The notes under the pieces were generated by a model that saw only the letters and a program-made list of their open reading frames with translations, was not told the DNA's origin and did not search any database. Shown piece by piece: positions 1 through 64,000 of a stretch of DNA of 64,000 nt. The translations under genes were made by a program, and so were the position numbers. Within the stretch, counting starts at the first letter, position 1, and each line of letters begins with the position of its first letter. The stretch is from positions 65,719 through 129,718 of the IMG/VR virus record IMGVR_UViG_3300020420_000009. One strand, 5' to 3'. The stretch is from a virus.

Positions 1-950
1 ATATCACTCACATATTACACTTGGGTGATTACTTTGATAGGAGAAAATACATAAACTTCTCTACTCTTAAACTTAATAGAGAACATTTTATTGAACCTAT
101 GTTAGAAAATGGTATGACTATGGATTTGATTATAGGTAATCATGATACTTATTTTAAAAATACCAACGAAGTAAACTCTCCCGACCTTTTATTATTTGAA
201 TCAGATAATATTAATGTTATCCAAGAACCCGAAGTAAAAAATTACGACGGCCTCGACATTGCATTAGTTCCATGGATTAATTCAGAAAACTATGCAGATT
301 CAGTTGAGTTTCTCATGTCTGCAAATGCAGCTATCTGTATGGGTCACTTTGAGTTTGAAGGAGCTCTTATGATGCCAGGCATGACATGTCAACATGGTCT
401 TGACCATTCATATGTTAGTAGATATGAAAAGGTTTACAGTGGTCACTTCCACCAAAAATCAGAGTTTGCAAATATCAAATATCTTGGTTCTCAAATGCAG
501 TTTACTTGGTCAGACTTTGGAGATAACAAATACTTCCATATCTTTGATACTGATACAAGAGAAATGCTACCAGTTGCAAATCCACTAACAATATTTGAAA
601 AGATATTCTATGACGATACTAAAGAAACTTTTGAAACTATTGTTAATAAAGATTATAGTAATGTCACTAACAAATTCACAAAGGTTATAGTAGTTAATAA
701 AGACAATCCATATTGGTTTGATTCGTTCTTAGATAAGATTCATGGTGCAAGTCCTCTACACTTAAATGTAGTAGACGACCACAAACACATGGATTTATTA
801 GACGATAAAGATGTAGAAAATGTAGAAGATACCCTAACCATACTCAACAAGTATGTAGAAGAGATGGATATACAGGGTAAGAAAAAGCCTCTTACAGATT
901 TAATGACTACATTGTATAATGAAGCGTTAGACGAACATACATTTATATGA
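1..950 (+). CDS. gp47: Recombination endonuclease subunit (Mre11/SbcD-like), 5' end outside the window
   Basis: Metallophosphoesterase motifs LGDYFD, GNHD, GHFE, SGHFH, YLGS; directly upstream of gp46. Confidence 0.93.
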   Translation, partial: ITHILHLGDYFDRRKYINFSTLKLNREHFIEPMLENGMTMDLIIGNHDTYFKNTNEVNSPDLLLFESDNINVIQEPEVKNYDGLDIALVPWINSENYADSVEFLMSANAAICMGHFEFEGALMMPGMTCQHGLDHSYVSRYEKVYSGHFHQKSEFANIKYLGSQMQFTWSDFGDNKYFHIFDTDTREMLPVANPLTIFEKIFYDDTKETFETIVNKDYSNVTNKFTKVIVVNKDNPYWFDSFLDKIHGASPLHLNVVDDHKHMDLLDDKDVENVEDTLTILNKYVEEMDIQGKKKPLTDLMTTLYNEALDEHTFI

Positions 951-2662
951 TAAAATTTACAGAAGTAAGATACAAGAATTTGTTATCTTCGGGAAATAGA
1001 TTTACAACAATACCACTGGATACTCACCAAACCACACTTATATTAGGTGAGAATGGAGCTGGTAAATCCACACTACTTGACGCATTGTGTTATGCACTTT
1101 ATGGTCGTGGATTCAGAAATCTCAAGAAAGACCTTCTTGTTAACTCAATCAATCAAAAAGAATTATTAGTCGAACTCGATTTTACTATCGGAAAGAAAGA
1201 CTATAAGATAGTCCGTGGAACCAAACCTAATAAGTTTGAATTATGGAGTAATGGTATCATGGTGAACCAAGACGCCAATGTTCGTGACTATCAAGACCAC
1301 CTAGAATCAAACATACTCAAAATGAGTTATCGTTCATTCACACAGGTGGCAATCCTAGGGTCTGCAAACTTTACTCCCTTTATGCAACTAAGAGCAAAAG
1401 ACAGAAGAAAGTTAGTAGAAGACCTTTTGGATATCACCATCTTTACAACCATGATGCAATTGTTGAGAAAAAAGAAATCTAATCATGCATTAGATATAAA
1501 AGAAAATCAACATGAGATTGCAATACTTGAAGAAAGAATCAATGGTTTGAATTCTCAACTTAATGCACTCCGTGAAAATAGAGAAGAAAAAATCTCTAAA
1601 TTCGAATCAACGATAGAGCAAACCCAAAGTAATATTAATAACTTATTAGGAGAAGTTGATGAAAAGACGCAAAATGTGGTGGAGAAAGAATCCAGTATCT
1701 CGAATAAAGATACTACGAAAACTAGATTGCAACAAACGATTGAAGTGGAGAAATCACTCGCAACAGCTAGAAAGAAAGCAGTTGCAGATATTGAATTCTA
1801 CGAAAACCATGACAACTGCCCAACATGTAAACAGGACTTAACAGGTGAACACAAAGAGAAATGTATTAAGGAGAAACAGGATAAGGTTGCAGAAATCAAG
1901 GAGGCGGTGTCAACTCTTGACAAACAAGTCAACGAACTCCATGAAGAAATCGATAGAATCAATACAGTTCAAGGAGAAATCACTGTAATTCAGAGAGAGA
2001 TAGGTTTAATTCAGACAGAAGTTGTATCTAATCAAAAGTATGTTATAAAACTACAAGGTGAAATAGAAACCTTAGAAAAAGAACAAGAAGGAAATACAGA
2101 TACACATGAGGATTTAACTAAAGCTGAAGATGATTTAGGTATACTTCAAGGTAAAAAGGAATTTTTGTCTGAACATGGTCACTATCTAGAGATTGCAACA
2201 CTTCTATTGAGAGACCAAGGTGTAAAAGAAAAGATAATAAAACAGTATGTCCCTATCATGAATAAACTAATTAACAAGTATCTTGCACAATTAGAGTTCT
2301 ATGTTGGGTTTGAATTAGACGAAAGTTTCGATGAAACAATCAAATCTAGATTTAGAGATGTATTCAAATACGAGAACTTCTCTCAAGGTGAGAAAATGAG
2401 GATTGACCTTGCATTACTATTCACATGGAGAGCAGTTGCAAGAATGAAGAACTCTGTAAACACTAATCTACTGATACTAGACGAGGTATTTGATAGTTCA
2501 TTAGACGCAAGTGGAACAGATGAATTCATGAAAATGTTGAATACACTAACAGAAAATACAAATGCATTTGTTATCTCTCACAAAGGTGATATACTATATG
2601 ACAAATTTGAGAATGTAATCAAGTTTGAAAAGTATAAAAACTTCTCAAGAATAGCAGAATAA
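947..2662 (+). CDS. gp46: Recombination ATPase subunit (Rad50/SbcC-like)
   Basis: Walker A GENGAGKS, central coiled coil with CPTC zinc hook, signature FSQGE, Walker B LILDEVFD, ISH. Confidence 0.96.
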   Translation: MIKFTEVRYKNLLSSGNRFTTIPLDTHQTTLILGENGAGKSTLLDALCYALYGRGFRNLKKDLLVNSINQKELLVELDFTIGKKDYKIVRGTKPNKFELWSNGIMVNQDANVRDYQDHLESNILKMSYRSFTQVAILGSANFTPFMQLRAKDRRKLVEDLLDITIFTTMMQLLRKKKSNHALDIKENQHEIAILEERINGLNSQLNALRENREEKISKFESTIEQTQSNINNLLGEVDEKTQNVVEKESSISNKDTTKTRLQQTIEVEKSLATARKKAVADIEFYENHDNCPTCKQDLTGEHKEKCIKEKQDKVAEIKEAVSTLDKQVNELHEEIDRINTVQGEITVIQREIGLIQTEVVSNQKYVIKLQGEIETLEKEQEGNTDTHEDLTKAEDDLGILQGKKEFLSEHGHYLEIATLLLRDQGVKEKIIKQYVPIMNKLINKYLAQLEFYVGFELDESFDETIKSRFRDVFKYENFSQGEKMRIDLALLFTWRAVARMKNSVNTNLLILDEVFDSSLDASGTDEFMKMLNTLTENTNAFVISHKGDILYDKFENVIKFEKYKNFSRIAE

Positions 2663-2670
2663 TATAAATA
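2663..2670 (+). promoter_or_regulatory. T4-type late promoter TATAAATA, 5 nt before the ATG at 2676
   Basis: Exact gp55 late consensus; no room for a Shine-Dalgarno. Confidence 0.8.
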
Positions 2671-2675
2671 GTTCT

Positions 2676-3128
2676 ATGAAGCAATTCAAGGACTTTATTA
2701 CCGAGAAAAAGGCACAGTTCCAAGCAGCTTTCTATAAAGGATTATACTCTAGAAATAAGGGTATATTCTATAGGGGAACAGGAAAGTCAACTGGGAACAA
2801 AATGCATGACCTACAAGCATTAGGTGCTGGAACATACTATTCATGGGATAAAAAAATGGCTCAAGCATTTGCAGATATGAAGGGTGGTGAAGTTAAAGAA
2901 TTTAAGTTCCCAAGAGGATTAAAACTTGCAGACGCACAGGGACAGGACATGGCAGAAATCAAAAAACTCATGGGTCTACAACCATGGGAATATAGTGGTG
3001 GTAAAATGTTTGCAAGAGTATTAAAAGTAGAATTTGAAAGAAAAGGATATGACGGTGTTATATCAGATAAGGCTGCAGAAGGAATAGTCATATTCGACAA
3101 AGCAAACAGGAAGGTTAAAGAACAATGA
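2676..3128 (+). CDS. Putative ADP-ribosyltransferase-like protein with capsid-targeting-like N-terminus
   Basis: MKQFKDFITE start; FYRGT...GAGTYYS...A..FA and GYDGVI patterns seen in ART-like domains of phage polyvalent proteins. Confidence 0.55.
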   Translation: MKQFKDFITEKKAQFQAAFYKGLYSRNKGIFYRGTGKSTGNKMHDLQALGAGTYYSWDKKMAQAFADMKGGEVKEFKFPRGLKLADAQGQDMAEIKKLMGLQPWEYSGGKMFARVLKVEFERKGYDGVISDKAAEGIVIFDKANRKVKEQ

Positions 3129-3844
3129 GACAAGTATTTAAAGATATCAGAACCATTATGGAAGCAGGCGGTGCAGCTGCAGGAAGCCTAGAGTTAATTA
3201 AGATTAGCTATGAAAAAGCAGTTGAACATGCAAAATCAAAAGGTATTGATATAGAAGAATTGATACCGTCATTCAAAAAGAATTTTGAAATGGCAAAAAA
3301 ACTAGCAGGAAAAGGATTTGCAAAAAGGTCAGAAATGCCTGTGATTAATAATAATGATGTCAAGAACTTCCAAACAAGATTAGCAAAAGGTTTCATAGAT
3401 ATAAACAAACCTTTTGCAAGTAATGAACTTCCCGATGAACCTTTTCCTCAAGGATTAGATAGGAACACAGGTAAAACATGGATTAAAAGTGGTTTACCAA
3501 GATTTGACGGAGATGCAAAAGACGATGTTGTCACTGTAAAATCAAAAAAGGTTGCAGTGAAAAACCTAAAACCTATACAGAAACAAATATATTTTGATAA
3601 GTCATTCAAAAACATTTCAGATTATGACTTCAAAGATACTATGAAGTTTTTAAAAAGTGATAGAAACATATTCATTATATCGAGTGACAATGCAATCATA
3701 GACGGACACCATAGATTTTTAACTGCAATGTTGATAGACCCAAACATAACTGTCAATACTATTGCAATCGATTTACCTATAAAACAATTATTACCTCTAA
3801 CACTATCTTATACAGACGCAATCGGCAATCAAAGGAACAAGTAA
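3125..3844 (+). CDS. ParB/Srx-like domain protein
   Basis: LKPIQKQI and IIDGHHR motifs. Confidence 0.7.
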   Translation: MRQVFKDIRTIMEAGGAAAGSLELIKISYEKAVEHAKSKGIDIEELIPSFKKNFEMAKKLAGKGFAKRSEMPVINNNDVKNFQTRLAKGFIDINKPFASNELPDEPFPQGLDRNTGKTWIKSGLPRFDGDAKDDVVTVKSKKVAVKNLKPIQKQIYFDKSFKNISDYDFKDTMKFLKSDRNIFIISSDNAIIDGHHRFLTAMLIDPNITVNTIAIDLPIKQLLPLTLSYTDAIGNQRNK

Positions 3845-5205
3845 TGTTTACTTTTCAAGAACTACAAGAAGCTTCACTTACTGAAGCCTCCACAGAACTA
3901 GAACAAGTTTTAGTTAAAGTATGTGGTGGAACCACACCAAGAAAAGAATACAAAAATGTTTTGAATGTTGCTCAAAAAAATGGTTTTGAAACAGCAGAAG
4001 AACTAGGTGAAGCAATTTTAAAAGACGCAGGAATCAGTCTCAAAAGTTCTAACCCAAGAATGTCAGAGAATGGCCCAACCGACCCCGACTGGGAAGGTGA
4101 TAACAATACTTCTAAAACAGATATCCACTTAGGAAAGTATGATATATCATTAAAAAGTGGAAGTGCAGCTCTAATGAGTGGTGGTTCAAAAGAATCTCGT
4201 GCAACATTCAAAGCTGCATTAGAACATGCAAAAACATCTTTTCAAGGAGACATAGCAGATATTGCAAAAGAAATAGAAGATGGATTCGAAAAAATGATTC
4301 CTTCAACTCTAGGACAAATGCCAGGCGGTATTATTGCACAGAAAGCAGGGACAGTATTCCCTCATGAAAAAGGTGGTTCACTTGGTCAAGGTAAACGAAA
4401 AATGGCAAAGGTTGGAAAACAAGCTTTTAAATTGTTAGATAAAGATGTGCAAGATACAGATGTCACTTATGATAAACCTTCAACTAAAGAATTCAAAAAA
4501 AGGTCAGGTTATAGATATTATAAAGACGATAGTGGGAAGGAATATGAATATAAAGGAGACTATCATTTACTCAAAGTAAACCCAAAATCATTTGATAAAG
4601 ACCAAATTCTAAAAGACGCAGACGACCTTCATACAAAAATGAAGAAACAAGTTGCAGACCTTTTCAATGGAAGTGAAGATTTTAAAAATGCATTTGTGTT
4701 TGAGGCAATGACTGGATACAAAAAATTCTCACCCTCCAATCCTAATATTGCAAAACATTTTTTAGTTGCAACCTTTCAAGGTAAAGGAAACTTAATAGGT
4801 GAGATTAAAAATTATAATGATTCATATGTTAAAAAAGTTGCAAAACAAGTCAAACCTGATGTTAGATTCAAAAGCACCTCTCAAGAAAAAACAATAGACA
4901 AGAAAAAACAAAAAACAGGATATAAAAGATTTTGGTCTGTTCTCCAACTTAATTATAATCATATACAAGAACAAACTGAAATCATGGAAAGAGAAGCAGA
5001 ACAAATGCAGAAGTTCTTATCAGAAGGACTTATATCAGAAGTTGCATTTTTCTCATGGGCAAAAAAGAAAATCAAAGGAATAGTAAACTATATTAAAAGA
5101 GTGTTCAACGCAGTCAAGAATTTTATAATGGAGAAAGTGGAAAATATACTGGAGTTTTTAGATATGACACCAGTAGTATCATTTAATAATACCGTTAAGT
5201 GGTAA
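3844..5205 (+). CDS. Putative PD-(D/E)xK nuclease-like virion protein
   Basis: SKTDIHLGKYDISLK pattern; MFTFQELQEASLTE start; amphipathic C-terminal helix after LISE. Confidence 0.45.
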   Translation: MFTFQELQEASLTEASTELEQVLVKVCGGTTPRKEYKNVLNVAQKNGFETAEELGEAILKDAGISLKSSNPRMSENGPTDPDWEGDNNTSKTDIHLGKYDISLKSGSAALMSGGSKESRATFKAALEHAKTSFQGDIADIAKEIEDGFEKMIPSTLGQMPGGIIAQKAGTVFPHEKGGSLGQGKRKMAKVGKQAFKLLDKDVQDTDVTYDKPSTKEFKKRSGYRYYKDDSGKEYEYKGDYHLLKVNPKSFDKDQILKDADDLHTKMKKQVADLFNGSEDFKNAFVFEAMTGYKKFSPSNPNIAKHFLVATFQGKGNLIGEIKNYNDSYVKKVAKQVKPDVRFKSTSQEKTIDKKKQKTGYKRFWSVLQLNYNHIQEQTEIMEREAEQMQKFLSEGLISEVAFFSWAKKKIKGIVNYIKRVFNAVKNFIMEKVENILEFLDMTPVVSFNNTVKW

Positions 5206-5221
5206 ACCCTATATATTAACA

Positions 5222-5848
5222 ATGTATGATTTAGTAGAAGAAGCTTCGAAGGTTTTACGCAACCCTACAACAGAGTTCGACTTTGAAAACCCACCCGAAG
5301 ACCCAAAAGAAATAGAAAAGAATCTTGGACAAGCCATGGAAAGATTTGGAGGTATAGGATTATCTGCAAATCAATTAGGTTTAGATTATAGAGTTTTTGT
5401 CATGGCAACAGCAGACAGTGGAATCAAAGCATTCTTCAATCCCGAGATAACTAAATTATCAAAAGAAACAGACTTATTGAAAGAAGGTTGTTTATCTTTT
5501 CCCGACATTTACCTAATGATTAAACGGTCAAAGGTAATAGAGTTTGATTACACAGACTCAGACGGAGAGAGAAGAACCTTACAATTAGATGGAATAGGTG
5601 CAAGGTGTGTTCAACATGAACTAGACCACCTAAATGGTATCATATTCCTACAACGAGCTTCTCGTTTAAAAATAGAAAGAGCTTTACAAGCTCGACCAAA
5701 AGAGAGAAGAAAGAGAATAGATTATGAGCGCAGAATGGAAATTGCTAGACAACTCCAAAGTATACAATCACAAGCTGATTCCGATACTAACGAAGGAACA
5801 GTGCCAAGCGATGATACGGTGGCACCAATCTCACAAACATCTTCGTAG
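5222..5848 (+). CDS. def: Peptide deformylase
   Basis: GIGLSANQ, EGCLS and QHELDH motifs. Confidence 0.95.
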   Translation: MYDLVEEASKVLRNPTTEFDFENPPEDPKEIEKNLGQAMERFGGIGLSANQLGLDYRVFVMATADSGIKAFFNPEITKLSKETDLLKEGCLSFPDIYLMIKRSKVIEFDYTDSDGERRTLQLDGIGARCVQHELDHLNGIIFLQRASRLKIERALQARPKERRKRIDYERRMEIARQLQSIQSQADSDTNEGTVPSDDTVAPISQTSS

Positions 5849-6509
5849 AGTTGGTGACGGCTCCGATTATTGGGGTGTCCGAAAAATACATATACAGAAT
5901 GAAGCAATTCGTAGGATTTTTCAGCAAGTAGAAAATCATTGTATATCCGAAATATATAAAGCAACAAATAAAGTATTTCATACAGAAATGGCTACACTTA
6001 CAGAGTGGCCAATAGGTGGTGTCCAAACACCTCACCTCGATACATATTCTAATCAAGAATATTCAATAGACCCTGAGTATGATAAAAAGATAGAGAGAGG
6101 AGAACAAGGCCCTTCAAGAGAATGGACTTGTATTCTTTATCTTAATGACGACCACGGTGGTGGTGAAACTTATTTTCCACCTTCTGATTATTACCCTTTT
6201 GGTTGGCAGTCTGCAAACATGGGTGAAGACAGAAAAACTGGAGACGGTCTTTTATTTCAAGGAATTTATCATTCACACGGAGTTTTTCCAGTAAGAAGAA
6301 ACTCAAGACATACCATGGCATTATGGTTCACAGAGGACATTGAAAAATGTGCAACTCAACAATATGTGGGTGACTTGGAACATAATGAATCTTCAATCAA
6401 ACAACACCTACAAACACAATTAGGTGATGTTTTATATACACAACAGACTGAAATGCACAGAGATAAAACTCTCTGGCATGAATATCTAAATCACGCCAAA
6501 AAATTCTAA
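5724..6509 (+). CDS. 2OG-Fe(II) oxygenase, prolyl 4-hydroxylase-like
   Basis: HLD, ILYLNDDHGGGETYF, HGV, R-x-T-x-x-x-W; overlaps the 3' end of def by 125 nt. Confidence 0.85.
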   Translation: MSAEWKLLDNSKVYNHKLIPILTKEQCQAMIRWHQSHKHLRRVGDGSDYWGVRKIHIQNEAIRRIFQQVENHCISEIYKATNKVFHTEMATLTEWPIGGVQTPHLDTYSNQEYSIDPEYDKKIERGEQGPSREWTCILYLNDDHGGGETYFPPSDYYPFGWQSANMGEDRKTGDGLLFQGIYHSHGVFPVRRNSRHTMALWFTEDIEKCATQQYVGDLEHNESSIKQHLQTQLGDVLYTQQTEMHRDKTLWHEYLNHAKKF

Positions 6510-6517
6510 CTCAAGCC

Positions 6518-6547
6518 TTGACAATGACTATGCCTTTCTGTTAGCAT
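6518..6547 (+). promoter_or_regulatory. Sigma70-type early promoter with extended -10
   Basis: TTGACA-18 nt-TAGCAT with TG at -15/-14; ATG 6 nt after the -10 box. Confidence 0.8.
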
Positions 6548-6553
6548 AGTAGT

Positions 6554-6673
6554 ATGAGTTGTGATTATACACAAATATTTTTAGAAAACATGTTCGAAGA
6601 GGGACTTGAACAAGGTCTAAATGAAGACCAAGCAGCTGCATATGCACTGGAAGCCCTTGAAAACATTGAGTAA
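6554..6673 (+). CDS. 39-aa acidic peptide (not in ORF track)
   Basis: MSCDYTQIFLENMFEEGLEQGLNEDQAAAYALEALENIE; fills the gap between two promoters. Confidence 0.7.
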   Translation: MSCDYTQIFLENMFEEGLEQGLNEDQAAAYALEALENIE

Positions 6674-6681
6674 ATCAGGCC

Positions 6682-6711
6682 TTGACTATGTGTCAGGCTT
6701 TATGTTAGCAT
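6682..6711 (+). promoter_or_regulatory. Sigma70-type early promoter
   Basis: TTGACT-18 nt-TAGCAT with extended TG; ATG at 6718. Confidence 0.8.
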
Positions 6712-6717
6712 ATACAT

Positions 6718-9114
6718 ATGAATGAGAGATTAACAAACCAAAAAGACAACCTTGCAAAACTAATGGCAACAGAGAATCTTACTGTTGTTCATAGGAAGGT
6801 TCCTACTGCATACTTTGATTTGAAGAATAGACTACTTTGTTGTCCTATTCTTAAAGAGGATATATCCTCTGAACTTTATGACTTGTTTATGGGTCATGAA
6901 GTTTCTCATGCATTACATACACCATATGAAGGTGTTCATTCTGCTGTCACTAAGAACAAGACTCTTAAAGGATATCTCAATGTTGTTGAAGATGTAAGGA
7001 TTGAGAGATTTATCAAAGACAAATATCCAGGCTTAAGAAAATCATTCTTCAAAGCATACAACGAACTTATGGAAATGGACTTCTTTGGAGTTCATGGAAG
7101 AGACCTAAACAAAGAAGCTTCATTGATTGACAAAATCAATTTGATTACTAAGTGTGGTTCTAGAGTAAATATCACTCTTAATAAAGAAGAAAAGTTCTTC
7201 CTTGATTGGGCAATGAAATGTGATACATGGGAAGAGGTTGAAGAATGTGCAAATGCAATCTACAACTGGTCAAAAGAAAACGAAACAAGAACAGAAGTTG
7301 ACGAGGACTTAGTTCCTCAAATGTTTGATGTTGGTGACGAAGACGAAGACGAAGATTACGAAGACGGAGAAGAAGAGAACGAAGGTGAGTCTTGGGAAGA
7401 TTCATACGGTGACTCTGATGAAGAAGAGGAAGAAGATAATCTTCCCGAAGTAGAACAAGAATCCAGTGGAAGTGGTGACCAAGAATCAGAAGAAGGTGAC
7501 GAAGAAACAGAAGAAGAAAACAAAACTACAGGAACTATTGCTGGTAAAGGAGCTCCTTCAACAGCAGAAGACTATGACGATGAAGACGGTGCAAGGGAAT
7601 CAATCACTGAACACAATGCACACAACAATGAAGAGATGTTTATTTCAGAAGACAACTCAACAAGATATCAAATCAAACTAGATGATGAGTTCAAGAAAAA
7701 GAATTTCTTCAAAGACTATGTGACTTCATACAAAGAAGTTGACAAGGTCTTTACAGATTACCACAATAATCAAGAAGACAAGTATTACTCAGAAAAAATG
7801 GAAGAGTCACTTAGAAGAGCAAAACATTCTGCAAAAAAACTAGAATCAAAAAACAAATCAATTGTCATGCACATGGCAAAAGAATTTGAAATGAGACAAA
7901 CTGCACAAAGAGCTGTTCATGCATTCAGTGGTAAAACTGGAAAACTAGACATGAACAGACTTGCAAAATATCAGATTGTTGATGATGTTTTCAAAAGAGT
8001 GACTTACATGCCTGACGGTAAAAACCATGGTGTCAATATTCTAGTTGACTGGAGTGGTTCTATCCACAATGAAGTTATGGATATTCTAGAACAAACATTT
8101 ATTCTTACAATGTTCTGTAGAAAAGTTGATATCCCTCACAGAGTTTACTTATTCAGTGACGCTTATCACTGTGGTGAAGATGACTGGAGAGGTGACAGGT
8201 CTACATTGATTGAATTATTCTCAAATGAAATGAATGGAAGAGAATTCAAAAAAGGTTTGATATGGGCTGCTTCACTTTACAACGAATACCTTCAAGAGAA
8301 GTTTGGTTATAGTTGGGGAAGAGGTTGGGAAAAGAAAGTTCAAAAGTATGACGAGTGGTATAAAGAGATTCAAGACCCACTAGGTAAATTTGACAGTGAA
8401 GGTAATCATATTGGTGGATACATTGACTTCCCTAGAGAATGGATTCCTCACCAGTTCAGACTAGGTGGAACACCTCTTGACCAAGCACTTGTTGCCACAA
8501 GAACACTTCTAAAAGATTTTATCAGAAACTACAATGTTGAGAAATCAATATTGACAGTTATCACAGACGGATATTCACACACAGCTGATTCATTGAAAAA
8601 ATCAGATGACGAGTATGCAAGTGAGAGAGAACAAAGAGGTAATGGAGATAGTTGGAATACTAAACATATCAGAGAAATTATTGACCCTTATTCAAAAAGA
8701 GTTTATCCTTTATCATCAGATGGAAGATACTACAGTTCAACTTTCAAAACTACTCAAAACCTACTAGACTGGTTGAGTAAAGAAACAGGAACTACGGTCA
8801 CTGGATACTTTGTTTGTTCTAAGAAACAAGAAGCAACTAATGTTATCAGAGAGGCAGAAAAAGTTTCTTACGAAACAGATATTGACGATGCTTGGAGACA
8901 AGCAAGAAAAGGTGGGTTCATATTAGAAGCTCACGGATACAACAAATTATTCATAACCGCTGCTTCAAATCTTGGAGTGGAAGGTTCAGACGAACTAGAT
9001 GACGAGTTAGTCGACGCTAAAAAAACTAGAGTGTTGGCTGCTTTTAAGAGAAACCAAAAGTCAAAGACAACATCTAGGTTTTTGACTAACGAATTTATCA
9101 AGGAGATAGCATAA
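6718..9114 (+). CDS. CobT-like protein: HExxH peptidase-like domain, acidic linker, VWA domain
   Basis: HEVSH, NVVEDVRIE, long D/E tract, MIDAS DWSGS, GGTPL, VITDG; upstream of a MoxR/CobS ATPase. Confidence 0.8.
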   Translation: MNERLTNQKDNLAKLMATENLTVVHRKVPTAYFDLKNRLLCCPILKEDISSELYDLFMGHEVSHALHTPYEGVHSAVTKNKTLKGYLNVVEDVRIERFIKDKYPGLRKSFFKAYNELMEMDFFGVHGRDLNKEASLIDKINLITKCGSRVNITLNKEEKFFLDWAMKCDTWEEVEECANAIYNWSKENETRTEVDEDLVPQMFDVGDEDEDEDYEDGEEENEGESWEDSYGDSDEEEEEDNLPEVEQESSGSGDQESEEGDEETEEENKTTGTIAGKGAPSTAEDYDDEDGARESITEHNAHNNEEMFISEDNSTRYQIKLDDEFKKKNFFKDYVTSYKEVDKVFTDYHNNQEDKYYSEKMEESLRRAKHSAKKLESKNKSIVMHMAKEFEMRQTAQRAVHAFSGKTGKLDMNRLAKYQIVDDVFKRVTYMPDGKNHGVNILVDWSGSIHNEVMDILEQTFILTMFCRKVDIPHRVYLFSDAYHCGEDDWRGDRSTLIELFSNEMNGREFKKGLIWAASLYNEYLQEKFGYSWGRGWEKKVQKYDEWYKEIQDPLGKFDSEGNHIGGYIDFPREWIPHQFRLGGTPLDQALVATRTLLKDFIRNYNVEKSILTVITDGYSHTADSLKKSDDEYASEREQRGNGDSWNTKHIREIIDPYSKRVYPLSSDGRYYSSTFKTTQNLLDWLSKETGTTVTGYFVCSKKQEATNVIREAEKVSYETDIDDAWRQARKGGFILEAHGYNKLFITAASNLGVEGSDELDDELVDAKKTRVLAAFKRNQKSKTTSRFLTNEFIKEIA

Positions 9115-9290
9115 TGGAAGCAATTCTGAATAAAGACGACTACAGGGAATTCACTCAAAGAGTGGACATTGCAAGTTCGAAGGGAGTAGAAGTTCCTCAC
9201 CTAGTCGAAACTATAGGTGACAAATACAAGATTACTTTGTTAGAAAAAGTAGACTTAGAATTATTAGATGATATAACGGAGACAAAATAA
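9114..9290 (+). CDS. 58-aa hypothetical protein (not in ORF track)
   Basis: TAATG coupling on both sides, AGGAG upstream; MEAILNKDDYREFTQRV... Confidence 0.7.
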   Translation: MEAILNKDDYREFTQRVDIASSKGVEVPHLVETIGDKYKITLLEKVDLELLDDITETK

Positions 9291-9562
9291 TGAGAGACCC
9301 TTTAAGAGTTGACCCGTCTTACTATTCACCAGTGGTGAATGAAGTGTCAAAGTTCGCTGACGCTGTAATGGAAGTTGGGCCAAGTCCCTGTGTTTTTCAC
9401 AAATGTGATAGATATGAAGCTTGTAAAAATGAGAGAGTGGAATGTTTTGCATTTAGGACTTGGGTGAATAACGGTGAACCTTATCTTACTGAAAAGAATA
9501 AGAAGGGTGATAAGATTAAATGTGTTGAGAAAATTGGAAGGAACCTTGAACCTATCAAGTAA
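9290..9562 (+). CDS. Small Cys-rich hypothetical protein
   Basis: PCVFHKC...C...C pattern; translationally coupled. Confidence 0.65.
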   Translation: MRDPLRVDPSYYSPVVNEVSKFADAVMEVGPSPCVFHKCDRYEACKNERVECFAFRTWVNNGEPYLTEKNKKGDKIKCVEKIGRNLEPIK

Positions 9563-9567
9563 TGGCC

Positions 9568-9597
9568 TTGACAATGCCACCAGCTTTCTGTTAGCAT
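9568..9597 (+). promoter_or_regulatory. Sigma70-type early promoter
   Basis: GCCTTGACAATG...TTTCTGTTAGCATA, closely matching the promoter at 6518. Confidence 0.8.
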
Positions 9598-9625
9598 ATA
9601 TGTATTGATGAGAAAAGGAGACTAT

Positions 9626-10882
9626 ATGAAGAAATCAATAAAAGTGAATGGTAAGGATTTTCCCCTTACCCCCGATAAGACAGAGGTTCTAGATACTCTA
9701 TCTTCTGCTTATCCTAATCAGACCTCGTTCTCGAGGGCTGAAATCAAAGAGGCAACCGATGGTTATCTCCCATACTGGGTGAAGTCGTCTAGGTTCCCTT
9801 TCAAAGAGAAACAACCTGATGGTTCAGTTCTCTTTAATCTTGAAGCTGTAATCAGTGGATACAACGGTGGATATTCTCACGGTGGTGAGACTCCAGTTGC
9901 ACCACAACCAGTGGCAGTTCCTTCGAAGGCAGTCCCTTCAAACATGCCAGTTGCAGCTGCAACGGAGTCTGTGAACATTCTTGATGACAATATCAAAATT
10001 GTTCCCGAGAAAATGTCAAACTATGTTCCGTTTGGTCATTTCAAAGATGTCAAAAACATTATCAAGTCTAAAATTTTCTTTCCAGTTTTTGTGACTGGTT
10101 TGAGTGGTAATGGTAAAACTCTTATGATTGAACAAACATGTGCTCAATTGAAGAGAGAACTTTACAGAGTCAATATCACTATTGAGACTGATGAAGATGA
10201 CTTAATGGGTGGTCACACTCTAGTAAATGGAAACATTGTTTTCAGAGAAGGCCCAGTGGTCAAAGCAATGAGAAAAGGTGCAGTCCTTCTTCTTGACGAA
10301 GTTGACTTGGGTTCTAACAAACTAATGTGTTTACAATCAGTTCTTGAAGGTAAAGGATACCTAATCAAGAAAACTGGTGAGTGGGTGACACCTAAACAAG
10401 GTTTTACAGTTCTTGCAACTGCAAACACTAAAGGACAAGGTTCCGAAGATGGAAAGTTCATTGGAACTCAAATCATGAACGAAGCTATGTTGGAAAGGTT
10501 TGCAATCACAATGCAACAAGAATATCCTCCAGTGAAAACTGAGTTGAAGATTCTTGAAAAAGAAATGGCTTTGACTGGTGAAGTTGATTCAGAGTTCACT
10601 AAGAAATTAGTTGACTGGGCTGACATAATCAGAAAAACTTATTATGAAGGTGGTATTGAAGATGTGATAACAACAAGAAGACTTGTTCACATTGTTAATG
10701 CTTTCAGAATGTTCAAAGATAGACTCAAGTCAATTGAGATGTGTATTTCTAGGTTCGATATTGAGACTAGAAACTCTATCCTTGACCTTTATTCCAAGAT
10801 TGACGCTGGGGTTAATCTGAACGAAGAAGCGGAAGTTTCAGATTCAGAAGAAAACCCAGTTGACGAATCAGACTACGAGTAG
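9626..10882 (+). CDS. cobS: CobS-like MoxR AAA+ ATPase
   Basis: GLSGNGKT, LLLDEVD, TANTKG, ERF, TTRRL; AAGGAG before the ATG at 9626. Confidence 0.88.
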   Translation: MKKSIKVNGKDFPLTPDKTEVLDTLSSAYPNQTSFSRAEIKEATDGYLPYWVKSSRFPFKEKQPDGSVLFNLEAVISGYNGGYSHGGETPVAPQPVAVPSKAVPSNMPVAAATESVNILDDNIKIVPEKMSNYVPFGHFKDVKNIIKSKIFFPVFVTGLSGNGKTLMIEQTCAQLKRELYRVNITIETDEDDLMGGHTLVNGNIVFREGPVVKAMRKGAVLLLDEVDLGSNKLMCLQSVLEGKGYLIKKTGEWVTPKQGFTVLATANTKGQGSEDGKFIGTQIMNEAMLERFAITMQQEYPPVKTELKILEKEMALTGEVDSEFTKKLVDWADIIRKTYYEGGIEDVITTRRLVHIVNAFRMFKDRLKSIEMCISRFDIETRNSILDLYSKIDAGVNLNEEAEVSDSEENPVDESDYE

Positions 10883-10888
10883 TATAAT
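10860..10888 (+). promoter_or_regulatory. Sigma70-type promoter
   Basis: TTGACG-17 nt-TATAAT; ATG at 10896. Confidence 0.75.
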
Positions 10889-10895
10889 GGTTTCA

Positions 10896-11192
10896 ATGTT
10901 TGGAAAAAACAAAGTTGACTACAAATACAACGAGAAGGAACTCCTCAAGGAGTTCTCTTCTTATGTAGAGAAAACTTATGACCAACACTATTCCAAAGAT
11001 AAGTTTCAGGCAACTGAATTTATTATGGACGGTGGTCACGGAGAGGGATTCTGTATTGGTAATATCTTAAAGTATGCACAAAGATACGGTAAGAAGGACG
11101 GATACAATCGTGCTGACTTGTTGAAAGTCATACATTATGGGTTCCTTGCTTTATATAATCACGATACGCATATAAAGGAGGCTAACAAGTGA
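10896..11192 (+). CDS. DUF3310/SaV-like conserved phage protein
   Basis: QHY...GFCIGNILKYAQRYGKK...DLLKVIHY. Confidence 0.75.
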   Translation: MFGKNKVDYKYNEKELLKEFSSYVEKTYDQHYSKDKFQATEFIMDGGHGEGFCIGNILKYAQRYGKKDGYNRADLLKVIHYGFLALYNHDTHIKEANK

Positions 11193-11857
11193 TGAAAATT
11201 AGTAATGATACGAGGAGTGTTCTTAAGAACTTTTCTACTATTAACTCGGGTATAAGAGTTAAGACTGGAAATAAACTTGAGACCATATCCAATATGAAAA
11301 ATATTCTTGCAGTGGCAACGGTAGATGAATCGTTCCCTCAAGATTTTAGTATATATAACTTGCCTGAGTTCTTGGGTGCAACTTCATTGTTGTCAGACCC
11401 CGAGTTTGAATTCGGAGATACAAGTTTGACGGTTGCAGACGATAACTCAAGTCTTGCATATTTTTATGCAAGTGAAGGAATGGTCACTGCACCCGATAAA
11501 ATGATAACCATGCCTGACGCAGAGATTGTAATTAATCTTTCTTCTACACTCTTAAGTGAGCTACAGAAAGCTGCAAGTGTATTAGGAGTTAATGACATGG
11601 TGTTATCCAGTGACGGAACAGTTATCAGACTGGAAGTGACTGATAAAAAGAATCCAACTTCAAATACATTCTCAAGAATAGTAGGTGAAGGAAACGGAGT
11701 ATCTTATACAATGAATTTCAAGATTGAAAACTTGAAAGTTCTTGACGGAAATTATGAGGTTTCTGTATCAAGTAAAGGTATTTCACACTTCAACAATACA
11801 GATATTGATTTGGAGTATTTTATTGCATTAGAGCCAGATTCAAAATACAATGCCTAA
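11189..11857 (+). CDS. gp45: Sliding clamp
   Basis: LKNFSTINSGI, IYNLPEFL, YFIALE; upstream of the clamp loader. Confidence 0.93.
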   Translation: MMKISNDTRSVLKNFSTINSGIRVKTGNKLETISNMKNILAVATVDESFPQDFSIYNLPEFLGATSLLSDPEFEFGDTSLTVADDNSSLAYFYASEGMVTAPDKMITMPDAEIVINLSSTLLSELQKAASVLGVNDMVLSSDGTVIRLEVTDKKNPTSNTFSRIVGEGNGVSYTMNFKIENLKVLDGNYEVSVSSKGISHFNNTDIDLEYFIALEPDSKYNA

Positions 11858-11971
11858 CCTATATATTAGTGTAAGTATTGTGCCAGTCTCTGCAATGCAT
11901 ACGGGAGTTATTCAATCTCATCAATCTTCAAGGGTGAATAACACTGTAAACTCGGAGGGGAGTTTACTTCT

Positions 11972-12919
11972 ATGAATCAAGAATTTCTATTTGTAGAAAA
12001 GTATCGTCCTCAAACAATTGAGGACACAATACTTCCTGCTGGAATCAAATCCACATTTCAAGAATTTGTAAAACAAGGTGAGATACCTAATCTCATGTTG
12101 TGTGGTTCTGCTGGTGTGGGTAAAACTACGATTGCAAAAGCACTCTGTAATGAACTGGGTGCAGACTTTATTGTAATCAATGGTTCAGACGAAGGAAGAT
12201 TGATTGATACTTTACGAACTAAAATCAAAAACTTTGCGTCTACAGTTTCATTGTCAAGCGCACCAAAGGTTGTAATACTGGACGAGGCAGATTATATTTC
12301 AGCTGATTCAGTTCAACCAGCTTTGAGAAACTTTATCGAAGAGTTCTCTTCAAACTGTAGATTCATATTTACTTGTAATTACAAAAACAGAATCATACCA
12401 CCTCTTCATTCTAGAACAACGGTGATTGATTTTACCATGACACCCGATGAGAAACAAAGACTTGCGTCAGTGTTTCTTGCAAGACTCATGGAGATATGCA
12501 CAAATGAAAGTATTGAGTTCGACCAAAAGGTTCTAGTTGAACTTGTAATCAAATTCTTTCCCGACTTTAGAAGGTGTATCAATGAGGTTCAAAGATATGG
12601 TGCAAGTGGTGTAATCGATAGTGGGTTATTATCTACATTATCAGAAGAGAAACTTACACCCTTGATTGATATGTTGCAAGACAAAAACTGGAGTGGAATG
12701 AGAAAATGGGTCGGTCAGAATAGTGATAACGACTTCAATGCTCTATATAGAAAAGTATTTAATTCACTTGAGAAAAGATTAGAACCTTCTAGTATTCCAG
12801 CTGCAGTTCTGTTTATTGCAGACTATCAATACAAAGCTGCATTTGCAATGGATTCGGAGATTAATTTTACTGCATGTATGACAGAGATTATGTCAGAGTG
12901 TAAATTCAAGGAGAAGTAA
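11972..12919 (+). CDS. gp44: Clamp loader large subunit
   Basis: EKYRP, GSAGVGKTT, ILDEAD, SRT, FPDFRR. Confidence 0.96.
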   Translation: MNQEFLFVEKYRPQTIEDTILPAGIKSTFQEFVKQGEIPNLMLCGSAGVGKTTIAKALCNELGADFIVINGSDEGRLIDTLRTKIKNFASTVSLSSAPKVVILDEADYISADSVQPALRNFIEEFSSNCRFIFTCNYKNRIIPPLHSRTTVIDFTMTPDEKQRLASVFLARLMEICTNESIEFDQKVLVELVIKFFPDFRRCINEVQRYGASGVIDSGLLSTLSEEKLTPLIDMLQDKNWSGMRKWVGQNSDNDFNALYRKVFNSLEKRLEPSSIPAAVLFIADYQYKAAFAMDSEINFTACMTEIMSECKFKEK

Positions 12920-13212
12920 TGGGACAATATGACGACAAAGTAGAACTACAAAGACAAATACTAAAGGCAGAAGAGTATATAAATTCACCATTGAGTTTAC
13001 ATGCACACAGTCTAACTTCTATGTGGTATGATAATGACCAAACTGTAAAAGATGTCAAAGACGGAGTTATGGATATTTCATACATGGACGGAAGGATTGA
13101 GAGAACTCTCAAGAATGGTAAAACATATATCCTTGTAGAAGGTAAAAAAGGTGCAGCTCTTGTCCAAGAAATTTCTAGAAATCTAATGGACTCGGGTAAA
13201 GAACTTGCCTAA
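12919..13212 (+). CDS. Hypothetical protein between gp44 and gp62
   Basis: Coupled ORF with phage-like codon usage. Confidence 0.65.
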   Translation: MGQYDDKVELQRQILKAEEYINSPLSLHAHSLTSMWYDNDQTVKDVKDGVMDISYMDGRIERTLKNGKTYILVEGKKGAALVQEISRNLMDSGKELA

Positions 13213-13597
13213 AAGAAATCCATTTGATTTTGTAAAGTCTGTATCATATCAGAAGAATGACCTTATGGTTGATGAGGTCGAAGAAAAAGCATATCAACCA
13301 TTCCTAATAAACAAAGCATTATCTTATCACCAAGATTCTGTTTTTCTTACTAACGAAATGAATGTCAGACATGGAGTAGACAACCGTCTTCAATACATGT
13401 TTTTCCTAAATACCTTAAGGAAAAGACAAAGATTTTCCAAATGGCAAAAGCCATATGTTAGTAAAAAACTCGATACTGTAAAGGAATACTATCAGATATC
13501 AACTAGAGAGGCCAAAGATTATGTTGAAATCTTATCTGATAAACAGATTCGAGAATTGAAAAACAGTATGAAAACTGGTGGTAAGGATAATGGATAA
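13205..13597 (+). CDS. gp62: Clamp loader small subunit
   Basis: YQPFLINKALS, NEMN, RKRQRFSKW; between gp44 and regA. Confidence 0.88.
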   Translation: MPKRNPFDFVKSVSYQKNDLMVDEVEEKAYQPFLINKALSYHQDSVFLTNEMNVRHGVDNRLQYMFFLNTLRKRQRFSKWQKPYVSKKLDTVKEYYQISTREAKDYVEILSDKQIRELKNSMKTGGKDNG

Positions 13598-13994
13598 CCA
13601 AGAAGAGATAATAAAAGACCTTGTCGAGGTCACATTTCCCGAGAGAGACGACTTTTTAAAGATAAGAGAGACCTTATCACGCATAGGAGTGGCCTCTAGA
13701 AGGGAACAAGAACTCTTCCAATCATGTCATATACTACACAAAAGGGGTAAGTATTACATTACCCATTTCAAAGAACTATTCAAATTAGACGGTAAACCCT
13801 CAAATATTGACGAGTCAGATATAGGTAGAAGGAACACAATTGTGGGTCTTTTAGAACAATGGAACCTAGTATCTGTGGTTAATAAGACACAAATCGAGGA
13901 ACCTAAAGCACCGTTATCACAAATTAAAATCATACCTTTTAAAGAAAAAGGTGACTGGAAATTGACGACTAAATACTCTATAGGTGGTAATTAG
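13590..13994 (+). CDS. regA: Translational repressor RegA
   Basis: DDFLKIRETLSRIG, QSCHILHKRGKYYITHFKELF. Confidence 0.95.
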   Translation: MDNQEEIIKDLVEVTFPERDDFLKIRETLSRIGVASRREQELFQSCHILHKRGKYYITHFKELFKLDGKPSNIDESDIGRRNTIVGLLEQWNLVSVVNKTQIEEPKAPLSQIKIIPFKEKGDWKLTTKYSIGGN

Positions 13995-14041
13995 TCCTAA
14001 ATAACCTTACGGAATCATAAATGGTTTCGGGAGGAGATACA

Positions 14042-14218
14042 ATGTTAGAATTCATACAATGGATTATAGTATTGATTAAAATTGTCCCTTGGTTAGTTAT
14101 GGGTGCATCTTTTGTTGCAGCCTTAACACCTACACCAAAAGATGATGAGTGGATAGCAAAATATTATAAAGTAATTGATTGGTTTGCGCTCAATATCGGA
14201 AAGGCAAAGGACAAATAA
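14042..14218 (+). CDS. Small membrane protein, possible holin
   Basis: Hydrophobic N-half, ALTPTPKDD, basic tail; GGAGGAG RBS; late-type CTAAATA upstream. Confidence 0.55.
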   Translation: MLEFIQWIIVLIKIVPWLVMGASFVAALTPTPKDDEWIAKYYKVIDWFALNIGKAKDK

Positions 14219-14255
14219 ATACCTATAATTATTAATAATTAATGAGGAATATATC

Positions 14256-14528
14256 ATGGAAATTATAGCGATAGTAGCATTTATAGTTGTTGCAGTTGGT
14301 GTATATCTTTGGAGAGATACTTCTAGTGAACCTGTAGTTGAAACAGTAGTTGATACTGCAAGTGAAGTCGTTGCAGATGCAAACGATAATGGAATTACTT
14401 CAAAGGCAGAGTTAAGTAAATTAACTAAAGCCCAACTAATTCAATTTGCAGATAATAAAAACCTTTCAATCAAAAGGTCTGCAAAGAAAGCTTCAGTTAT
14501 CAATGAGATACACACTCAATTGAAGTAA
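14256..14528 (+). CDS. Membrane-anchored protein with C-terminal HeH/Rho_N-like motif
   Basis: N-terminal TM; LSKLTKAQLIQFA...KASVINEI. Confidence 0.55.
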   Translation: MEIIAIVAFIVVAVGVYLWRDTSSEPVVETVVDTASEVVADANDNGITSKAELSKLTKAQLIQFADNKNLSIKRSAKKASVINEIHTQLK

Positions 14529-14536
14529 ATTAGAGT

Positions 14537-14565
14537 AAAACACGACCTTCGGGTCGTGTTTTTTT
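14537..14565 (+). terminator. Rho-independent terminator with C(UUCG)G tetraloop
   Basis: AAAACACGACC-TTCG-GGTCGTGTTTTTTT. Confidence 0.92.
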
Positions 14566-14586
14566 ACGCCTAGAGTATTTTAAAAG

Positions 14587-14594
14587 GATAAATA
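14587..14594 (+). promoter_or_regulatory. Late-type promoter of the curli locus
   Basis: GATAAATA then 5 nt then ATG at 14600, right after a terminator. Confidence 0.65.
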
Positions 14595-14599
14595 ACTGT

Positions 14600-14896
14600 A
14601 TGGAAGATTTGTTTATTTTGATAGGTGAAGTGGGAGCTCCGATTGCTGGTGCAATCGTAATGGGCTTTTTCATATTCATAGTCATAAAACAAATCTTAGA
14701 AAATGTTGTAGATGATATCAAAACACTAACAATGTTCTGTAAATCACTAGAAAATCGTGCAAGGACTATGTCCAACGAAATGGTGAAGATAGATATGTTA
14801 GTTTCAAGTGCGTTAGAATTAAGACCCGATATAGAGAGAATTGCAAGAGCTGAAAACTTTATAGAAGATGAGAGAATTGACGCTAGGAGAGATTAG
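14600..14896 (+). CDS. Small membrane protein (TM + coiled coil)
   Basis: GAPIAGAIVMGFFIFIVI TM; first gene of the locus. Confidence 0.7.
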   Translation: MEDLFILIGEVGAPIAGAIVMGFFIFIVIKQILENVVDDIKTLTMFCKSLENRARTMSNEMVKIDMLVSSALELRPDIERIARAENFIEDERIDARRD

Positions 14897-15159
14897 TGTC
14901 AGAAATTGGAAGTTTAATCTCTGATTATGGGTTCCCCATAGTTATGATGGTCGGTCTTGGATATTTTATATACTATATTTGGTGGTTCGTAGGTGAGAAA
15001 CTAGAACCCGAAATAGAAAAACAACATATGGCACTCATAAAAGTTATTGACCAAGTGCGTATGTTAGACCAAGACCTCATAAGATTACAGCAAAAAGTTG
15101 ATGTCGTTCTAGAATATAAAGAGAATGAGAAGAAGAAACGCATAAAGGAGGACACATGA
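14896..15159 (+). CDS. Small membrane protein, similar layout to the previous gene
   Basis: GFPIVMMVGLGYFIYYIWW TM then coiled coil; coupled GTG start. Confidence 0.7.
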   Translation: MSEIGSLISDYGFPIVMMVGLGYFIYYIWWFVGEKLEPEIEKQHMALIKVIDQVRMLDQDLIRLQQKVDVVLEYKENEKKKRIKEDT

Positions 15160-15659
15160 AATTAATTTTACCTATATCGTTTTTATGTTTAATATTCAGT
15201 TTCGGTGCATATGCAGACGAGATTGTTCATAAGTTTAAGAACCCAAGCTTTTCAGGCATTGGGACGGGCGCACATTATCTCACGATTGAGAACCAAGAAC
15301 ATAGCAGAAAAAAATCAATCGAAGATGCGCTTGAGGCAGCTAGAAAAGCTGCAGAAAGAGAGGCAGAAAATACAACGCTTGCCAAATTTATCAGGAATTT
15401 AGAATCGCGAATCTATGCTCAATTTGCAAAACAATTAGTTGAATCTATGTTTGCAAATGATAATCCAGTAGGTTTCGGTTCATTTATACTAGAAGGGAAT
15501 ACAATTACTTGGGAAGTCATAACAGACGAATCAGGTGCAGAGTTTATCAGATTAACAATCATTGCCGAAGACGGGTCTTCAACAGTTGTAGAGATTCCAG
15601 TAGGAACTGGAAACTTTGGACAAGACCCCGACACAGGTGGTGGTGACGGAGGAGGCTAA
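15156..15659 (+). CDS. csgF: Curli assembly protein CsgF-like
   Basis: Signal peptide then HKFKNPSFSG (cf. CsgF FQFRNPNFGG), LESRIYAQFAKQL; upstream of csgG. Confidence 0.85.
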   Translation: MKLILPISFLCLIFSFGAYADEIVHKFKNPSFSGIGTGAHYLTIENQEHSRKKSIEDALEAARKAAEREAENTTLAKFIRNLESRIYAQFAKQLVESMFANDNPVGFGSFILEGNTITWEVITDESGAEFIRLTIIAEDGSSTVVEIPVGTGNFGQDPDTGGGDGGG

Positions 15660-16561
15660 TGTTTAAAGCTTGCCTTTTAGCAATGGTCATTGCCTTATCA
15701 GGCTGTGCTTCTTTTCCACAGTGGAGTGAAAACCCACAGGATTGTGGAAGGTGGCAAGAAGGTATAGGTAAAGATGTATATACTGCTGTAAAAAAACAAT
15801 TGTCAAGGAAATACATTTGTGTAGAACACCCTTCAATTGTTAAATTACCAGCATATCTAGAATTACTAGAATTACCACCAGCTGAAGAAAAACCAATAGT
15901 TGCAGTTTATAACTTTTTGGATAAAACTGGACAGAGAAAATCAGTGACTAACATTGCAAGTTTCTCTACAGCAGTGACTCAAGGTGCAACTGAAATGGTT
16001 ATAGACGCATTAAAAACTGCTGGAGGTGGGACATGGTTCCGTGTCGTTGAAAGAAACGGTATAGACCATTTAGTCCGAGAAAGACAAATCATTCGTTCTG
16101 CAAGGTCGGATTACGCGAAGAAGACTGAACAATCAGACGAGGGAATACAACCACTGCTATTCGCGGGTATTATCATAGAAGGTGGTGTAATTGGTTATGA
16201 TTCTAATATCAAAACTGGAGGAAGGGGCGCACGAACTCTAGGTATTGGTTTTAGTAGACAGTATCGACAAGACGCTGTCACAATCTCCATGAGAGCTGTT
16301 TCAGTTCTTACGGGGGAAGTTTTATTAAATGTCCAAGCTCGAAAGACTATTTTGAGTTATGGTTCTGGCGGTGATGTTTTTAGATTCATCGAAGAAGGAA
16401 CTCAACTGGTAGAAATCGAGGACGGAGTGGGAAATAATGAATCAGTGACTTACGCAACAAGGTCTGCTATTGAAGCAGCCGTGTTGGAATTAATATACCA
16501 AGGCCACGATAGAGGGTTTTGGGTAATAAAGGGGTATAACGAAAATGAAGAAAATAATTAG
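15659..16561 (+). CDS. csgG: Curli secretion channel lipoprotein CsgG
   Basis: Lipobox LSGC; AVYNFLDKTGQRK, FSTAVTQG, VER...L.RERQIIR, EGGVIGYDSN..TGG.GA, TGEVL. Confidence 0.93.
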   Translation: MFKACLLAMVIALSGCASFPQWSENPQDCGRWQEGIGKDVYTAVKKQLSRKYICVEHPSIVKLPAYLELLELPPAEEKPIVAVYNFLDKTGQRKSVTNIASFSTAVTQGATEMVIDALKTAGGGTWFRVVERNGIDHLVRERQIIRSARSDYAKKTEQSDEGIQPLLFAGIIIEGGVIGYDSNIKTGGRGARTLGIGFSRQYRQDAVTISMRAVSVLTGEVLLNVQARKTILSYGSGGDVFRFIEEGTQLVEIEDGVGNNESVTYATRSAIEAAVLELIYQGHDRGFWVIKGYNENEENN

Positions 16562-17288
16562 TTTATGCGTTATCGCATTAATGTCGACAAATATTCTTTT
16601 CGCACAAGCCACTGATGATAACGAAATCAAAATCACACAGACTGGTGACACACTTAAATTATACATCGACCAAATCGGTTTTGGAAACAAAATTGGTGGA
16701 GACGATGCAAGTGGAGGCTCATTGTCAGCAATGAGTATCGAAGGTTCAGGTCTAGACTTTGACTTTGATTTTTCAGGTAATCAAAATATTTTATTTGGCC
16801 CAGTAATTTCAGATAACTCAACAATCAAGTTGGATTATGTCGGGGATTCAAATTTAATAGATTGGAATATCGGTTATATAGGTAGCACAGACGATTCTAA
16901 TATAAATTTTAGTGTCACAGGTTCAAGCAATCAGTTTGACCTTGACCAAGGATATGTCTATAGTGCAGAAAGATTAGATGCCGATTTAATATTGATAGGT
17001 GATTCTAATATTTTTGATGTAGATTGGGAGAGTGACGACTTAACATGGAATTTTGATGTCACAGGTTCTTCTAATAACATTAACACTTTACAAAACGATG
17101 GAGAACAGTCTTTGACTTTCACATTGGAAGGTGATAGTGCAGATGTTGACATTAATCAAATATCAGGAACATGTGCAGCTGGAGCAAGCAATAGTTGTGT
17201 TTCTCCAAATGCAAATATCGTATTGGATATTACAAGTGACAATTCTGAAATCCAAATTAATCAGAAAGACTCATCTAACGATTCTTAA
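16545..17288 (+). CDS. Curlin-like secreted beta-solenoid protein (CsgA/B-like)
   Basis: Signal peptide; repeats such as IKITQTG, IDQIGFGN, GSSNQFDLDQG, GSSNNINTLQ; N/S/G/D-rich. Confidence 0.7.
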   Translation: MKKIISLCVIALMSTNILFAQATDDNEIKITQTGDTLKLYIDQIGFGNKIGGDDASGGSLSAMSIEGSGLDFDFDFSGNQNILFGPVISDNSTIKLDYVGDSNLIDWNIGYIGSTDDSNINFSVTGSSNQFDLDQGYVYSAERLDADLILIGDSNIFDVDWESDDLTWNFDVTGSSNNINTLQNDGEQSLTFTLEGDSADVDINQISGTCAAGASNSCVSPNANIVLDITSDNSEIQINQKDSSNDS

Positions 17289-18396
17289 TTTATTGTTCAT
17301 CAGTGGGGTCACATTTGCTGACCCCATTGGAGACATAGTAGAATCAACAGGCATTGGTGCAATTGTTAGAAACAATGAATCCATAACTTCAAAAGTTGGT
17401 TATGGGGTAGAGTTATATGACTCTGCTGAAACAGTCAATGGAAGAATGAAAATCCAATTCCTTGACAGTGAATTCTTAGACTTAATCGAACACACATTAG
17501 TTTTTATAGACGAAGTTTATTACGACCCTAATCCTTCGTTATCAAAAATGTCCTTGAGAATGGTTCAAGGAACCGCCCGTTTTGCTTCGGGCCAGGGTCA
17601 AAAAATCAAAAAAGCAAACATAGATATCTCAACACCAACAGCACAAATAGCTATCAACGGCACAGATTTTACAACAACTATAGACGAGCTCGGAAGAACT
17701 TTGGTTATTCTGCTTCCTGATGAAGACGGAGTCACACCTTCGGGAGAGATAGTTGTATCAAATGAGGGTGGAAGTATCACTCTCAATCAGGCATATCAGG
17801 CAACCATGGTATCTACAATAGAAACACCACCTACAAGTTCCGTAGTAATTAACAACTTAACAACCTCTATGATAGACAATATGTTCATTGTATCACCGCC
17901 TCAGGAGGTCGCAGAGGCCGTAGAAGAGCAGGCAAGAGAAGATATGAATGATGATAAGGGCGTATTAGATGTAGACTTTCTAGAGTTCAATGAATTAGAA
18001 AAAGACTATGACGACTATGCAAATGACCCCGATTATGACGCAAGAGGAAATAGATTAGATGTGGATTTCTTAGATGTAGATTTTCTTACAGATGTTTTAG
18101 ATGTTGTAGAAGAACTAACAAGAACAACAGCTAAACTTGCAGATAGACAAGCAACAACAGGTGGTGGTGTCAGATTAGAGGGTGCAGTCTTTGGTCTAAA
18201 CAAAGATTCACAATATAATATATTTGAAGAAGACGGTAATTTAGTCTTTTTCAGAGATGTTAACGGAGTTATTGAGATTATAATTGCTCAGGGTAATTCA
18301 GGATTCATAGATACTAGAGTAGAAGGATATGAAGGAATCATTGAATTTGGAAATGGAGACCCCGCAATTCAAATCTTCATTAATCAATCTAACTAA
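17131..18396 (+). CDS. FecR-domain exported protein (true start probably near GTG 17236)
   Basis: Signal-like segment ending VTFA-DPIG; FecR-like G.ARFASG...ISTPTAQIAINGTDF; acidic C-terminal half. Confidence 0.75.
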   Translation: MIVQMLTLIKYQEHVQLEQAIVVFLQMQISYWILQVTILKSKLIRKTHLTILNLLFISGVTFADPIGDIVESTGIGAIVRNNESITSKVGYGVELYDSAETVNGRMKIQFLDSEFLDLIEHTLVFIDEVYYDPNPSLSKMSLRMVQGTARFASGQGQKIKKANIDISTPTAQIAINGTDFTTTIDELGRTLVILLPDEDGVTPSGEIVVSNEGGSITLNQAYQATMVSTIETPPTSSVVINNLTTSMIDNMFIVSPPQEVAEAVEEQAREDMNDDKGVLDVDFLEFNELEKDYDDYANDPDYDARGNRLDVDFLDVDFLTDVLDVVEELTRTTAKLADRQATTGGGVRLEGAVFGLNKDSQYNIFEEDGNLVFFRDVNGVIEIIIAQGNSGFIDTRVEGYEGIIEFGNGDPAIQIFINQSN

Positions 18397-18419
18397 ATAC
18401 TTATTTAAAGGAGAAATAT

Positions 18420-18566
18420 ATGGACTTATTACACAAAGTTTTGCAATGGCATGAAGATTTGAGTTATAAGTGGATAGAAAGACTTGACATAACAGAATAT
18501 CAAGCCATGTGGTTTGCGTTCGTTAAAGGTCTTATTACAATGTTAGTTTTAACATGGATATTTTAA
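18420..18566 (+). CDS. 48-aa membrane peptide (not in ORF track)
   Basis: CTAAATA late-type motif and AAGGAG RBS; MDLLHKVLQWHEDLSYKW...VKGLITMLVLTWIF. Confidence 0.7.
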   Translation: MDLLHKVLQWHEDLSYKWIERLDITEYQAMWFAFVKGLITMLVLTWIF

Positions 18567-19225
18567 AGAACACATTATTAACAATCATAGGGATATTATC
18601 TATCCCTATGGTTTTTGCAGGCCCAACTGATGATAACCATATTCATGTGGAACAGGTCGGTAATGACGGAGATAATGTTTCATTGATTTTAAATCAATTC
18701 GGTTATGGTAATACCATAGAATTCTCTTATGCACACTCAAGTAATACTTTCAACCTAACACAAAATGGTGGTGGTAATAAAATATCATGGGTTCCATATT
18801 GGGGTTCAGGAAAGAGTTGGGGTGGTGATGTAGACGGTTCAAACAATGTAGAAAATGTTTTACAATATGACGGTGCAGAATATGGAAGACACATATGGGG
18901 CGACAACAACACCGTAGACATATATCAAAGTGGAGACCATACACATTACATAGACATTCATGTTGACGGTGTAGAACATGATTCATGGCAAGAAGGAACA
19001 GGAACACATTATAGTCACACATATTTTTATGGAAACACAGACGACTCAATTACAAATTTATTACAAAAAGGAAGTGCAAATCATAATGCACAGATTAGAA
19101 TACAAGGGTCAGAACATACAACACTAAATCTTATTCAACAAGGTTCAACAAATCAATCATACACACTAACTCAAAATTGTTATACAGTTGGTGGTTGCAC
19201 GGTAAATGTGACTCAAGGACAGTAA
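18554..19225 (+). CDS. Second curlin-like secreted protein (CsgB/A-like)
   Basis: Signal peptide; repeats EQVGNDGDN, LNQFGYGN, LTQNGGGN, IYQSG, LLQKGSAN, IQQGSTN; terminal Cys pair. Confidence 0.72.
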   Translation: MDILKNTLLTIIGILSIPMVFAGPTDDNHIHVEQVGNDGDNVSLILNQFGYGNTIEFSYAHSSNTFNLTQNGGGNKISWVPYWGSGKSWGGDVDGSNNVENVLQYDGAEYGRHIWGDNNTVDIYQSGDHTHYIDIHVDGVEHDSWQEGTGTHYSHTYFYGNTDDSITNLLQKGSANHNAQIRIQGSEHTTLNLIQQGSTNQSYTLTQNCYTVGGCTVNVTQGQ

Positions 19226-21066
19226 TGTATTCTTGGAAGACAGTCCTAGTGACCATAGGGTTGCTCTTCGGACTCAAAGTTTGGAATCCATATCTAGTAG
19301 AAAATATCACATGGTCATGGTTTGACTTCTTACACCAATCTCACGAAATAGAACAAGTCGATAATATTGTTCTAGTTGACATAGACGAAAAATCTTTAGA
19401 AAAATATGGTCAATATCCTTGGCCAAGAAACTTATATTCAGATATACTTTTTGAATCTCACTATTCAAACACTCATGTATTCACACAATTATTCAAAGAA
19501 CCTGATAGATTTCAGGGTGACGAATCATTTGCAGAGGGATTAGTTAATCGTCTAACGATACTTTCAGCTGCACCAACAATCCAAAAAGATACTGGTTCTG
19601 CACCATATGTTAGGACTTCTATATTTGGTGGAGGAGATATATCAGAACATATATGGAACTTCTCGGGTATTGCAAGTCCAGTTGATATCCTGAAACAAAA
19701 TACTTATGGAGTTGGTGTGACAGTCACTACTCCAGCTGTCAGCGGAACTCCTAACTTTGACGGGACTGTTCGTTCTGCACCCCTGATAGTTTCTGCAAAT
19801 GAAGTTGTATATCCTTCTGTTGCATTAGAAGTCATGCGTGCAATGTTTGACCAAAAGAATTATCAGACTAGAGTCACACCCGAAGTTGGTATTGAATGGA
19901 TTCGTATAGGAAGGAATCCACCGATACAAACTACACCAACTGCTGATGTTATGATTTCATATTGGAATGAGTTTCAAAGAATATCAGCAGCTGATTTATC
20001 TAATTCAGATATTCAGGGTAAGATTCTTGTATGGGGTCTGACTGCTGAGGGTCTGAATAATCCAGTTTCAACCCCAGTGGGTGTAATGTATCCCCACGAA
20101 GTTCAAGGGAATATCCTCCACTCCGTCTCCACAGGAGTTCAAATACAACAATCCTACTATCTTGAATTTGTATCTCTCGTTCTTCTTTTGTCAGTCCTTC
20201 TAGGAATATTGGTAGTGGTTTACAAACTTCCCACAGTTTTTTCGGGGATAGTGAGTCTAGGTATTGTTGGATTTCAGGTGGGTGGGGGTCTCTATTTGTG
20301 GTCTTCATCTCTCGTTCTTTTCGATATTTTCTACTCATCGATTGCCTCCATAGTTGTGTTTGGACATGCTTCCTTTAACAAATACTATAGAACATATCAA
20401 CTCAAAGAACAAATCAAGAAACAGTTCCAAAAATATTTATCTCCTGACATGGTTGACGAACTGGCTAAAAACCCTGAAAAATTGAGACTTGGTGGAGAAA
20501 GAAAGGAAATGACCTTCATGTTCATGGACATATGTGGGTTCACTCCCATAAGCGAACACTATAAAAATAATGACGACCCCGAAGGTTTAGTCGAACTCAT
20601 AAACAAGTTCTTAGATATGCAAACAAAAATCATCATAAATAATCAAGGAACTATCGATAAATATATGGGCGACTGTATCATGAGTTTTTGGAATGCTCCC
20701 TTGGACTGTAAAAACCATGCTGAACTCGCTGTAAAATCTGCACTGGAGGTGTTAGATGCAACTAAAGAACTTAATAAAGAACTCTCTCCTCTCAATCTTC
20801 CTCCTATCAATGTCGGCATTGGTATCAGCACAGGAGAATGTATTGTCGGAAACATGGGGTCAGAAGTTAGATTTGACTATTCCGTCATTGGAGACGCAGT
20901 CAACTTGGGTGCTAGACTCGAGGGCCAAACAAGGAATTATGATGGGGTGGACTTGTTGTTATCGGAAAGAACTTATCAGTGCTGTCCAAATGGAAGCTTC
21001 ACAGAAGTCGATAGGATACTTGTCAAAGGCAAATCAGAGAAGGTTCGAATATATACACCGATATGA
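19225..21066 (+). CDS. CHASE2-domain membrane adenylate cyclase (class III)
   Basis: N-terminal TM; CHASE2 motifs IVLVDIDEKSL..YGQYPWPR and DGTVR; about 3 TMs; cyclase motifs FMDICGFT, DKYMGD, GNMGS..RFDYSVIGDAVNLGARLE, VKGK. Confidence 0.92.
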   Translation: MYSWKTVLVTIGLLFGLKVWNPYLVENITWSWFDFLHQSHEIEQVDNIVLVDIDEKSLEKYGQYPWPRNLYSDILFESHYSNTHVFTQLFKEPDRFQGDESFAEGLVNRLTILSAAPTIQKDTGSAPYVRTSIFGGGDISEHIWNFSGIASPVDILKQNTYGVGVTVTTPAVSGTPNFDGTVRSAPLIVSANEVVYPSVALEVMRAMFDQKNYQTRVTPEVGIEWIRIGRNPPIQTTPTADVMISYWNEFQRISAADLSNSDIQGKILVWGLTAEGLNNPVSTPVGVMYPHEVQGNILHSVSTGVQIQQSYYLEFVSLVLLLSVLLGILVVVYKLPTVFSGIVSLGIVGFQVGGGLYLWSSSLVLFDIFYSSIASIVVFGHASFNKYYRTYQLKEQIKKQFQKYLSPDMVDELAKNPEKLRLGGERKEMTFMFMDICGFTPISEHYKNNDDPEGLVELINKFLDMQTKIIINNQGTIDKYMGDCIMSFWNAPLDCKNHAELAVKSALEVLDATKELNKELSPLNLPPINVGIGISTGECIVGNMGSEVRFDYSVIGDAVNLGARLEGQTRNYDGVDLLLSERTYQCCPNGSFTEVDRILVKGKSEKVRIYTPI

Positions 21067-21379
21067 TTTAGTTGACCCACCCACAAAAGCTGACTGGTCA
21101 CTATTTGTTTTATTACAATTTGCAGATGTCTACACAACTTCCCGTGGTCTTAAATATAAATGTGTAAAAGAAATAAATCCTTTCATAGGTGATAGACCGT
21201 CTAGAAAAGATATGATATACACAAAGGTTGCTGTATTAACTCCTGCTTTTCAAATCGATATTAATAGAGGTGAACTTACTCGAAAATCAATGAGAAGTGT
21301 AAATACAATTATGTCACTTGTAATATTGAATAATTATGAAGTGATGCAGAAGGCAGAAAGATACTGCGAAAAAATATAG
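20756..21379 (+). CDS. Overprinted exported or membrane protein
   Basis: GGAGGT RBS at 20745-20750; signal peptide MQLKNLIKNSLLSIFLLSMSALVSA; overlaps the cyclase by 311 nt; C-terminal ADVYTT...EINPF region. Confidence 0.65.
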   Translation: MQLKNLIKNSLLSIFLLSMSALVSAQENVLSETWGQKLDLTIPSLETQSTWVLDSRAKQGIMMGWTCCYRKELISAVQMEASQKSIGYLSKANQRRFEYIHRYDLVDPPTKADWSLFVLLQFADVYTTSRGLKYKCVKEINPFIGDRPSRKDMIYTKVAVLTPAFQIDINRGELTRKSMRSVNTIMSLVILNNYEVMQKAERYCEKI

Positions 21380-21387
21380 AAAAGCCC

Positions 21388-21427
21388 CTTGACTTTTTAC
21401 ACTTTGACCCCATATAATATATAAATA
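21388..21427 (+). promoter_or_regulatory. Composite hsp20 promoter: sigma32-like, sigma70-like and late
   Basis: CTTGAC-14 nt-CCCCATAT; TTGACT-18 nt-TATAAT; TATAAATA at 21420-21427. Confidence 0.7.
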
Positions 21428-21487
21428 CTATTGTAATTGCTCAATAGAGGATTACATATATTAACTTGCTAAAAATAGGAGAAAAAT

Positions 21488-21898
21488 ATGACGCATTTAG
21501 ATATATTTGGTCAATTCAGACCGTTCGCAATAGGATTTGATAGGTATTTCGAAGACCTCGAAAGAATGTCAAATATCACACAAACCAATTACCCACCTTA
21601 CAATGTTGTAAAGGAAGACGATGAACATTTCAGTGTCGAACTTGCAGTTGCTGGGTTCAGTAAGAAAGATGTTTCTATCACTAAAGAGAAGAATGTCCTT
21701 GTTATTGAAGGTAAAGTAGAAGATGAATCTAAGGACTTTGTCCATAAAGGTTTGGCTTCTAGAGCATTTAAGAGAAGCTTTACACTTGCAGATGATGTAG
21801 AAATCAGTGGTGCAAGTCTAAAAGACGGTATCTTGGTTGTGAGTTTAGAGAGAGTTGTTCCCGAAGAGGATAAACCTGTCTCTATAAAAATTTCTTAA
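21488..21898 (+). CDS. hsp20: Small heat shock protein (IbpA-like)
   Basis: IGFDR, NYPPYNV, ELAVAGF, HKGLASRAF.RSF.L, A.LKDGIL. Confidence 0.95.
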   Translation: MTHLDIFGQFRPFAIGFDRYFEDLERMSNITQTNYPPYNVVKEDDEHFSVELAVAGFSKKDVSITKEKNVLVIEGKVEDESKDFVHKGLASRAFKRSFTLADDVEISGASLKDGILVVSLERVVPEEDKPVSIKIS

Positions 21899-21911
21899 AA
21901 CCCTATATACA

Positions 21912-21946
21912 GAATAGACTTCTGTTGTTATAATGGAAGTCTATTC
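21912..21946. repeat. 11-bp inverted repeat enclosing TGnTATAAT
   Basis: GAATAGACTTC...GAAGTCTATTC between hsp20 and the peroxiredoxin. Confidence 0.8.
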
Positions 21947-21972
21947 ATATTATATGAGAGAGGTATTATATT

Positions 21973-22470
21973 ATGTATGAAGTTGGAAGGATTATTCCTA
22001 GAATAAGATTTAAAGTCAGAGTTGACGGTGAATGGGATACTATTGATAGTCATGTCATAACCGAAGGTAAAAGAGTCGTAATCTTTGCACTGCCTGGCGC
22101 ATTCACACCAACATGTTCTACTTTTCAATTGCCTGGCTTCGAGGAAGCATATTCTAAATTCAAAGAAAAAGGAATAGACGAAATTTACTGTTTATCAGTT
22201 AATGATACATTCGTCATGAATTCTTGGTTTCAAGCTCAAGGAATAGAAAAAGTAAAAGCATTGCCTGACGGAAGTGCAATGTTCACAATAGCACTAGGTG
22301 CAAATGTTCAAAAAGATAACTTAGGTTTTGGAACTAGGTCTTGGAGATATGCAATGGTTGTAAACGATACTAGAGTCGAACAGATATTTTTCGAAGATGG
22401 TTTTGGTGACAATGCAGAATCAGACCCATACGAAGTTTCTTCACCCGAGAATGTTTTAGAAAATCTTTAA
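21973..22470 (+). CDS. Peroxiredoxin, Prx5 type
   Basis: LPGAFTPTCS, SVNDTFVM, GFGTRSWRYAM. Confidence 0.93.
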   Translation: MYEVGRIIPRIRFKVRVDGEWDTIDSHVITEGKRVVIFALPGAFTPTCSTFQLPGFEEAYSKFKEKGIDEIYCLSVNDTFVMNSWFQAQGIEKVKALPDGSAMFTIALGANVQKDNLGFGTRSWRYAMVVNDTRVEQIFFEDGFGDNAESDPYEVSSPENVLENL

Positions 22471-22478
22471 AAACCCAC

Positions 22479-22520
22479 TTGTCAATATGACTATGTTTAT
22501 GTTAATATAGTCATATGACT
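22479..22520 (+). promoter_or_regulatory. Sigma70-type promoter of the methyltransferase, inside inverted repeats
   Basis: TTGTCA-18 nt-TAATAT; ATATGACTAT (22485-94)/ATAGTCATAT (22507-16); palindrome AGTCATATGACT (22509-20) spans the ATG. Confidence 0.72.
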
Positions 22521-23768
22521 TACTTTCAATACAGTTTAAAAGACCTACAGGAACGCAGTTCCGAAAAGAAATTTTCTTATATTACATTCTTTGCAGGCGG
22601 TGGTGGTTCATCGTGTGCATATAAACTCGCAGGTGGTGATGTTAGATACATGAATGAGTTTCAACAGATTCATGTAGACACCTATCTTGCAAATTTCCCA
22701 AACACAGTTCATGAATGTAAAGATATTAAACAAGTCACAGGTGAAGGTATTATGGAACTCACTGGACTTAAAAAGTTTGAACTGGACATACTAGACGGTT
22801 CACCACCTTGTCCACCATTCTCTATGGCTGGAACTAAAAGAGAAGGTTGGGAACAAGAGAAAATGGCTTACGGTATGAAACAACAAAATATCGAAGACCT
22901 TACTTGGGAACAAATTAGAATCACAAAAGACTTAATGCCTAAAGTTATTGTATGTGAAAATGTAAAAGGTCTATCTATGGATTATGCAAGAGACCACCTA
23001 AACAAAATGGTAAACGATTTTGAAGCATTAGGTTATTCAGTCACATGGAAAGTTATGAAAGGTCATGAACATGGAGTTCCACAAAAGAGAGAAAGGGTAT
23101 TCATGGTTGGTGTTAGAGACGATGTATTAGATACAATCGGAATGCCATTCATGTGTTTGAGTGGTTTATTTCCACAACCTTCTAATGAAAGAACAAGTAT
23201 AGGTGAAGCAATTAATGATTTAGTAGACGACCCTACAAATGTCGAAGATGCTAAATACCTAGAACAGGCAATGATTGAAAGTTCAAAAGGTCATTGGGTG
23301 CATGGATTTGAAAAACACCCCGACCCCGAACTTTCTCACTGCACTCCCTGTAAAGGGATTGACGGAGTAAACGGAGATAACATGTCTTATATTTCTATAG
23401 GAGACCATATTGTAAAACCATGGTATCAAGAAAACATAAGACTAGGAAACATTCCACCCGAGAATGAAAAACATTCTTATTATATGTCAAGGATTGTTCC
23501 CGAAAATCTTCCAGCTCATTCACTAACTGAACAAGGTTGTCAACCAAAATTTATGGGTGGTAATCATTTTCATTATAGTGGTAAGAGAATATATACTCCA
23601 AAAGAAATGGTTAGACTTATGTCTTTACCAAATGATTATAAAATGACAGGTGATTACAATGACAAAGGTGCAAGGATAGGACTTATGGTTGCACCACTAT
23701 GTCTATATTACCTAGTAGAACAAATTAAGGAGCAAATATTGGAACCATGGAATTCGTTGCAAAAGTAG
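22515..23768 (+). CDS. DNA cytosine-C5 methyltransferase
   Basis: Motif I FAGGGG, IV GSPPCPPFS, VI ENVKG, VIII PQKRERVF, IX-X RLMSLP...IG. Confidence 0.93.
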   Translation: MTYFQYSLKDLQERSSEKKFSYITFFAGGGGSSCAYKLAGGDVRYMNEFQQIHVDTYLANFPNTVHECKDIKQVTGEGIMELTGLKKFELDILDGSPPCPPFSMAGTKREGWEQEKMAYGMKQQNIEDLTWEQIRITKDLMPKVIVCENVKGLSMDYARDHLNKMVNDFEALGYSVTWKVMKGHEHGVPQKRERVFMVGVRDDVLDTIGMPFMCLSGLFPQPSNERTSIGEAINDLVDDPTNVEDAKYLEQAMIESSKGHWVHGFEKHPDPELSHCTPCKGIDGVNGDNMSYISIGDHIVKPWYQENIRLGNIPPENEKHSYYMSRIVPENLPAHSLTEQGCQPKFMGGNHFHYSGKRIYTPKEMVRLMSLPNDYKMTGDYNDKGARIGLMVAPLCLYYLVEQIKEQILEPWNSLQK

Positions 23769-24745
23769 ACCACGGGTTTAAAGAAACCTTTGATAAATGG
23801 AATGGTAAGTTTCTGAAAGAAGATTCTTATGACGAAGTTATATCTTCAATTGGAGTAAAAGAAGATATCATAAAGATATCTAAACCAGTTGCAGCTATAG
23901 ACGGTGATTCACCACCACTTGCATATATTGTTAAGAATGCATATACTGGAAAAGATTATCAAGATATAAAGGACACATTGTTTTCTATAGACGATGTATC
24001 TACTATGAGAGCAAATGCATCAGGCCCAATCGACCACGAAGAAATGAAAAAGAAAGGTTTGATTGAAGGAGTCCATTATAAATTAAGAACACCTAACTCT
24101 TACTACCCTCTTAAAAAGAATGGTAAGTTCAATCGTATTGCAGAGGCAAATGCAATTCATTCAGTATTGATTGGATATAAAAGAGGAAGATTTACAGGAA
24201 TGATTAATCCTAGTGGTTGGATGAAAAAGAAATCTAATCAAGAGAAATGGGAAGTATTACAAAGAATTGCACCCCTCAATGAGGCTGCATTAAAGAAAGC
24301 CTCCCCCAGTGTGTGGCGTCAGCAGAGAGCATTTGCTGACAACTATATTGAAAGTAAGTATCACATAGGGGGAGCACCTATTACAGCTTTATCTGCAAAC
24401 AGATATTCAAGTGAAGGGACTGCAAAAATGTCTGCACACTTAGACGGTAAAGATTTAGAATTTGGATTGACAACAATGTGTGTTTTTAGAATCGGTGATT
24501 TTAAAGGTGCATATCTTTGTTTTCCAAGATACGGAATTGCAATTGAAGCTGACGATGGTGATGTATTGATTGCAGATTCTAATGAATTACATGGAGTCAC
24601 ACCTATCGAAGGAAACGGTGTAAGACTATCATGTGTTGCATATTGTGATGAACATGTTGCAACAAAGGGTATCGGTGGAAAATCCGAGAATCCTATCGGG
24701 CCCCATAATAAAGATAAACAAGGGTCACTCGATGAATTCTTTTAA
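23747..24745 (+). CDS. TET/JBP-family 5-methylpyrimidine dioxygenase
   Basis: AHLDGKD (HxD), ELHGVTP, RLSCVAYC; overlaps the C5-MTase stop. Confidence 0.8.
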   Translation: MEFVAKVDHGFKETFDKWNGKFLKEDSYDEVISSIGVKEDIIKISKPVAAIDGDSPPLAYIVKNAYTGKDYQDIKDTLFSIDDVSTMRANASGPIDHEEMKKKGLIEGVHYKLRTPNSYYPLKKNGKFNRIAEANAIHSVLIGYKRGRFTGMINPSGWMKKKSNQEKWEVLQRIAPLNEAALKKASPSVWRQQRAFADNYIESKYHIGGAPITALSANRYSSEGTAKMSAHLDGKDLEFGLTTMCVFRIGDFKGAYLCFPRYGIAIEADDGDVLIADSNELHGVTPIEGNGVRLSCVAYCDEHVATKGIGGKSENPIGPHNKDKQGSLDEFF

Positions 24746-24799
24746 CCGTTGTATACTGGGTATGAAGGTATATAACACTTTTGCAAAAGGAGTATAACC

Positions 24800-25795
24800 A
24801 TGCAATTGAATTATGATATAGAGAGAAGCAGAAAAGCTTATCCTCCCATTACTGGTAATGGAATCAAAAAAAATCTCGGGAGACAGGACGGCCCGTTGTC
24901 TAGGTTGGTGACAACAGACGAAAATGGTGTTCTAAAACAACCAAGGCAAATTGCTTTGGAAGACAACCAATATGGAATAGTAAAAGACTTTCAACAATTT
25001 GGAGTTGATTACAGTAAAGAACCTATGGTTGTTGAACTGAGAGGTGACGGACAACTCGAACTCATTTCGGGTTTCGGTAGACTTTCTGCATTATTATCAA
25101 TGGGTATCAATAGATACTTTTACGAAGTCTTACAATTTGAGTCTCCAAAAGACAAAATCAAATGGAAAAGACTATTCAATACTGGAGACGACCATAGAAA
25201 AAAGGGAACTCCAAATACACTAGACACATACAAAAAAGGTTTAGTGGAAATGAAACATGCAAGTTGTATCAATTGGAGAGATGACGATGTTTGTAGAGCA
25301 GAAATCAGAGATATGTCTGATGGAACTCTTTCAGATACAGAAGTTGAAACTGTATTGAATAGATTTAGACAGAGTAATACTAAAGAAGAAAATGTTGTAG
25401 GATATACAACAAATGAAGCTAACAAAACAGCAAAACTATTAGGACAACCAACTAAAGGTTATGTCAAAAATACTTCTAATCCTGCTTGGGATAGAAGTGG
25501 TTATTGCAGATATGAAGGTAATTTTAGTAGTAAAATCTACGATATAGTAGAACTATATGATAACTATGGTGCAAAAATTGAAATCGTAGGTTTCATAATG
25601 AATCCAGTTCACGACAGAATTGAGAAACAAAGAAAAGATTATCTCAAAGGTTTCAACAGAGCAAAAGCTTGGATGAAAAAACATCTAAAGCCTGAGTATC
25701 ATGACATAGTTGTGTTCAAAGGATTTCTTCCACAAATTACAACTGCCGACCCAAAACAAAATGGTTTACCTAGGGAGAGAGATTTAGTATTATGA
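24800..25795 (+). CDS. Hypothetical protein, possible divergent ParB-like domain
   Basis: EPMVV...ELISGFGRL pattern; AAGGAG RBS. Confidence 0.5.
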   Translation: MQLNYDIERSRKAYPPITGNGIKKNLGRQDGPLSRLVTTDENGVLKQPRQIALEDNQYGIVKDFQQFGVDYSKEPMVVELRGDGQLELISGFGRLSALLSMGINRYFYEVLQFESPKDKIKWKRLFNTGDDHRKKGTPNTLDTYKKGLVEMKHASCINWRDDDVCRAEIRDMSDGTLSDTEVETVLNRFRQSNTKEENVVGYTTNEANKTAKLLGQPTKGYVKNTSNPAWDRSGYCRYEGNFSSKIYDIVELYDNYGAKIEIVGFIMNPVHDRIEKQRKDYLKGFNRAKAWMKKHLKPEYHDIVVFKGFLPQITTADPKQNGLPRERDLVL

Positions 25796-26328
25796 TATTT
25801 CTAATTGGAGGAATACCATGTTCGGGTAAGTCAACACTTACCCGAAATCTCATTAGTCGACTCCCCGACCCAGTTGATATTGAACCTAAAAAACTATTCA
25901 AGTGTCAAGAACATGGAGATATATTAGTTGTAGGTAGATATCCCGAGGGAGAAACTTTTGGTGGAACAGATAAATTATCTCATGGTTCTATTCCACATTT
26001 TAGAGAATTCATTGACGAGGTCACACCTAGATATAAACATACTATTATAGAAGGGGATAGATATTTTCGTAATGAAGATATAGAATGGTTGTTAGATAAT
26101 CATGAAGCAAAAGTTATCATACTAACAGTTCATATAGAGATAGAACATGATAGACATAATTTGAGAGGAGATACTCAATCGGAAGTATGGTTGCAAGGTA
26201 GAAGAACTCAAATAGATAATATTAGAAAGAACTTTAATCTCATGGATAGATTAATCATACATGATAATTATGATATACAACAATCTATGAAAATGGAAGA
26301 TTACATATATGGAAAAATTATTCAGTAA
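25792..26328 (+). CDS. P-loop nucleotide kinase of the type linked to base-modification loci
   Basis: GGIPCSGKST, FGGTDKLS, IIEGDR, RGDTQSE.W. Confidence 0.7.
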   Translation: MIFLIGGIPCSGKSTLTRNLISRLPDPVDIEPKKLFKCQEHGDILVVGRYPEGETFGGTDKLSHGSIPHFREFIDEVTPRYKHTIIEGDRYFRNEDIEWLLDNHEAKVIILTVHIEIEHDRHNLRGDTQSEVWLQGRRTQIDNIRKNFNLMDRLIIHDNYDIQQSMKMEDYIYGKIIQ

Positions 26329-26626
26329 AACATACATAGTTGTAGAAAACCCACATGAGAAGGACGCTGCAATAGAAATTATTGACGGTGAATGGAAAGG
26401 ATTAGTATACCAATATGGTAAAGTAGAGTTCGTTGAGAATAAGAATCATTTAAACTTTCAAAGAACAATACGAAGGATACCCGAAGGTGGTGACCTTGAT
26501 GAACTCCTAAATAATAACGAACTCAACAATCTTATGGGAGACATACTTGTTGAACTTATGCAAGAACAAATCGAGAGGGATAAGCATGAACATAGAAAAA
26601 TTGAAGGAACAAATAAAGCGACATGA
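26309..26626 (+). CDS. Conserved T4-like hypothetical protein
   Basis: G.VYQYGKVEF...GDILVEL. Confidence 0.6.
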   Translation: MEKLFSKTYIVVENPHEKDAAIEIIDGEWKGLVYQYGKVEFVENKNHLNFQRTIRRIPEGGDLDELLNNNELNNLMGDILVELMQEQIERDKHEHRKIEGTNKAT

Positions 26627-27032
26627 AGGTGAAGTATTGGAAGTATACGCAGATTCATTGGGTTATCTTACACTGGGTGTTGGACACCTCATACAACCTA
26701 ATGACCCCGAACATGGGCAACCAGCTGGAACTCCAGTAAGTCAAGAAGTAGTTGACGAATATTACGCAATAGATTTTGACAAACATTTAGAAGAAACAAA
26801 ACATGTCATAGGATATGATGTTTTTGACGGACTTCCTGGCGAGATACAAGAAGTTTTAGTTAACATGTGTTTCAACTTAGGTGGAACAAGATTAGGTAAA
26901 TTTAGAAACATGTTGAATGCAGTAGAAGACCACGATTGGGAAAAAATGGCAGTTGAGATGGAAGATAGCCGTTGGTTTAGACAAGTTGGAAGAAGGTCTG
27001 TAGAGTTGCAAGAAATTGTGAGAAATGTATGA
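26586..27032 (+). CDS. Phage lysozyme (GH24, T4 e-like)
   Basis: HEG...Y.DSLGYLTLGVGH (E-8-D-5-T), NMCFNLG, DSRW.RQV..R. Confidence 0.88.
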   Translation: MNIEKLKEQIKRHEGEVLEVYADSLGYLTLGVGHLIQPNDPEHGQPAGTPVSQEVVDEYYAIDFDKHLEETKHVIGYDVFDGLPGEIQEVLVNMCFNLGGTRLGKFRNMLNAVEDHDWEKMAVEMEDSRWFRQVGRRSVELQEIVRNV

Positions 27033-27372
27033 ACCAATAAAAGGATACAAAGTTAAATGTATCCGTCTCAATACAGGTGAGGTTATTATGGGTTTTGTGA
27101 AGAAAACTCCAAATGGATTTGAAATCATAGAACCACAAATTATACTTACCGTTGCAGAGAACAATCAAATGGAAGTAAATTTTGCACCATGGATACCATA
27201 TGCAAGAGATTACCATTTTAGAATATTAGACCAGCAAATACAAACAGTATTTGACCCTAAACCCGAACTCACACAAAACTTTAAGTTTGTGACGGGGAAT
27301 CAACCGAGAGGAGATTTGAAAGAGTTTATTGAGGAAAAAAATGAAAGAAAAAGTAATAAAAATAATAGCTGA
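27025..27372 (+). CDS. Conserved T4-like Sm-fold-like protein
   Basis: IRLNTGEVIMG...FAPWIPY. Confidence 0.6.
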   Translation: MYEPIKGYKVKCIRLNTGEVIMGFVKKTPNGFEIIEPQIILTVAENNQMEVNFAPWIPYARDYHFRILDQQIQTVFDPKPELTQNFKFVTGNQPRGDLKEFIEEKNERKSNKNNS

Positions 27373-27565
27373 CCATCTTAAAATAGATGAGTCAACTGTA
27401 TCACTTGACTCCCAAATAATTGAGGATTTAGGTGCAGATTCTTTACATATAGTAGAATTGGTAATGGAGATAGAAAATAATTTTGACATTACTATACCTG
27501 ATGATGATGCAGAAGGTTTAACAACTGTAGGTAAAGTTGTAGAATATGTGGAGGACTATGCATAA
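27341..27565 (+). CDS. acpP: Acyl carrier protein
   Basis: EDLGADSL phosphopantetheine site, VELVMEIE..FDI.IPDDDAE...TVG. Confidence 0.9.
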   Translation: MKEKVIKIIADHLKIDESTVSLDSQIIEDLGADSLHIVELVMEIENNFDITIPDDDAEGLTTVGKVVEYVEDYA

Positions 27566-27798
27566 TGGATTTTTTAAATAGAGTCATGACTGCTCAGGTA
27601 GGACAAGCTGATGCAATGATTGAAAAACATAAAATCAACATAGAAGTATTAACTAAAAATGCAAGTGGTGTTGCAGACCACCCCGACTTAATGAAAACAG
27701 TTGAAGATGAACTGAATCAAATTGGTCACTGGGAAGAAATTAAATCAGTTGCACTAAAACATTTCGATTTCGAAAAGAAAAGAACCTTGACAGAATAG
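27565..27798 (+). CDS. Conserved hypothetical protein
   Basis: NIEV...GVADHPD...EL pattern. Confidence 0.65.
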   Translation: MDFLNRVMTAQVGQADAMIEKHKINIEVLTKNASGVADHPDLMKTVEDELNQIGHWEEIKSVALKHFDFEKKRTLTE

Positions 27799-27815
27799 TA
27801 TCCCTCTAGTATAAT
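27787..27815 (+). promoter_or_regulatory. Consensus sigma70 promoter of the DNA polymerase
   Basis: TTGACA-17 nt-TATAAT; ATG 6 nt after. Confidence 0.85.
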
Positions 27816-27821
27816 TATATT

Positions 27822-30338
27822 ATGGATTTCTATACAAGTGTTTGTCGCACGAGAGACAAGATTCTCGTAAAAGGTTATAAAGGAAACAAACAAGAAAAGA
27901 TTGCAGTTTCCTATAGACCCAATCACTATATCCCCTCAAAGAAAGGAGAAACAGCATTCCGTTCATTGGACGGAAGACACCTTGAAGCAGTAAATCTAAA
28001 CTCCATGGGTGGTGCAAGAAAATTCAGAGAGAGATATGCTGGAGTTGACGGATTTGAAATCCATGGATATGACAGATATATCTACACATATATTGCAGAC
28101 AGATTCAAGGGTGATATAGAATACAATCAGAAACTAATCAAAACTGCTTCTCTTGATATCGAGTGTGAGTGTGAGGACGGATTCCCCGAACCTATACTTG
28201 CAAATGAAAAGGTCAATGCAATATCAATCAAACCCTTTGGTAAAGAAACTGTAGTCTTCGGTATCGGCCCATGGGAACATGACAGAACAGATGTAATCTA
28301 TCACAACTGTAAAAACGAACCACAACTTCTTATAGAATTTATCAAATACTGGAGAAAAGAATCCTTTGATATTATCACAGGCTGGAATGTAAACTCATTT
28401 GATATTACATATCTCTGTAATCGTATCGACAAGATACTTGGAGAAGACGAACACAAAAAACTATCACCATGGAATCAATCAGATGTTAGAGAATTTGTTG
28501 CTCAAGGTTATCAGAAACAAATGGTTTATAACCTTTATGGTATTAATGTTCTTGATTACCTCGAACTCTACCGCAAACATACTTTCGTAAATCAAGAATC
28601 ATACAGACTAGACCATATTGCAAATGTCGAACTCGGTAAAGGTAAACTCGACTATTCAGAGTATGGAAATCTACATACCCTTTACCGACAAGACTATGCA
28701 AAGTTCCTTGAATACAATGTTCAAGACGCTGTATTGGTAGAGGAACTAGAAGACAAACTTGGACTGATTGAGTTGGTTCAAGCAATGTCATACAATGCAA
28801 AATGTAATTACAATGATACATTTGGTATGGTAAAGTATTGGGAAACTATTATATACAACTTCCTCAAAGACCAAAATATTCAAACTCCACCTCAAAGACT
28901 CAAGACAGGTAATGATAAGAACAAACCTATCATAGGTGCATATGTCAAAGAACCATTGGTGGGTGGACACAACTGGGTTGTATCATTTGACTTGAACTCA
29001 CTGTATCCACATATCATTATGCAATACAATATCTCTCCCGAGAAAATGGTGAAGGGGTATAAAGAAGATGTATCTATTGATAAACTTCTAAACAAACAAT
29101 GTGACCTATCATATCTAAGACAACAGAACAATACCGTATGTCCTAACGGAACAAAGTTTACTAGAAACAAACAAGGTTTTCTTCCCGAACTTATGGAAAA
29201 ATTCTATGACGAAAGAAAAACTTGGAAGAAAAAAATGATTGAGTATCAAGTTGAACGAGAAGCGTGCAAAGATGCAAAACGCCGAAGACAACTTGATACT
29301 CTAATCAAGCGTGCATACAACAATCAAATGGTTCGTAAGATTGCATTGAACTCTGCATATGGTGCTCTTGCAAATCAATACTTTGCATTCTTTTCTATAG
29401 ACCTTGCAGAGGCAATCACTACCAGTGGTCAGTTAATTATTCAATGGTCAGAAAGAACTATCAATGAGTTTATGAACAAGACTCTTGGAACAGAGAATGA
29501 AGATTTTGTAATTGCAATGGATACTGATTCAGTGTATATCACTATGGATAAACTGGTTCAGAAAGTTCTTCCCGAAGAAACAGACAAGAGTAAAATTATA
29601 AACTTTCTCAACAAGTCCGAAGGTATGATTGAAAAAGTTCTTTCAGACGGATTTGACGACCTTGCAGAATATACAAATGCATATCAAAACAAAATGGAAA
29701 TGGGACGAGAGATTATTGCAGACCGTGGTATTTGGACTGCAAAGAAAAGATACATTCTAAATGTCCACGACAACGAAGGTGTAAGACTTGCAGAACCGAA
29801 ACTCAAGATGATGGGTATTGAAACTGCAAAGTCTTCTACACCACAATGGGTCAGAACAAAACTCACAGACGCTTTCAAGGTTGTTATGAGTGGAACTGAA
29901 CAAGACTTATGGGAGTTTGTGGAAAATGCACGAAAAGAGTTTCGTAATCTTCCTCCCGAAGAAGCTGCATTCCCTAGAGGTTGTAAGAATCTTGCACAGT
30001 ATTCAGACCCAACCCACATATATGGTAAAGGAACTCCTATCCATACTAGAGGTGCATTACTATACAATCACCACCTTGGTAAAAAGAATGTGGATATGAG
30101 ATACGAGAAGATTAAGAATGGTGAGAAGATACATTTTACATATCTTACAACACCAAATCCTATCAATGAAAATGTTATTTCATTTATGAATGTTTTACCT
30201 AGAGAGTTTGATTTACATAGGTTTGTAGATTATGACATGCAGTTTGACAAAGCATTTGTTGAACCATTGAAAGTGGTTGTTAATTTAATTAATTGGAATG
30301 TAGAACCAGTTGCAAGTTTAGATTCCTTTTTCGGATAA
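27822..30338 (+). CDS. gp43: Family B DNA polymerase
   Basis: Exo DIEC, GWN..FD, YN..D; polymerase SFDLNSLYP, KIALNSAYG, DTDS, KKRY. Confidence 0.97.
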   Translation: MDFYTSVCRTRDKILVKGYKGNKQEKIAVSYRPNHYIPSKKGETAFRSLDGRHLEAVNLNSMGGARKFRERYAGVDGFEIHGYDRYIYTYIADRFKGDIEYNQKLIKTASLDIECECEDGFPEPILANEKVNAISIKPFGKETVVFGIGPWEHDRTDVIYHNCKNEPQLLIEFIKYWRKESFDIITGWNVNSFDITYLCNRIDKILGEDEHKKLSPWNQSDVREFVAQGYQKQMVYNLYGINVLDYLELYRKHTFVNQESYRLDHIANVELGKGKLDYSEYGNLHTLYRQDYAKFLEYNVQDAVLVEELEDKLGLIELVQAMSYNAKCNYNDTFGMVKYWETIIYNFLKDQNIQTPPQRLKTGNDKNKPIIGAYVKEPLVGGHNWVVSFDLNSLYPHIIMQYNISPEKMVKGYKEDVSIDKLLNKQCDLSYLRQQNNTVCPNGTKFTRNKQGFLPELMEKFYDERKTWKKKMIEYQVEREACKDAKRRRQLDTLIKRAYNNQMVRKIALNSAYGALANQYFAFFSIDLAEAITTSGQLIIQWSERTINEFMNKTLGTENEDFVIAMDTDSVYITMDKLVQKVLPEETDKSKIINFLNKSEGMIEKVLSDGFDDLAEYTNAYQNKMEMGREIIADRGIWTAKKRYILNVHDNEGVRLAEPKLKMMGIETAKSSTPQWVRTKLTDAFKVVMSGTEQDLWEFVENARKEFRNLPPEEAAFPRGCKNLAQYSDPTHIYGKGTPIHTRGALLYNHHLGKKNVDMRYEKIKNGEKIHFTYLTTPNPINENVISFMNVLPREFDLHRFVDYDMQFDKAFVEPLKVVVNLINWNVEPVASLDSFFG

Positions 30339-30346
30339 ATAGAATT

Positions 30347-30769
30347 ATGGCATATAGTAAAAAAGTAGTTGACAGATTTGAGTCAGTATTAAATAACCCC
30401 GAGAAACATTCGGTTGGTCGATTCGACCCTAAAGACCCTAATGTTGCAACAGGTATGACAGGAGCTCCTGCCTGTGGTGATGTCATGAAATTACAATTGA
30501 AGTTAGACGAAGACGAAAGAATCATAGATGTTAAATTTAAAACATACGGTTGTGGTTCAGCGATAGCTTCTTCTACATTGTTTGTCGATATGTTAAAAGG
30601 CAAAACAATTGAAGAGGCAAAACTTGTAAAAGATAAAGAAATTGCAGAAGCGTTAGAACTTCCTCCAATCAAATTACATTGTTCAGTTCTTGCAGAAGAT
30701 TCTATCAAGAAAGCAATAGAAGATTGGGATAACAAGACGAGGCATAGAAAACACAACCAATATGTATAG
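30347..30769 (+). CDS. iscU: Fe-S cluster scaffold IscU
   Basis: GAPACGDVM, FKTYGCGSAIASS, LELPPIKLHCSVLAEDS; GATAAATA 5 nt before the ATG. Confidence 0.93.
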   Translation: MAYSKKVVDRFESVLNNPEKHSVGRFDPKDPNVATGMTGAPACGDVMKLQLKLDEDERIIDVKFKTYGCGSAIASSTLFVDMLKGKTIEEAKLVKDKEIAEALELPPIKLHCSVLAEDSIKKAIEDWDNKTRHRKHNQYV

Positions 30770-31175
30770 ATATAAAGTTTCATTAGTAAAAGTCGTAGAC
30801 GGCGACACAGTAGATGTAGATATCGATTTAGGTTTCGGTATGACTTACAAAAAACAAAGAGTCAGAATGTTAGGTATTGATACGCCAGAGAGCCGAACAA
30901 GAGATTTAGTAGAAAAGAAATTTGGAAAAGCTTCTAAAAAACATTTAAAAGGTATTTTAGAAAGTGGAGATATAGAATTAGTATCACATGATAAAGGAAA
31001 GTTCGGAAGAATATTAGGTGAACTTTTTATGGGTGGTTCTACTTTTTCTGTAAATCAACAAATGATAAATGAACACCATGCAGTCGCATACACAGGTGGG
31101 AATAAAGAAGAAATAGAAAAGGGTCACCTTGCAAATAGAGAGATTCTTTTAGAACAAGGTGTAGTAGAATTATGA
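30762..31175 (+). CDS. Staphylococcal nuclease (thermonuclease)-like protein
   Basis: VVDGDT, RVRMLGIDTPE, GKFGRILG. Confidence 0.88.
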   Translation: MYRYKVSLVKVVDGDTVDVDIDLGFGMTYKKQRVRMLGIDTPESRTRDLVEKKFGKASKKHLKGILESGDIELVSHDKGKFGRILGELFMGGSTFSVNQQMINEHHAVAYTGGNKEEIEKGHLANREILLEQGVVEL

Positions 31176-31339
31176 TAATATCGGGAATGGATATTTTTTA
31201 TATTTTAATGATAGCTGCAATCTTCGGTTTTATCATTCACCTAGAAGCACAAATGTCTGTAGTAAAAACCATGTTGCAAGAAATGGTTAAGTGCGAAGAA
31301 AAACTAAAAGAAATATCAAAATCAGAAAAAAGCCACTAG
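31172..31339 (+). CDS. 55-aa membrane protein (not in ORF track)
   Basis: ATGA-coupled ORF with one TM and a charged tail. Confidence 0.55.
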   Translation: MIISGMDIFYILMIAAIFGFIIHLEAQMSVVKTMLQEMVKCEEKLKEISKSEKSH

Positions 31340-31365
31340 ACATTTTACCCACTACATAGTATACT
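31337..31365 (+). promoter_or_regulatory. Sigma70-type promoter of uvsX
   Basis: TAGACA-17 nt-TATACT; GAGG RBS downstream. Confidence 0.65.
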
Positions 31366-31389
31366 GGATATACATTATGAGAGGTGAAT

Positions 31390-32442
31390 ATGTCATTTAT
31401 TAAAGACTTAGTAAAAGCATCGGGAAACGAATATGCAAATATTGTTTCAGACGGTGTAAGTGCTGGAGATGTTGACTCATTCGTAGATACGGGTAGTTAT
31501 GTCTTCAATGCATTATTAAGTGGTTCACTACACGGTGGACTACCTAAAAACAAAATCACTGCAATCGCAGGAGAATCAGCAACAGGTAAAACTTATTTTG
31601 CACTTGGAATGTGTAAACAATTCCTTGACGATAATCCTGACGCTGCAGTAATATACTTCGAATCTGAATCTGCAATCAGTAAAGATATGATTGAGGATAG
31701 AGGAATCGATTCAAACAGAATGATTATCGTGCCTGTGGTGACCGTTCAAGAATTCAGAAATCAGGCAATCAACATACTTGACAAGTATCTTGAAACACCC
31801 GAGGACAAGAGACCGCCTATGGCAATGTGTCTTGATTCACTCGGTATGTTATCAACTACAAAAGAAATTGAGGATACTGCTGAGGGTAAAGAGACCCGAG
31901 ACATGACTCGAGCTCAAGTTGTTAAAGGTGCATTTAGAGTATTGACTCTAAAACTTGGAAGGGCTGGTGTCCCTATGATTGTGACTAACCACACATATGA
32001 TGTGATTGGTTCTATGTTCCCTCAGAAAGAAATGGGTGGTGGAAGTGGTTTGAAATATGCAGCCTCTTCAATTATCTATCTTTCAAAGAAGAAAGAAAAA
32101 GAAGGAACAGAAGTTGTAGGTAATATTATACATTGCAAGAATGCAAAATCAAGACTTACTGTTGAAAACAGAATGGTAGATGTTAGACTAAATTATGAAA
32201 CTGGTCTAGATAGATACTATGGTCTTCTTGACCTTGCACTTGCAAGTGGGATATTCAAGAAGTCCTCAACAAGAATTGAATTACCAAATGGTAAAACAGA
32301 ATTTGGTAAAACCATTAACAATAACCCCGAAAAATACTTTACCGATGAAGTAATGGAAAGATTGGAAAAAGTAGTAGTAGAATATTTTAAGTATGGAAAC
32401 ACGAATAGAACAGACGATACTCAAGAATCTGATACAGAATGA
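31390..32442 (+). CDS. uvsX: RecA-like recombinase
   Basis: [31 protein letters not shown]. Confidence 0.95.
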
Positions 32443-33772
32443 ACAGTTTACACGGAAGTGTATTCCTTTTCTGAAGCCAGAGTATTTCACTGATACAACT
32501 GAAAGAACTGTGTATGAAGAAATTCATGCATACTTTCAGAAGTATACAAAACCACCAACGAAAGAAGCACTTCTCATAAATCTTGACAACTCAACCTCAA
32601 TCAATGAGAATGTTGTTAAAGATGCAAAAACTATCGTTGGAAAGTTTGAGAGTGAAGACACTCCTCAAGATTGGTTAGTAGACGAGACAGAATCATGGTG
32701 CAAAGATAGAGCAATCTATATTGCAGTAATGGATTCTATCGAAGTGATTGATAAGAAATCACAAAGGTCTACAGGTGAAATACCTGAGCTTCTAAAAGAT
32801 GCACTTTCCGTGTCCTTTGATACACACATTGGACACGACCAGTTGGAAGATTCAGATGATAGATTTGAATTCTATCACACGGAAGAAGAGAAGATTCCGT
32901 TTGACCTAGAATACTTCAACAAGATTACCAAGGGTGGTTTACCAAACAAGACTTTGAATATTGTTCTTGCTGGAACTGGTGTTGGTAAATCATTGTTTAT
33001 GTGTCACCAAGCTGCAAGTTGTCTTATGATGAACAAGAATGTTTTATACATTACTTTGGAAATGTCAGAAGAAAGGATTGCAGAAAGGATAGATGCAAAT
33101 ATCATGAATGTTCCTATGAAAGAGATTCCCGAACTAACAAAGAAAATGTATGATAAGAAGGTTGATAAACTCAAGAACAAAACAAAAGGTAAACTTATTA
33201 TCAAAGAGTATCCAACTGCAGCTGCTCATGTTGGACATTTCAGACATTTACTACAGGAGTTGGATATCAAGAAAGATTTTCAACCCGATATTATCTTTAT
33301 TGATTATCTAAACATATGTGCAAGTCATAGAATCAGACCAGGCTCAGGTGCAAACTCTTACACTCTAGTCAAGAGTATTGCAGAAGAACTTCGTGGTCTT
33401 GCAGTTGAACATGATGTTCCTATGGTTTCTGCAACTCAAACAACTAGAAGTGGATACGGTTCTACAGATATTGGACTCGAAGATACTTCCGAATCATTTG
33501 GACTTCCAGCCACAGCTGACTTAATGTTTGCATTGATTACCAGTGACGAATTAGAAGACCTTGACCAGTTAGTTGTAAAACAGTTGAAGAATCGATACAA
33601 TGACCCTACAATATTCAAGAGATTTGTAATTGGTGTAGATAGAAGTCGTATGAAACTGTATGATTGTGAACAAGAAGCACAGGAAGAACTGATAGATAAT
33701 GCAGAAAATCTTATATCAGACGATGTTCCAGTTGCAGATAGAGGTAGAGACTACTCAGATTTTAAAATATAG
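32393..33772 (+). CDS. gp41: Replicative helicase
   Basis: [35 protein letters not shown]. Confidence 0.96.
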
Positions 33773-33774
33773 CC

Positions 33775-33804
33775 TTGACAATGGGCCCGATTATTTCGTA
33801 TAAT
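33775..33804 (+). promoter_or_regulatory. Sigma70 promoter
   Basis: TTGACA-18 nt-TATAAT; ATG at 33811. Confidence 0.82.
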
Positions 33805-33810
33805 ATAAGT

Positions 33811-34257
33811 ATGAAAAAACAAACAATAATCTTCGATGTTGACGGAACTATTGCAGATGTAGAGCATCGAAGACATTTTGTAAATGACGGTAATAAAGAC
33901 TGGGATTCATTCAGAGCAGAGACTAGGTTTGATACTCCAGTTCAATGGGTATGTGACATTGCAAAAAGACATATTGCAAACGGTGACGAAGTTGCATTCT
34001 TCTCTGCAAGAAACGAATCAGAAAGAGAAATTACTGAATTACAAATCAAAAAATGGATTGGTGAAGGTCATAAAGGAGTTTTTCTTAGACCAAATGGTGA
34101 TTACAGATGTGACGCAGAATTCAAATCTGAATTAGCTGACAAATTTGAAGAAATTGGTGGTAAAATCGACCTTGTATTTGACGACAGAAATAAAGTTGTT
34201 GATATGTGGAGACAAAGAGGAACCAGTGTTGTTCAAGTTGCAGACGGAGACTTTTAG
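33811..34257 (+). CDS. HAD phosphatase resembling the 3'-phosphatase domain of T4 Pnkp
   Basis: FDVDGTIA, SAR, D...K, FDDR..VVDMWR, QVA.GDF; no kinase domain. Confidence 0.8.
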   Translation: MKKQTIIFDVDGTIADVEHRRHFVNDGNKDWDSFRAETRFDTPVQWVCDIAKRHIANGDEVAFFSARNESEREITELQIKKWIGEGHKGVFLRPNGDYRCDAEFKSELADKFEEIGGKIDLVFDDRNKVVDMWRQRGTSVVQVADGDF

Positions 34258-34427
34258 TGAGAACTTTAATAACCATATGGTTGATTGTATTTTCTAGTGG
34301 ATTGTTAGTTTTATTGACTTCATGTGCAAGTCAAGAACATTTTTATCAAGAACCTATAGAAGTTCTTGAAGAATGTGAAACTCTCAATCCCGAAGAAGAT
34401 TATAAAGACTGTATTATGGTTGCATAA
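34257..34427 (+). CDS. Small putative lipoprotein
   Basis: Coupled GTG start; hydrophobic stretch with LTSC lipobox. Confidence 0.5.
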   Translation: MRTLITIWLIVFSSGLLVLLTSCASQEHFYQEPIEVLEECETLNPEEDYKDCIMVA

Positions 34428-34439
34428 ATACTTATTATT

Positions 34440-34616
34440 ATGACTAAAACATTGAAACCTTCGACAGTTATTGACACAATAAGTCTTAAAATAGAACTTA
34501 AGAAGCAACTTCGTGAGTTCAAAAGACAAGGTGAATCTAAAAAAGCACAAATCGTGCAACTCAAAATAGACCAGTTAGAGGATAAACTTCATTCCTCACC
34601 CCTTTCAAAAATATAA
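34440..34616 (+). CDS. 58-aa basic protein (not in ORF track)
   Basis: CATAAATA late-type motif upstream; MTKTLKPSTVIDTISLKIELKKQLREF... Confidence 0.6.
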   Translation: MTKTLKPSTVIDTISLKIELKKQLREFKRQGESKKAQIVQLKIDQLEDKLHSSPLSKI

Positions 34617-34646
34617 ATAGTTCATATAACTCAAAAGGGAGAAAAT

Positions 34647-35072
34647 ATGGGCGCACATTCAGACCGTATAGCACAATTAGATACTTTAATCTCACAGGTG
34701 CAAAAACAAGTAGATTGGATACAGGGAAACTCTAATACATGGGAAATGTATTATGGAGACCCACTTTCATTACAGGAATCATTTACAGGTAATGGTGCAG
34801 ACGCTTTTTTAACTCAATGGAGAACCAGTAATCCAAGTGCAAGTTCAAGTTCTACAGGATATGAACTAGAGATTTACAACATGTGGAAAGATTGGTCAGA
34901 CAATGGGTCTGATATGGCTGCACAAAATAGTTCCGATTTGACTACATTGCAATCTGATATCACTAATTTTAATACTGAAAAGTCAAATGTCCAAGCAAAA
35001 ATTGACGCAGGATATACAGGTGACGAGACAGTTGAAGAGGCACAAGCAATAGCAGAAGCTGCAGGCTCATAA
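34647..35072 (+). CDS. Late hypothetical protein
   Basis: TATAAATA at 34612-34619; GGGAG RBS. Confidence 0.7.
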   Translation: MGAHSDRIAQLDTLISQVQKQVDWIQGNSNTWEMYYGDPLSLQESFTGNGADAFLTQWRTSNPSASSSSTGYELEIYNMWKDWSDNGSDMAAQNSSDLTTLQSDITNFNTEKSNVQAKIDAGYTGDETVEEAQAIAEAAGS

Positions 35073-35086
35073 TTAGAGAATAAATT

Positions 35087-36289
35087 ATGGCTGCAAAGAA
35101 TCTACATCTAGAACACATAGAGGACGAAATCATCAATCAAGGTATCGATGGTGGTCGTGGTGCAATAAACTTTTTACAAGGTCTTCGTGATATGTTAAAA
35201 GGTAATGCAACCTCGGGTGTAAATATGACAGTAAAATGGGACGGAGCTCCAGCTATCTTTTGTGGTAAACACCCCGAAACAGGTCAATTCTTTGTTGCAA
35301 AAAAATCTTTATTTAACAAAACACCTTTGTTCTATACCTCAGAACAAGAAATCAAAGATGCAACTGAACTCTCAGGAACTTTAAAAAATAAGTTCCTACA
35401 TTCATTCAAATATCTATCTAAATTATCTTGGGACACAGTCATGCAAGGTGATTTAATGTATACAGACGATACAAAAATGACAAAAATAGGTGGTGAATCT
35501 TTTATAACATTTCAACCAAATACAATTTTATATGCAGTCCAAACAGATTCGGACTTAGGAAAAGAAATTGCAAGGTCTAAAATGGGTATCGTTTTTCATA
35601 CCACATATACAGGTGCAGATATAGATAGTTTATCTGCAAGTTTTGGTGCAAACATAAAAAAATTAGGATACAATTCAGATGTATGGGTTGACGATGCAAG
35701 TTATAAAGATGTAAGTGGTAAAGGTTCTATGACTGCAAAAGAAACTGTTGCATTAACTGGTGTTTTATCAAAGACAGGTAAAGCATTCCATGGAATCAAA
35801 AGAAAAGACTTAAATAAATTCATGGAATTACAAACTGCAATCGGTTCTAAAGGAGCTGGTGCAAGTTATAAAACATATTGTAATGCACTCATAAGGTCAG
35901 GAAAGTATAATCCTTCGTATATTGATTATATGGAATACTTCGAAACATACTGGGAAGACAAAGTTGTGGGTAAAGTAAAAACAGAGAAGACCAAACAAAT
36001 CAAAAGAGAGATTGGTGAACAGATTTATAATGAAATGAGGTCTCTAAAAAAACTAATAGAAAATCTAACCAAATTCATGGGACATTTAGTAGAGGCTAAA
36101 CAAATGGTGATAAATGTCCTAAATAGAGTAAAGAGTATTGGAACATTTAAAAAGACTTCAAACGGATTCGAAGCAGTGAACCCCGAAGGTTATGTTGCAA
36201 TCGATAAAACAGGAAGTGCAGTTAAACTCGTAGATAGAATGGAGTTTGCATTTAATAACTTTACTGCACAAAAAAACTGGGACAAATAA
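35087..36289 (+). CDS. Ligase/nucleotidyltransferase-fold protein (DUF6267-like)
   Basis: TVKWDG (motif I KxDG), QGDLM, EGYV, VKLVDR; N-terminal HLEHIED. Confidence 0.65.
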   Translation: MAAKNLHLEHIEDEIINQGIDGGRGAINFLQGLRDMLKGNATSGVNMTVKWDGAPAIFCGKHPETGQFFVAKKSLFNKTPLFYTSEQEIKDATELSGTLKNKFLHSFKYLSKLSWDTVMQGDLMYTDDTKMTKIGGESFITFQPNTILYAVQTDSDLGKEIARSKMGIVFHTTYTGADIDSLSASFGANIKKLGYNSDVWVDDASYKDVSGKGSMTAKETVALTGVLSKTGKAFHGIKRKDLNKFMELQTAIGSKGAGASYKTYCNALIRSGKYNPSYIDYMEYFETYWEDKVVGKVKTEKTKQIKREIGEQIYNEMRSLKKLIENLTKFMGHLVEAKQMVINVLNRVKSIGTFKKTSNGFEAVNPEGYVAIDKTGSAVKLVDRMEFAFNNFTAQKNWDK

Positions 36290-36495
36290 TGAAATCATTC
36301 AAACAATTTTTAAAAGAAAACTACCCACCTTTTGCAATTCCTGATTACCCTATGCAAAAGGACAATGTAAAATATATAGACGGTGACTGGGCAATAGGGG
36401 AAGAGGATAAAGCTTATGTCTACGATACAAGTAAAAGTGGCGAGGAAAATCTCAAAGATATGGGAGACCTCGTTAAAAAGGACAGGGGAGAATGA
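36289..36495 (+). CDS. Small putative internal head protein
   Basis: MKSFKQFLKE capsid-targeting-like start. Confidence 0.6.
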   Translation: MKSFKQFLKENYPPFAIPDYPMQKDNVKYIDGDWAIGEEDKAYVYDTSKSGEENLKDMGDLVKKDRGE

Positions 36496-37775
36496 AAACA
36501 CTACAAGGGTTCATAACAGAAAAAAAAGACAAAAGTGTGACTTTTTCTTTTGGTAGATTCAATCCACCTACAACAGGTCATGCATTATTAGTTAAAAAAC
36601 TAAAACAGTTAGGGTCAGGAACAGACCTTATGATTTTTTCCTCCCATTCTAATGACAAAAGAAAGAACCCATTATCACATAGAGACAAAGTAAAATTCCT
36701 TCGTAAGTTTTTTGGAAGGATTATTGTAGATGCAAATGTCAGAACTGTATTTGAGATTGCAAACGAATTACACAAACAAGGTTATACAATTGTTAATATG
36801 GTTGTAGGTTCTGATAGAGTTAAAGAATTTGAAGATTTATTGACAAAATATAATGGAGTCAAAGCAAGACACGGATATTATAAATTCAAAGAAATCAATA
36901 TTGTTTCAGCTGGAGAGCGTGACCCTGATGCAGATGATGTATCAGGAATGTCTGCAAGTAAAATGAGACAGTATGCAGAAGACGGAAACTATGAAGAGTT
37001 TGCAAAGGGTGTCCCTTCGTCTAATAGTGGTGCAAAAAAACAGTTATATAAGGCAGTCAGAAAAGGAATGGGTATTGCAGAAGGAACACTCCCACATTAT
37101 ATGATGGAAGATTTAATTACCGAAGGTGTCTATGACCCAGGCACCTTCAAAGCAGTATTCCTCATGGGAGGCCCAGGCAGTGGTAAATCTACAGTTGTAG
37201 ATAATTTAGGACTAAAAGCATTAGGTCTTAAGTTAGTCAATTCAGATAAAGCATTTGAAAGTGGATTAAAGAAAGCTGGATTATCTCTAGACTTAAGAAC
37301 ATTACCTGCTGATGTCAGAGACCCAATCCGTGATAAAGCAAAGAAAATTACAGGTAATCAATTAGACCGATACATAGGTGGAAGACTAGGTTTAGTATTT
37401 GATACAACTTCTGCAAAACTGAGTAAAATTCAAAACTATAAGAAAATGTTAGATTCATTAGGATATGAATATAAAATGGTTTATGTAAGAACAAGTCTAG
37501 ATAATGCACAAAAAAGAAATGAAATGAGACCAAGAAAACTCCCACCTCAAGTTGTTCAAAAAGACTGGGAAAAGGTTGAAAAGAATGCAAGTAAACTAAA
37601 ATCTATATTTAAGAAAGACTTTGTATCAGTATCAAATGACGATGACTTGAAGTCTTTAGAGAATAAAACAAGAGTTTTATTTTCAAAAATGATGTCGTGG
37701 GCAACCTCTTTTCCTAAAAACAAACTTGCTTTAGACTGGAAACAGAGTGAGTTAGATGCAAAACGAACTAAATAG
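36492..37775 (+). CDS. HIGH-family nucleotidyltransferase fused to a P-loop kinase
   Basis: FGRFNPPTTGH, VGSDR, MSASKMR; then GGPGSGKS, VNSD, LVFDTT, RN..R. Confidence 0.82.
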   Translation: MKTLQGFITEKKDKSVTFSFGRFNPPTTGHALLVKKLKQLGSGTDLMIFSSHSNDKRKNPLSHRDKVKFLRKFFGRIIVDANVRTVFEIANELHKQGYTIVNMVVGSDRVKEFEDLLTKYNGVKARHGYYKFKEINIVSAGERDPDADDVSGMSASKMRQYAEDGNYEEFAKGVPSSNSGAKKQLYKAVRKGMGIAEGTLPHYMMEDLITEGVYDPGTFKAVFLMGGPGSGKSTVVDNLGLKALGLKLVNSDKAFESGLKKAGLSLDLRTLPADVRDPIRDKAKKITGNQLDRYIGGRLGLVFDTTSAKLSKIQNYKKMLDSLGYEYKMVYVRTSLDNAQKRNEMRPRKLPPQVVQKDWEKVEKNASKLKSIFKKDFVSVSNDDDLKSLENKTRVLFSKMMSWATSFPKNKLALDWKQSELDAKRTK

Positions 37776-37779
37776 TATT

Positions 37780-39174
37780 ATGCCAGAAATAGACACAATA
37801 TTGGAGAAACTTCGAAGAACTCAACAAGATAAAGATGTTGAGGATAAAAAAGGAACTCAGCCTAAAAAATATTATGCAAAAGACGCTGACGGTGACGAAA
37901 TGTCACAGGATACAAAGGATAAGAGAGCTGCTCATTTTGCAAAGGGCAGTAAAGAACCAGCTCCTGGCGATGCAGATGCAGAAACAAAACCTTCTAAACA
38001 CACTAAAAAATTCAAAAAAATGTTTGGAGAGAAATATAAGAAAACAGATATGACTGCAATTTCTTCTTGGAAGAAGAAACTAAAGAATGTGAAAGGTATA
38101 TCTAAAGATATGATGCAACAATTATCTACATTACCTACACCAGTAGTCACTTCTCTAATCAATCAAATAGGTATGATTGTAGCAGGTGACATACCACTAG
38201 ACGAAAGAGTCTACACAAACATTCACAACAAAATCAAGAAGATTAGAAATCTAAAAAGAAAAGAATCAGAGTATATTGCAAGTATAGACCCAGCAGTATT
38301 AGGTCAAGTAGTCAAAGCTCTTATACCTATGTTTGAAGAAGACTTGAAAGAAGCTGGTCTTTGGGATAACATTCGTGCAAAGAGAGCTCGTGGTGAGAAA
38401 ATGAGACCTAAAGGTGCAAAAGGAGCTCCTACAGACGACCAAATCAAAAGAGCTCAAGAAGAAATAGAAGAAGGTAAGTTAGTTGCAAGTAATAGAGACA
38501 TAGTCAGAAAGATATTAGACGATATCTATAAGAAAGTAGAGAAAGAATTATCAAAGAATAAAGAGAAAGGTATTGCACTGATTAATACATTAGGTGCATT
38601 TGTAGGTCATAAAGTCACAGATAAAGCACAACAGAAAAATAAGTTATTCCTGAAATTCGGAGATAATATACAGGAAGACGCTGCTGTTGACGCTGCAAAT
38701 CTCAAGGCAAGACAAGCAGAAGAGATAGAGAGACTCAAACAAAAACATGAAGGTGAAGTCGAGGCACTCAAAGACAGACACGAAAGAGAAATGAGAGCAA
38801 TAGACCTACAGAAAGAAAAAGAAACACAGAACAAAGCGATAGACGCAGAGAGAGAAGCAGCGAGAAAGAAAGCAACAAACGAATCCATTCAGGAAAAAGC
38901 ACCTGATACAGGTGACGCAATGAAACGATATAAAGCAGGTAAAGCTGGATTCGGTGATAAAACACATTTAAAAGCAAAAGGACTCATTCCTCGTTCAGAC
39001 GGAACGAAGAGAAAATCACCCAAGTATGAGAAACTTAACCCTAAAAAAGATGACGCAGGAGATTATATTGATGACTTTAGAAAGTCTGACGCACCCCAAT
39101 TTAAAGGTAAGTCAGATAAGAAAATCAGGAAAATGGCTGTTGCAGCCTATCTCTCCGATAAGGAAGGAAAGTAA
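37780..39174 (+). CDS. Modular K/E-rich internal head or prohead-core-like protein
   Basis: CTAAATA 5 nt before the ATG; modules separated by LDE/LKE/IEE/IQE. Confidence 0.6.
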   Translation: MPEIDTILEKLRRTQQDKDVEDKKGTQPKKYYAKDADGDEMSQDTKDKRAAHFAKGSKEPAPGDADAETKPSKHTKKFKKMFGEKYKKTDMTAISSWKKKLKNVKGISKDMMQQLSTLPTPVVTSLINQIGMIVAGDIPLDERVYTNIHNKIKKIRNLKRKESEYIASIDPAVLGQVVKALIPMFEEDLKEAGLWDNIRAKRARGEKMRPKGAKGAPTDDQIKRAQEEIEEGKLVASNRDIVRKILDDIYKKVEKELSKNKEKGIALINTLGAFVGHKVTDKAQQKNKLFLKFGDNIQEDAAVDAANLKARQAEEIERLKQKHEGEVEALKDRHEREMRAIDLQKEKETQNKAIDAEREAARKKATNESIQEKAPDTGDAMKRYKAGKAGFGDKTHLKAKGLIPRSDGTKRKSPKYEKLNPKKDDAGDYIDDFRKSDAPQFKGKSDKKIRKMAVAAYLSDKEGK

Positions 39175-39404
39175 TGTCAGGAAACAAAACAGACAACGGA
39201 GTCCTAGAGATAGGGACAGACGAGATAAGGTTATCCTATCAGGAAGACACACCAGGCCAGAGTGTGGACGAATATATCAAAGAAAAGGAAAAATCGTTTC
39301 ATGAACAGAAGGATAAAGTAAAAAAATCCTTTAAACAAGTATTTGGTAATCCATTGAAAGGTTATCCAGCAAACGAAGAATTTGAAGTTGAAGAAATTAA
39401 ATAA
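39174..39404 (+). CDS. Conserved small late protein
   Basis: LEIGTDE...Y...TPGQ motif. Confidence 0.6.
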   Translation: MSGNKTDNGVLEIGTDEIRLSYQEDTPGQSVDEYIKEKEKSFHEQKDKVKKSFKQVFGNPLKGYPANEEFEVEEIK

Positions 39405-39946
39405 TGAAAACACTGAAAGAACAAGCAATCAGTGAAACCCTTGAGGCAATGCAGTCCGAGGGTATCAATCTATTAGACAATCCATTTAGATTAGGTTCTC
39501 AAATGTTTTTTGAGACGATAAATGAGGCAAGAAAACTTATAAATGAGGGTAGATATACACTTACAGAGGTTGATAAAAATATAATAGAAACAGATATTGG
39601 AGAGTTCGAAGTATTTGAAGGAGAATTAGTTCCCTTAGACTTACCACAATTCACTTATATAAATGAGGAAGAAAAGGTAGAACTCAATAAACCAAAGAAA
39701 GGTGGCCCAAAAAAGTATTATGTGTATGTAAAAGACCCTAAAACAGACAAAGTAAAAAAGATTACATGGGGAGACACAACAGGTCTCAAAGTTAAACTAG
39801 GAAACGAAAAGGCAAGAAAATCCTTCGCTGCAAGACACAAATGTGAGTCTGCAAATGATAAGACTACTGCAAGATATTGGGCATGTAGACTACCTCATTA
39901 TGCAAAACAACTAGGTTTGTCAGACGGTGGGAACTTTTTTTGGTAG
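39404..39946 (+). CDS. Conserved phage protein with basic C-terminal domain
   Basis: KKYYVYVK...KKITWGD...ARKSFAARHKC...ARYWAC. Confidence 0.7.
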   Translation: MKTLKEQAISETLEAMQSEGINLLDNPFRLGSQMFFETINEARKLINEGRYTLTEVDKNIIETDIGEFEVFEGELVPLDLPQFTYINEEEKVELNKPKKGGPKKYYVYVKDPKTDKVKKITWGDTTGLKVKLGNEKARKSFAARHKCESANDKTTARYWACRLPHYAKQLGLSDGGNFFW

Positions 39947-39956
39947 ACTAAATACT

Positions 39957-40244
39957 ATGGTGTTAAGACCATATACAGACGAAATTTTAGAGAAACACGG
40001 AACCGAAGAGACTTACAAGATAAGAACCTTCGATGAAGACTTAGAAGATAGAGAGCTTATCTGGCATAGAGATAAAGATACTCGTAGAGTCACGGTTTTA
40101 TCAGGAGATGGTTGGGAATTACAGCTTGATGACGAGTTGCCAAAACCATTAATTAAGGGAAAAAGCTATGCAATACCCAAAATGAAGTATCACCGAGTCA
40201 TAAAAGGTGGTGGTAATCTTATTGTAAAGATTGAGAATATATAA
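39957..40244 (+). CDS. Cupin-like protein
   Basis: ELIWHRD...W.LQ.D.ELP...IP...YHRVIKG. Confidence 0.65.
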   Translation: MVLRPYTDEILEKHGTEETYKIRTFDEDLEDRELIWHRDKDTRRVTVLSGDGWELQLDDELPKPLIKGKSYAIPKMKYHRVIKGGGNLIVKIENI

Positions 40245-40255
40245 ATAATACTGTT

Positions 40256-40759
40256 ATGAGTTATAAATCAGAAAGTTGGCAAGAGAAACTAGAGCAAGTT
40301 CGTTCTCATATTAAACTGAAAGAAGGTTCAGTAGAGAAGAGTGCAGATGAGATTCTAGAATCACAAATCGAAGAAGAACTCGCAAATTCATTCATCGAAG
40401 AAGAAGTTATTGATGAAAAGAACATGTCCAGTGGTGACATGATTAAGAAATTGTTTAAACTCCGAAAAGATAAAGAAATCGCAGGAGTTGCAAATCTTCT
40501 GAACATGACCGATGTTAAAGTTCTACAATCTATGCAGAAACAAAATCCAAAAGGTTTTGCAAGAATGGCTGCAAAGATGGGAGAACTACCAGCCATGGAA
40601 GAAGTAGAAGAACAAGTTGTTGAAGAGTCAGTAGAAAAGACCACAGAAAAACTCGTAGAAAGAAACATGTTGGGTCGTCTCGCAAAGCAGTTGAAACTCA
40701 ACGAAGAAGGTAAACAAAAAATGTTTGCATACTTTGAAAAAGGAGAATTAAAACAATGA
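40256..40759 (+). CDS. E-rich putative prohead core protein
   Basis: TATAAATA at 40240-40247; many (I/V/L)xE sites. Confidence 0.55.
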   Translation: MSYKSESWQEKLEQVRSHIKLKEGSVEKSADEILESQIEEELANSFIEEEVIDEKNMSSGDMIKKLFKLRKDKEIAGVANLLNMTDVKVLQSMQKQNPKGFARMAAKMGELPAMEEVEEQVVEESVEKTTEKLVERNMLGRLAKQLKLNEEGKQKMFAYFEKGELKQ

Positions 40760-41502
40760 TAAACGACCTACCTAAGTCTCTAGTAGAAGATTCAAGAAAA
40801 CTTCTACAACAAGGAGCAGATTACGAAGAGTTCTTTAAGAAAGCACTAAAGAAATTTGGTGTGAACTCCCCAGCAGATTTTAAATCAGACGAAGAAAAGA
40901 AAAAGTTTTTTGATTATGTAGATAAAAACTTCAAAGGTAAATCAGAAAGTGTATCAGTCAAAGAATTCTATAGAGGATATCTATTAGACGAAGGTTCACT
41001 AAACTATGTCTATTTTGATAAATCAGAAGCAAATAAATTTAAGAAAAAAGTTGAACCATTTGTAGATTCAGTAGAAATGGAAAGAAGTATTGCAGGCCAT
41101 TTCAATGTTATGGTCAAAGGTGAAAAGAAAGACCTTAAAAGAGCAACAGATATTGCAATCAAAATGTCAGAAGAGATTGAACCTTTAGGAGAAGCAAAAA
41201 AGGGAAAGTATAAAAGCAAGAATCAGAACAAGGTTCTTGCACAAATGAAAAAAATCTTGTCAAGAGAAAAGAAGGCAAAAGACGGTTCAGGCGATGACAA
41301 AAGAATAGATGATTTCATGAAAGCATACAAAAAAGGTTTTGAGACTGAAATGTATGACGACATGGAAATTCTTACAAGGCGTTCATTGAAAGATATAGAT
41401 AAAATCTTTAGTAAAATGGTTAACTCACAAAACGAACAAGAACTAGCTGCAGTATTGCAGAAACATGACCCCGACTTTTATGACATGATGTTCGGGTTTT
41501 AA
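40756..41502 (+). CDS. Modular putative internal head protein
   Basis: DYEEFFKKALKKFGVNSP...KKKFFDYVD module. Confidence 0.55.
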   Translation: MINDLPKSLVEDSRKLLQQGADYEEFFKKALKKFGVNSPADFKSDEEKKKFFDYVDKNFKGKSESVSVKEFYRGYLLDEGSLNYVYFDKSEANKFKKKVEPFVDSVEMERSIAGHFNVMVKGEKKDLKRATDIAIKMSEEIEPLGEAKKGKYKSKNQNKVLAQMKKILSREKKAKDGSGDDKRIDDFMKAYKKGFETEMYDDMEILTRRSLKDIDKIFSKMVNSQNEQELAAVLQKHDPDFYDMMFGF

Positions 41503-41505
41503 GCC

Positions 41506-42210
41506 ATGAATATATTCCAACAACTAAAAGAAAAGAAAGTTCTAGACAAAGACGGTAAAGTCGATGCACTAGGGCCTTACGGAAAACAGAAACTAACAGG
41601 GTCAGAGGTTGCACAATACTTTAGAAAAAATAAAGTTAGAGATGCAAAAATTAAGAAAGCTGTAGAGGTTGCACTTGACCTCGGTGGTGCAATGTCAGTT
41701 GCACAAAAAGAAATCAAAAAATTCTATGGTAGTAAGATTCTAAATTCAAGAGAAGTTAAAAATGCACTTAAGTTTGCAAACGAATCATACGAATATAACA
41801 ATGCAGCTGCAGATTTAGAAGAAGGATTTTTTGCAGAGGAGACTGCATTCGAGGCAATGCAAGACATAGTAAAAAACAAACAAGCAAAGAAAGTTAAGGG
41901 TGTCATGGTCGATATGTTCACTGCAAGTGTTATAACTCAAGCATATGACAAAGTTAATGATTCCAATAAAAAGAAAATAGAAAAAGCAAAATTAGAACAA
42001 CTTGTCAAAATGGCACATAAAGTTATGGGCATGAAGACAAAAATGGAAGGATTAGATGAAGGTAAAATGGGTCAAGTGTTTGCAGATATACAACAAGGAG
42101 CAACTGCAAAAGAACTTGCAAAAGATTATAAAATACCTTTAGATGTTGCAAAAGATTTCTTAAAAGATTACTACATGCAAAAAAGAGATAATAGAAAAGC
42201 GTATGCGTAA
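41506..42210 (+). CDS. Modular putative internal head protein
   Basis: MNIFQQLKE start; VDMFTAS.I...YDKVN..NK module. Confidence 0.55.
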   Translation: MNIFQQLKEKKVLDKDGKVDALGPYGKQKLTGSEVAQYFRKNKVRDAKIKKAVEVALDLGGAMSVAQKEIKKFYGSKILNSREVKNALKFANESYEYNNAAADLEEGFFAEETAFEAMQDIVKNKQAKKVKGVMVDMFTASVITQAYDKVNDSNKKKIEKAKLEQLVKMAHKVMGMKTKMEGLDEGKMGQVFADIQQGATAKELAKDYKIPLDVAKDFLKDYYMQKRDNRKAYA

Positions 42211-43357
42211 TGAGTTTAATACTGCACGAGAAATATTGGAAGACACTATAAGTGAATCGCCAGATAAAGCTCTAAAAAAGAAAGCAGATAAAACAGGAAT
42301 GCCATTCGGTATCCTAAAACAAGTATTCCAAAGAGGTGTTAAAGCATGGCAATCAGGTCATAGGCCTGGAACAAACGCAGTTCAGTGGGGTCATGCACGC
42401 GTTAATTCTTTTGTCACTAAATCAAAAGGAACATGGGGTGGTGCAGATAAAGACTTGGCTGCAAAGGTTCAAGGTAAGAAAGAAGAAGTTAACGAAGTCA
42501 CTGATAAAGAAATAAATGCAGTCAAAAAACTTTCAAAAGATATTGAGAAAGTTAAAAAGAATTATTTCAAGATTGCAAAAATGGGTGATAAGACACTCAA
42601 AAATACAAGTTTCAATAAAAAATATGAATCTATCTTAAAAGCACAACAAGAAATCTTATCATTGATTGGTGAATTATCTAATCAAAAAATGATGCAAGGT
42701 GAAGAAGTAGAAGTTTTCAAAAACATGCCAGTCATAATCGAAGACTATAAAGCAGTTATGGGAATGTTCAATGACGGTAATTGGAAAAAGATAGTCAAAA
42801 AACATAAAAAAGCAATAGACGATTTCAGAAACGAAAAGAGACAGAAAGATTTACCTTGGGAAGTTGAAACAAAATTAGTTGCATGGGCAATAGATAATGG
42901 TGAAGTGAGACGAGAAGACGATGTCGAAGACTTTATTCAAGCAATACTAGACGAAGGATTCAAAAGTGATGCACAAAGAAGAGCTGCATTTGCAAGTGGA
43001 TACAAAGCAAAAGGTAAAAAAGGTAAGAAAGATAAGAAAGAAGAAATCATAGATAATGTTTTAGACATTTGGTATAAAGCTGGTCTACAAGAGAAAAAAG
43101 AATTTAATCCAAAAGTAATTGATAAGATTGCAAAGTTAACAGATAGAAATGACCACAATGAATCAATATTGACACTTGCAAAAGAATTAAAAGACAGAGA
43201 AGCAATCAAACTAATGAATAGTATAAAGGGAATGCATAAAGTATACGGACATATGCCTAGAGAATTAATAGATTTAAGGAATAAAATCTTTGATAATCTA
43301 ATGAGACAGTCAAGTAGTAAGTATAGTAATCATAAAGATGTATACAACGCACTCTAA
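42203..43357 (+). CDS. Modular protein with DUF5824-like domain
   Basis: ALKKKA.KTG.P.GIL.QV..RG..AW..GHRPG....QW..ARVNSF; GFKSDAQRRAAFA module. Confidence 0.6.
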   Translation: MRNEFNTAREILEDTISESPDKALKKKADKTGMPFGILKQVFQRGVKAWQSGHRPGTNAVQWGHARVNSFVTKSKGTWGGADKDLAAKVQGKKEEVNEVTDKEINAVKKLSKDIEKVKKNYFKIAKMGDKTLKNTSFNKKYESILKAQQEILSLIGELSNQKMMQGEEVEVFKNMPVIIEDYKAVMGMFNDGNWKKIVKKHKKAIDDFRNEKRQKDLPWEVETKLVAWAIDNGEVRREDDVEDFIQAILDEGFKSDAQRRAAFASGYKAKGKKGKKDKKEEIIDNVLDIWYKAGLQEKKEFNPKVIDKIAKLTDRNDHNESILTLAKELKDREAIKLMNSIKGMHKVYGHMPRELIDLRNKIFDNLMRQSSSKYSNHKDVYNAL

Positions 43358-43363
43358 TGTCAC

Positions 43364-43936
43364 ATGAGTATTGCAAAAGAAATAGAAAAAATTCTAACTA
43401 CAGATGGTAGAACTAAACTATTCAAAGAGAAGTTAAGAAAGTTAGGATATGTAAAACAAGATACCATTGAGACTAGAAAAGTCCTCGAAAAGGTCGGAGA
43501 CTTTGGAATGATGTCTGACGGTGGTAATAAAAAGATTGCTCGAGCAGTTGCAAAATCGAAGAATGAAAAAGAACTTCGTGCAAAATTAGATAAAATATCT
43601 ACAATGAGTGGAGGTAAATACTCTGAAGCTCAAGAAGATGAAGTCATAGATAGAGCAATAGACGCACTTAACTCAAAGGCAAGAGGGACTCAATTGAGAC
43701 CTGATGCAAATATGTTGGTGCAATTAAGAAAGTTCAAGGATACTAACAAAGACGATAAGGTTAGAACCGATGACATGAAAGACATGAAAGTGAAGGCAAA
43801 AGATGCAATCAAAGTTCATGACACTTTAATGAAGGTTCGAGCCCCCGTAAGAGATAAATACTTGAGACTTTTACAAAAAGATGTAAAAACATTTAAAAAG
43901 ACCTTTAATGCTATATTAAAGGTTGCAAAAAAATAG
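43364..43936 (+). CDS. Basic hypothetical late protein
   Basis: 190-aa K-rich ORF in the late operon. Confidence 0.55.
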   Translation: MSIAKEIEKILTTDGRTKLFKEKLRKLGYVKQDTIETRKVLEKVGDFGMMSDGGNKKIARAVAKSKNEKELRAKLDKISTMSGGKYSEAQEDEVIDRAIDALNSKARGTQLRPDANMLVQLRKFKDTNKDDKVRTDDMKDMKVKAKDAIKVHDTLMKVRAPVRDKYLRLLQKDVKTFKKTFNAILKVAKK

Positions 43937-43949
43937 AGAGGATAGAAAT

Positions 43950-44519
43950 ATGGCATTATGGGGAGTATCAGACGCAGACGAAAGTAAACCAAAATATCTT
44001 TCAGACGCAGATAAAAAGAACTGTATCGCTAAATCAGAAGGTTGGGTTCTAAAGAAAACTGTAGGTTCTAGAAACCTAGAGGAAATTTTAGTCGCAACTG
44101 GAGCTGACCTATCAGTTGGTATTGGACAAGCAGATATCGTGGAAATTGATTTCGTTTCTACTGCATTTGACAAGTCAGACGGTGGAACATTATCCGCTAA
44201 AGTATTCTTTAACGAGAATGTGACTGTCAGTGGAACACCTCAACTATCAGTGACTAACGGAAACGAAGGAACTGGTTCAGGCAGAGGCCCACATGTATTA
44301 TCATATGCTTCAGGTTCAACAACTAACGAACTTGTATTCAGTCTTGCAATAGGAGCTGCAAACGCTGCTACTAACGAGAATGATGTATTAAGTATTGGTG
44401 CAAACTGTGTATCACTCAACGGTGGAACAATTGTTGATAGTGTTGGCGGTGGTAATGCAACCATTACTTCAAGTGCAGATATAGGAACAGCTGCTGGAAC
44501 AATTACAGTTGCAGCGTAA
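43950..44519 (+). CDS. Virion structural protein with Ig-like beta domain
   Basis: MALWG start, GWV, FNENVTVSGTP, YASGS.TN.LVF; GAGG RBS. Confidence 0.6.
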   Translation: MALWGVSDADESKPKYLSDADKKNCIAKSEGWVLKKTVGSRNLEEILVATGADLSVGIGQADIVEIDFVSTAFDKSDGGTLSAKVFFNENVTVSGTPQLSVTNGNEGTGSGRGPHVLSYASGSTTNELVFSLAIGAANAATNENDVLSIGANCVSLNGGTIVDSVGGGNATITSSADIGTAAGTITVAA

Positions 44520-44533
44520 TTTAGAGGATAATC

Positions 44534-44797
44534 ATGAAGGTTAAAGTTTTAGGTTCAGAAGCTGCATGTGGAGTAAGTTCTACAAACGGTTCTAATTTCG
44601 GTAATTCTACTGCGGTTAGACTATGCAATAGTGGAACTACAGATAGATTAGTGTCTGTAGAGACCAGTGCAGCTGCATTAATAGGAACATTCACACTTAA
44701 AGCAGGTGGAGTCGAAGTGGTTGAGAAAGACCCAACAGACGAAATCTTCGCTGCAAATGCAGAAGTATTAGGTGTAGGTGTTGCAATAACGAGTTAA
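44534..44797 (+). CDS. Small beta-rich structural protein
   Basis: A/G/S/T-rich; GAGG RBS. Confidence 0.55.
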   Translation: MKVKVLGSEAACGVSSTNGSNFGNSTAVRLCNSGTTDRLVSVETSAAALIGTFTLKAGGVEVVEKDPTDEIFAANAEVLGVGVAITS

Positions 44798-44800
44798 CAT

Positions 44801-45205
44801 ATGAAAACATTTAAAAATTTTATAACAGAAGCACAAGGTTTTGATTTAAGAACAGCAGGATTTGTTCCTTACGAAATAGACGATAGTGAAGTTAAAGACA
44901 GAGTTAACGCACTATTGGGTCATGTTGCAGTATCAGAATACCTAAACCCTAAAGCTGCAGTGGAACAAATGAAAGCCAAACTCTCACAAATAGGACTAAA
45001 TCCTCAGGCTGCAGATGAGGAGTTAGACTTTACATTAGAAGAAGGTGAATTTAGTCTTGCATTTTCTAAATTCGGAGAAATCACTGGTAAGTCTGTTGAC
45101 ACACCAATCGATGAATTCGAAAAAGAAGAAAAGATTATTAACCTTAATGTAAAGTATGAGCAACTAGATAATGGTTGCTATAAAGTTTACGGTTCATTAG
45201 ATTAA
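44801..45205 (+). CDS. Putative internal head protein
   Basis: MKTFKNFITE start. Confidence 0.6.
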   Translation: MKTFKNFITEAQGFDLRTAGFVPYEIDDSEVKDRVNALLGHVAVSEYLNPKAAVEQMKAKLSQIGLNPQAADEELDFTLEEGEFSLAFSKFGEITGKSVDTPIDEFEKEEKIINLNVKYEQLDNGCYKVYGSLD

Positions 45206-45290
45206 GGAGTCGTGTCCAATCTACAGTGATTAATCTCACTGTTCGAACTGTGAACTTTACCCTACGGGGTCACCTACATACTATTACATT

Positions 45291-45662
45291 ATGAGTCTAT
45301 TTGATAAATTAACAGCAAAAAACTTTCAGGCATATGCATTAAAGCATTATGATGACCCTCAGTGTCAGGACTTGGAAGACTTTCAGGAAGACCTAAGAAG
45401 ATTTAGATATCTCAAAAGGTTATTACATAGATATCACACAAACGGTGAGTTAAGAGAAAGACTCATGTTGAATCATATTATATGTCTATTCAATGTATTT
45501 GGATATCAGGCATGTATGAGAATGTTAGAGTTCAAAATCAAAGACGATAACTACTGGACTTCTATCAAAACTATGTTATTATATCTTGGATATGTTGAAA
45601 ATACATGGAAGACAGATATAGACATAGACCCAAATCTAGCTCAGCGTTTAAGAGAACTTTAA
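45291..45662 (+). CDS. Conserved T4-like hypothetical protein
   Basis: A.KHYDDPQC...F.EDL.RF.YLKRL...ERL.LNHII...NVFG. Confidence 0.72.
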   Translation: MSLFDKLTAKNFQAYALKHYDDPQCQDLEDFQEDLRRFRYLKRLLHRYHTNGELRERLMLNHIICLFNVFGYQACMRMLEFKIKDDNYWTSIKTMLLYLGYVENTWKTDIDIDPNLAQRLREL

Positions 45663-45680
45663 AAATACCTAAATAGTTGT

Positions 45681-46268
45681 ATGAGAATTATAGATACACT
45701 AATCGTTTTCCGCATACTCAAAATGTTGACCACACCATTTAATAAACAACAAGCATTTAAGTTAGGGTTTATAGACAAGAATGGTAAGAGAATCAAAAAG
45801 ATTAAGAATGAACAGGGTTTAATGGTGGACAACAATCCTAAGACAAGAATGGAAAAAAGTTCAATGACTTTTTTACATAGATTAGTATTTAATCTCAAGA
45901 GAATTATAGAGAAAGTTCCTTTTGGTAAATCACAGTTTGCCTCATATGCAGTTGCATTATTATTACTCAAGGAACATACAGAACTAGACGAAGAACAAGC
46001 AGAAGAATTATACGAGAAGTTCTATAGATTCTTGAAAGACAATAATAAACTAGACCCTGAACAAATAGTTGAAGCTGTTGACTTTGCAACATTACAAGAG
46101 AACAAAAACTACAGACTAAAAAGAAAACTATATCAAAATGACGAGACATATAACGAGAAAAGTGAGTGTCTAGTCAAGAGTTTTAAAACTAAAATCTATG
46201 GTATTGACATATACGAAGGATATGTGAATGCAGATAAAGTATATGTGTGTGCAGACGATGTATATTAA
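45681..46268 (+). CDS. Conserved T4-like late protein
   Basis: FRILKMLTTPF...AFKLG.ID.NG...HRLVFNLKR; CTAAATA 5 nt before the ATG. Confidence 0.7.
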   Translation: MRIIDTLIVFRILKMLTTPFNKQQAFKLGFIDKNGKRIKKIKNEQGLMVDNNPKTRMEKSSMTFLHRLVFNLKRIIEKVPFGKSQFASYAVALLLLKEHTELDEEQAEELYEKFYRFLKDNNKLDPEQIVEAVDFATLQENKNYRLKRKLYQNDETYNEKSECLVKSFKTKIYGIDIYEGYVNADKVYVCADDVY

Positions 46269-46995
46269 AGAAGTATTAGATATAGACAACATGGTTTTTA
46301 AATCTATAGAAGATTTAAAGAGACCGAAATACGATAAAATAGAAATATTCAAAGACGGTTGGCAAAAAATCATGTTAGGAGCTCCACCCAAAGGACAAGC
46401 TGTAATCAAAGAACTAAAAGAGATGCAAAATTATATAGAGACTGCAACAGACGAACAGAAAAAACAATATATCAATTGTGACGAAGACGCTTCTTACTAC
46501 ATAAAACAGTATCTAGAAGACCATGATTTAGATTATGAAGAAGACGATATAGAATACATAGAACAACAATGTAGACCAGTCATACGACACTACAAAAATC
46601 ATTTTAATCGTGCAAGACCATATCAAGTTGCAGATAAAATAGATATGGAACTGGATAGATTTGATACAGATACAAGCAAATCACCCTCATATCCCAGTGG
46701 ACATACAGTTCAACCACTTGTAGTTGCAGAAGTCTATAGTAAATTATATCCACAACACAGAGCAGGACTTATAAAAGGTGCAAAGGTTTGTGGATTTGGT
46801 AGAGTTCTAGCAGGATTACATTATCCTTCTGATTATGAATCGGGAGTAAAACTTGCAGAGGGATTAGTAGATTATTTAGATTATGATATTAAAGAAGATG
46901 CACCCGTGAATTCAACAGGAGCTGGTATATCAATGGCTCCTACAGCACTCGGAAAGAAAAAGAAAAAGAAAAAATTTGATATCTACACCCGTTAA
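46258..46995 (+). CDS. PAP2-family acid phosphatase
   Basis: K..FNRARP, PSYPSGH, R..AGLHYPSD; C-terminal IKEDAPVN...K7 module. Confidence 0.82.
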   Translation: MYIKEVLDIDNMVFKSIEDLKRPKYDKIEIFKDGWQKIMLGAPPKGQAVIKELKEMQNYIETATDEQKKQYINCDEDASYYIKQYLEDHDLDYEEDDIEYIEQQCRPVIRHYKNHFNRARPYQVADKIDMELDRFDTDTSKSPSYPSGHTVQPLVVAEVYSKLYPQHRAGLIKGAKVCGFGRVLAGLHYPSDYESGVKLAEGLVDYLDYDIKEDAPVNSTGAGISMAPTALGKKKKKKKFDIYTR

Positions 46996-46998
46996 ATT

Positions 46999-47817
46999 AT
47001 GGAAAGATTCTTAAACTATCTTGCACTTGCGACCTCCTTGGGTATCGCAGGTATCGCTGCGTATTTTTCAGTCATAGGTATGGCAACCATATTTGCTGGT
47101 GCATTCATGGGAACTGTAGTTATGATGACTGCATTAGAGTTTGGTAAGATAGTCACTGCAACATACCTACACCTATTTTGGGACAGACTCAATTATATGA
47201 AATACTATCTCACCTTATCGGTGTTTGTTCTTATGTTGATTACTTCATTGGGTATATTTGGGTATCTATCAAAGGCAAACATAGAGACAACACTTGTAGG
47301 AGATTCATACACATTAGAAATGTCTATCATAGACAAGAGAATCGAAGCAAAAGAAGCTCAACTAGATAGATTCGAAGACAGGGTTGCAAACCTAGATAAC
47401 ATTATTGCAACTGCAAGGTCACAGGACAGAAACTATATCGATAGAAGACAGAGAGATGAAAGAATAGAAATTGCAAATGATATTGACATAATAGTAGATG
47501 ATATAGTAAAATTAAATCAAGAGAAACTACCATTTCAAAGATTACAATTAGAACAAGAGGGAGAAATAGGGCCAATCAAATATGTTGCAGAGGTTATATA
47601 CGGTCAAGACGAGTCTGTCAAGTATCTTGACAACGCTGTAAGGTGGGTCATTTTTGCCTTGATTTTTGTATTTGACCCGCTGGCAATCCTATTATTGATA
47701 ACCTCAGCTGGATTAATTGCAAGACCAAAAGGTAAACTCACACCACCAGTTGTAGAGAACAGATATGTCCTACAAGTTCCCAAAAAGAAGATAGAAGAAG
47801 TAAGAAAACCCTCTTGA
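46999..47817 (+). CDS. Multi-TM membrane protein with coiled coil
   Basis: Three N-terminal TMs, SLGIFGYLSKA, EIGPIKY, VFDPLA. Confidence 0.7.
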   Translation: MERFLNYLALATSLGIAGIAAYFSVIGMATIFAGAFMGTVVMMTALEFGKIVTATYLHLFWDRLNYMKYYLTLSVFVLMLITSLGIFGYLSKANIETTLVGDSYTLEMSIIDKRIEAKEAQLDRFEDRVANLDNIIATARSQDRNYIDRRQRDERIEIANDIDIIVDDIVKLNQEKLPFQRLQLEQEGEIGPIKYVAEVIYGQDESVKYLDNAVRWVIFALIFVFDPLAILLLITSAGLIARPKGKLTPPVVENRYVLQVPKKKIEEVRKPS

Positions 47818-47842
47818 TAAAACACCACATTTATAGTATTAT
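47814..47842 (+). promoter_or_regulatory. Sigma70-type promoter of the primase
   Basis: TTGATA-17 nt-TATTAT; ATG 6 nt after. Confidence 0.65.
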
Positions 47843-47848
47843 AGATGT

Positions 47849-48874
47849 ATGCTATGGTTGGAAAGAAAATACCTTTCGCAAGTCGTATCTCTTTTGGATA
47901 TGGCAAAGTGGAAGAACGAAAACACACTGAATCACAGGTGTCCCTATTGTGGGGATTCTGCAAAAAATACATACAAAGCACGGGGATATCATTTCCAAGT
48001 CGGTCAAAACTTTGTATATAAATGCCACAACTGTGGTAAATCAACTTCAAGTGTAAACTTTCTTAAAGACCATTTCCCTATGATTCATAAGGAATATATA
48101 AAAGAATGGTTGAAAGAAAGTGGTAAGTCACCAAGAACAAAAAAAATGCCTAGTGCAAACGATTTTAAGTTCACTCCGCGTGAAGAAGTTCTAAATATGA
48201 AGAGAATTGATTTAAGTGCAGTCTGCTTTCCAGCAAACGAGAAAGGAGTTGCAAGGGAGTTTCTAGAATCTAGAAAAATACCCGAATCAAAAATACAAGA
48301 TTTATGGTTCGTCACCCATGCACAAACTCTAGGTCTCTTATCAGACAAGTATAAGGACAGAGTATTGGGGGAAGACCCGAGAATCGTAATACCATTCTTC
48401 GATGAGAGTGGGGAACTGGTCGGAATATCAGGTCGTGCAATCAATGATTCACCTCTACGATATTTGACCATGAGGTTCCTAGATGATGTTCCACTCATCT
48501 ATAACATTGATAAAGTGGACAAATCAAAAACTGTCTATGTCACAGAAGGGCCAATAGATAGTTTATTCCTTCCCAATGCAATTAGTGTTGGTGGAAGTGA
48601 TTTCAAAAAGATAGATGATAGTATAAAAGAGAATGCAATACTCATTTATGACAACGAACCAAGAAACGCAGAGATAGTTAAAAAGATTAATGAGGTTATA
48701 GACCTCGGGTGGTCTGTGTGTATTTGGAACGATAGAAGGGTATCTGATATAAAGGATATTAATGATATGGTTCTGAATGGATTGAGTCAAGATGAAATAG
48801 TAGATATAATTACTTCTAATACTTACAGTGGCCTTTCTGCAAAAGTTAAGTTAAAGGAGTATGCAAAAGCATGA
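47849..48874 (+). CDS. gp61: DNA primase
   Basis: CPYCGDS...CHNC zinc finger; TOPRIM EGPIDS, DNEPRN, KDINDM. Confidence 0.95.
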   Translation: MLWLERKYLSQVVSLLDMAKWKNENTLNHRCPYCGDSAKNTYKARGYHFQVGQNFVYKCHNCGKSTSSVNFLKDHFPMIHKEYIKEWLKESGKSPRTKKMPSANDFKFTPREEVLNMKRIDLSAVCFPANEKGVAREFLESRKIPESKIQDLWFVTHAQTLGLLSDKYKDRVLGEDPRIVIPFFDESGELVGISGRAINDSPLRYLTMRFLDDVPLIYNIDKVDKSKTVYVTEGPIDSLFLPNAISVGGSDFKKIDDSIKENAILIYDNEPRNAEIVKKINEVIDLGWSVCIWNDRRVSDIKDINDMVLNGLSQDEIVDIITSNTYSGLSAKVKLKEYAKA

Positions 48875-51183
48875 ATGGGGAAATCAAAGTCGTCAAGTCA
48901 GACGGGTCTAAAGTATCAATAGATTTAGACAAAATTCATAAAATGGTTCATAAAGCTTGTAAAAGAATTACAGGTGTATCAGAGTCTTTAGTAGAAATGA
49001 ATAGTGGTATACAATTTTTTGACGGTATCACTACAAAAGAAATACAAAAGATACTTGTCAAAAGTGCAAGTGACTTGATAACATTAGATAATCCAAACTA
49101 TCAGTTTGTAGCTGCAAGACTATTACTCTTTGCAATACAAAAACAAGTATTCAATACAAAGTGGAAAGATGCAGAAATATATCCACTGTTAAGAGAAATT
49201 ATAGACAGAAACATAGACTATGGTGTATATGATAAAGATATACTATCATGGTATACAGATGAGGAGATTGATAAATGTAATACATTTATTAAACACTCAA
49301 GAGACCTAAACTTTACTTATGCTGGATTACAACAGATAGTAGACAAGTATTTGGTTCAAGATAGGTCAACAGGAACGGTGTTCGAAACACCACAGTTCAT
49401 GTATATGTTAATATCCATGACACTTTTCAAAAACTATGACAAAGAAAAAAGGTTAGACTATGTCAAAAGATACTACGACGCAATCAGTGGATTCAAAATC
49501 AATATACCAACACCTATCATGGCGGGAGTTCGAACTCCTTTACGACAATTTGCATCGTGTGTGCTCGTTGACTCAGACGACACTCTCGACAGCATATTCT
49601 CAAGTGATATGGCCATTGGAAAATATGTTGCACAACGAGCTGGAATCGGTATTAACGCAGGAAGAATTAGAGGACTTGGGTCAAAAATTAGAGGAGGCGA
49701 AGTCCAGCATACGGGAGTCGTCCCATTCCTTAAAAAATTTGAGTCAACTGTTAGATGTTGCACCCAAAATGGAGTCAGAGGGGGTTCAGCAACAGTTCAC
49801 TTTCCAATATGGCACCAAGAAATCGAAGACATTATCGTCCTCAAAAATAATAAAGGGACGGAGGACAATCGTGTCAGAAAGTTAGACTACTCTATCCAGT
49901 TCAGTGAATTATTTTATAAAAGATTTCTTGCAAACGAGGATATAACATTATTCTCACCTCATGAAGCTCCAGGCTTATATGATGCATTTGGAACAGAAGA
50001 CTTTGACGAGTTATATGAAAAATATGAAAGAGCAACTTCTATACCAAAGAAGAAAGTAAATGCAAGAGAACTATTTACAGACTTATTGAAAGAAAGAGCA
50101 GAGACTGGCAGAATCTATATTATGAATATAGACCATAGTAATACTCATAGTTCATTTAAAGATAAAGTGAACATGAGTAATCTATGTCAAGAAATTACAC
50201 TACCAACAGACCCTATCCAACATATAGAAGGAGAAGGAGAGATTGCATTATGTATTTTATCTGCAATCAATGTTGGTATTGTAAAAGACGAAGAGTTGGA
50301 ATCTCTCTGTGACTTATCAGTGAGAGGACTTGAAGAACTGATAGATTTTCAAGAGTATCCAGTGAATGCAGCCAAAGTATCTACAGAATCAAGAAGAAGT
50401 CTTGGTATAGGATACATAGGACTGGCACATTATCTTGCAAAAAACAAGGTTAAATATGACGACCCTAAAGCATGGGAACTGGTTCATGATTTAACAGAAA
50501 GATTCCAATACTATCTTCTATCTTCGTCAGCTGATATTGCAGAAGAAAAAGGTGCATGTGCATACTTTGATAGAACAAAATATGCAGATGGTATATTACC
50601 TATAGATACATACAAAAAAGAAGTTGACGAGCTTGTCAAACCCATATATAATATGCCTTGGGAAGACTTGAGGAAGAGGATTAAGAAGAATGGTCTAAGA
50701 CACTCTACACTCACTGCACAAATGCCGTCAGAGAGTTCTAGCGTCGTCTCTAATGCAACGAATGGTATTGAACCACCTAGAGACCATTTATCAGTCAAGA
50801 AGAGTAAGAAAGGAACACTTAAACAGGTTGTTCCACAGTATTCTCTACTTAAAAATGCATATACTATACTATGGGATATGCCTGACAACACAGGTTATAT
50901 CAATGTAGTTGCAGTTATGCAGAAGTTTTTTGACCAAGCAATCAGTGGAAACTGGTCTTATAATCCCGAGAACTATACAAATGGTGAAGTTCCAGTATCG
51001 GTAATGGCAAAAGACTTACTCAACACATATAAGTATGGTTGGAAGACTTCATATTATCAAAATACTATGGACGGAAAGGTTGAAGATGTAATTACAGACC
51101 CTAATTCAGCGTCGAATGAATACATACCACCCTTGATAGATTCACCAAACAGTGAGGAAGATTGTGATGCGTGTGCAATTTGA
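48871..51183 (+). CDS. nrdA: Class Ia ribonucleotide reductase alpha subunit
   Basis: ATP cone, PTPIMAG, SCVL, NLCQEI, MPSESSS, C-terminal CDACAI. Confidence 0.97.
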   Translation: MNGEIKVVKSDGSKVSIDLDKIHKMVHKACKRITGVSESLVEMNSGIQFFDGITTKEIQKILVKSASDLITLDNPNYQFVAARLLLFAIQKQVFNTKWKDAEIYPLLREIIDRNIDYGVYDKDILSWYTDEEIDKCNTFIKHSRDLNFTYAGLQQIVDKYLVQDRSTGTVFETPQFMYMLISMTLFKNYDKEKRLDYVKRYYDAISGFKINIPTPIMAGVRTPLRQFASCVLVDSDDTLDSIFSSDMAIGKYVAQRAGIGINAGRIRGLGSKIRGGEVQHTGVVPFLKKFESTVRCCTQNGVRGGSATVHFPIWHQEIEDIIVLKNNKGTEDNRVRKLDYSIQFSELFYKRFLANEDITLFSPHEAPGLYDAFGTEDFDELYEKYERATSIPKKKVNARELFTDLLKERAETGRIYIMNIDHSNTHSSFKDKVNMSNLCQEITLPTDPIQHIEGEGEIALCILSAINVGIVKDEELESLCDLSVRGLEELIDFQEYPVNAAKVSTESRRSLGIGYIGLAHYLAKNKVKYDDPKAWELVHDLTERFQYYLLSSSADIAEEKGACAYFDRTKYADGILPIDTYKKEVDELVKPIYNMPWEDLRKRIKKNGLRHSTLTAQMPSESSSVVSNATNGIEPPRDHLSVKKSKKGTLKQVVPQYSLLKNAYTILWDMPDNTGYINVVAVMQKFFDQAISGNWSYNPENYTNGEVPVSVMAKDLLNTYKYGWKTSYYQNTMDGKVEDVITDPNSASNEYIPPLIDSPNSEEDCDACAI

Positions 51184-52144
51184 AGATAGAAAAATAGAAT
51201 TTGAGAATACTAATACGGGTATCAGAGGAAAGACAACTCCCGAAACATGGGCATTGTGGAAACAAGGTTATGTAGTTTTAAAGGACTTTATTCCTAAAGA
51301 AATTATTAACATGACTTTGGATACATGGAAAACTGTAGAAAATACAGAAGACTTTAGTAATATAATATATCGAGAAGGAGATATTATACATAACTCACCT
51401 CAAGATTCACTAGAAAAATCTATGGGTTGTTATAATGCACCATGGGGTGTTGCACTGCACAGATATTGTTGGGACAAACTAAAAGGTGTAATTGACATGA
51501 ATTTAGGTGAGACTTATTCATATTCTAGAAAATATGAAAGAGGTGCATATCTAAAAGCTCATGCAGATAGACCAAGTTGTGAGATAAGTGCAACTCTATG
51601 TTTGGAATACCAGTCAGATGACGAAAGACCTTGGCCAATATGGGTCGATAACTCAACTGATTGGGTAAACAAACCTAATGAGATATACGAACAGACCCAA
51701 GCAATTCCTATCAAGAAGAGAAGAAAGGAATCTAAATCTGTTTTACTAGAGCCAGGTGATTTACTAATGTATCAAGGGCCAAATGTTGCACACTGGAGAG
51801 AATATTTTTTGGGTTCATACTCATATCATATTTTCTTACATTTTTATAATAAAGCTGGAAAGACAATAGACATTCCAGGCTATGATGAATTACATGCAGA
51901 GTTATTACCTCAAAAAGACGGTGCAACACAACCATGTAGATATGACGGAAGAAGGTCAAGATACCACGGTATAGACCCAAAGTCAGAAGAGAGGAGACTA
52001 TTTGATTCATTCCAAGAAGAGTTTTGGAATAGTGATTACTGGGATAACAAACCCTATAAAAAGTCTGATTTTATAAACAATTTTGAAGAGTATGAATATT
52101 TTGATAGAAAAGCACATAGAGAGAAGAAAAGAAAAGCAAAATGA
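51152..52144 (+). CDS. 2OG-Fe(II) oxygenase inserted between nrdA and nrdB
   Basis: YSRKY..G..LKAHADRPSCEIS, PGD..MY.G...HWRE, FLHF. Confidence 0.8.
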   Translation: MRKIVMRVQFEDRKIEFENTNTGIRGKTTPETWALWKQGYVVLKDFIPKEIINMTLDTWKTVENTEDFSNIIYREGDIIHNSPQDSLEKSMGCYNAPWGVALHRYCWDKLKGVIDMNLGETYSYSRKYERGAYLKAHADRPSCEISATLCLEYQSDDERPWPIWVDNSTDWVNKPNEIYEQTQAIPIKKRRKESKSVLLEPGDLLMYQGPNVAHWREYFLGSYSYHIFLHFYNKAGKTIDIPGYDELHAELLPQKDGATQPCRYDGRRSRYHGIDPKSEERRLFDSFQEEFWNSDYWDNKPYKKSDFINNFEEYEYFDRKAHREKKRKAK

Positions 52145-53238
52145 CAGTATTTAATAAGAACAAAATAGATTTCACTAAAGGTAAATTATTCTTTGGTGAC
52201 GAACTAAACACACAAAGATTTGACGAGTTCAAATATCCTATATTTGATAAACTCACGCAGAGACAGTTGAGTTTCTTTTGGAGACCCGAAGAAGTTTCAC
52301 TACAGAAAGATAGAAATGATTATCAACAACTCAACGATGCACAAAAACACATATTTACCTCTAACTTGAGGTATCAAACTTTACTCGATTCTGTTCAGGG
52401 CAGAGCTCCATCCATAGCATTTTTACCGTTTGTGACTCTCCCTGAACTAGAATCTTGTATTATTACTTGGGACTTTATGGAGACCATACACAGTAGGTCT
52501 TATACACATATAATTAAGAATGTATATGCAAACCCAAGTGATGTCTTTGACACAATATTAGACGAAGAAGCTATTATAAAAAGAGCTGAAATGGTCACAG
52601 AGAAATACGACAAGTTTATTGAACTCGGAAGACGAAAACTTTTAGGATTAAAGGTTGACGACTACGAGTTATATAAAGCCCTATATCTTGCATTGGTATC
52701 TGTAAACATACTAGAAGGTATAAGATTTTTTGTTTCATTTGCATGTAGTTTTGCATTCGGTGAACTCAAACTAATGGAAGGTTCTGCAAAGATTATATCT
52801 TTCATTGCAAGAGACGAAGCACAACACCTTGCAACTTCACAACATATCCTAAAATGTTATCAAAAACATGAGAACGATAAAATCATGAACAAGGTCATGA
52901 AGGATTGTGAACAAGAAGTCTATCAAATGTATGAAGACGCAGTAAATCAAGAGAAAGAATGGGCAGAGTTTTTGTTTAGAGATGGTTCTATGATTGGTCT
53001 TACCTCACAGGTATTAGGTCAGTATGTAGAATACATTGCAAACAAGAGAATGAGAATGATTGGATTAGACCCTATATATGATATATCCAGTGCAAATAAC
53101 CCTTTACCATGGACTAGACATTGGTTAAATAGTAGAGGACTACAAAATGCACCACAGGAGACAGAGATAGAGTCATATCTGATTGGAGGTATAAAACAAG
53201 ATGTATCAGACGATACATTCGCAGACTTTAAACTATAA
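52141..53238 (+). CDS. nrdB: Ribonucleotide reductase beta subunit
   Basis: FFWRPEE, LDSVQ, ETIHSRSY, LEGIRF, DEAQH, APQETE. Confidence 0.97.
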   Translation: MTVFNKNKIDFTKGKLFFGDELNTQRFDEFKYPIFDKLTQRQLSFFWRPEEVSLQKDRNDYQQLNDAQKHIFTSNLRYQTLLDSVQGRAPSIAFLPFVTLPELESCIITWDFMETIHSRSYTHIIKNVYANPSDVFDTILDEEAIIKRAEMVTEKYDKFIELGRRKLLGLKVDDYELYKALYLALVSVNILEGIRFFVSFACSFAFGELKLMEGSAKIISFIARDEAQHLATSQHILKCYQKHENDKIMNKVMKDCEQEVYQMYEDAVNQEKEWAEFLFRDGSMIGLTSQVLGQYVEYIANKRMRMIGLDPIYDISSANNPLPWTRHWLNSRGLQNAPQETEIESYLIGGIKQDVSDDTFADFKL

Positions 53239-53240
53239 CT

Positions 53241-53684
53241 ATGAATGATTTAGCAGGAATAATGACAGTATTTGTAATTTGCTTTGGTGGATTACTATAC
53301 ACAACATACGACAATCTAGAATATAAAGGATATCCTAGAGCTCAAAGTTGCACTGGTGAGTGTTATGAGGAATATGTCAGAACACACGGAACAACAGTAG
53401 AACAACTACAGAAACAACAGGCAGCTGCAGCTGAAGACCCTTTCAGTTCTATCAAAGGACTATGGGGTGGTTGTGCAGCTTGTCATGGTAGAGAAGGTCA
53501 AGGTATGGGTGCATTCCCAAAACTTGCAGGGCAATCTTCTGATTACATAAGTCAGAAGTTATATGCATATAAAAATAGAGAGACGGTGGGTAATATGTCT
53601 TCCACAATGTGGGCTCAAGCAGGAATGTTGAGTGATTCAGATATAGAAACATTGTCTCAATTTATTGAGGAAACTATGAAATGA
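53241..53684 (+). CDS. Membrane-anchored class I cytochrome c (c553/c4-like)
   Basis: CAACH heme motif, G.G...FPKLAGQ..YI, distal Met in STMWAQA; N-terminal TM. Confidence 0.85.
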   Translation: MNDLAGIMTVFVICFGGLLYTTYDNLEYKGYPRAQSCTGECYEEYVRTHGTTVEQLQKQQAAAAEDPFSSIKGLWGGCAACHGREGQGMGAFPKLAGQSSDYISQKLYAYKNRETVGNMSSTMWAQAGMLSDSDIETLSQFIEETMK

Positions 53685-53914
53685 TTGAGATATGGAGTAA
53701 ACCTTCATGTCCTTATTGTGTAAAAGCAAAGAATCTTTGTGAACGAGAAGGATATGAATACAAATACTATATGTTAGAAGAAGACTTTTCTAGAGAAGAA
53801 CTCTTCGAAAGATTTCCAAGTGCCAGAACTTTCCCACAAATCACTGCACACGGTGAATATATTGGTGGATACACAGAGTTTGAACAATGGCATGACGGAT
53901 TAAGGCGTGTCTAG
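53681..53914 (+). CDS. Glutaredoxin
   Basis: CPYC, TFPQI, IGGY. Confidence 0.93.
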   Translation: MIEIWSKPSCPYCVKAKNLCEREGYEYKYYMLEEDFSREELFERFPSARTFPQITAHGEYIGGYTEFEQWHDGLRRV

Positions 53915-54185
53915 AAACTACTTAAAAGTCTGTAAATTATATTTACCTAGAGAAGATAAAAGGTGTGTTGAATCTATGAGATGGGAACACATGTTTTTAT
54001 CTATCCCTTTGGTCGATGACAAAAACATTCCAATAAACGAAAGAAGAATCTATATAGAGGGACTCGATTTCTATGAGTCAGAATCAAAGCACCCTCTTCC
54101 GTTTGCAACTATAAACGGAAAGAAAAAGACTATGGAAAACTTTTGGGAAGAGATTCTAGGAGAGAAAAAACATGAAGATGTATAA
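53907..54185 (+). CDS. Hypothetical protein
   Basis: Coupled 92-aa ORF. Confidence 0.55.
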   Translation: MSRNYLKVCKLYLPREDKRCVESMRWEHMFLSIPLVDDKNIPINERRIYIEGLDFYESESKHPLPFATINGKKKTMENFWEEILGEKKHEDV

Positions 54186-54333
54186 AGTATATTGTCCTAA
54201 TTGCAAATCAGAATGTGAGATAGGACATGAAATGACAGAGTCTTATCAGATTCTTCATTGTCCCTTTTGTGGTTCAGATATAGATAACGATGTGATTGAA
54301 GAATTAGAGTATGACGATGGAGATATATTGTAA
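54172..54333 (+). CDS. 53-aa zinc-ribbon protein (not in ORF track)
   Basis: CPNC...CPFCG, acidic tail; AGGAG RBS. Confidence 0.75.
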   Translation: MKMYKVYCPNCKSECEIGHEMTESYQILHCPFCGSDIDNDVIEELEYDDGDIL

Positions 54334-54625
54334 ACAAAAAGGACTCTTAGACCTTGCAATGAGACATGCTAAGGCACTTAGCGTCGATTCTAAGGACGCT
54401 ATAGTAAATATTAAACGATTACCACCCCAATTCACACAAAAAGGTCTTATAGAGTATCCTAGGACACTAGGAAAACGGACTTATATAGACTTATTCATAA
54501 AAATGGACGAAGAGAAAGAGATTACCCTTGCACATGAGATGATGCATGTAAAACAGGTGTTAATTGACGGTAAAATAGACGAAAATGAGGCGTATTTGTA
54601 TGAAAAAACCTACAAATTGCCTTGA
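54311..54625 (+). CDS. Small HExxH metallopeptidase-like protein
   Basis: TLAHEMMHVKQ...ENEAY. Confidence 0.65.
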   Translation: MTMEIYCKQKGLLDLAMRHAKALSVDSKDAIVNIKRLPPQFTQKGLIEYPRTLGKRTYIDLFIKMDEEKEITLAHEMMHVKQVLIDGKIDENEAYLYEKTYKLP

Positions 54626-54651
54626 CAATACCCGCCATTTAGTAGTATAAT
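54622..54651 (+). promoter_or_regulatory. Sigma70 promoter
   Basis: TTGACA-18 nt-TATAAT; ATG at 54658. Confidence 0.82.
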
Positions 54652-54657
54652 GTATAC

Positions 54658-54876
54658 ATGATAGAGATTGAGAGAGTAAGTCCCCTAACAGGAATAACCA
54701 ACAAGATGTATATGGATATATCTGCAAAACAGGCTGAAGAATGGAACAGACCTGCTGGAGAAAGAAGACTTATCCAAGACATCTTTCCTAATCTTTCAGA
54801 AGACGAAAGAGAGTTTATTATGACAGGTTATACCCCTCAAGACTGGAAAACAATGGAGGTTGCATTTAATGAATAA
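54658..54876 (+). CDS. Conserved small early protein
   Basis: S.LTG...LIQD.FPNLS.DEREFIMTG.TP..W. Confidence 0.72.
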   Translation: MIEIERVSPLTGITNKMYMDISAKQAEEWNRPAGERRLIQDIFPNLSEDEREFIMTGYTPQDWKTMEVAFNE

Positions 54877-55369
54877 AAACATAAACTACATTTTTGTAGA
54901 TATGGACGGAGTTCTTGCAGACTTCCTAAGAGGTTGTGAATCTTACTTAGGACACCCTCTAACAAATGACGATAAAGGTCACACAGATTACGATAATAGA
55001 AAAGAAGAATTAACAAACAAAAGACTATTTGCAAACTTACCACCTATGGTAGATATGTATGACTTGATTGCATATATCAAACACACAGGACTTCCATGGG
55101 AGATATTGACTGCAGCTGGTTTAGTGAACAGAGATTTAGTTGTCTACGATAAAAACGAGTGGATAAAAAGATATGTTGACCCAAGTGTGGTTATAAATTG
55201 CACATTTACAGGAAGTCAAAAAGCTGCATATGCAATGGAAGGTAATGTTCTAATTGACGATAGACCAAAGAACATAGAAGCATGGGAAACTGCTGGTGGA
55301 ATCGGGATATTACATACCAGTGCAAAAGAAACAATAGAAACACTTAAAGAGTTAAGAAAGAACGACTAG
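54869..55369 (+). CDS. HAD 5'(3')-deoxyribonucleotidase-like protein
   Basis: VDMDGVLADF, ILTA, K..W, LIDDR..NI..W...GG.GI.H. Confidence 0.82.
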   Translation: MNKNINYIFVDMDGVLADFLRGCESYLGHPLTNDDKGHTDYDNRKEELTNKRLFANLPPMVDMYDLIAYIKHTGLPWEILTAAGLVNRDLVVYDKNEWIKRYVDPSVVINCTFTGSQKAAYAMEGNVLIDDRPKNIEAWETAGGIGILHTSAKETIETLKELRKND

Positions 55370-55370
55370 A

Positions 55371-55500
55371 AGACCGAGGGTTCGTGACCCTCTCCCGTAG
55401 ACGGGCTGCAATAACAGATAACGACTGTGAGTAGGAAGATTCTAGACTAGAGACCCCTCGACACTGCTGAAGAGTATTGGATGAAGAGGGGTTTTGTTAT
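55371..55500 (+). ncRNA. Candidate structured RNA or complex terminator
   Basis: GC-rich intergenic stretch; hairpins GAGGGT/ACCCTC, CCCGT/ACGGG, GACCCCTC/GAGGGGTT; outer pairing ATAACAGA/TTTGTTAT. Confidence 0.45.
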
Positions 55501-55515
55501 ACACTAAATAAGACT

Positions 55516-55767
55516 ATGAATGAATTCTTTATAAAAGTCAAAGATTTTCTTGTATCTACCTTTTGGTGGTTTATTGATTTGTTTAGAGAAAGATATCAAA
55601 TCACTGTATCATTCAATAGAGAGTATGGTGACGCAGATGATAAGCAATATATTGCAAAGAAAATCTTTAAACAAACAGAGAAACATTTAAAGTTTAAAGA
55701 TGAAGACGGTTGTATGGTAGAGTTCAGAAGCTCTGGTGGTCTTCATTATATAATCAAGGAGTTATAA
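55516..55767 (+). CDS. Hypothetical late protein
   Basis: CTAAATA 5 nt before the ATG at 55516. Confidence 0.65.
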   Translation: MNEFFIKVKDFLVSTFWWFIDLFRERYQITVSFNREYGDADDKQYIAKKIFKQTEKHLKFKDEDGCMVEFRSSGGLHYIIKEL

Positions 55768-56150
55768 TGCAACAATTTTTTATAGGACTCATACTTGTTC
55801 TAGGTCTATCGACATATTGGTTGTATACAACTAATCAAACTTTAGCAGAGAACAATATGAAATTAGAAATGGCTGTAGAAGAACAAAAACAAGCCATGGA
55901 GGCTCTTCGAGAGTCTTACGAGAAACAAGGTAAAGCACTCATGAACATGAGTAGAAAGAATGCAGAGATAGAAGCAGAGAAAGCTGAATATCTTGCAATC
56001 TTTAGTAGACATAATTTAGATATGCTTGCATTGAAAAAACCTGGCCTTATAACAAATAGGTTTAACAATGGAAGTGAACAAGTAATGGAGACGATGGAAA
56101 ATGATACAGAAGAACTTTATAATCTTACTGTCCCTAATGATAGTGATTAG
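55767..56150 (+). CDS. Putative inner-membrane spanin (Rz-like)
   Basis: N-terminal TM plus long coiled coil; followed by an overlapping lipoprotein gene. Confidence 0.65.
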   Translation: MQQFFIGLILVLGLSTYWLYTTNQTLAENNMKLEMAVEEQKQAMEALRESYEKQGKALMNMSRKNAEIEAEKAEYLAIFSRHNLDMLALKKPGLITNRFNNGSEQVMETMENDTEELYNLTVPNDSD

Positions 56151-56619
56151 TGGGTGTTCCAGTTTTGGTGCAAGAAAAATAGAAACAGTTTCTAAACCAA
56201 TAGAAATTGATATCATGCAACCCGATTTACCTCGACCATTACAGCTGACAGCTCCCGAATGGTGGGTTGTATCAGATGCAGTGATTACTAATCCATGCAG
56301 AAAGGTATTTGACGAAGAGAAACAAAAAGAACTCAGACCAAAGGCATGTGCAAAAGAGGATACAGAGAATCCCGATTGGCCAGAAGGATATACATATCTA
56401 GATAGGTTCCTTGACGAAATGAGAGAACAGAATAATGGTGAAGTCTTATTTGTTGCAACCACAATAGGTGACTACAAAGTCATGGCAGAGGACATGCAAG
56501 AATTGAGACGATACATAAAACAAATGGGTGAAGTAATAATATATTATAGGAATGTGACAATCAAAGGTGAGCCTGGGGTTGGAGCTGCAGTGAAAAAGAA
56601 TGAGACCACCAAAGATTAA
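56101..56619 (+). CDS. Putative outer-membrane spanin lipoprotein (Rz1-like)
   Basis: Lipobox ISGC; Pro-rich segment; overlaps the Rz-like gene. Confidence 0.62.
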   Translation: MIQKNFIILLSLMIVISGCSSFGARKIETVSKPIEIDIMQPDLPRPLQLTAPEWWVVSDAVITNPCRKVFDEEKQKELRPKACAKEDTENPDWPEGYTYLDRFLDEMREQNNGEVLFVATTIGDYKVMAEDMQELRRYIKQMGEVIIYYRNVTIKGEPGVGAAVKKNETTKD

Positions 56620-57355
56620 TGCACCTAGTGACTATCAACCACTAAGTAATTTTAACATATTCGACATATTTCCCACACCTATGTTGAGGGGAACATTTAA
56701 TTATGACCATGGATATATTGCAGATTCATGTGAAGAATTACTTGACGAATGTAAAGAACTAGACCCAAATCCAAAGAGAAACTACACCAATTATTTCTTT
56801 CAAGACAATAGAAAGAAAATGTATACACTTCCATGGTATAGAGATTTTGCAAATATAATCAAAGATACATATGTCGGATTCATAAGAAATCAATTCGATA
56901 GGGATATCTCTTTTTTAAATAGAAAAGACATACATTTATTTTCATGGGTCAGTAGATATGAAGAAGGTATCCACCATGATACACACAATCATGTAAAAAC
57001 AATATTGAGTGGGACATACTATCCAAGAGCTCAAGGTGCAGAACAACCAATCAAATTTTACAATCCAAGTCCAAATGTATTTTCACATTCAAGTCCTTCT
57101 AATTGTATAGACGGTAATATGCCTAATACACAAATTATGGGTGCAATAGGTTCACCTATGGAATTGTTGATACACCCAATAGAGGGAGAAGTTTTATTAT
57201 GGCCGTCCTACCTATATCATAGTGTTGACGAACCACAAAATGTGCAAGAAGATTACAGTAGAATTGCAATATCTTTTAATCTTATGCATAACGAACCTCT
57301 AGAAGATACAGAAGACGGAGACAGCTTTCCTTACGAGGTTTTATACAATGAGTGA
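56600..57355 (+). CDS. 2OG-Fe(II) oxygenase (HxH type)
   Basis: FPTP, HNH...LSGTYY, EG.VLLWPSYLYHSV, RIAISFN. Confidence 0.85.
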   Translation: MRPPKINAPSDYQPLSNFNIFDIFPTPMLRGTFNYDHGYIADSCEELLDECKELDPNPKRNYTNYFFQDNRKKMYTLPWYRDFANIIKDTYVGFIRNQFDRDISFLNRKDIHLFSWVSRYEEGIHHDTHNHVKTILSGTYYPRAQGAEQPIKFYNPSPNVFSHSSPSNCIDGNMPNTQIMGAIGSPMELLIHPIEGEVLLWPSYLYHSVDEPQNVQEDYSRIAISFNLMHNEPLEDTEDGDSFPYEVLYNE

Positions 57356-58055
57356 TTATTATTCAATAGATACATTATACAGACAGAGTGCAGAATGGGA
57401 CATAACATACGATAATGAGAATGAAGTTATATACATTGAGAATTATTTTGAGAATCCTCATGCAGTCAAAAAACATATATCAGAGAGAGAATATCCACTA
57501 TGGAAATACAACGAGGAGAGACAATCACCTAATGGTATAGACTATCTAGACTGTAGAATAGTAGATACTGTAGGACACCCAACAAGATTATGGATAAACC
57601 AACAAGTCAGAATCACAGAACTCTTGAGACAATATGGATTTCATAGAGGTGAATACCGTTGGCAAGATTTGATAGAGGTCAATTGTTTCAAGACAATAAA
57701 AGATTACGATAAGTCAATGCAACATTTTCCACATGTAGACGGAAACTTCAAAGACCCACAGGAAGAGAGTGTTGTCAATATGTTAGTTTATCTAGACGAG
57801 TTTGAGAATGGTGGCACAGCTGTATATAAACCTACATGGTTGCAGAATAATGAGGGAGAAGGACTCATACAACCAGTAGAAGAAATCATGGATTTAGACC
57901 ATGTCATACCAGCAAAGTTTAACCGTTGTGTTTTATTTGGTGGTTCTAAAATGCATGGTGCATACATTGAAGACTATAATGATTATAAAGAAAATTGGAG
58001 ATACAGTTTCGTAAACTTCTTCTTTCCCGAGGGACATAGAAATGGACATAACTAG
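57348..58055 (+). CDS. 2OG-Fe(II) oxygenase
   Basis: PHVD, LVYL...GGTAVY, KFNRCVLF...HG. Confidence 0.8.
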   Translation: MSDYYSIDTLYRQSAEWDITYDNENEVIYIENYFENPHAVKKHISEREYPLWKYNEERQSPNGIDYLDCRIVDTVGHPTRLWINQQVRITELLRQYGFHRGEYRWQDLIEVNCFKTIKDYDKSMQHFPHVDGNFKDPQEESVVNMLVYLDEFENGGTAVYKPTWLQNNEGEGLIQPVEEIMDLDHVIPAKFNRCVLFGGSKMHGAYIEDYNDYKENWRYSFVNFFFPEGHRNGHN

Positions 58056-58689
58056 AGACTATGGGATACTAGACAAGTATCAACTAAACTCAAATCTTAT
58101 TATATTGTTTGACGAAATCATAAATGTTGAAATGTGTGAAACATTGATTGTTGATTTCCAAAGTATACCAGCTGTAGAAACTGTAGTTATTGACGGTGTA
58201 GAACTACCAAAAGATGAGAAAATAAGAAACGAGGGTGTGTGGAGAGTAGAAAACAGACCCGACAATCAATGGGCAGTTCTCAATAAGACAAAAGTATTAG
58301 ATGATGTAGTGCAAAAGATAGACTTTGCATTACCAAAAGGATTCCATTTTGGAAATGTCACTCAAGGACAGTTTTTTCAATTGGGTGAGGGAGACCATGT
58401 TCCATGGAGTAATGCACAAAGTGAAATGGAGAAGGGAGATAGTGGAACAGTTATTATTTTTCTCAATGACGATTTTACAGGTGGTGATTATGTTGTTAAT
58501 AATCATGTAATCAAGACAAGACAAGGAACAGTGATAGGACACAACTATCACCAAAATTTATGGACAAGTTTTCAACCCATACATAAAGGGTGCAGATTTT
58601 ATTTACAACTCTATTTTGAGTTGCCAACAGATTTACAGGAGATAGTGGACAATGCCAGTGAAGTTCGGGAAGAGTCAAGTCAGAGTTGA
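58042..58689 (+). CDS. Divergent 2OG-Fe(II) oxygenase-fold protein
   Basis: IIFLNDDFTGG and KG.RF present; HxD and distal His not evident. Confidence 0.55.
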   Translation: MDITRDYGILDKYQLNSNLIILFDEIINVEMCETLIVDFQSIPAVETVVIDGVELPKDEKIRNEGVWRVENRPDNQWAVLNKTKVLDDVVQKIDFALPKGFHFGNVTQGQFFQLGEGDHVPWSNAQSEMEKGDSGTVIIFLNDDFTGGDYVVNNHVIKTRQGTVIGHNYHQNLWTSFQPIHKGCRFYLQLYFELPTDLQEIVDNASEVREESSQS

Positions 58690-58885
58690 CAGAGCTACAA
58701 AAAAAGTGACGATTGAACATGAGTATATGAAATGTCAATCAATAGACAAACTAATAGAAGCTTATAACAAAGACGGACAACGACCAAAATTAAAACAAAA
58801 GGTGAAGAACGAAATTGTAAGACGAAACAAACTTGGTCTATGCAATGTAGTGTTCAAACCAAAAGAAAACGAATTGGGGCTGTAG
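58652..58885 (+). CDS. Small basic hypothetical protein
   Basis: MPVKFGKSQ...KVKNEIVRR; last codons overlap the tRNA. Confidence 0.65.
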   Translation: MPVKFGKSQVRVDRATKKVTIEHEYMKCQSIDKLIEAYNKDGQRPKLKQKVKNEIVRRNKLGLCNVVFKPKENELGL

Positions 58886-58951
58886 CTCAGTTGGGAGAGC
58901 GCCTGCTTTGCACGCAGGAGGTCGGAGGTTCGACCCCTCTCAGCTCCACCA
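58876..58951 (+). tRNA. tRNA-Ala (anticodon UGC)
   Basis: GGGGCTG acceptor with G3:U70, D arm AGCTCAGTTGGGAGAGC, anticodon loop TTTGCAC, GGTTCGA T arm, encoded CCA; 76 nt. Confidence 0.96.
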
Positions 58952-58958
58952 TGTTATT

Positions 58959-59537
58959 ATGAAAGATATACAAGATTTAGGAGAACACATATTATTATTC
59001 AGAGGATTCTTTGACGAGACCTATTGTAATAATTGTATAGAAATATTTGACAAGTGTGAGAGACTAGGAATCACCTATGACAGAGGTAATATACCCTCAC
59101 TTGCAATGAAAGACCAAGCATTAGGTATAATAGAATTAAGTGGTTCTGCAATGCCATTTACCCAACAACTTACAGATATAATCAATCAAGAAATCATTCC
59201 CGAGTTCTTTAAGAAATATCCAATAGAAAACAACTATCAACATATCAGTCTAGGTAGTGCAAAAATGCAAAAGACAAGACCAACAGAAGGATATCATGTC
59301 TGGCACATGGAACACTGTAATGAAATTGCATCTAAAAATACATTACTTGCATGGGGATTGTTCTTAAATGACATAGAAGAAGGTGGAGAACTAGAATTCC
59401 TATATCAATCAAAAAGAATTAAACCACAAACAGGAGACTTTGTATTGTGGCCTGCTGGATTTACACATATGCATAGAGGTAATCCACCATTATCGGGTGA
59501 CAAATACATATTTACAGGTTGGATAGATTACATATAA
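58959..59537 (+). CDS. 2OG-Fe(II) oxygenase
   Basis: GYHVWHME, FLNDIEEGGE.EF, WPAGFTHMHRGNPP, KYI.TGW. Confidence 0.88.
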   Translation: MKDIQDLGEHILLFRGFFDETYCNNCIEIFDKCERLGITYDRGNIPSLAMKDQALGIIELSGSAMPFTQQLTDIINQEIIPEFFKKYPIENNYQHISLGSAKMQKTRPTEGYHVWHMEHCNEIASKNTLLAWGLFLNDIEEGGELEFLYQSKRIKPQTGDFVLWPAGFTHMHRGNPPLSGDKYIFTGWIDYI

Positions 59538-59968
59538 GACAAGCCACACCAAAAGATATACCAACTCTACAAAAACTTGAAGAGAATGGTGGTTTTGATA
59601 TTCCACCAAGAGTAAGTAGTGAATGGTATAAACAGTTTAGTGCTTACGAATACGCAGAGATATTAGAAGGAGTCTTTGTCGCTGAATTAGACAGCGATAT
59701 AGTCGGATATACAATAATTACACAGGTTCTAGATAGACACCACATATGTGAGACTGTTTTGCATTCTGATTATCATGGACAGGGACTAGGACAAGAACTA
59801 ATGAATTTTGGAAGCACATATGAAAGAGTGTTTTGTGAAGCCAGAGTAGATAATGAACCTAGTAGAAAAATGGCATATCGTTGTGGATTTGTAAATCATT
59901 CTTACATAAGAAACTTCTATAAAGACGGGTCAGATGCCGTATTAATGGTCTCAAAAGACTGGAATTGA
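59519..59968 (+). CDS. GNAT acetyltransferase (RimI-like)
   Basis: HGQGLGQEL motif A, N..S..M...CGF, NFY.DG.DA. Confidence 0.78.
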   Translation: MDRLHIRQATPKDIPTLQKLEENGGFDIPPRVSSEWYKQFSAYEYAEILEGVFVAELDSDIVGYTIITQVLDRHHICETVLHSDYHGQGLGQELMNFGSTYERVFCEARVDNEPSRKMAYRCGFVNHSYIRNFYKDGSDAVLMVSKDWN

Positions 59969-59979
59969 CCTATATACTA

Positions 59980-60030
59980 ATGTGACATTTATGTGACAAG
60001 AACGAGTAGGGAAACCGAAGGTCAGTCATT
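59980..60030 (+). promoter_or_regulatory. Structured leader (loop-E + GAAA tetraloop) with 11-bp-spaced ATGTGACA repeats
   Basis: TGAC...ACGAGTAGG-GAAA-CCGAAG-GTCA; ATGTGACA at 59980 and 59991. Confidence 0.45.
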
Positions 60031-60059
60031 GATAGTCACCAACATAACAGGAGATAAAA

Positions 60060-60179
60060 ATGCGAAAATATGCATCATTGTCTGCCTCGTATCTAAGGAA
60101 ACAAGGTCGACAATTTCACAAATTTATGAAAGCAGGCAGATTACCAAAAGTAATCAAAGCATGCGGTATTAATCAATAA
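60060..60179 (+). CDS. 39-aa basic peptide (not in ORF track)
   Basis: AGGAG RBS; MRKYASLSASYLRKQGRQFHKFMKAGRLPKVIKACGINQ. Confidence 0.65.
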   Translation: MRKYASLSASYLRKQGRQFHKFMKAGRLPKVIKACGINQ

Positions 60180-60185
60180 TACCAC

Positions 60186-60215
60186 TTGACAATACCCATG
60201 GTTTTCATGTATAAT
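60186..60215 (+). promoter_or_regulatory. Sigma70 promoter with -10 box inside an inverted repeat
   Basis: TTGACA-18 nt-TATAAT; CCCATGGTT/AACCATGGG; ATG at 60223. Confidence 0.8.
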
Positions 60216-60222
60216 GGGAACC

Positions 60223-60576
60223 ATGGGATATTTAAACTTAAGTTCCTCTATCCGTTATGGGCCACATGGTAAGAAGAGAAAGACCAAGGCCTTTACACAG
60301 AAGAAGAAGACTAAATACAATTTACTCATTGACGAACAACAGAAGATATATGATTCTGTTATGAAAGAAATCAAAGAGGAAGGTGTAAAATATCCTAGTT
60401 TTATTTCTAAGGGTGGTTTAGGTAATCCTACACCCAAGAAAGAACCTATGCAATATACAGGTGAGAGAAAACTATTGGGTATTGCAACAATGCACAAATC
60501 TAATCTAGTTCCAGTCTTTGAAGAAGAGGACGGTAATAGACAATTTGCAAAAGATTTGGCAAGAATGAGAAGATAA
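60223..60576 (+). CDS. Conserved T4-like hypothetical protein
   Basis: YTG....GIATMHKSNLVPVF...A.D.A.MRR. Confidence 0.75.
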   Translation: MGYLNLSSSIRYGPHGKKRKTKAFTQKKKTKYNLLIDEQQKIYDSVMKEIKEEGVKYPSFISKGGLGNPTPKKEPMQYTGERKLLGIATMHKSNLVPVFEEEDGNRQFAKDLARMRR

Positions 60577-61031
60577 TGAGAAACTTTAAAGCTCCAGCAA
60601 ATATTGCAACATTCTTTTTAAGAATACCCTTGTCTGCAATGTTCTTGCAACAAGGATTGAGTAAACTACCCGTCACTGGTGCAGTGGCAGAAGCATGGGG
60701 ATTACCCTATATTGTGTGGTGGTTTGTCACATGGGGTGAAATAGGTGCAGCTGTTGGACTCATGGTCGGTGGATTATTCTCACTGATACCATGGAACAAC
60801 AAACATTTCTTCATAACAAGAATATCAACACCTTTTGCAAAGGAAGTGATATATACCACAGGAGATTTAATAACTCGATTTAGTGGTATTACTATGACTT
60901 GTATTGCAACAGGTGTAATATGGATATTAAGTCCCGCGAGTTTATGGGATGTAATTTACAAAGATTACCTACATGTTAGTTTATATGTCGGTGGTCTATA
61001 TTTTGCATTACGAGGTAATGTAAAAGGATAA
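60576..61031 (+). CDS. DoxX-family membrane protein
   Basis: LRIPL...FLQQGLSK, GEIGA, TRFSG; 4 TMs. Confidence 0.75.
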   Translation: MRNFKAPANIATFFLRIPLSAMFLQQGLSKLPVTGAVAEAWGLPYIVWWFVTWGEIGAAVGLMVGGLFSLIPWNNKHFFITRISTPFAKEVIYTTGDLITRFSGITMTCIATGVIWILSPASLWDVIYKDYLHVSLYVGGLYFALRGNVKG

Positions 61032-61032
61032 C

Positions 61033-61137
61033 ATGGAAGTGTTATTTTGGAGTATAGTAGTTTTAACATGGGCATGTTATGGAATGCATGTGTTAAAAGA
61101 ATTTATACGGAATCATACAGGAGAAGAAAATGATTGA
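61033..61137 (+). CDS. 34-aa membrane peptide (not in ORF track)
   Basis: AAGGA RBS; MEVLFWSIVVLTWACYGMHVLKEFIRNH... Confidence 0.5.
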   Translation: MEVLFWSIVVLTWACYGMHVLKEFIRNHTGEEND

Positions 61138-61540
61138 ACCAATGATGAAAAAACCCAGTCGTTTTAGAAGATTCATGTTGGGTCTTGTTAACGGTTGGAG
61201 ACGAGTAATGGATGTGAGATATAATCCATTGAAGTATATACCCGACCCTTCATTACAGACTTACTTTATGTTAGTCTTATTCACAGTATGGAGTGTGTTC
61301 TTTGGGTTTCTAGCTGCAAACTATCTAGGGTGGTTTGGATATAATACGGTTGCAAGTATCATTATACATATAAGTATATTATTACCAATTGCATTTACCA
61401 ACGCAATCTTTATAGATGCAGAGAGAGATGGACATAAATGGTTGAAAGAGTGGAAAGAAGAACAATCAAGATATAAGATTGTTGCAAATAGACTCAAAAC
61501 TAAGAATCTAACCATATGGAATCCAAACAAGGAAGCGTAA
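61130..61540 (+). CDS. Membrane protein with 2 TMs
   Basis: W..VMD..YNPL..IPD..LQ.Y..LVL..VWS..F; AGGAG RBS. Confidence 0.7.
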   Translation: MIEPMMKKPSRFRRFMLGLVNGWRRVMDVRYNPLKYIPDPSLQTYFMLVLFTVWSVFFGFLAANYLGWFGYNTVASIIIHISILLPIAFTNAIFIDAERDGHKWLKEWKEEQSRYKIVANRLKTKNLTIWNPNKEA

Positions 61541-61689
61541 AACATATTGGGTTTCCATTACCCAGTGAAATGTTTACCCCACCTCCAAAAGAAAGAGAGG
61601 ATTGGGATAAACATGTTGCAATCACTAAATTGTTGGATATCCCATTGAAGTGTCCACATTGTGAGGCGGTATTAAAAGACACTAAATAA
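61516..61689 (+). CDS. 57-aa protein with CPHC (not in ORF track)
   Basis: Open frame fills the gap; single CxxC. Confidence 0.45.
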   Translation: MESKQGSVKHIGFPLPSEMFTPPPKEREDWDKHVAITKLLDIPLKCPHCEAVLKDTK

Positions 61690-61713
61690 TAATAGAAACA
61701 TTATGGAGAAACT

Positions 61714-62604
61714 ATGAGTGCAGTGACAACTTATTTTGTATATTGTGGTGACGGTGGAATGTCAGTGGAAGATGTTAATACTCTTACTGATTCTATGTCA
61801 CGACAAAGAATGTGGGAATCTCATGACGGTATAACTTTACATGAATTATATGTCGTGACCCCAAAAGACGAAGAACTATTCAACTCACCAGCAAAAATTA
61901 TAAACTTCCTAGACGAGGGAGACGGATACTGGAATATATTAAATGTCTTTAAGACGGCGGGAGAGACCGTAGACGCAGAACATAAGGTTTGTCTAATACA
62001 AGGACATACCCGTTGTAAAGATGTGACTTCTATACTGTCTCTTGAGAATATACCCGAACAAGGTATGACTAATAATCCACCAAAACCTATTAGTGACGAA
62101 GACAGAATCCGTATTACCAAAGATAAACTTATACCAGTGCAACAATTTTGTAATTGGTGGGACGATACAACAGAGTGGAGTCCTTATGTTTTTGGTGCAG
62201 CTGCAAGTTCTTTTTCTGAACTATACATACAACTATCCACAATCGAAGACCTACAATCAGATTACGAAGATTCACCAATCGGTCTCCAACAAGCGATAGA
62301 GGTAGAACTAGAGGATAAACTATACAGACTGGATAGTCCAAAAGGTGCAAGTGGAATATATTATATCAACGATAAGGATAAAAACCTAGAACTCAATGAG
62401 TTATGGGAATCAGAGGTTCGTCCATATTTCACTAACGGTGAATGTCCATATGGTTGGAGAGGTATTGGCGGTGATTCAGACTCTAAGTATATCGAATACG
62501 GACATGAGTATAGAGATATCAACAGACAATCCTCATATTATACGGTAATAGGAGAACCCTCAGACTCAGATGAATATTACCGATTATGGATAAGTCCACA
62601 GTAG
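61714..62604 (+). CDS. Acidic hypothetical late protein
   Basis: CTAAATA upstream; GGAG RBS. Confidence 0.65.
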   Translation: MSAVTTYFVYCGDGGMSVEDVNTLTDSMSRQRMWESHDGITLHELYVVTPKDEELFNSPAKIINFLDEGDGYWNILNVFKTAGETVDAEHKVCLIQGHTRCKDVTSILSLENIPEQGMTNNPPKPISDEDRIRITKDKLIPVQQFCNWWDDTTEWSPYVFGAAASSFSELYIQLSTIEDLQSDYEDSPIGLQQAIEVELEDKLYRLDSPKGASGIYYINDKDKNLELNELWESEVRPYFTNGECPYGWRGIGGDSDSKYIEYGHEYRDINRQSSYYTVIGEPSDSDEYYRLWISPQ

Positions 62605-63173
62605 AACACTATCACAAAAAGTATACAGGATTCTTCACAGGAGATGAATGTAAACAGATTTGTGATATCATAAAACGAGATAAGAACCTTATATTATCAT
62701 ATACTGATATAGACGATAATCAGAATGGATATGAGGGTCTTACTCGGTCTTTTACGGTTTACAACTGGTTATATCACCCCGACATACAACCACTGAATAT
62801 ACCACAAAGAATAGCTAAACTCAAAGAAATAGAATCAGATTATCTCTTTCTACAATGTTGGTGTAATGAACTAGAGACAGGGAAAGGATTACAAAGACAT
62901 GCACATGGGTTTAGAAAAGAACTCTTTTGGAACTGTAATATCTTTCTTGGTGGTGATTATAATGAGACATGGTATGAAGATAGTGGGAACATACAAAACG
63001 AGGTCGGAGACCTACACCTATTCACCAGTAATCTAGAACACGAAGTCTATCCCAATACAGGGAAGGAGAACAGATATTCTATGGCGATAGATGTTCACCA
63101 GTCGTTCTATCATTGTCGGAATCTATACAATTCGGGCCGATTCTATATACACAAACGAGACTCGCGGTCTTAA
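62586..63173 (+). CDS. 2OG-Fe(II) oxygenase (HxH type)
   Basis: QCWCN...HAH, GDL.LF...LEH.V, RYSMA.D. Confidence 0.78.
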   Translation: MDKSTVEHYHKKYTGFFTGDECKQICDIIKRDKNLILSYTDIDDNQNGYEGLTRSFTVYNWLYHPDIQPLNIPQRIAKLKEIESDYLFLQCWCNELETGKGLQRHAHGFRKELFWNCNIFLGGDYNETWYEDSGNIQNEVGDLHLFTSNLEHEVYPNTGKENRYSMAIDVHQSFYHCRNLYNSGRFYIHKRDSRS

Positions 63174-63805
63174 GGTTGTTTGGTATCAATCCCAAAGATA
63201 TTCATCATAGTCACCCAACGGTCTGAATTAGGGTCACCCGTATAACTATGGAATGAATAGTCGAAAGAAGGAATAAACATATAAGCTTTATTGACTTCCC
63301 AACCCAAATCCACAGGTTCCTCAGAACCATGCAAACCATTAAAAGTCGTAGGGACAGACTCTACAGGACTAAGCGGATTTAATACAGTCATTAATTTACC
63401 ACCGTCAGGGTGAGGTGGATAGGGTTGCATACCTTTAGGATTACCTTGCACCTTCTCATTAACACAGGTATGGTCATAGATATTCAATGCAAAGGGGTCA
63501 ACACCTTCCTTTTGTCCTATAGTAGTGAAGAGACAGGTATATTTAGCTGCTGGGAATAACTCTTGAAGATAATTCGGTATATTACCATTACGATAATGTT
63601 CATACAAGAGTGCAGATTTATTACTCGGAGGTATAGGTAGAGTGACATTAGGGTATAAATCAGAGGGTATATCACCAAAATCTATTAAATCTTGAGTCTG
63701 TCTTTGGAGTTCTTCCTCCGTAAGGTAGTTAGGAATCTCCCAAACAGGCCCGTATTTGTTGATATCTAGGGGGCTTAAATATATTTCAAAGGGTAAGAAG
63801 TGCAT
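63170..63805 (-). CDS. 2OG-Fe(II) oxygenase, the only credible minus-strand gene
   Basis: PHPD..KLMT, W.VNKAYMF, SFHSY, RW; AATAAATA 6 nt before its ATG on the minus strand. Confidence 0.72.
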   Translation of the reverse strand: MHFLPFEIYLSPLDINKYGPVWEIPNYLTEEELQRQTQDLIDFGDIPSDLYPNVTLPIPPSNKSALLYEHYRNGNIPNYLQELFPAAKYTCLFTTIGQKEGVDPFALNIYDHTCVNEKVQGNPKGMQPYPPHPDGGKLMTVLNPLSPVESVPTTFNGLHGSEEPVDLGWEVNKAYMFIPSFDYSFHSYTGDPNSDRWVTMMNIFGIDTKQP

Positions 63806-64000
63806 ACTGAATATTTATTATGTGTATACTATTTAGAGTGAATAAAAATAATACTCAGAGGTGATAATGGTGAAAGTGTGGATATTTTGCTTTTAGCCGT
63901 TCGCCTTCGGAGGTCTTAATCACATATTTTGTTGGGGGTCAAGGCGTCTCGGAGTAAATTGTCAGGCGAAATAAGGCCATATATTTGGCCATGGAGCCTT

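Follow-up and report, generated by a model that had tools for sequence, protein, structure and literature searches.

The DNA analysed here, referred to as the window, is a stretch of 64,000 nt from IMG/VR record IMGVR_UViG_3300020420_000009 (positions 65,719-129,718). The phage is an uncultured, marine, T4-like virus. On the + strand of the window, a peroxiredoxin gene (21973..22470; PF08534, E 2e-23) and a phage lysozyme gene (26547..27032; PF00959, E 1.8e-8) form, by synteny, the left and right borders of a variable modification slot; the DNA polymerase gene (27822-30338) lies after the lysozyme. The slot contains a homologue of C5-cytosine DNA methyltransferases (22515..23768, + strand, 417 aa), our candidate GpC writer, which matches PF00145 over profile positions 2-323 of 324 (E 7.8e-51) and has an SPPC catalytic motif that is kept in 6/6 aligned homologues. 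It is 53.6% identical to the methylase of the cultured OM43 phage Melnitz, and the search for a close cellular homologue gave 39% identity at best. Its gene overlaps by 22 nt with that of a TET/JBP-type 2OG-Fe(II) dioxygenase (5mYOX; 23747..24745, + strand, 332 aa; PF12851, 47.7 bits for a cut-off of 34.9, E 1.3e-12), in which the iron-binding HxD...H is visible by sequence (AHLDG and ELHG, plus an Arg). The next ORF (24800..25795, + strand, 331 aa) has no Pfam family at E≤1 and gives a weak ParB-N-like signal that stays below significance, both with a profile of 12 homologues (Noc/ParB chains only at E 0.058-0.72) and within its family (ParB_N match in 2/12 members, E 0.026); its product might assist the methyltransferase and dioxygenase. 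It is followed by a weakly nucleotide-kinase-like P-loop protein of 178 aa (25792..26328, + strand; PF18751, E 0.0015, below cut-off), whose PHROG matches fall in a family of small terminase subunits and in families of guanylate/thymidylate kinases. The P-loop gene is kept beside the MTase/TET pair (58 blast hits among loci) and may encode a tailoring enzyme. A scan of 10 ORFs around the pair revealed no glycosyltransferase. A second methyltransferase of this genome (PF01555, genome 963-1844) is located beyond the window.

This DNA has been cleared of some twelve short words that nucleases target, and the few that are unavoidable are retained only in overlap with a G-C step. Expected counts for the window (observed vs mean ± sd) come from 300 codon-preserving shuffles in which synonymous codons were permuted inside each of the 88 called genes. 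Five words reported missing in the original prediction are indeed absent, with 24-155 copies expected of each: GATC (0 vs 155.1 ± 10.0), GTAC (0 vs 124.1 ± 8.5), ACGT (0 vs 100.2 ± 8.1), CCGG (0 vs 24.1 ± 3.9) and GTWAC (0 vs 81.5 ± 7.1). The same is true of GGWCC (0 vs 31.6 ± 4.0), and the minimum in any shuffle was at least 11 for each of these six words. For all six, and for GGATG, CCAGA and ACTAGT, 0/300 shuffles were as low as the phage sequence, an observation far beyond chance. The compositional rule holds window-wide (1..64000, no strand), with six words absent and GGATG, ACTAGT and GCAGCA nearly absent, while the remaining window copies of CCWGG, CCAGA, CGWCG and CCTGCA almost all have a GpC over their first C. 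TGCA, AGCT and GGCC had been described as common (591, 152 and 45 copies in the window), which is correct; compared with the shuffles, TGCA (361 expected) and GGCC (28.6 expected) are enriched and AGCT is at expectation (157). The abundance of TGCA arises because Ala GCA codons have a T before them, and does not reflect a spared restriction site.

The flank rule is seen most clearly with CCWGG. We call a site shielded if G precedes or C follows it, and HCCWGGD denotes CCWGG without a GpC flank. All 18 CCWGG of the window are shielded, as had been claimed; they comprise CCAGGC at 7027..7032 (+ strand) and the sites starting at 375, 4321, 17592, 22093, 22132, 26835, 33338, 37137, 37173, 37963, 39252, 42365, 49969, 51752, 51875, 56040 and 56572. 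In the shuffles the GpC-flanked share is 27% on average and 47% at maximum, and HCCWGGD occurs 0 times vs 23.9 ± 3.8. Whole-genome counts refer to the 129.7-kb record, which is estimated to be 71% complete and in which genome coordinate minus 65718 gives the window coordinate. Here 55/55 CCWGG overlap GpC, with HCCWGGD at 0 vs 61.6 ± 5.5 and the GpC-flanked forms at 64 flank counts vs 20.2. With CCAGA (9 copies in the window, plus 5 of TCTGG) the site count gives 13/14 as GCCAGA or TCTGGC, so that the corresponding claim holds for every site except one, a TCTGGT at 55732..55737 (+ strand). The shielded sites are GCCAGA at 11833..11838 (+ strand), the CCAGA starting at 30885, 32477, 37783, 39257, 42260, 53823, 56380 and 59841, and TCTGGC at 6472, 16364, 40060 and 59299; the nine site coordinates given in the original prediction were all correct. 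HCCAGA is found once vs 75.7 expected in the window, while GCCAGA is not depleted (13 vs 9.0). Genome-wide, 23/27 CCAGA overlap GpC, HCCAGA being depleted about 40-fold (4 vs 153) and GCCAGA not (23 vs 20.1), and the word behaves independently of the strand, as anticipated for an asymmetric target. The proposed dependence of both CCWGG and CCAGA on the flanking base thus withstands comparison with the shuffles.

An unbiased whole-genome scan of all 4- and 5-mers with each 5′ flank base returned CCAGA, CCTGG, CGTCG, CCGG and CCAGG as words that are rescued by a preceding G, with counts above zero. This single flank rule is common to five unrelated words. Genome-wide, 8/9 CGWCG and 5/5 CCGG overlap GpC; converted to window coordinates, the shielded CGWCG of the window lie at 9012..9017 (CGACGC, + strand), 49476, 50742, 51110 and 54382, and the unshielded exception at 245. 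GCCTGCA occurs 9 times vs 3.8 expected and HCCTGCA twice vs 58, and GCAGCA is purged despite its internal GpC (5 vs 92, whole genome). Any base can occupy position -2 of rescued sites. Shielding is seen in the contexts GCC and GCG, and GCA appears not to shield. Since HCCTGCA and GCAGCA are purged although they contain GpC in the form GCA, a rule covering any GpC is probably too wide. The original idea that GpC modification shields sites while the rest are purged therefore agrees with the five-word flank rule and with the MTase/TET genes, but not in its full breadth, as GCA-context words are purged too.

Pro-Gly must be written CCNGG and always forms either CCWGG or CCGG, and the shield consequently matters most for this dipeptide. 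In the whole genome, 54/55 CCWGG and 4/5 CCGG are Pro-Gly codon pairs, and 58/58 Pro-Gly touch a GpC. In the absence of a 5′ G the glycine codon is GGC in 37/37 cases, whereas Pro-Gly written with GGA, GGT or GGG has a 5′ G in 8/8; GGC is otherwise rare (157 of 2847 Gly codons) yet serves for most Pro-Gly. The dipeptide itself is scarce in the proteins (58 vs 103 expected, whole genome). Gly-Pro is encoded as GGC or GGG CCN in 41/41 instances genome-wide, just as predicted. For Pro-Glu (n=86, whole genome), CCC GAA had been thought the usual form; it is the commonest (34) but not the majority, with CCT GAA at 22, CCC GAG at 14, CCT GAG at 8 and CCA GAR at 8.

Phage genomes reportedly avoid restriction sites, in particular palindromes, a phenomenon associated with Sharp in 1986, Rocha et al. 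in 2001 and Rusinov et al. in 2018. The present case resembles it in that short palindromes and asymmetric words are lost synonymously and that the set varies among related phages. It differs in its dependence on one flanking base, in its coupling to a phage-borne modification cassette and in reaching the protein level through the Pro-Gly deficit. The closest solved homologue of the window methyltransferase is SpCmoX (PDB 8yf3, E 3.6e-72), which also has SPPC. Their phmmer alignment covers query residues 5-245 and 348-410 and leaves out a middle part where the target-recognition region would be expected; because of this gap, GC specificity cannot simply be carried over to the window enzyme. 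PMC12783734 describes CmoA-CmoX-CmoY as the 5-carboxymethylcytosine system of Synechococcus phage S-B43, with ParBc-domain neighbours common, and assigns to SpCmoX a GC recognition motif by nanopore sequencing and in vitro. In the 139 of 214 kb of S-B43 that we analysed, the surviving CCGG are GpC-flanked (3/3), but unlike our phage S-B43 does not purge CCWGG, and the neighbour of its methyltransferase is an amide ligase instead of a TET. We considered the window enzyme as a CmoX carboxymethyltransferase and rejected this assignment: the carboxyl-binding Arg350 of CmoX is replaced by Leu (GLMVAP vs GRMVPP), and CmoA (TIGR00740) has no match in the 129.7-kb record, an absence that is not certain in a record estimated to be 71% complete.

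Another parallel is provided by phage C5-MT/TET pairs, which according to Burke et al. 2021 (PMC8256090) favour GpC, mostly GC[C/T] or GC[C/T/G] and not GCA. These targets agree with our shielding contexts (GCC and GCG, no shielding by GCA). The clusters reported there likewise join C5-MT and TET/JBP on marine viral contigs, and their P-loop kinase-like neighbour may have a counterpart in the weakly kinase-like 178-aa protein; a difference is that no glycosyltransferase was found beside the pair here. M.CviPI of a chlorella virus is also a virus-encoded orphan GpC C5-MTase, likened here by its description in the same source, but it belongs to a virus of eukaryotes and lacks a TET partner, and the text consulted mentions no genome footprint for it. 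Neither the text consulted in PMC8256090 nor the literature searched contains a genome-wide footprint or conditional site avoidance.

The existence of a GpC-directed mark on the phage DNA is well supported, and we think it likely that this mark stems from the C5-MTase/TET pair, shielding overlapping sites while unshielded ones are purged. The window methylase would be the writer, adding the mark post-replicatively, most likely as 5mC. The overlapping TET-type dioxygenase would then oxidise 5mC to 5hmC, and the neighbouring ParB-like and P-loop proteins may elaborate the mark. The counts, the flank rule, the genes and the association of rule and cassette among relatives are observed, whereas we infer the chemistry of the mark, the specificity of the enzyme and host restriction as the selective agent; the host R-M specificities are predictions. 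Host nucleases would be blocked wherever the first C of the word is the C of a GpC, that is with a G before CCWGG, CCAGA, CGWCG, CCGG or CCTGCA. GATC, GTAC, ACGT, GTWAC, GGWCC, GGATG and ACTAGT cannot overlap in this way and would be lost by synonymous change, with Pro-Gly being written CCW GGC or positioned after a G.

Across relatives the rule is linked to the cassette. In IMG/VR loci with the C5-MTase (n=80), 131/134 CCWGG and 124/127 Pro-Gly are shielded; the purged-word set varies between close relatives under a constant flank rule, as would be expected if the nucleases change and the shield does not. Melnitz (complete genome) has the MTase/TET pair and shields 68/68 CCWGG and 70/70 Pro-Gly, with GGWCC at 0 vs 61 expected. 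The SAR11 phage HTVC008M, deposited in the same virus family, has no PF00145, PF01555 or PF02086 match and does not follow the rule (112/136 CCWGG and 98/117 Pro-Gly unshielded, GGWCC 73 vs 69). The peroxiredoxin-lysozyme slot is covered in 65 loci, with a modification cassette present in 50 and absent from 15; unshielded CCWGG amount to 4/181 in the former and 65/90 in the latter, counts that are not independent events since the compared loci are related and partly overlapping, and the rule is missing in 15/15 empty-slot loci. Cassette-less phages purge neither CCWGG nor GGWCC, and thus cassette and rule may both just follow the host. Comparison with relatives devoid of the pair, as suggested at the outset, gives a divided answer: HTVC008M lacks the rule, but relatives with an SPPY-type methylase or 7-deazaguanine genes in the slot, in which no C5-MTase was detected, keep it. 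One of them, G001 (151 kb, 83% complete, 77.6% polymerase identity), has an SPPY-type N6_N4 MTase in the slot and no PF00145 match, and obeys the rule (CCWGG 52/52, Pro-Gly 49/49, GCCAGA 15 vs HCCAGA 2). In two others, G005 and L145, the slot holds 7-deazaguanine genes and the rule is obeyed in 10/10 and 7/7 cases. The rule thus does not depend on the MTase-TET pair in particular, implying either several chemistries on one step or another writer of the shield.

Such a writer could be a host enzyme, an unrecognised shared phage enzyme or the second methylase of this genome, the shield being real and the cassette doing something else. Persistence of the rule with three or four different slot cassettes, the lack of a PF00145 match in the 151 kb of G001 and the second methylase of the present genome speak for it, and the host of Melnitz also encodes a type II methylase according to the Melnitz paper. 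We nevertheless hold it to be unlikely. The second methylase is missing from G001, G005, Melnitz and HTVC008M, and in Melnitz a search with PF00145, PF01555 and PF02086 gave the C5-MTase as sole match. The ORFs common to this genome, G001 and Melnitz and not found in HTVC008M (fibre, SNase-like and small ORFs) include no plausible writer, no close cellular homologue of the window enzyme was found, and the empty-slot loci all lack the rule.

We consider it quite improbable that the dioxygenase belongs to 5mYOX clade C1, whose members act on thymine in dependence on ParB, and produces 5hmU, with protection residing on T and the C5-MTase being minor or separate. The weakly ParB-like and P-loop kinase-like ORFs downstream speak for it, given that PMC13229309 associates P-loop kinases with the phage T-dioxygenases that depend on ParB, one of which prefers NTG. 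However, the shielding flank is a G before C and requires no T, the ParB signal is below significance, and the T-dioxygenase clades are described there without a directly neighbouring C5-MT, while here the genes overlap. Moreover, both the rule and the excess of TGCA are present in G001, whose sole Tet_JBP match lies elsewhere than in the slot and scores below threshold (15.9 bits, cut-off 34.9). That there is no modification at all, nucleases simply ignoring sites after a G or the pattern being a codon-pair or translational by-product (e.g. GGC after Pro), is hardly credible: a codon-pair effect might produce some of the pattern, most sites being Pro-Gly in one frame, but the -1 G rule applies to five unrelated words in different frames, the 5′ G variant holds with any Gly codon (8/8), GCCAGA is at expectation while HCCAGA is depleted, HTVC008M Pro-Gly ignores the rule, and the purged set changes among close relatives under a constant flank rule.

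Returning to a GpC mark written by the cassette, one might tentatively view the gap between peroxiredoxin and lysozyme/DNA polymerase as a swap site for chemically different cassettes, with the GpC rule surviving the swaps. The exchanged units could possibly be C5-MTase+TET, an SPPY (N4-cytosine-type) methylase, the 7-deazaguanine pathway and TET-associated glycosyltransferase genes. If all cassettes write on GpC, the coding sequence would have locked in its modification target, including the ~50-70 Pro-Gly per genome (49-70 in three whole genomes) that all touch GpC. Replacement enzymes would then have to retain the GpC target, and non-orthologous replacement would be constrained by genome composition.

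Avoidance of short restriction-like words was assessed against 300 synonymous-codon shuffles made inside each gene, which keep the proteins and the codon usage. GATC, GTAC, ACGT, CCGG and GTWAC, which the original prediction had claimed to be missing, are indeed all absent from the window, as is GGWCC, while the shuffles lead to expected numbers of 155, 124, 100, 24, 82 and 32 copies, respectively; zero was not approached in any of the 300 shuffles for any of the six words. It had also been proposed that CCWGG occurs only where it overlaps a GpC step, and all 18 copies in the window are indeed preceded by G or followed by C, compared with a mean of 27% and a maximum of 47% in the shuffles. The similar claim that CCAGA/TCTGG always appears as GCCAGA holds for 13 of 14 copies in the window but fails at position 55732. 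The window is the second half (bases 65719-129718) of a 129,718-base IMG/VR virus record (G000, estimated to be 71% complete), and over the whole record the shortage extends to GATC (1 copy versus 352 in the shuffles), GTAC (0 versus 300), ACGT (0 versus 207), CCGG (5 versus 59), GTWAC (0 versus 198), GGWCC (0 versus 63), GGATG (14 versus 123) and ACTAGT (1 versus 29). All 55 CCWGG sites of the record are flanked, the unflanked forms being absent where 61.6 are expected. The cleanest single result is that GCCAGA stays at expectation (23 versus 20) while HCCAGA, the same word without the 5′ G, falls roughly 40-fold (4 versus 153). Eleven of the 14 surviving GGATG are TGGATG; forced Trp-Met pairs account for the survivors only in part, with six such pairs in called genes. 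The avoidance of GTAC has left a codon-pair trace: none of 124 Val-His/Gln pairs in the genome uses the Val codon GTA before a CAN codon, while GTA is used 818 times elsewhere. A full-text search yielded no paper on flank-conditional site avoidance within the literature that it covered.

In a scan of all 4- and 5-mers preceded by any of the four bases, the words that were rescued and had real counts all started with C, and the rescuing base was G; these words are CCAGA, CCTGG/CCAGG, CGTCG and CCGG. In the genome, 8 of 9 CGWCG and 5 of 5 CCGG overlap a GpC, and GCCTGCA is found 9 times (3.8 expected) compared with 2 HCCTGCA (58 expected). Since the base at position −2 is free, it is the GpC step that decides. 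Judging from their sequences, the fully purged words fit the same logic in that they contain no C able to follow an outside G. An internal GpC in the form of GCA gives no rescue: HCCTGCA is purged, and so are GCAGCA (5 versus 92 expected) and GCATCC (2 versus 18.7). The shielding contexts observed are therefore GCC and GCG, and GCA seems not to shield.

Some of the remaining sites are imposed by the proteins. A Pro-Gly pair is encoded by CCN GGN and therefore always creates CCWGG or CCGG; such pairs account for 54 of the 55 CCWGG and 4 of the 5 CCGG in the genome. All 58 Pro-Gly pairs in called genes are shielded. Without a 5′ G, Gly is encoded by GGC in 37 of 37 cases, a codon that makes up only 157 of 2847 Gly codons, and pairs using GGA, GGT or GGG have the 5′ G in 8 of 8 cases. 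Because Pro-Gly is forced and then written to touch a GpC, flanked CCWGG reaches three times its expectation. For Gly-Pro, where an escape is available, the predicted use of GGC or GGG before CCN was borne out in 41 of 41 cases. The avoidance pressure appears to extend to the proteins themselves, where Pro-Gly pairs are about half as frequent as the amino-acid frequencies would lead one to expect (58 pairs versus 103). The corresponding observed and expected values are 49 and 107 in a relative (record G001), 70 and 113 in the OM43 phage Melnitz and 117 and 104 in the SAR11 phage HTVC008M.

The window has a G+C content of 35.7% and carries nearly all of its genes on the + strand. No close DNA relative was found among cultured phages, megablast having matched only short stretches of replication genes from cyanophages. 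The DNA polymerase reaches no more than 47.6% identity with any phage record (45% with Melnitz and 45% with HTVC008M). The gene content is that of the Melnitz/HTVC008M type of marine myovirus, with a curli-type locus containing a CHASE2 cyclase, Hsp20 and peroxiredoxin. The cyclase is a 629-aa CHASE2 and class III adenylate/guanylate cyclase protein (19177-21066, + strand; PF05226, PF00211), whose counterparts are annotated beside curli genes in both cultured phages. Directly 3′ of the DNA polymerase, a 137-aa staphylococcal-nuclease-like ORF (30762-31175, + strand; PF00565, E 3.8e-12) is present here, in G001, in the relative G005 and in Melnitz; HTVC008M gave no match.

Between the peroxiredoxin and lysozyme genes the window carries a C5-cytosine methyltransferase ORF (22515-23768; PF00145, E 7.8e-51) overlapping by 22 nt a TET/JBP dioxygenase ORF (23747-24745; PF12851, 47.7 bits against a cut-off of 34.9) in which the HxD motif, the distal His and the Arg are visible. 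A 331-aa ORF with weak ParB-like signals in profile searches follows directly, and after it a P-loop protein of 178 aa whose kinase match falls below the threshold. The nearest solved structure to the methyltransferase is PDB 8yf3 (E 3.6e-72), described as the crystal structure of CmoX, a C5-carboxymethyltransferase of the Synechococcus phage S-B43 for which a requirement for the GC motif is reported from nanopore sequencing and in vitro (PMC12783734). The window enzyme retains the SPPC motif of CmoX but carries Leu in place of the carboxyl-binding Arg350, and a search of the 129.7-kb record (estimated to be 71% complete) gave no CmoA; we do not class it as a CmoX. A close cellular homologue was not found either, the best reaching 39% identity. 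TET-paired phage C5-methyltransferases are reported to prefer GpC, mostly as GC[C/T], with one clade accepting GC[C/T/G] but not GCA and another any GpC (Burke et al., PMC8256090). These reported contexts agree with those deduced here from the phage sequence, GCC and GCG but probably not GCA. A second DNA methyltransferase of 293 aa lies outside the window (genome 963-1844, + strand; PF01555, with motif I before the CPPY motif). It comes just after a stretch that, as read from the sequence, appears to be the C terminus of a gp32-like ssDNA-binding protein, and searches of G001, G005, Melnitz and HTVC008M gave no counterpart of this methyltransferase.

The window-type methyltransferase was found in 80 IMG/VR loci at 56-96% identity. 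These loci span 970 kb, in which 131 of 134 CCWGG carry the flank, 124 of 127 Pro-Gly pairs are shielded, and GGWCC and CCGG occur in 7 and 41 copies, tallies that count sites and not independent events as the loci are related and some lie on one contig. All three unshielded CCWGG fall within the first 4 kb of a single locus (L040, 1-4000), upstream of the methyltransferase. The two GGWCC of that locus and three of its four CCGG lie in the same segment, which may be mosaic or recombinant DNA derived from a phage not keeping the rule. Each of GATC, GTAC, ACGT, GTWAC, CCAGA, GGATG and CCTGCA is missing from some methyltransferase lineages and occurs at normal density elsewhere, even where the enzymes are 92-93% identical. 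A varying purged set combined with a stable CCWGG rule is as expected from changing host nucleases and one constant shield.

Among the cultured phages, Melnitz, which infects OM43 strain H5P1, has a methyltransferase and a TET protein 53.6% and 54.7% identical to those of the window, and among PF00145, PF01555 and PF02086 its complete genome gives one match only, the PF00145 enzyme. It keeps the rule, with 68 of 68 CCWGG and 70 of 70 Pro-Gly pairs shielded, no GGWCC (61 expected), 2 HCCTGCA (94 expected) and 22 GCCTGCA (12 expected). The methylase is named only as a possible protection in the Melnitz paper (PMC9004378). HTVC008M (NC_020484.1), in which none of the three families was matched, does not keep the rule: 112 of 136 CCWGG are unflanked, 98 of 117 Pro-Gly pairs are unshielded, and GGWCC is at expectation (73 versus 69). 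It purges other words, such as TCGA (2 versus 194) and CGCG (1 versus 34). Its CCGA/TCGG is also rare, with 16 copies against 445 expected from base composition, and its five surviving CGWCG are all GpC-flanked even though no methyltransferase was found. In S-B43, where GC modification has been shown experimentally, CCGG is nearly gone and the survivors are GpC-flanked in 3 of 3 cases, a small sample from 139 of 214 kb.

The content of the peroxiredoxin-lysozyme gap varies between relatives, and with the polymerase as bait we collected 65 loci covering it. Unflanked CCWGG make up 3 of 108 in 37 loci with the C5-methyltransferase/TET pair, 0 of 54 in 9 loci with a 482-aa PF01555 protein carrying an FTSPPYF motif, 0 of 10 in 2 loci with 7-deazaguanine genes (QueD/QueE/QueC/FolE), and 1 of 9 in 2 loci with a TET-associated glycosyltransferase (L131, L133); they rise to 49 of 70 in 12 loci with a DruA-like ORF only and to 16 of 20 in 3 loci with nothing recognised. 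SPPY-type motifs are typical of N4-cytosine methylases; the G001 example (L119, 7087-8535) is a partial PF01555 match and gave no match in a PDB sequence search. The 7-deazaguanine sets (L145, 1703-5860; L152, 2431-7973) comprise QueD, a radical-SAM QueE-like protein, QueC, GTP cyclohydrolase I, a DUF5591 protein and a 430-aa protein without an assigned family. G001 (151 kb, 83% complete), with the SPPY methylase and no PF00145 match, keeps the rule (CCWGG 52 of 52 flanked; GGWCC 0 versus 86; HCCAGA 2 versus 185; GCCAGA 15 versus 22). In G005 (52 kb, 7-deazaguanine genes), 10 of 10 CCWGG are flanked on both sides, and 5 of 5 CCGG, 3 of 3 CGWCG and 2 of 2 CCAGA are flanked. The rule therefore tracks the presence of some cassette and not the C5-methyltransferase/TET pair alone. 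Empty-slot phages purge neither CCWGG nor GGWCC, so that host differences are confounded with cassette presence.

A protective mark would sit on the GpC step itself. We favour such a mark since no other explanation that was found accounts at once for five unrelated words, both strands, every reading frame and the Pro-Gly sites that the proteins impose, and we consider it likely that in G000 it is written by the C5-methyltransferase/TET pair, the obvious writer. The obedience of loci with other cassettes could mean that different cassettes in one slot all target the same step, to which the coding sequence has become locked, an idea we put forward tentatively. It also leaves room for the main rival, a writer other than the pair in the window, which we judge improbable: no common writer was found among the ORFs that G000, G001 and Melnitz share and that were not found in HTVC008M, which are fibre ORFs, the nuclease-like ORF and small ORFs.

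Several further words differ in frequency among these phages. GCAGCA/TGCTGC is rare in nearly all loci of the G000 clade, cassette-less ones included (25 in 970 kb; 22 in 374 kb), with no rarity in Melnitz or HTVC008M. GCSGC is absent from G000 (13 expected), occurs 5 times in 1.05 Mb of loci with the window-type methyltransferase, and is undepleted in Melnitz (63 versus 45) and G001 (40 versus 17); this word could be a further target of a nuclease or be avoided because of a modification-dependent enzyme. AGCT is at 0.36-0.45 of expectation in Melnitz, G001 and HTVC008M and at 0.94 in G000, its density being 1.74 per kb in loci with the window-type methyltransferase versus 0.55-0.75 in the N4-type and empty-slot (class 2) groups.

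TGCA is in excess, with 591 copies versus 361 expected in the window and 1199 versus 746 in the genome. It reaches 1.6 times the shuffle expectation because T precedes Ala GCA codons: within called genes, 1044 of 1185 copies consist of a T-ending codon before GCA, and T precedes 62% of GCA codons, compared with a share of 34% among all third positions. AGCA falls correspondingly, with 699 copies versus 1096 expected. The excess does not follow the methylase type, since it is strong in G000 (1.61-fold) and G001 (1.57-fold), weak in Melnitz (1.19-fold) and absent in HTVC008M (0.80-fold). Before CAN codons, Leu shows no preference for TTG (29 of 189 versus 374 of 2846), which together with the Ala-GCA origin argues, as far as the data go, against TGCA being a spared or positively selected site. 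Mutational decay of 5mC is an unlikely source of the bias, as the biased base would not be the deaminated one. Conceivably, the bias hides GC steps in the sole context that a GCB-specific enzyme would leave untouched on either strand.

The characterisation of phage C5-methyltransferase/TET clusters has taken place away from the natural context of phage and host, and what they do in nature is presented as a prediction in the account of Burke et al. (PMC8256090). The phage sequence suggests that a sparse GpC mark protected real sites over evolutionary time, and points to GCC and GCG, probably not GCA, as the contexts that count. For direct experiments, Melnitz with OM43 strain H5P1 is a suitable cultured pair, with HTVC008M as contrast. 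That Pro-Gly encoding requires CCNGG suggests why a dinucleotide-specific enzyme would be worth keeping. The sequence also suggests which nuclease specificities the phage meets, and the purged set, since it differs among close relatives, could serve to read host restriction-modification repertoires from metagenomes.
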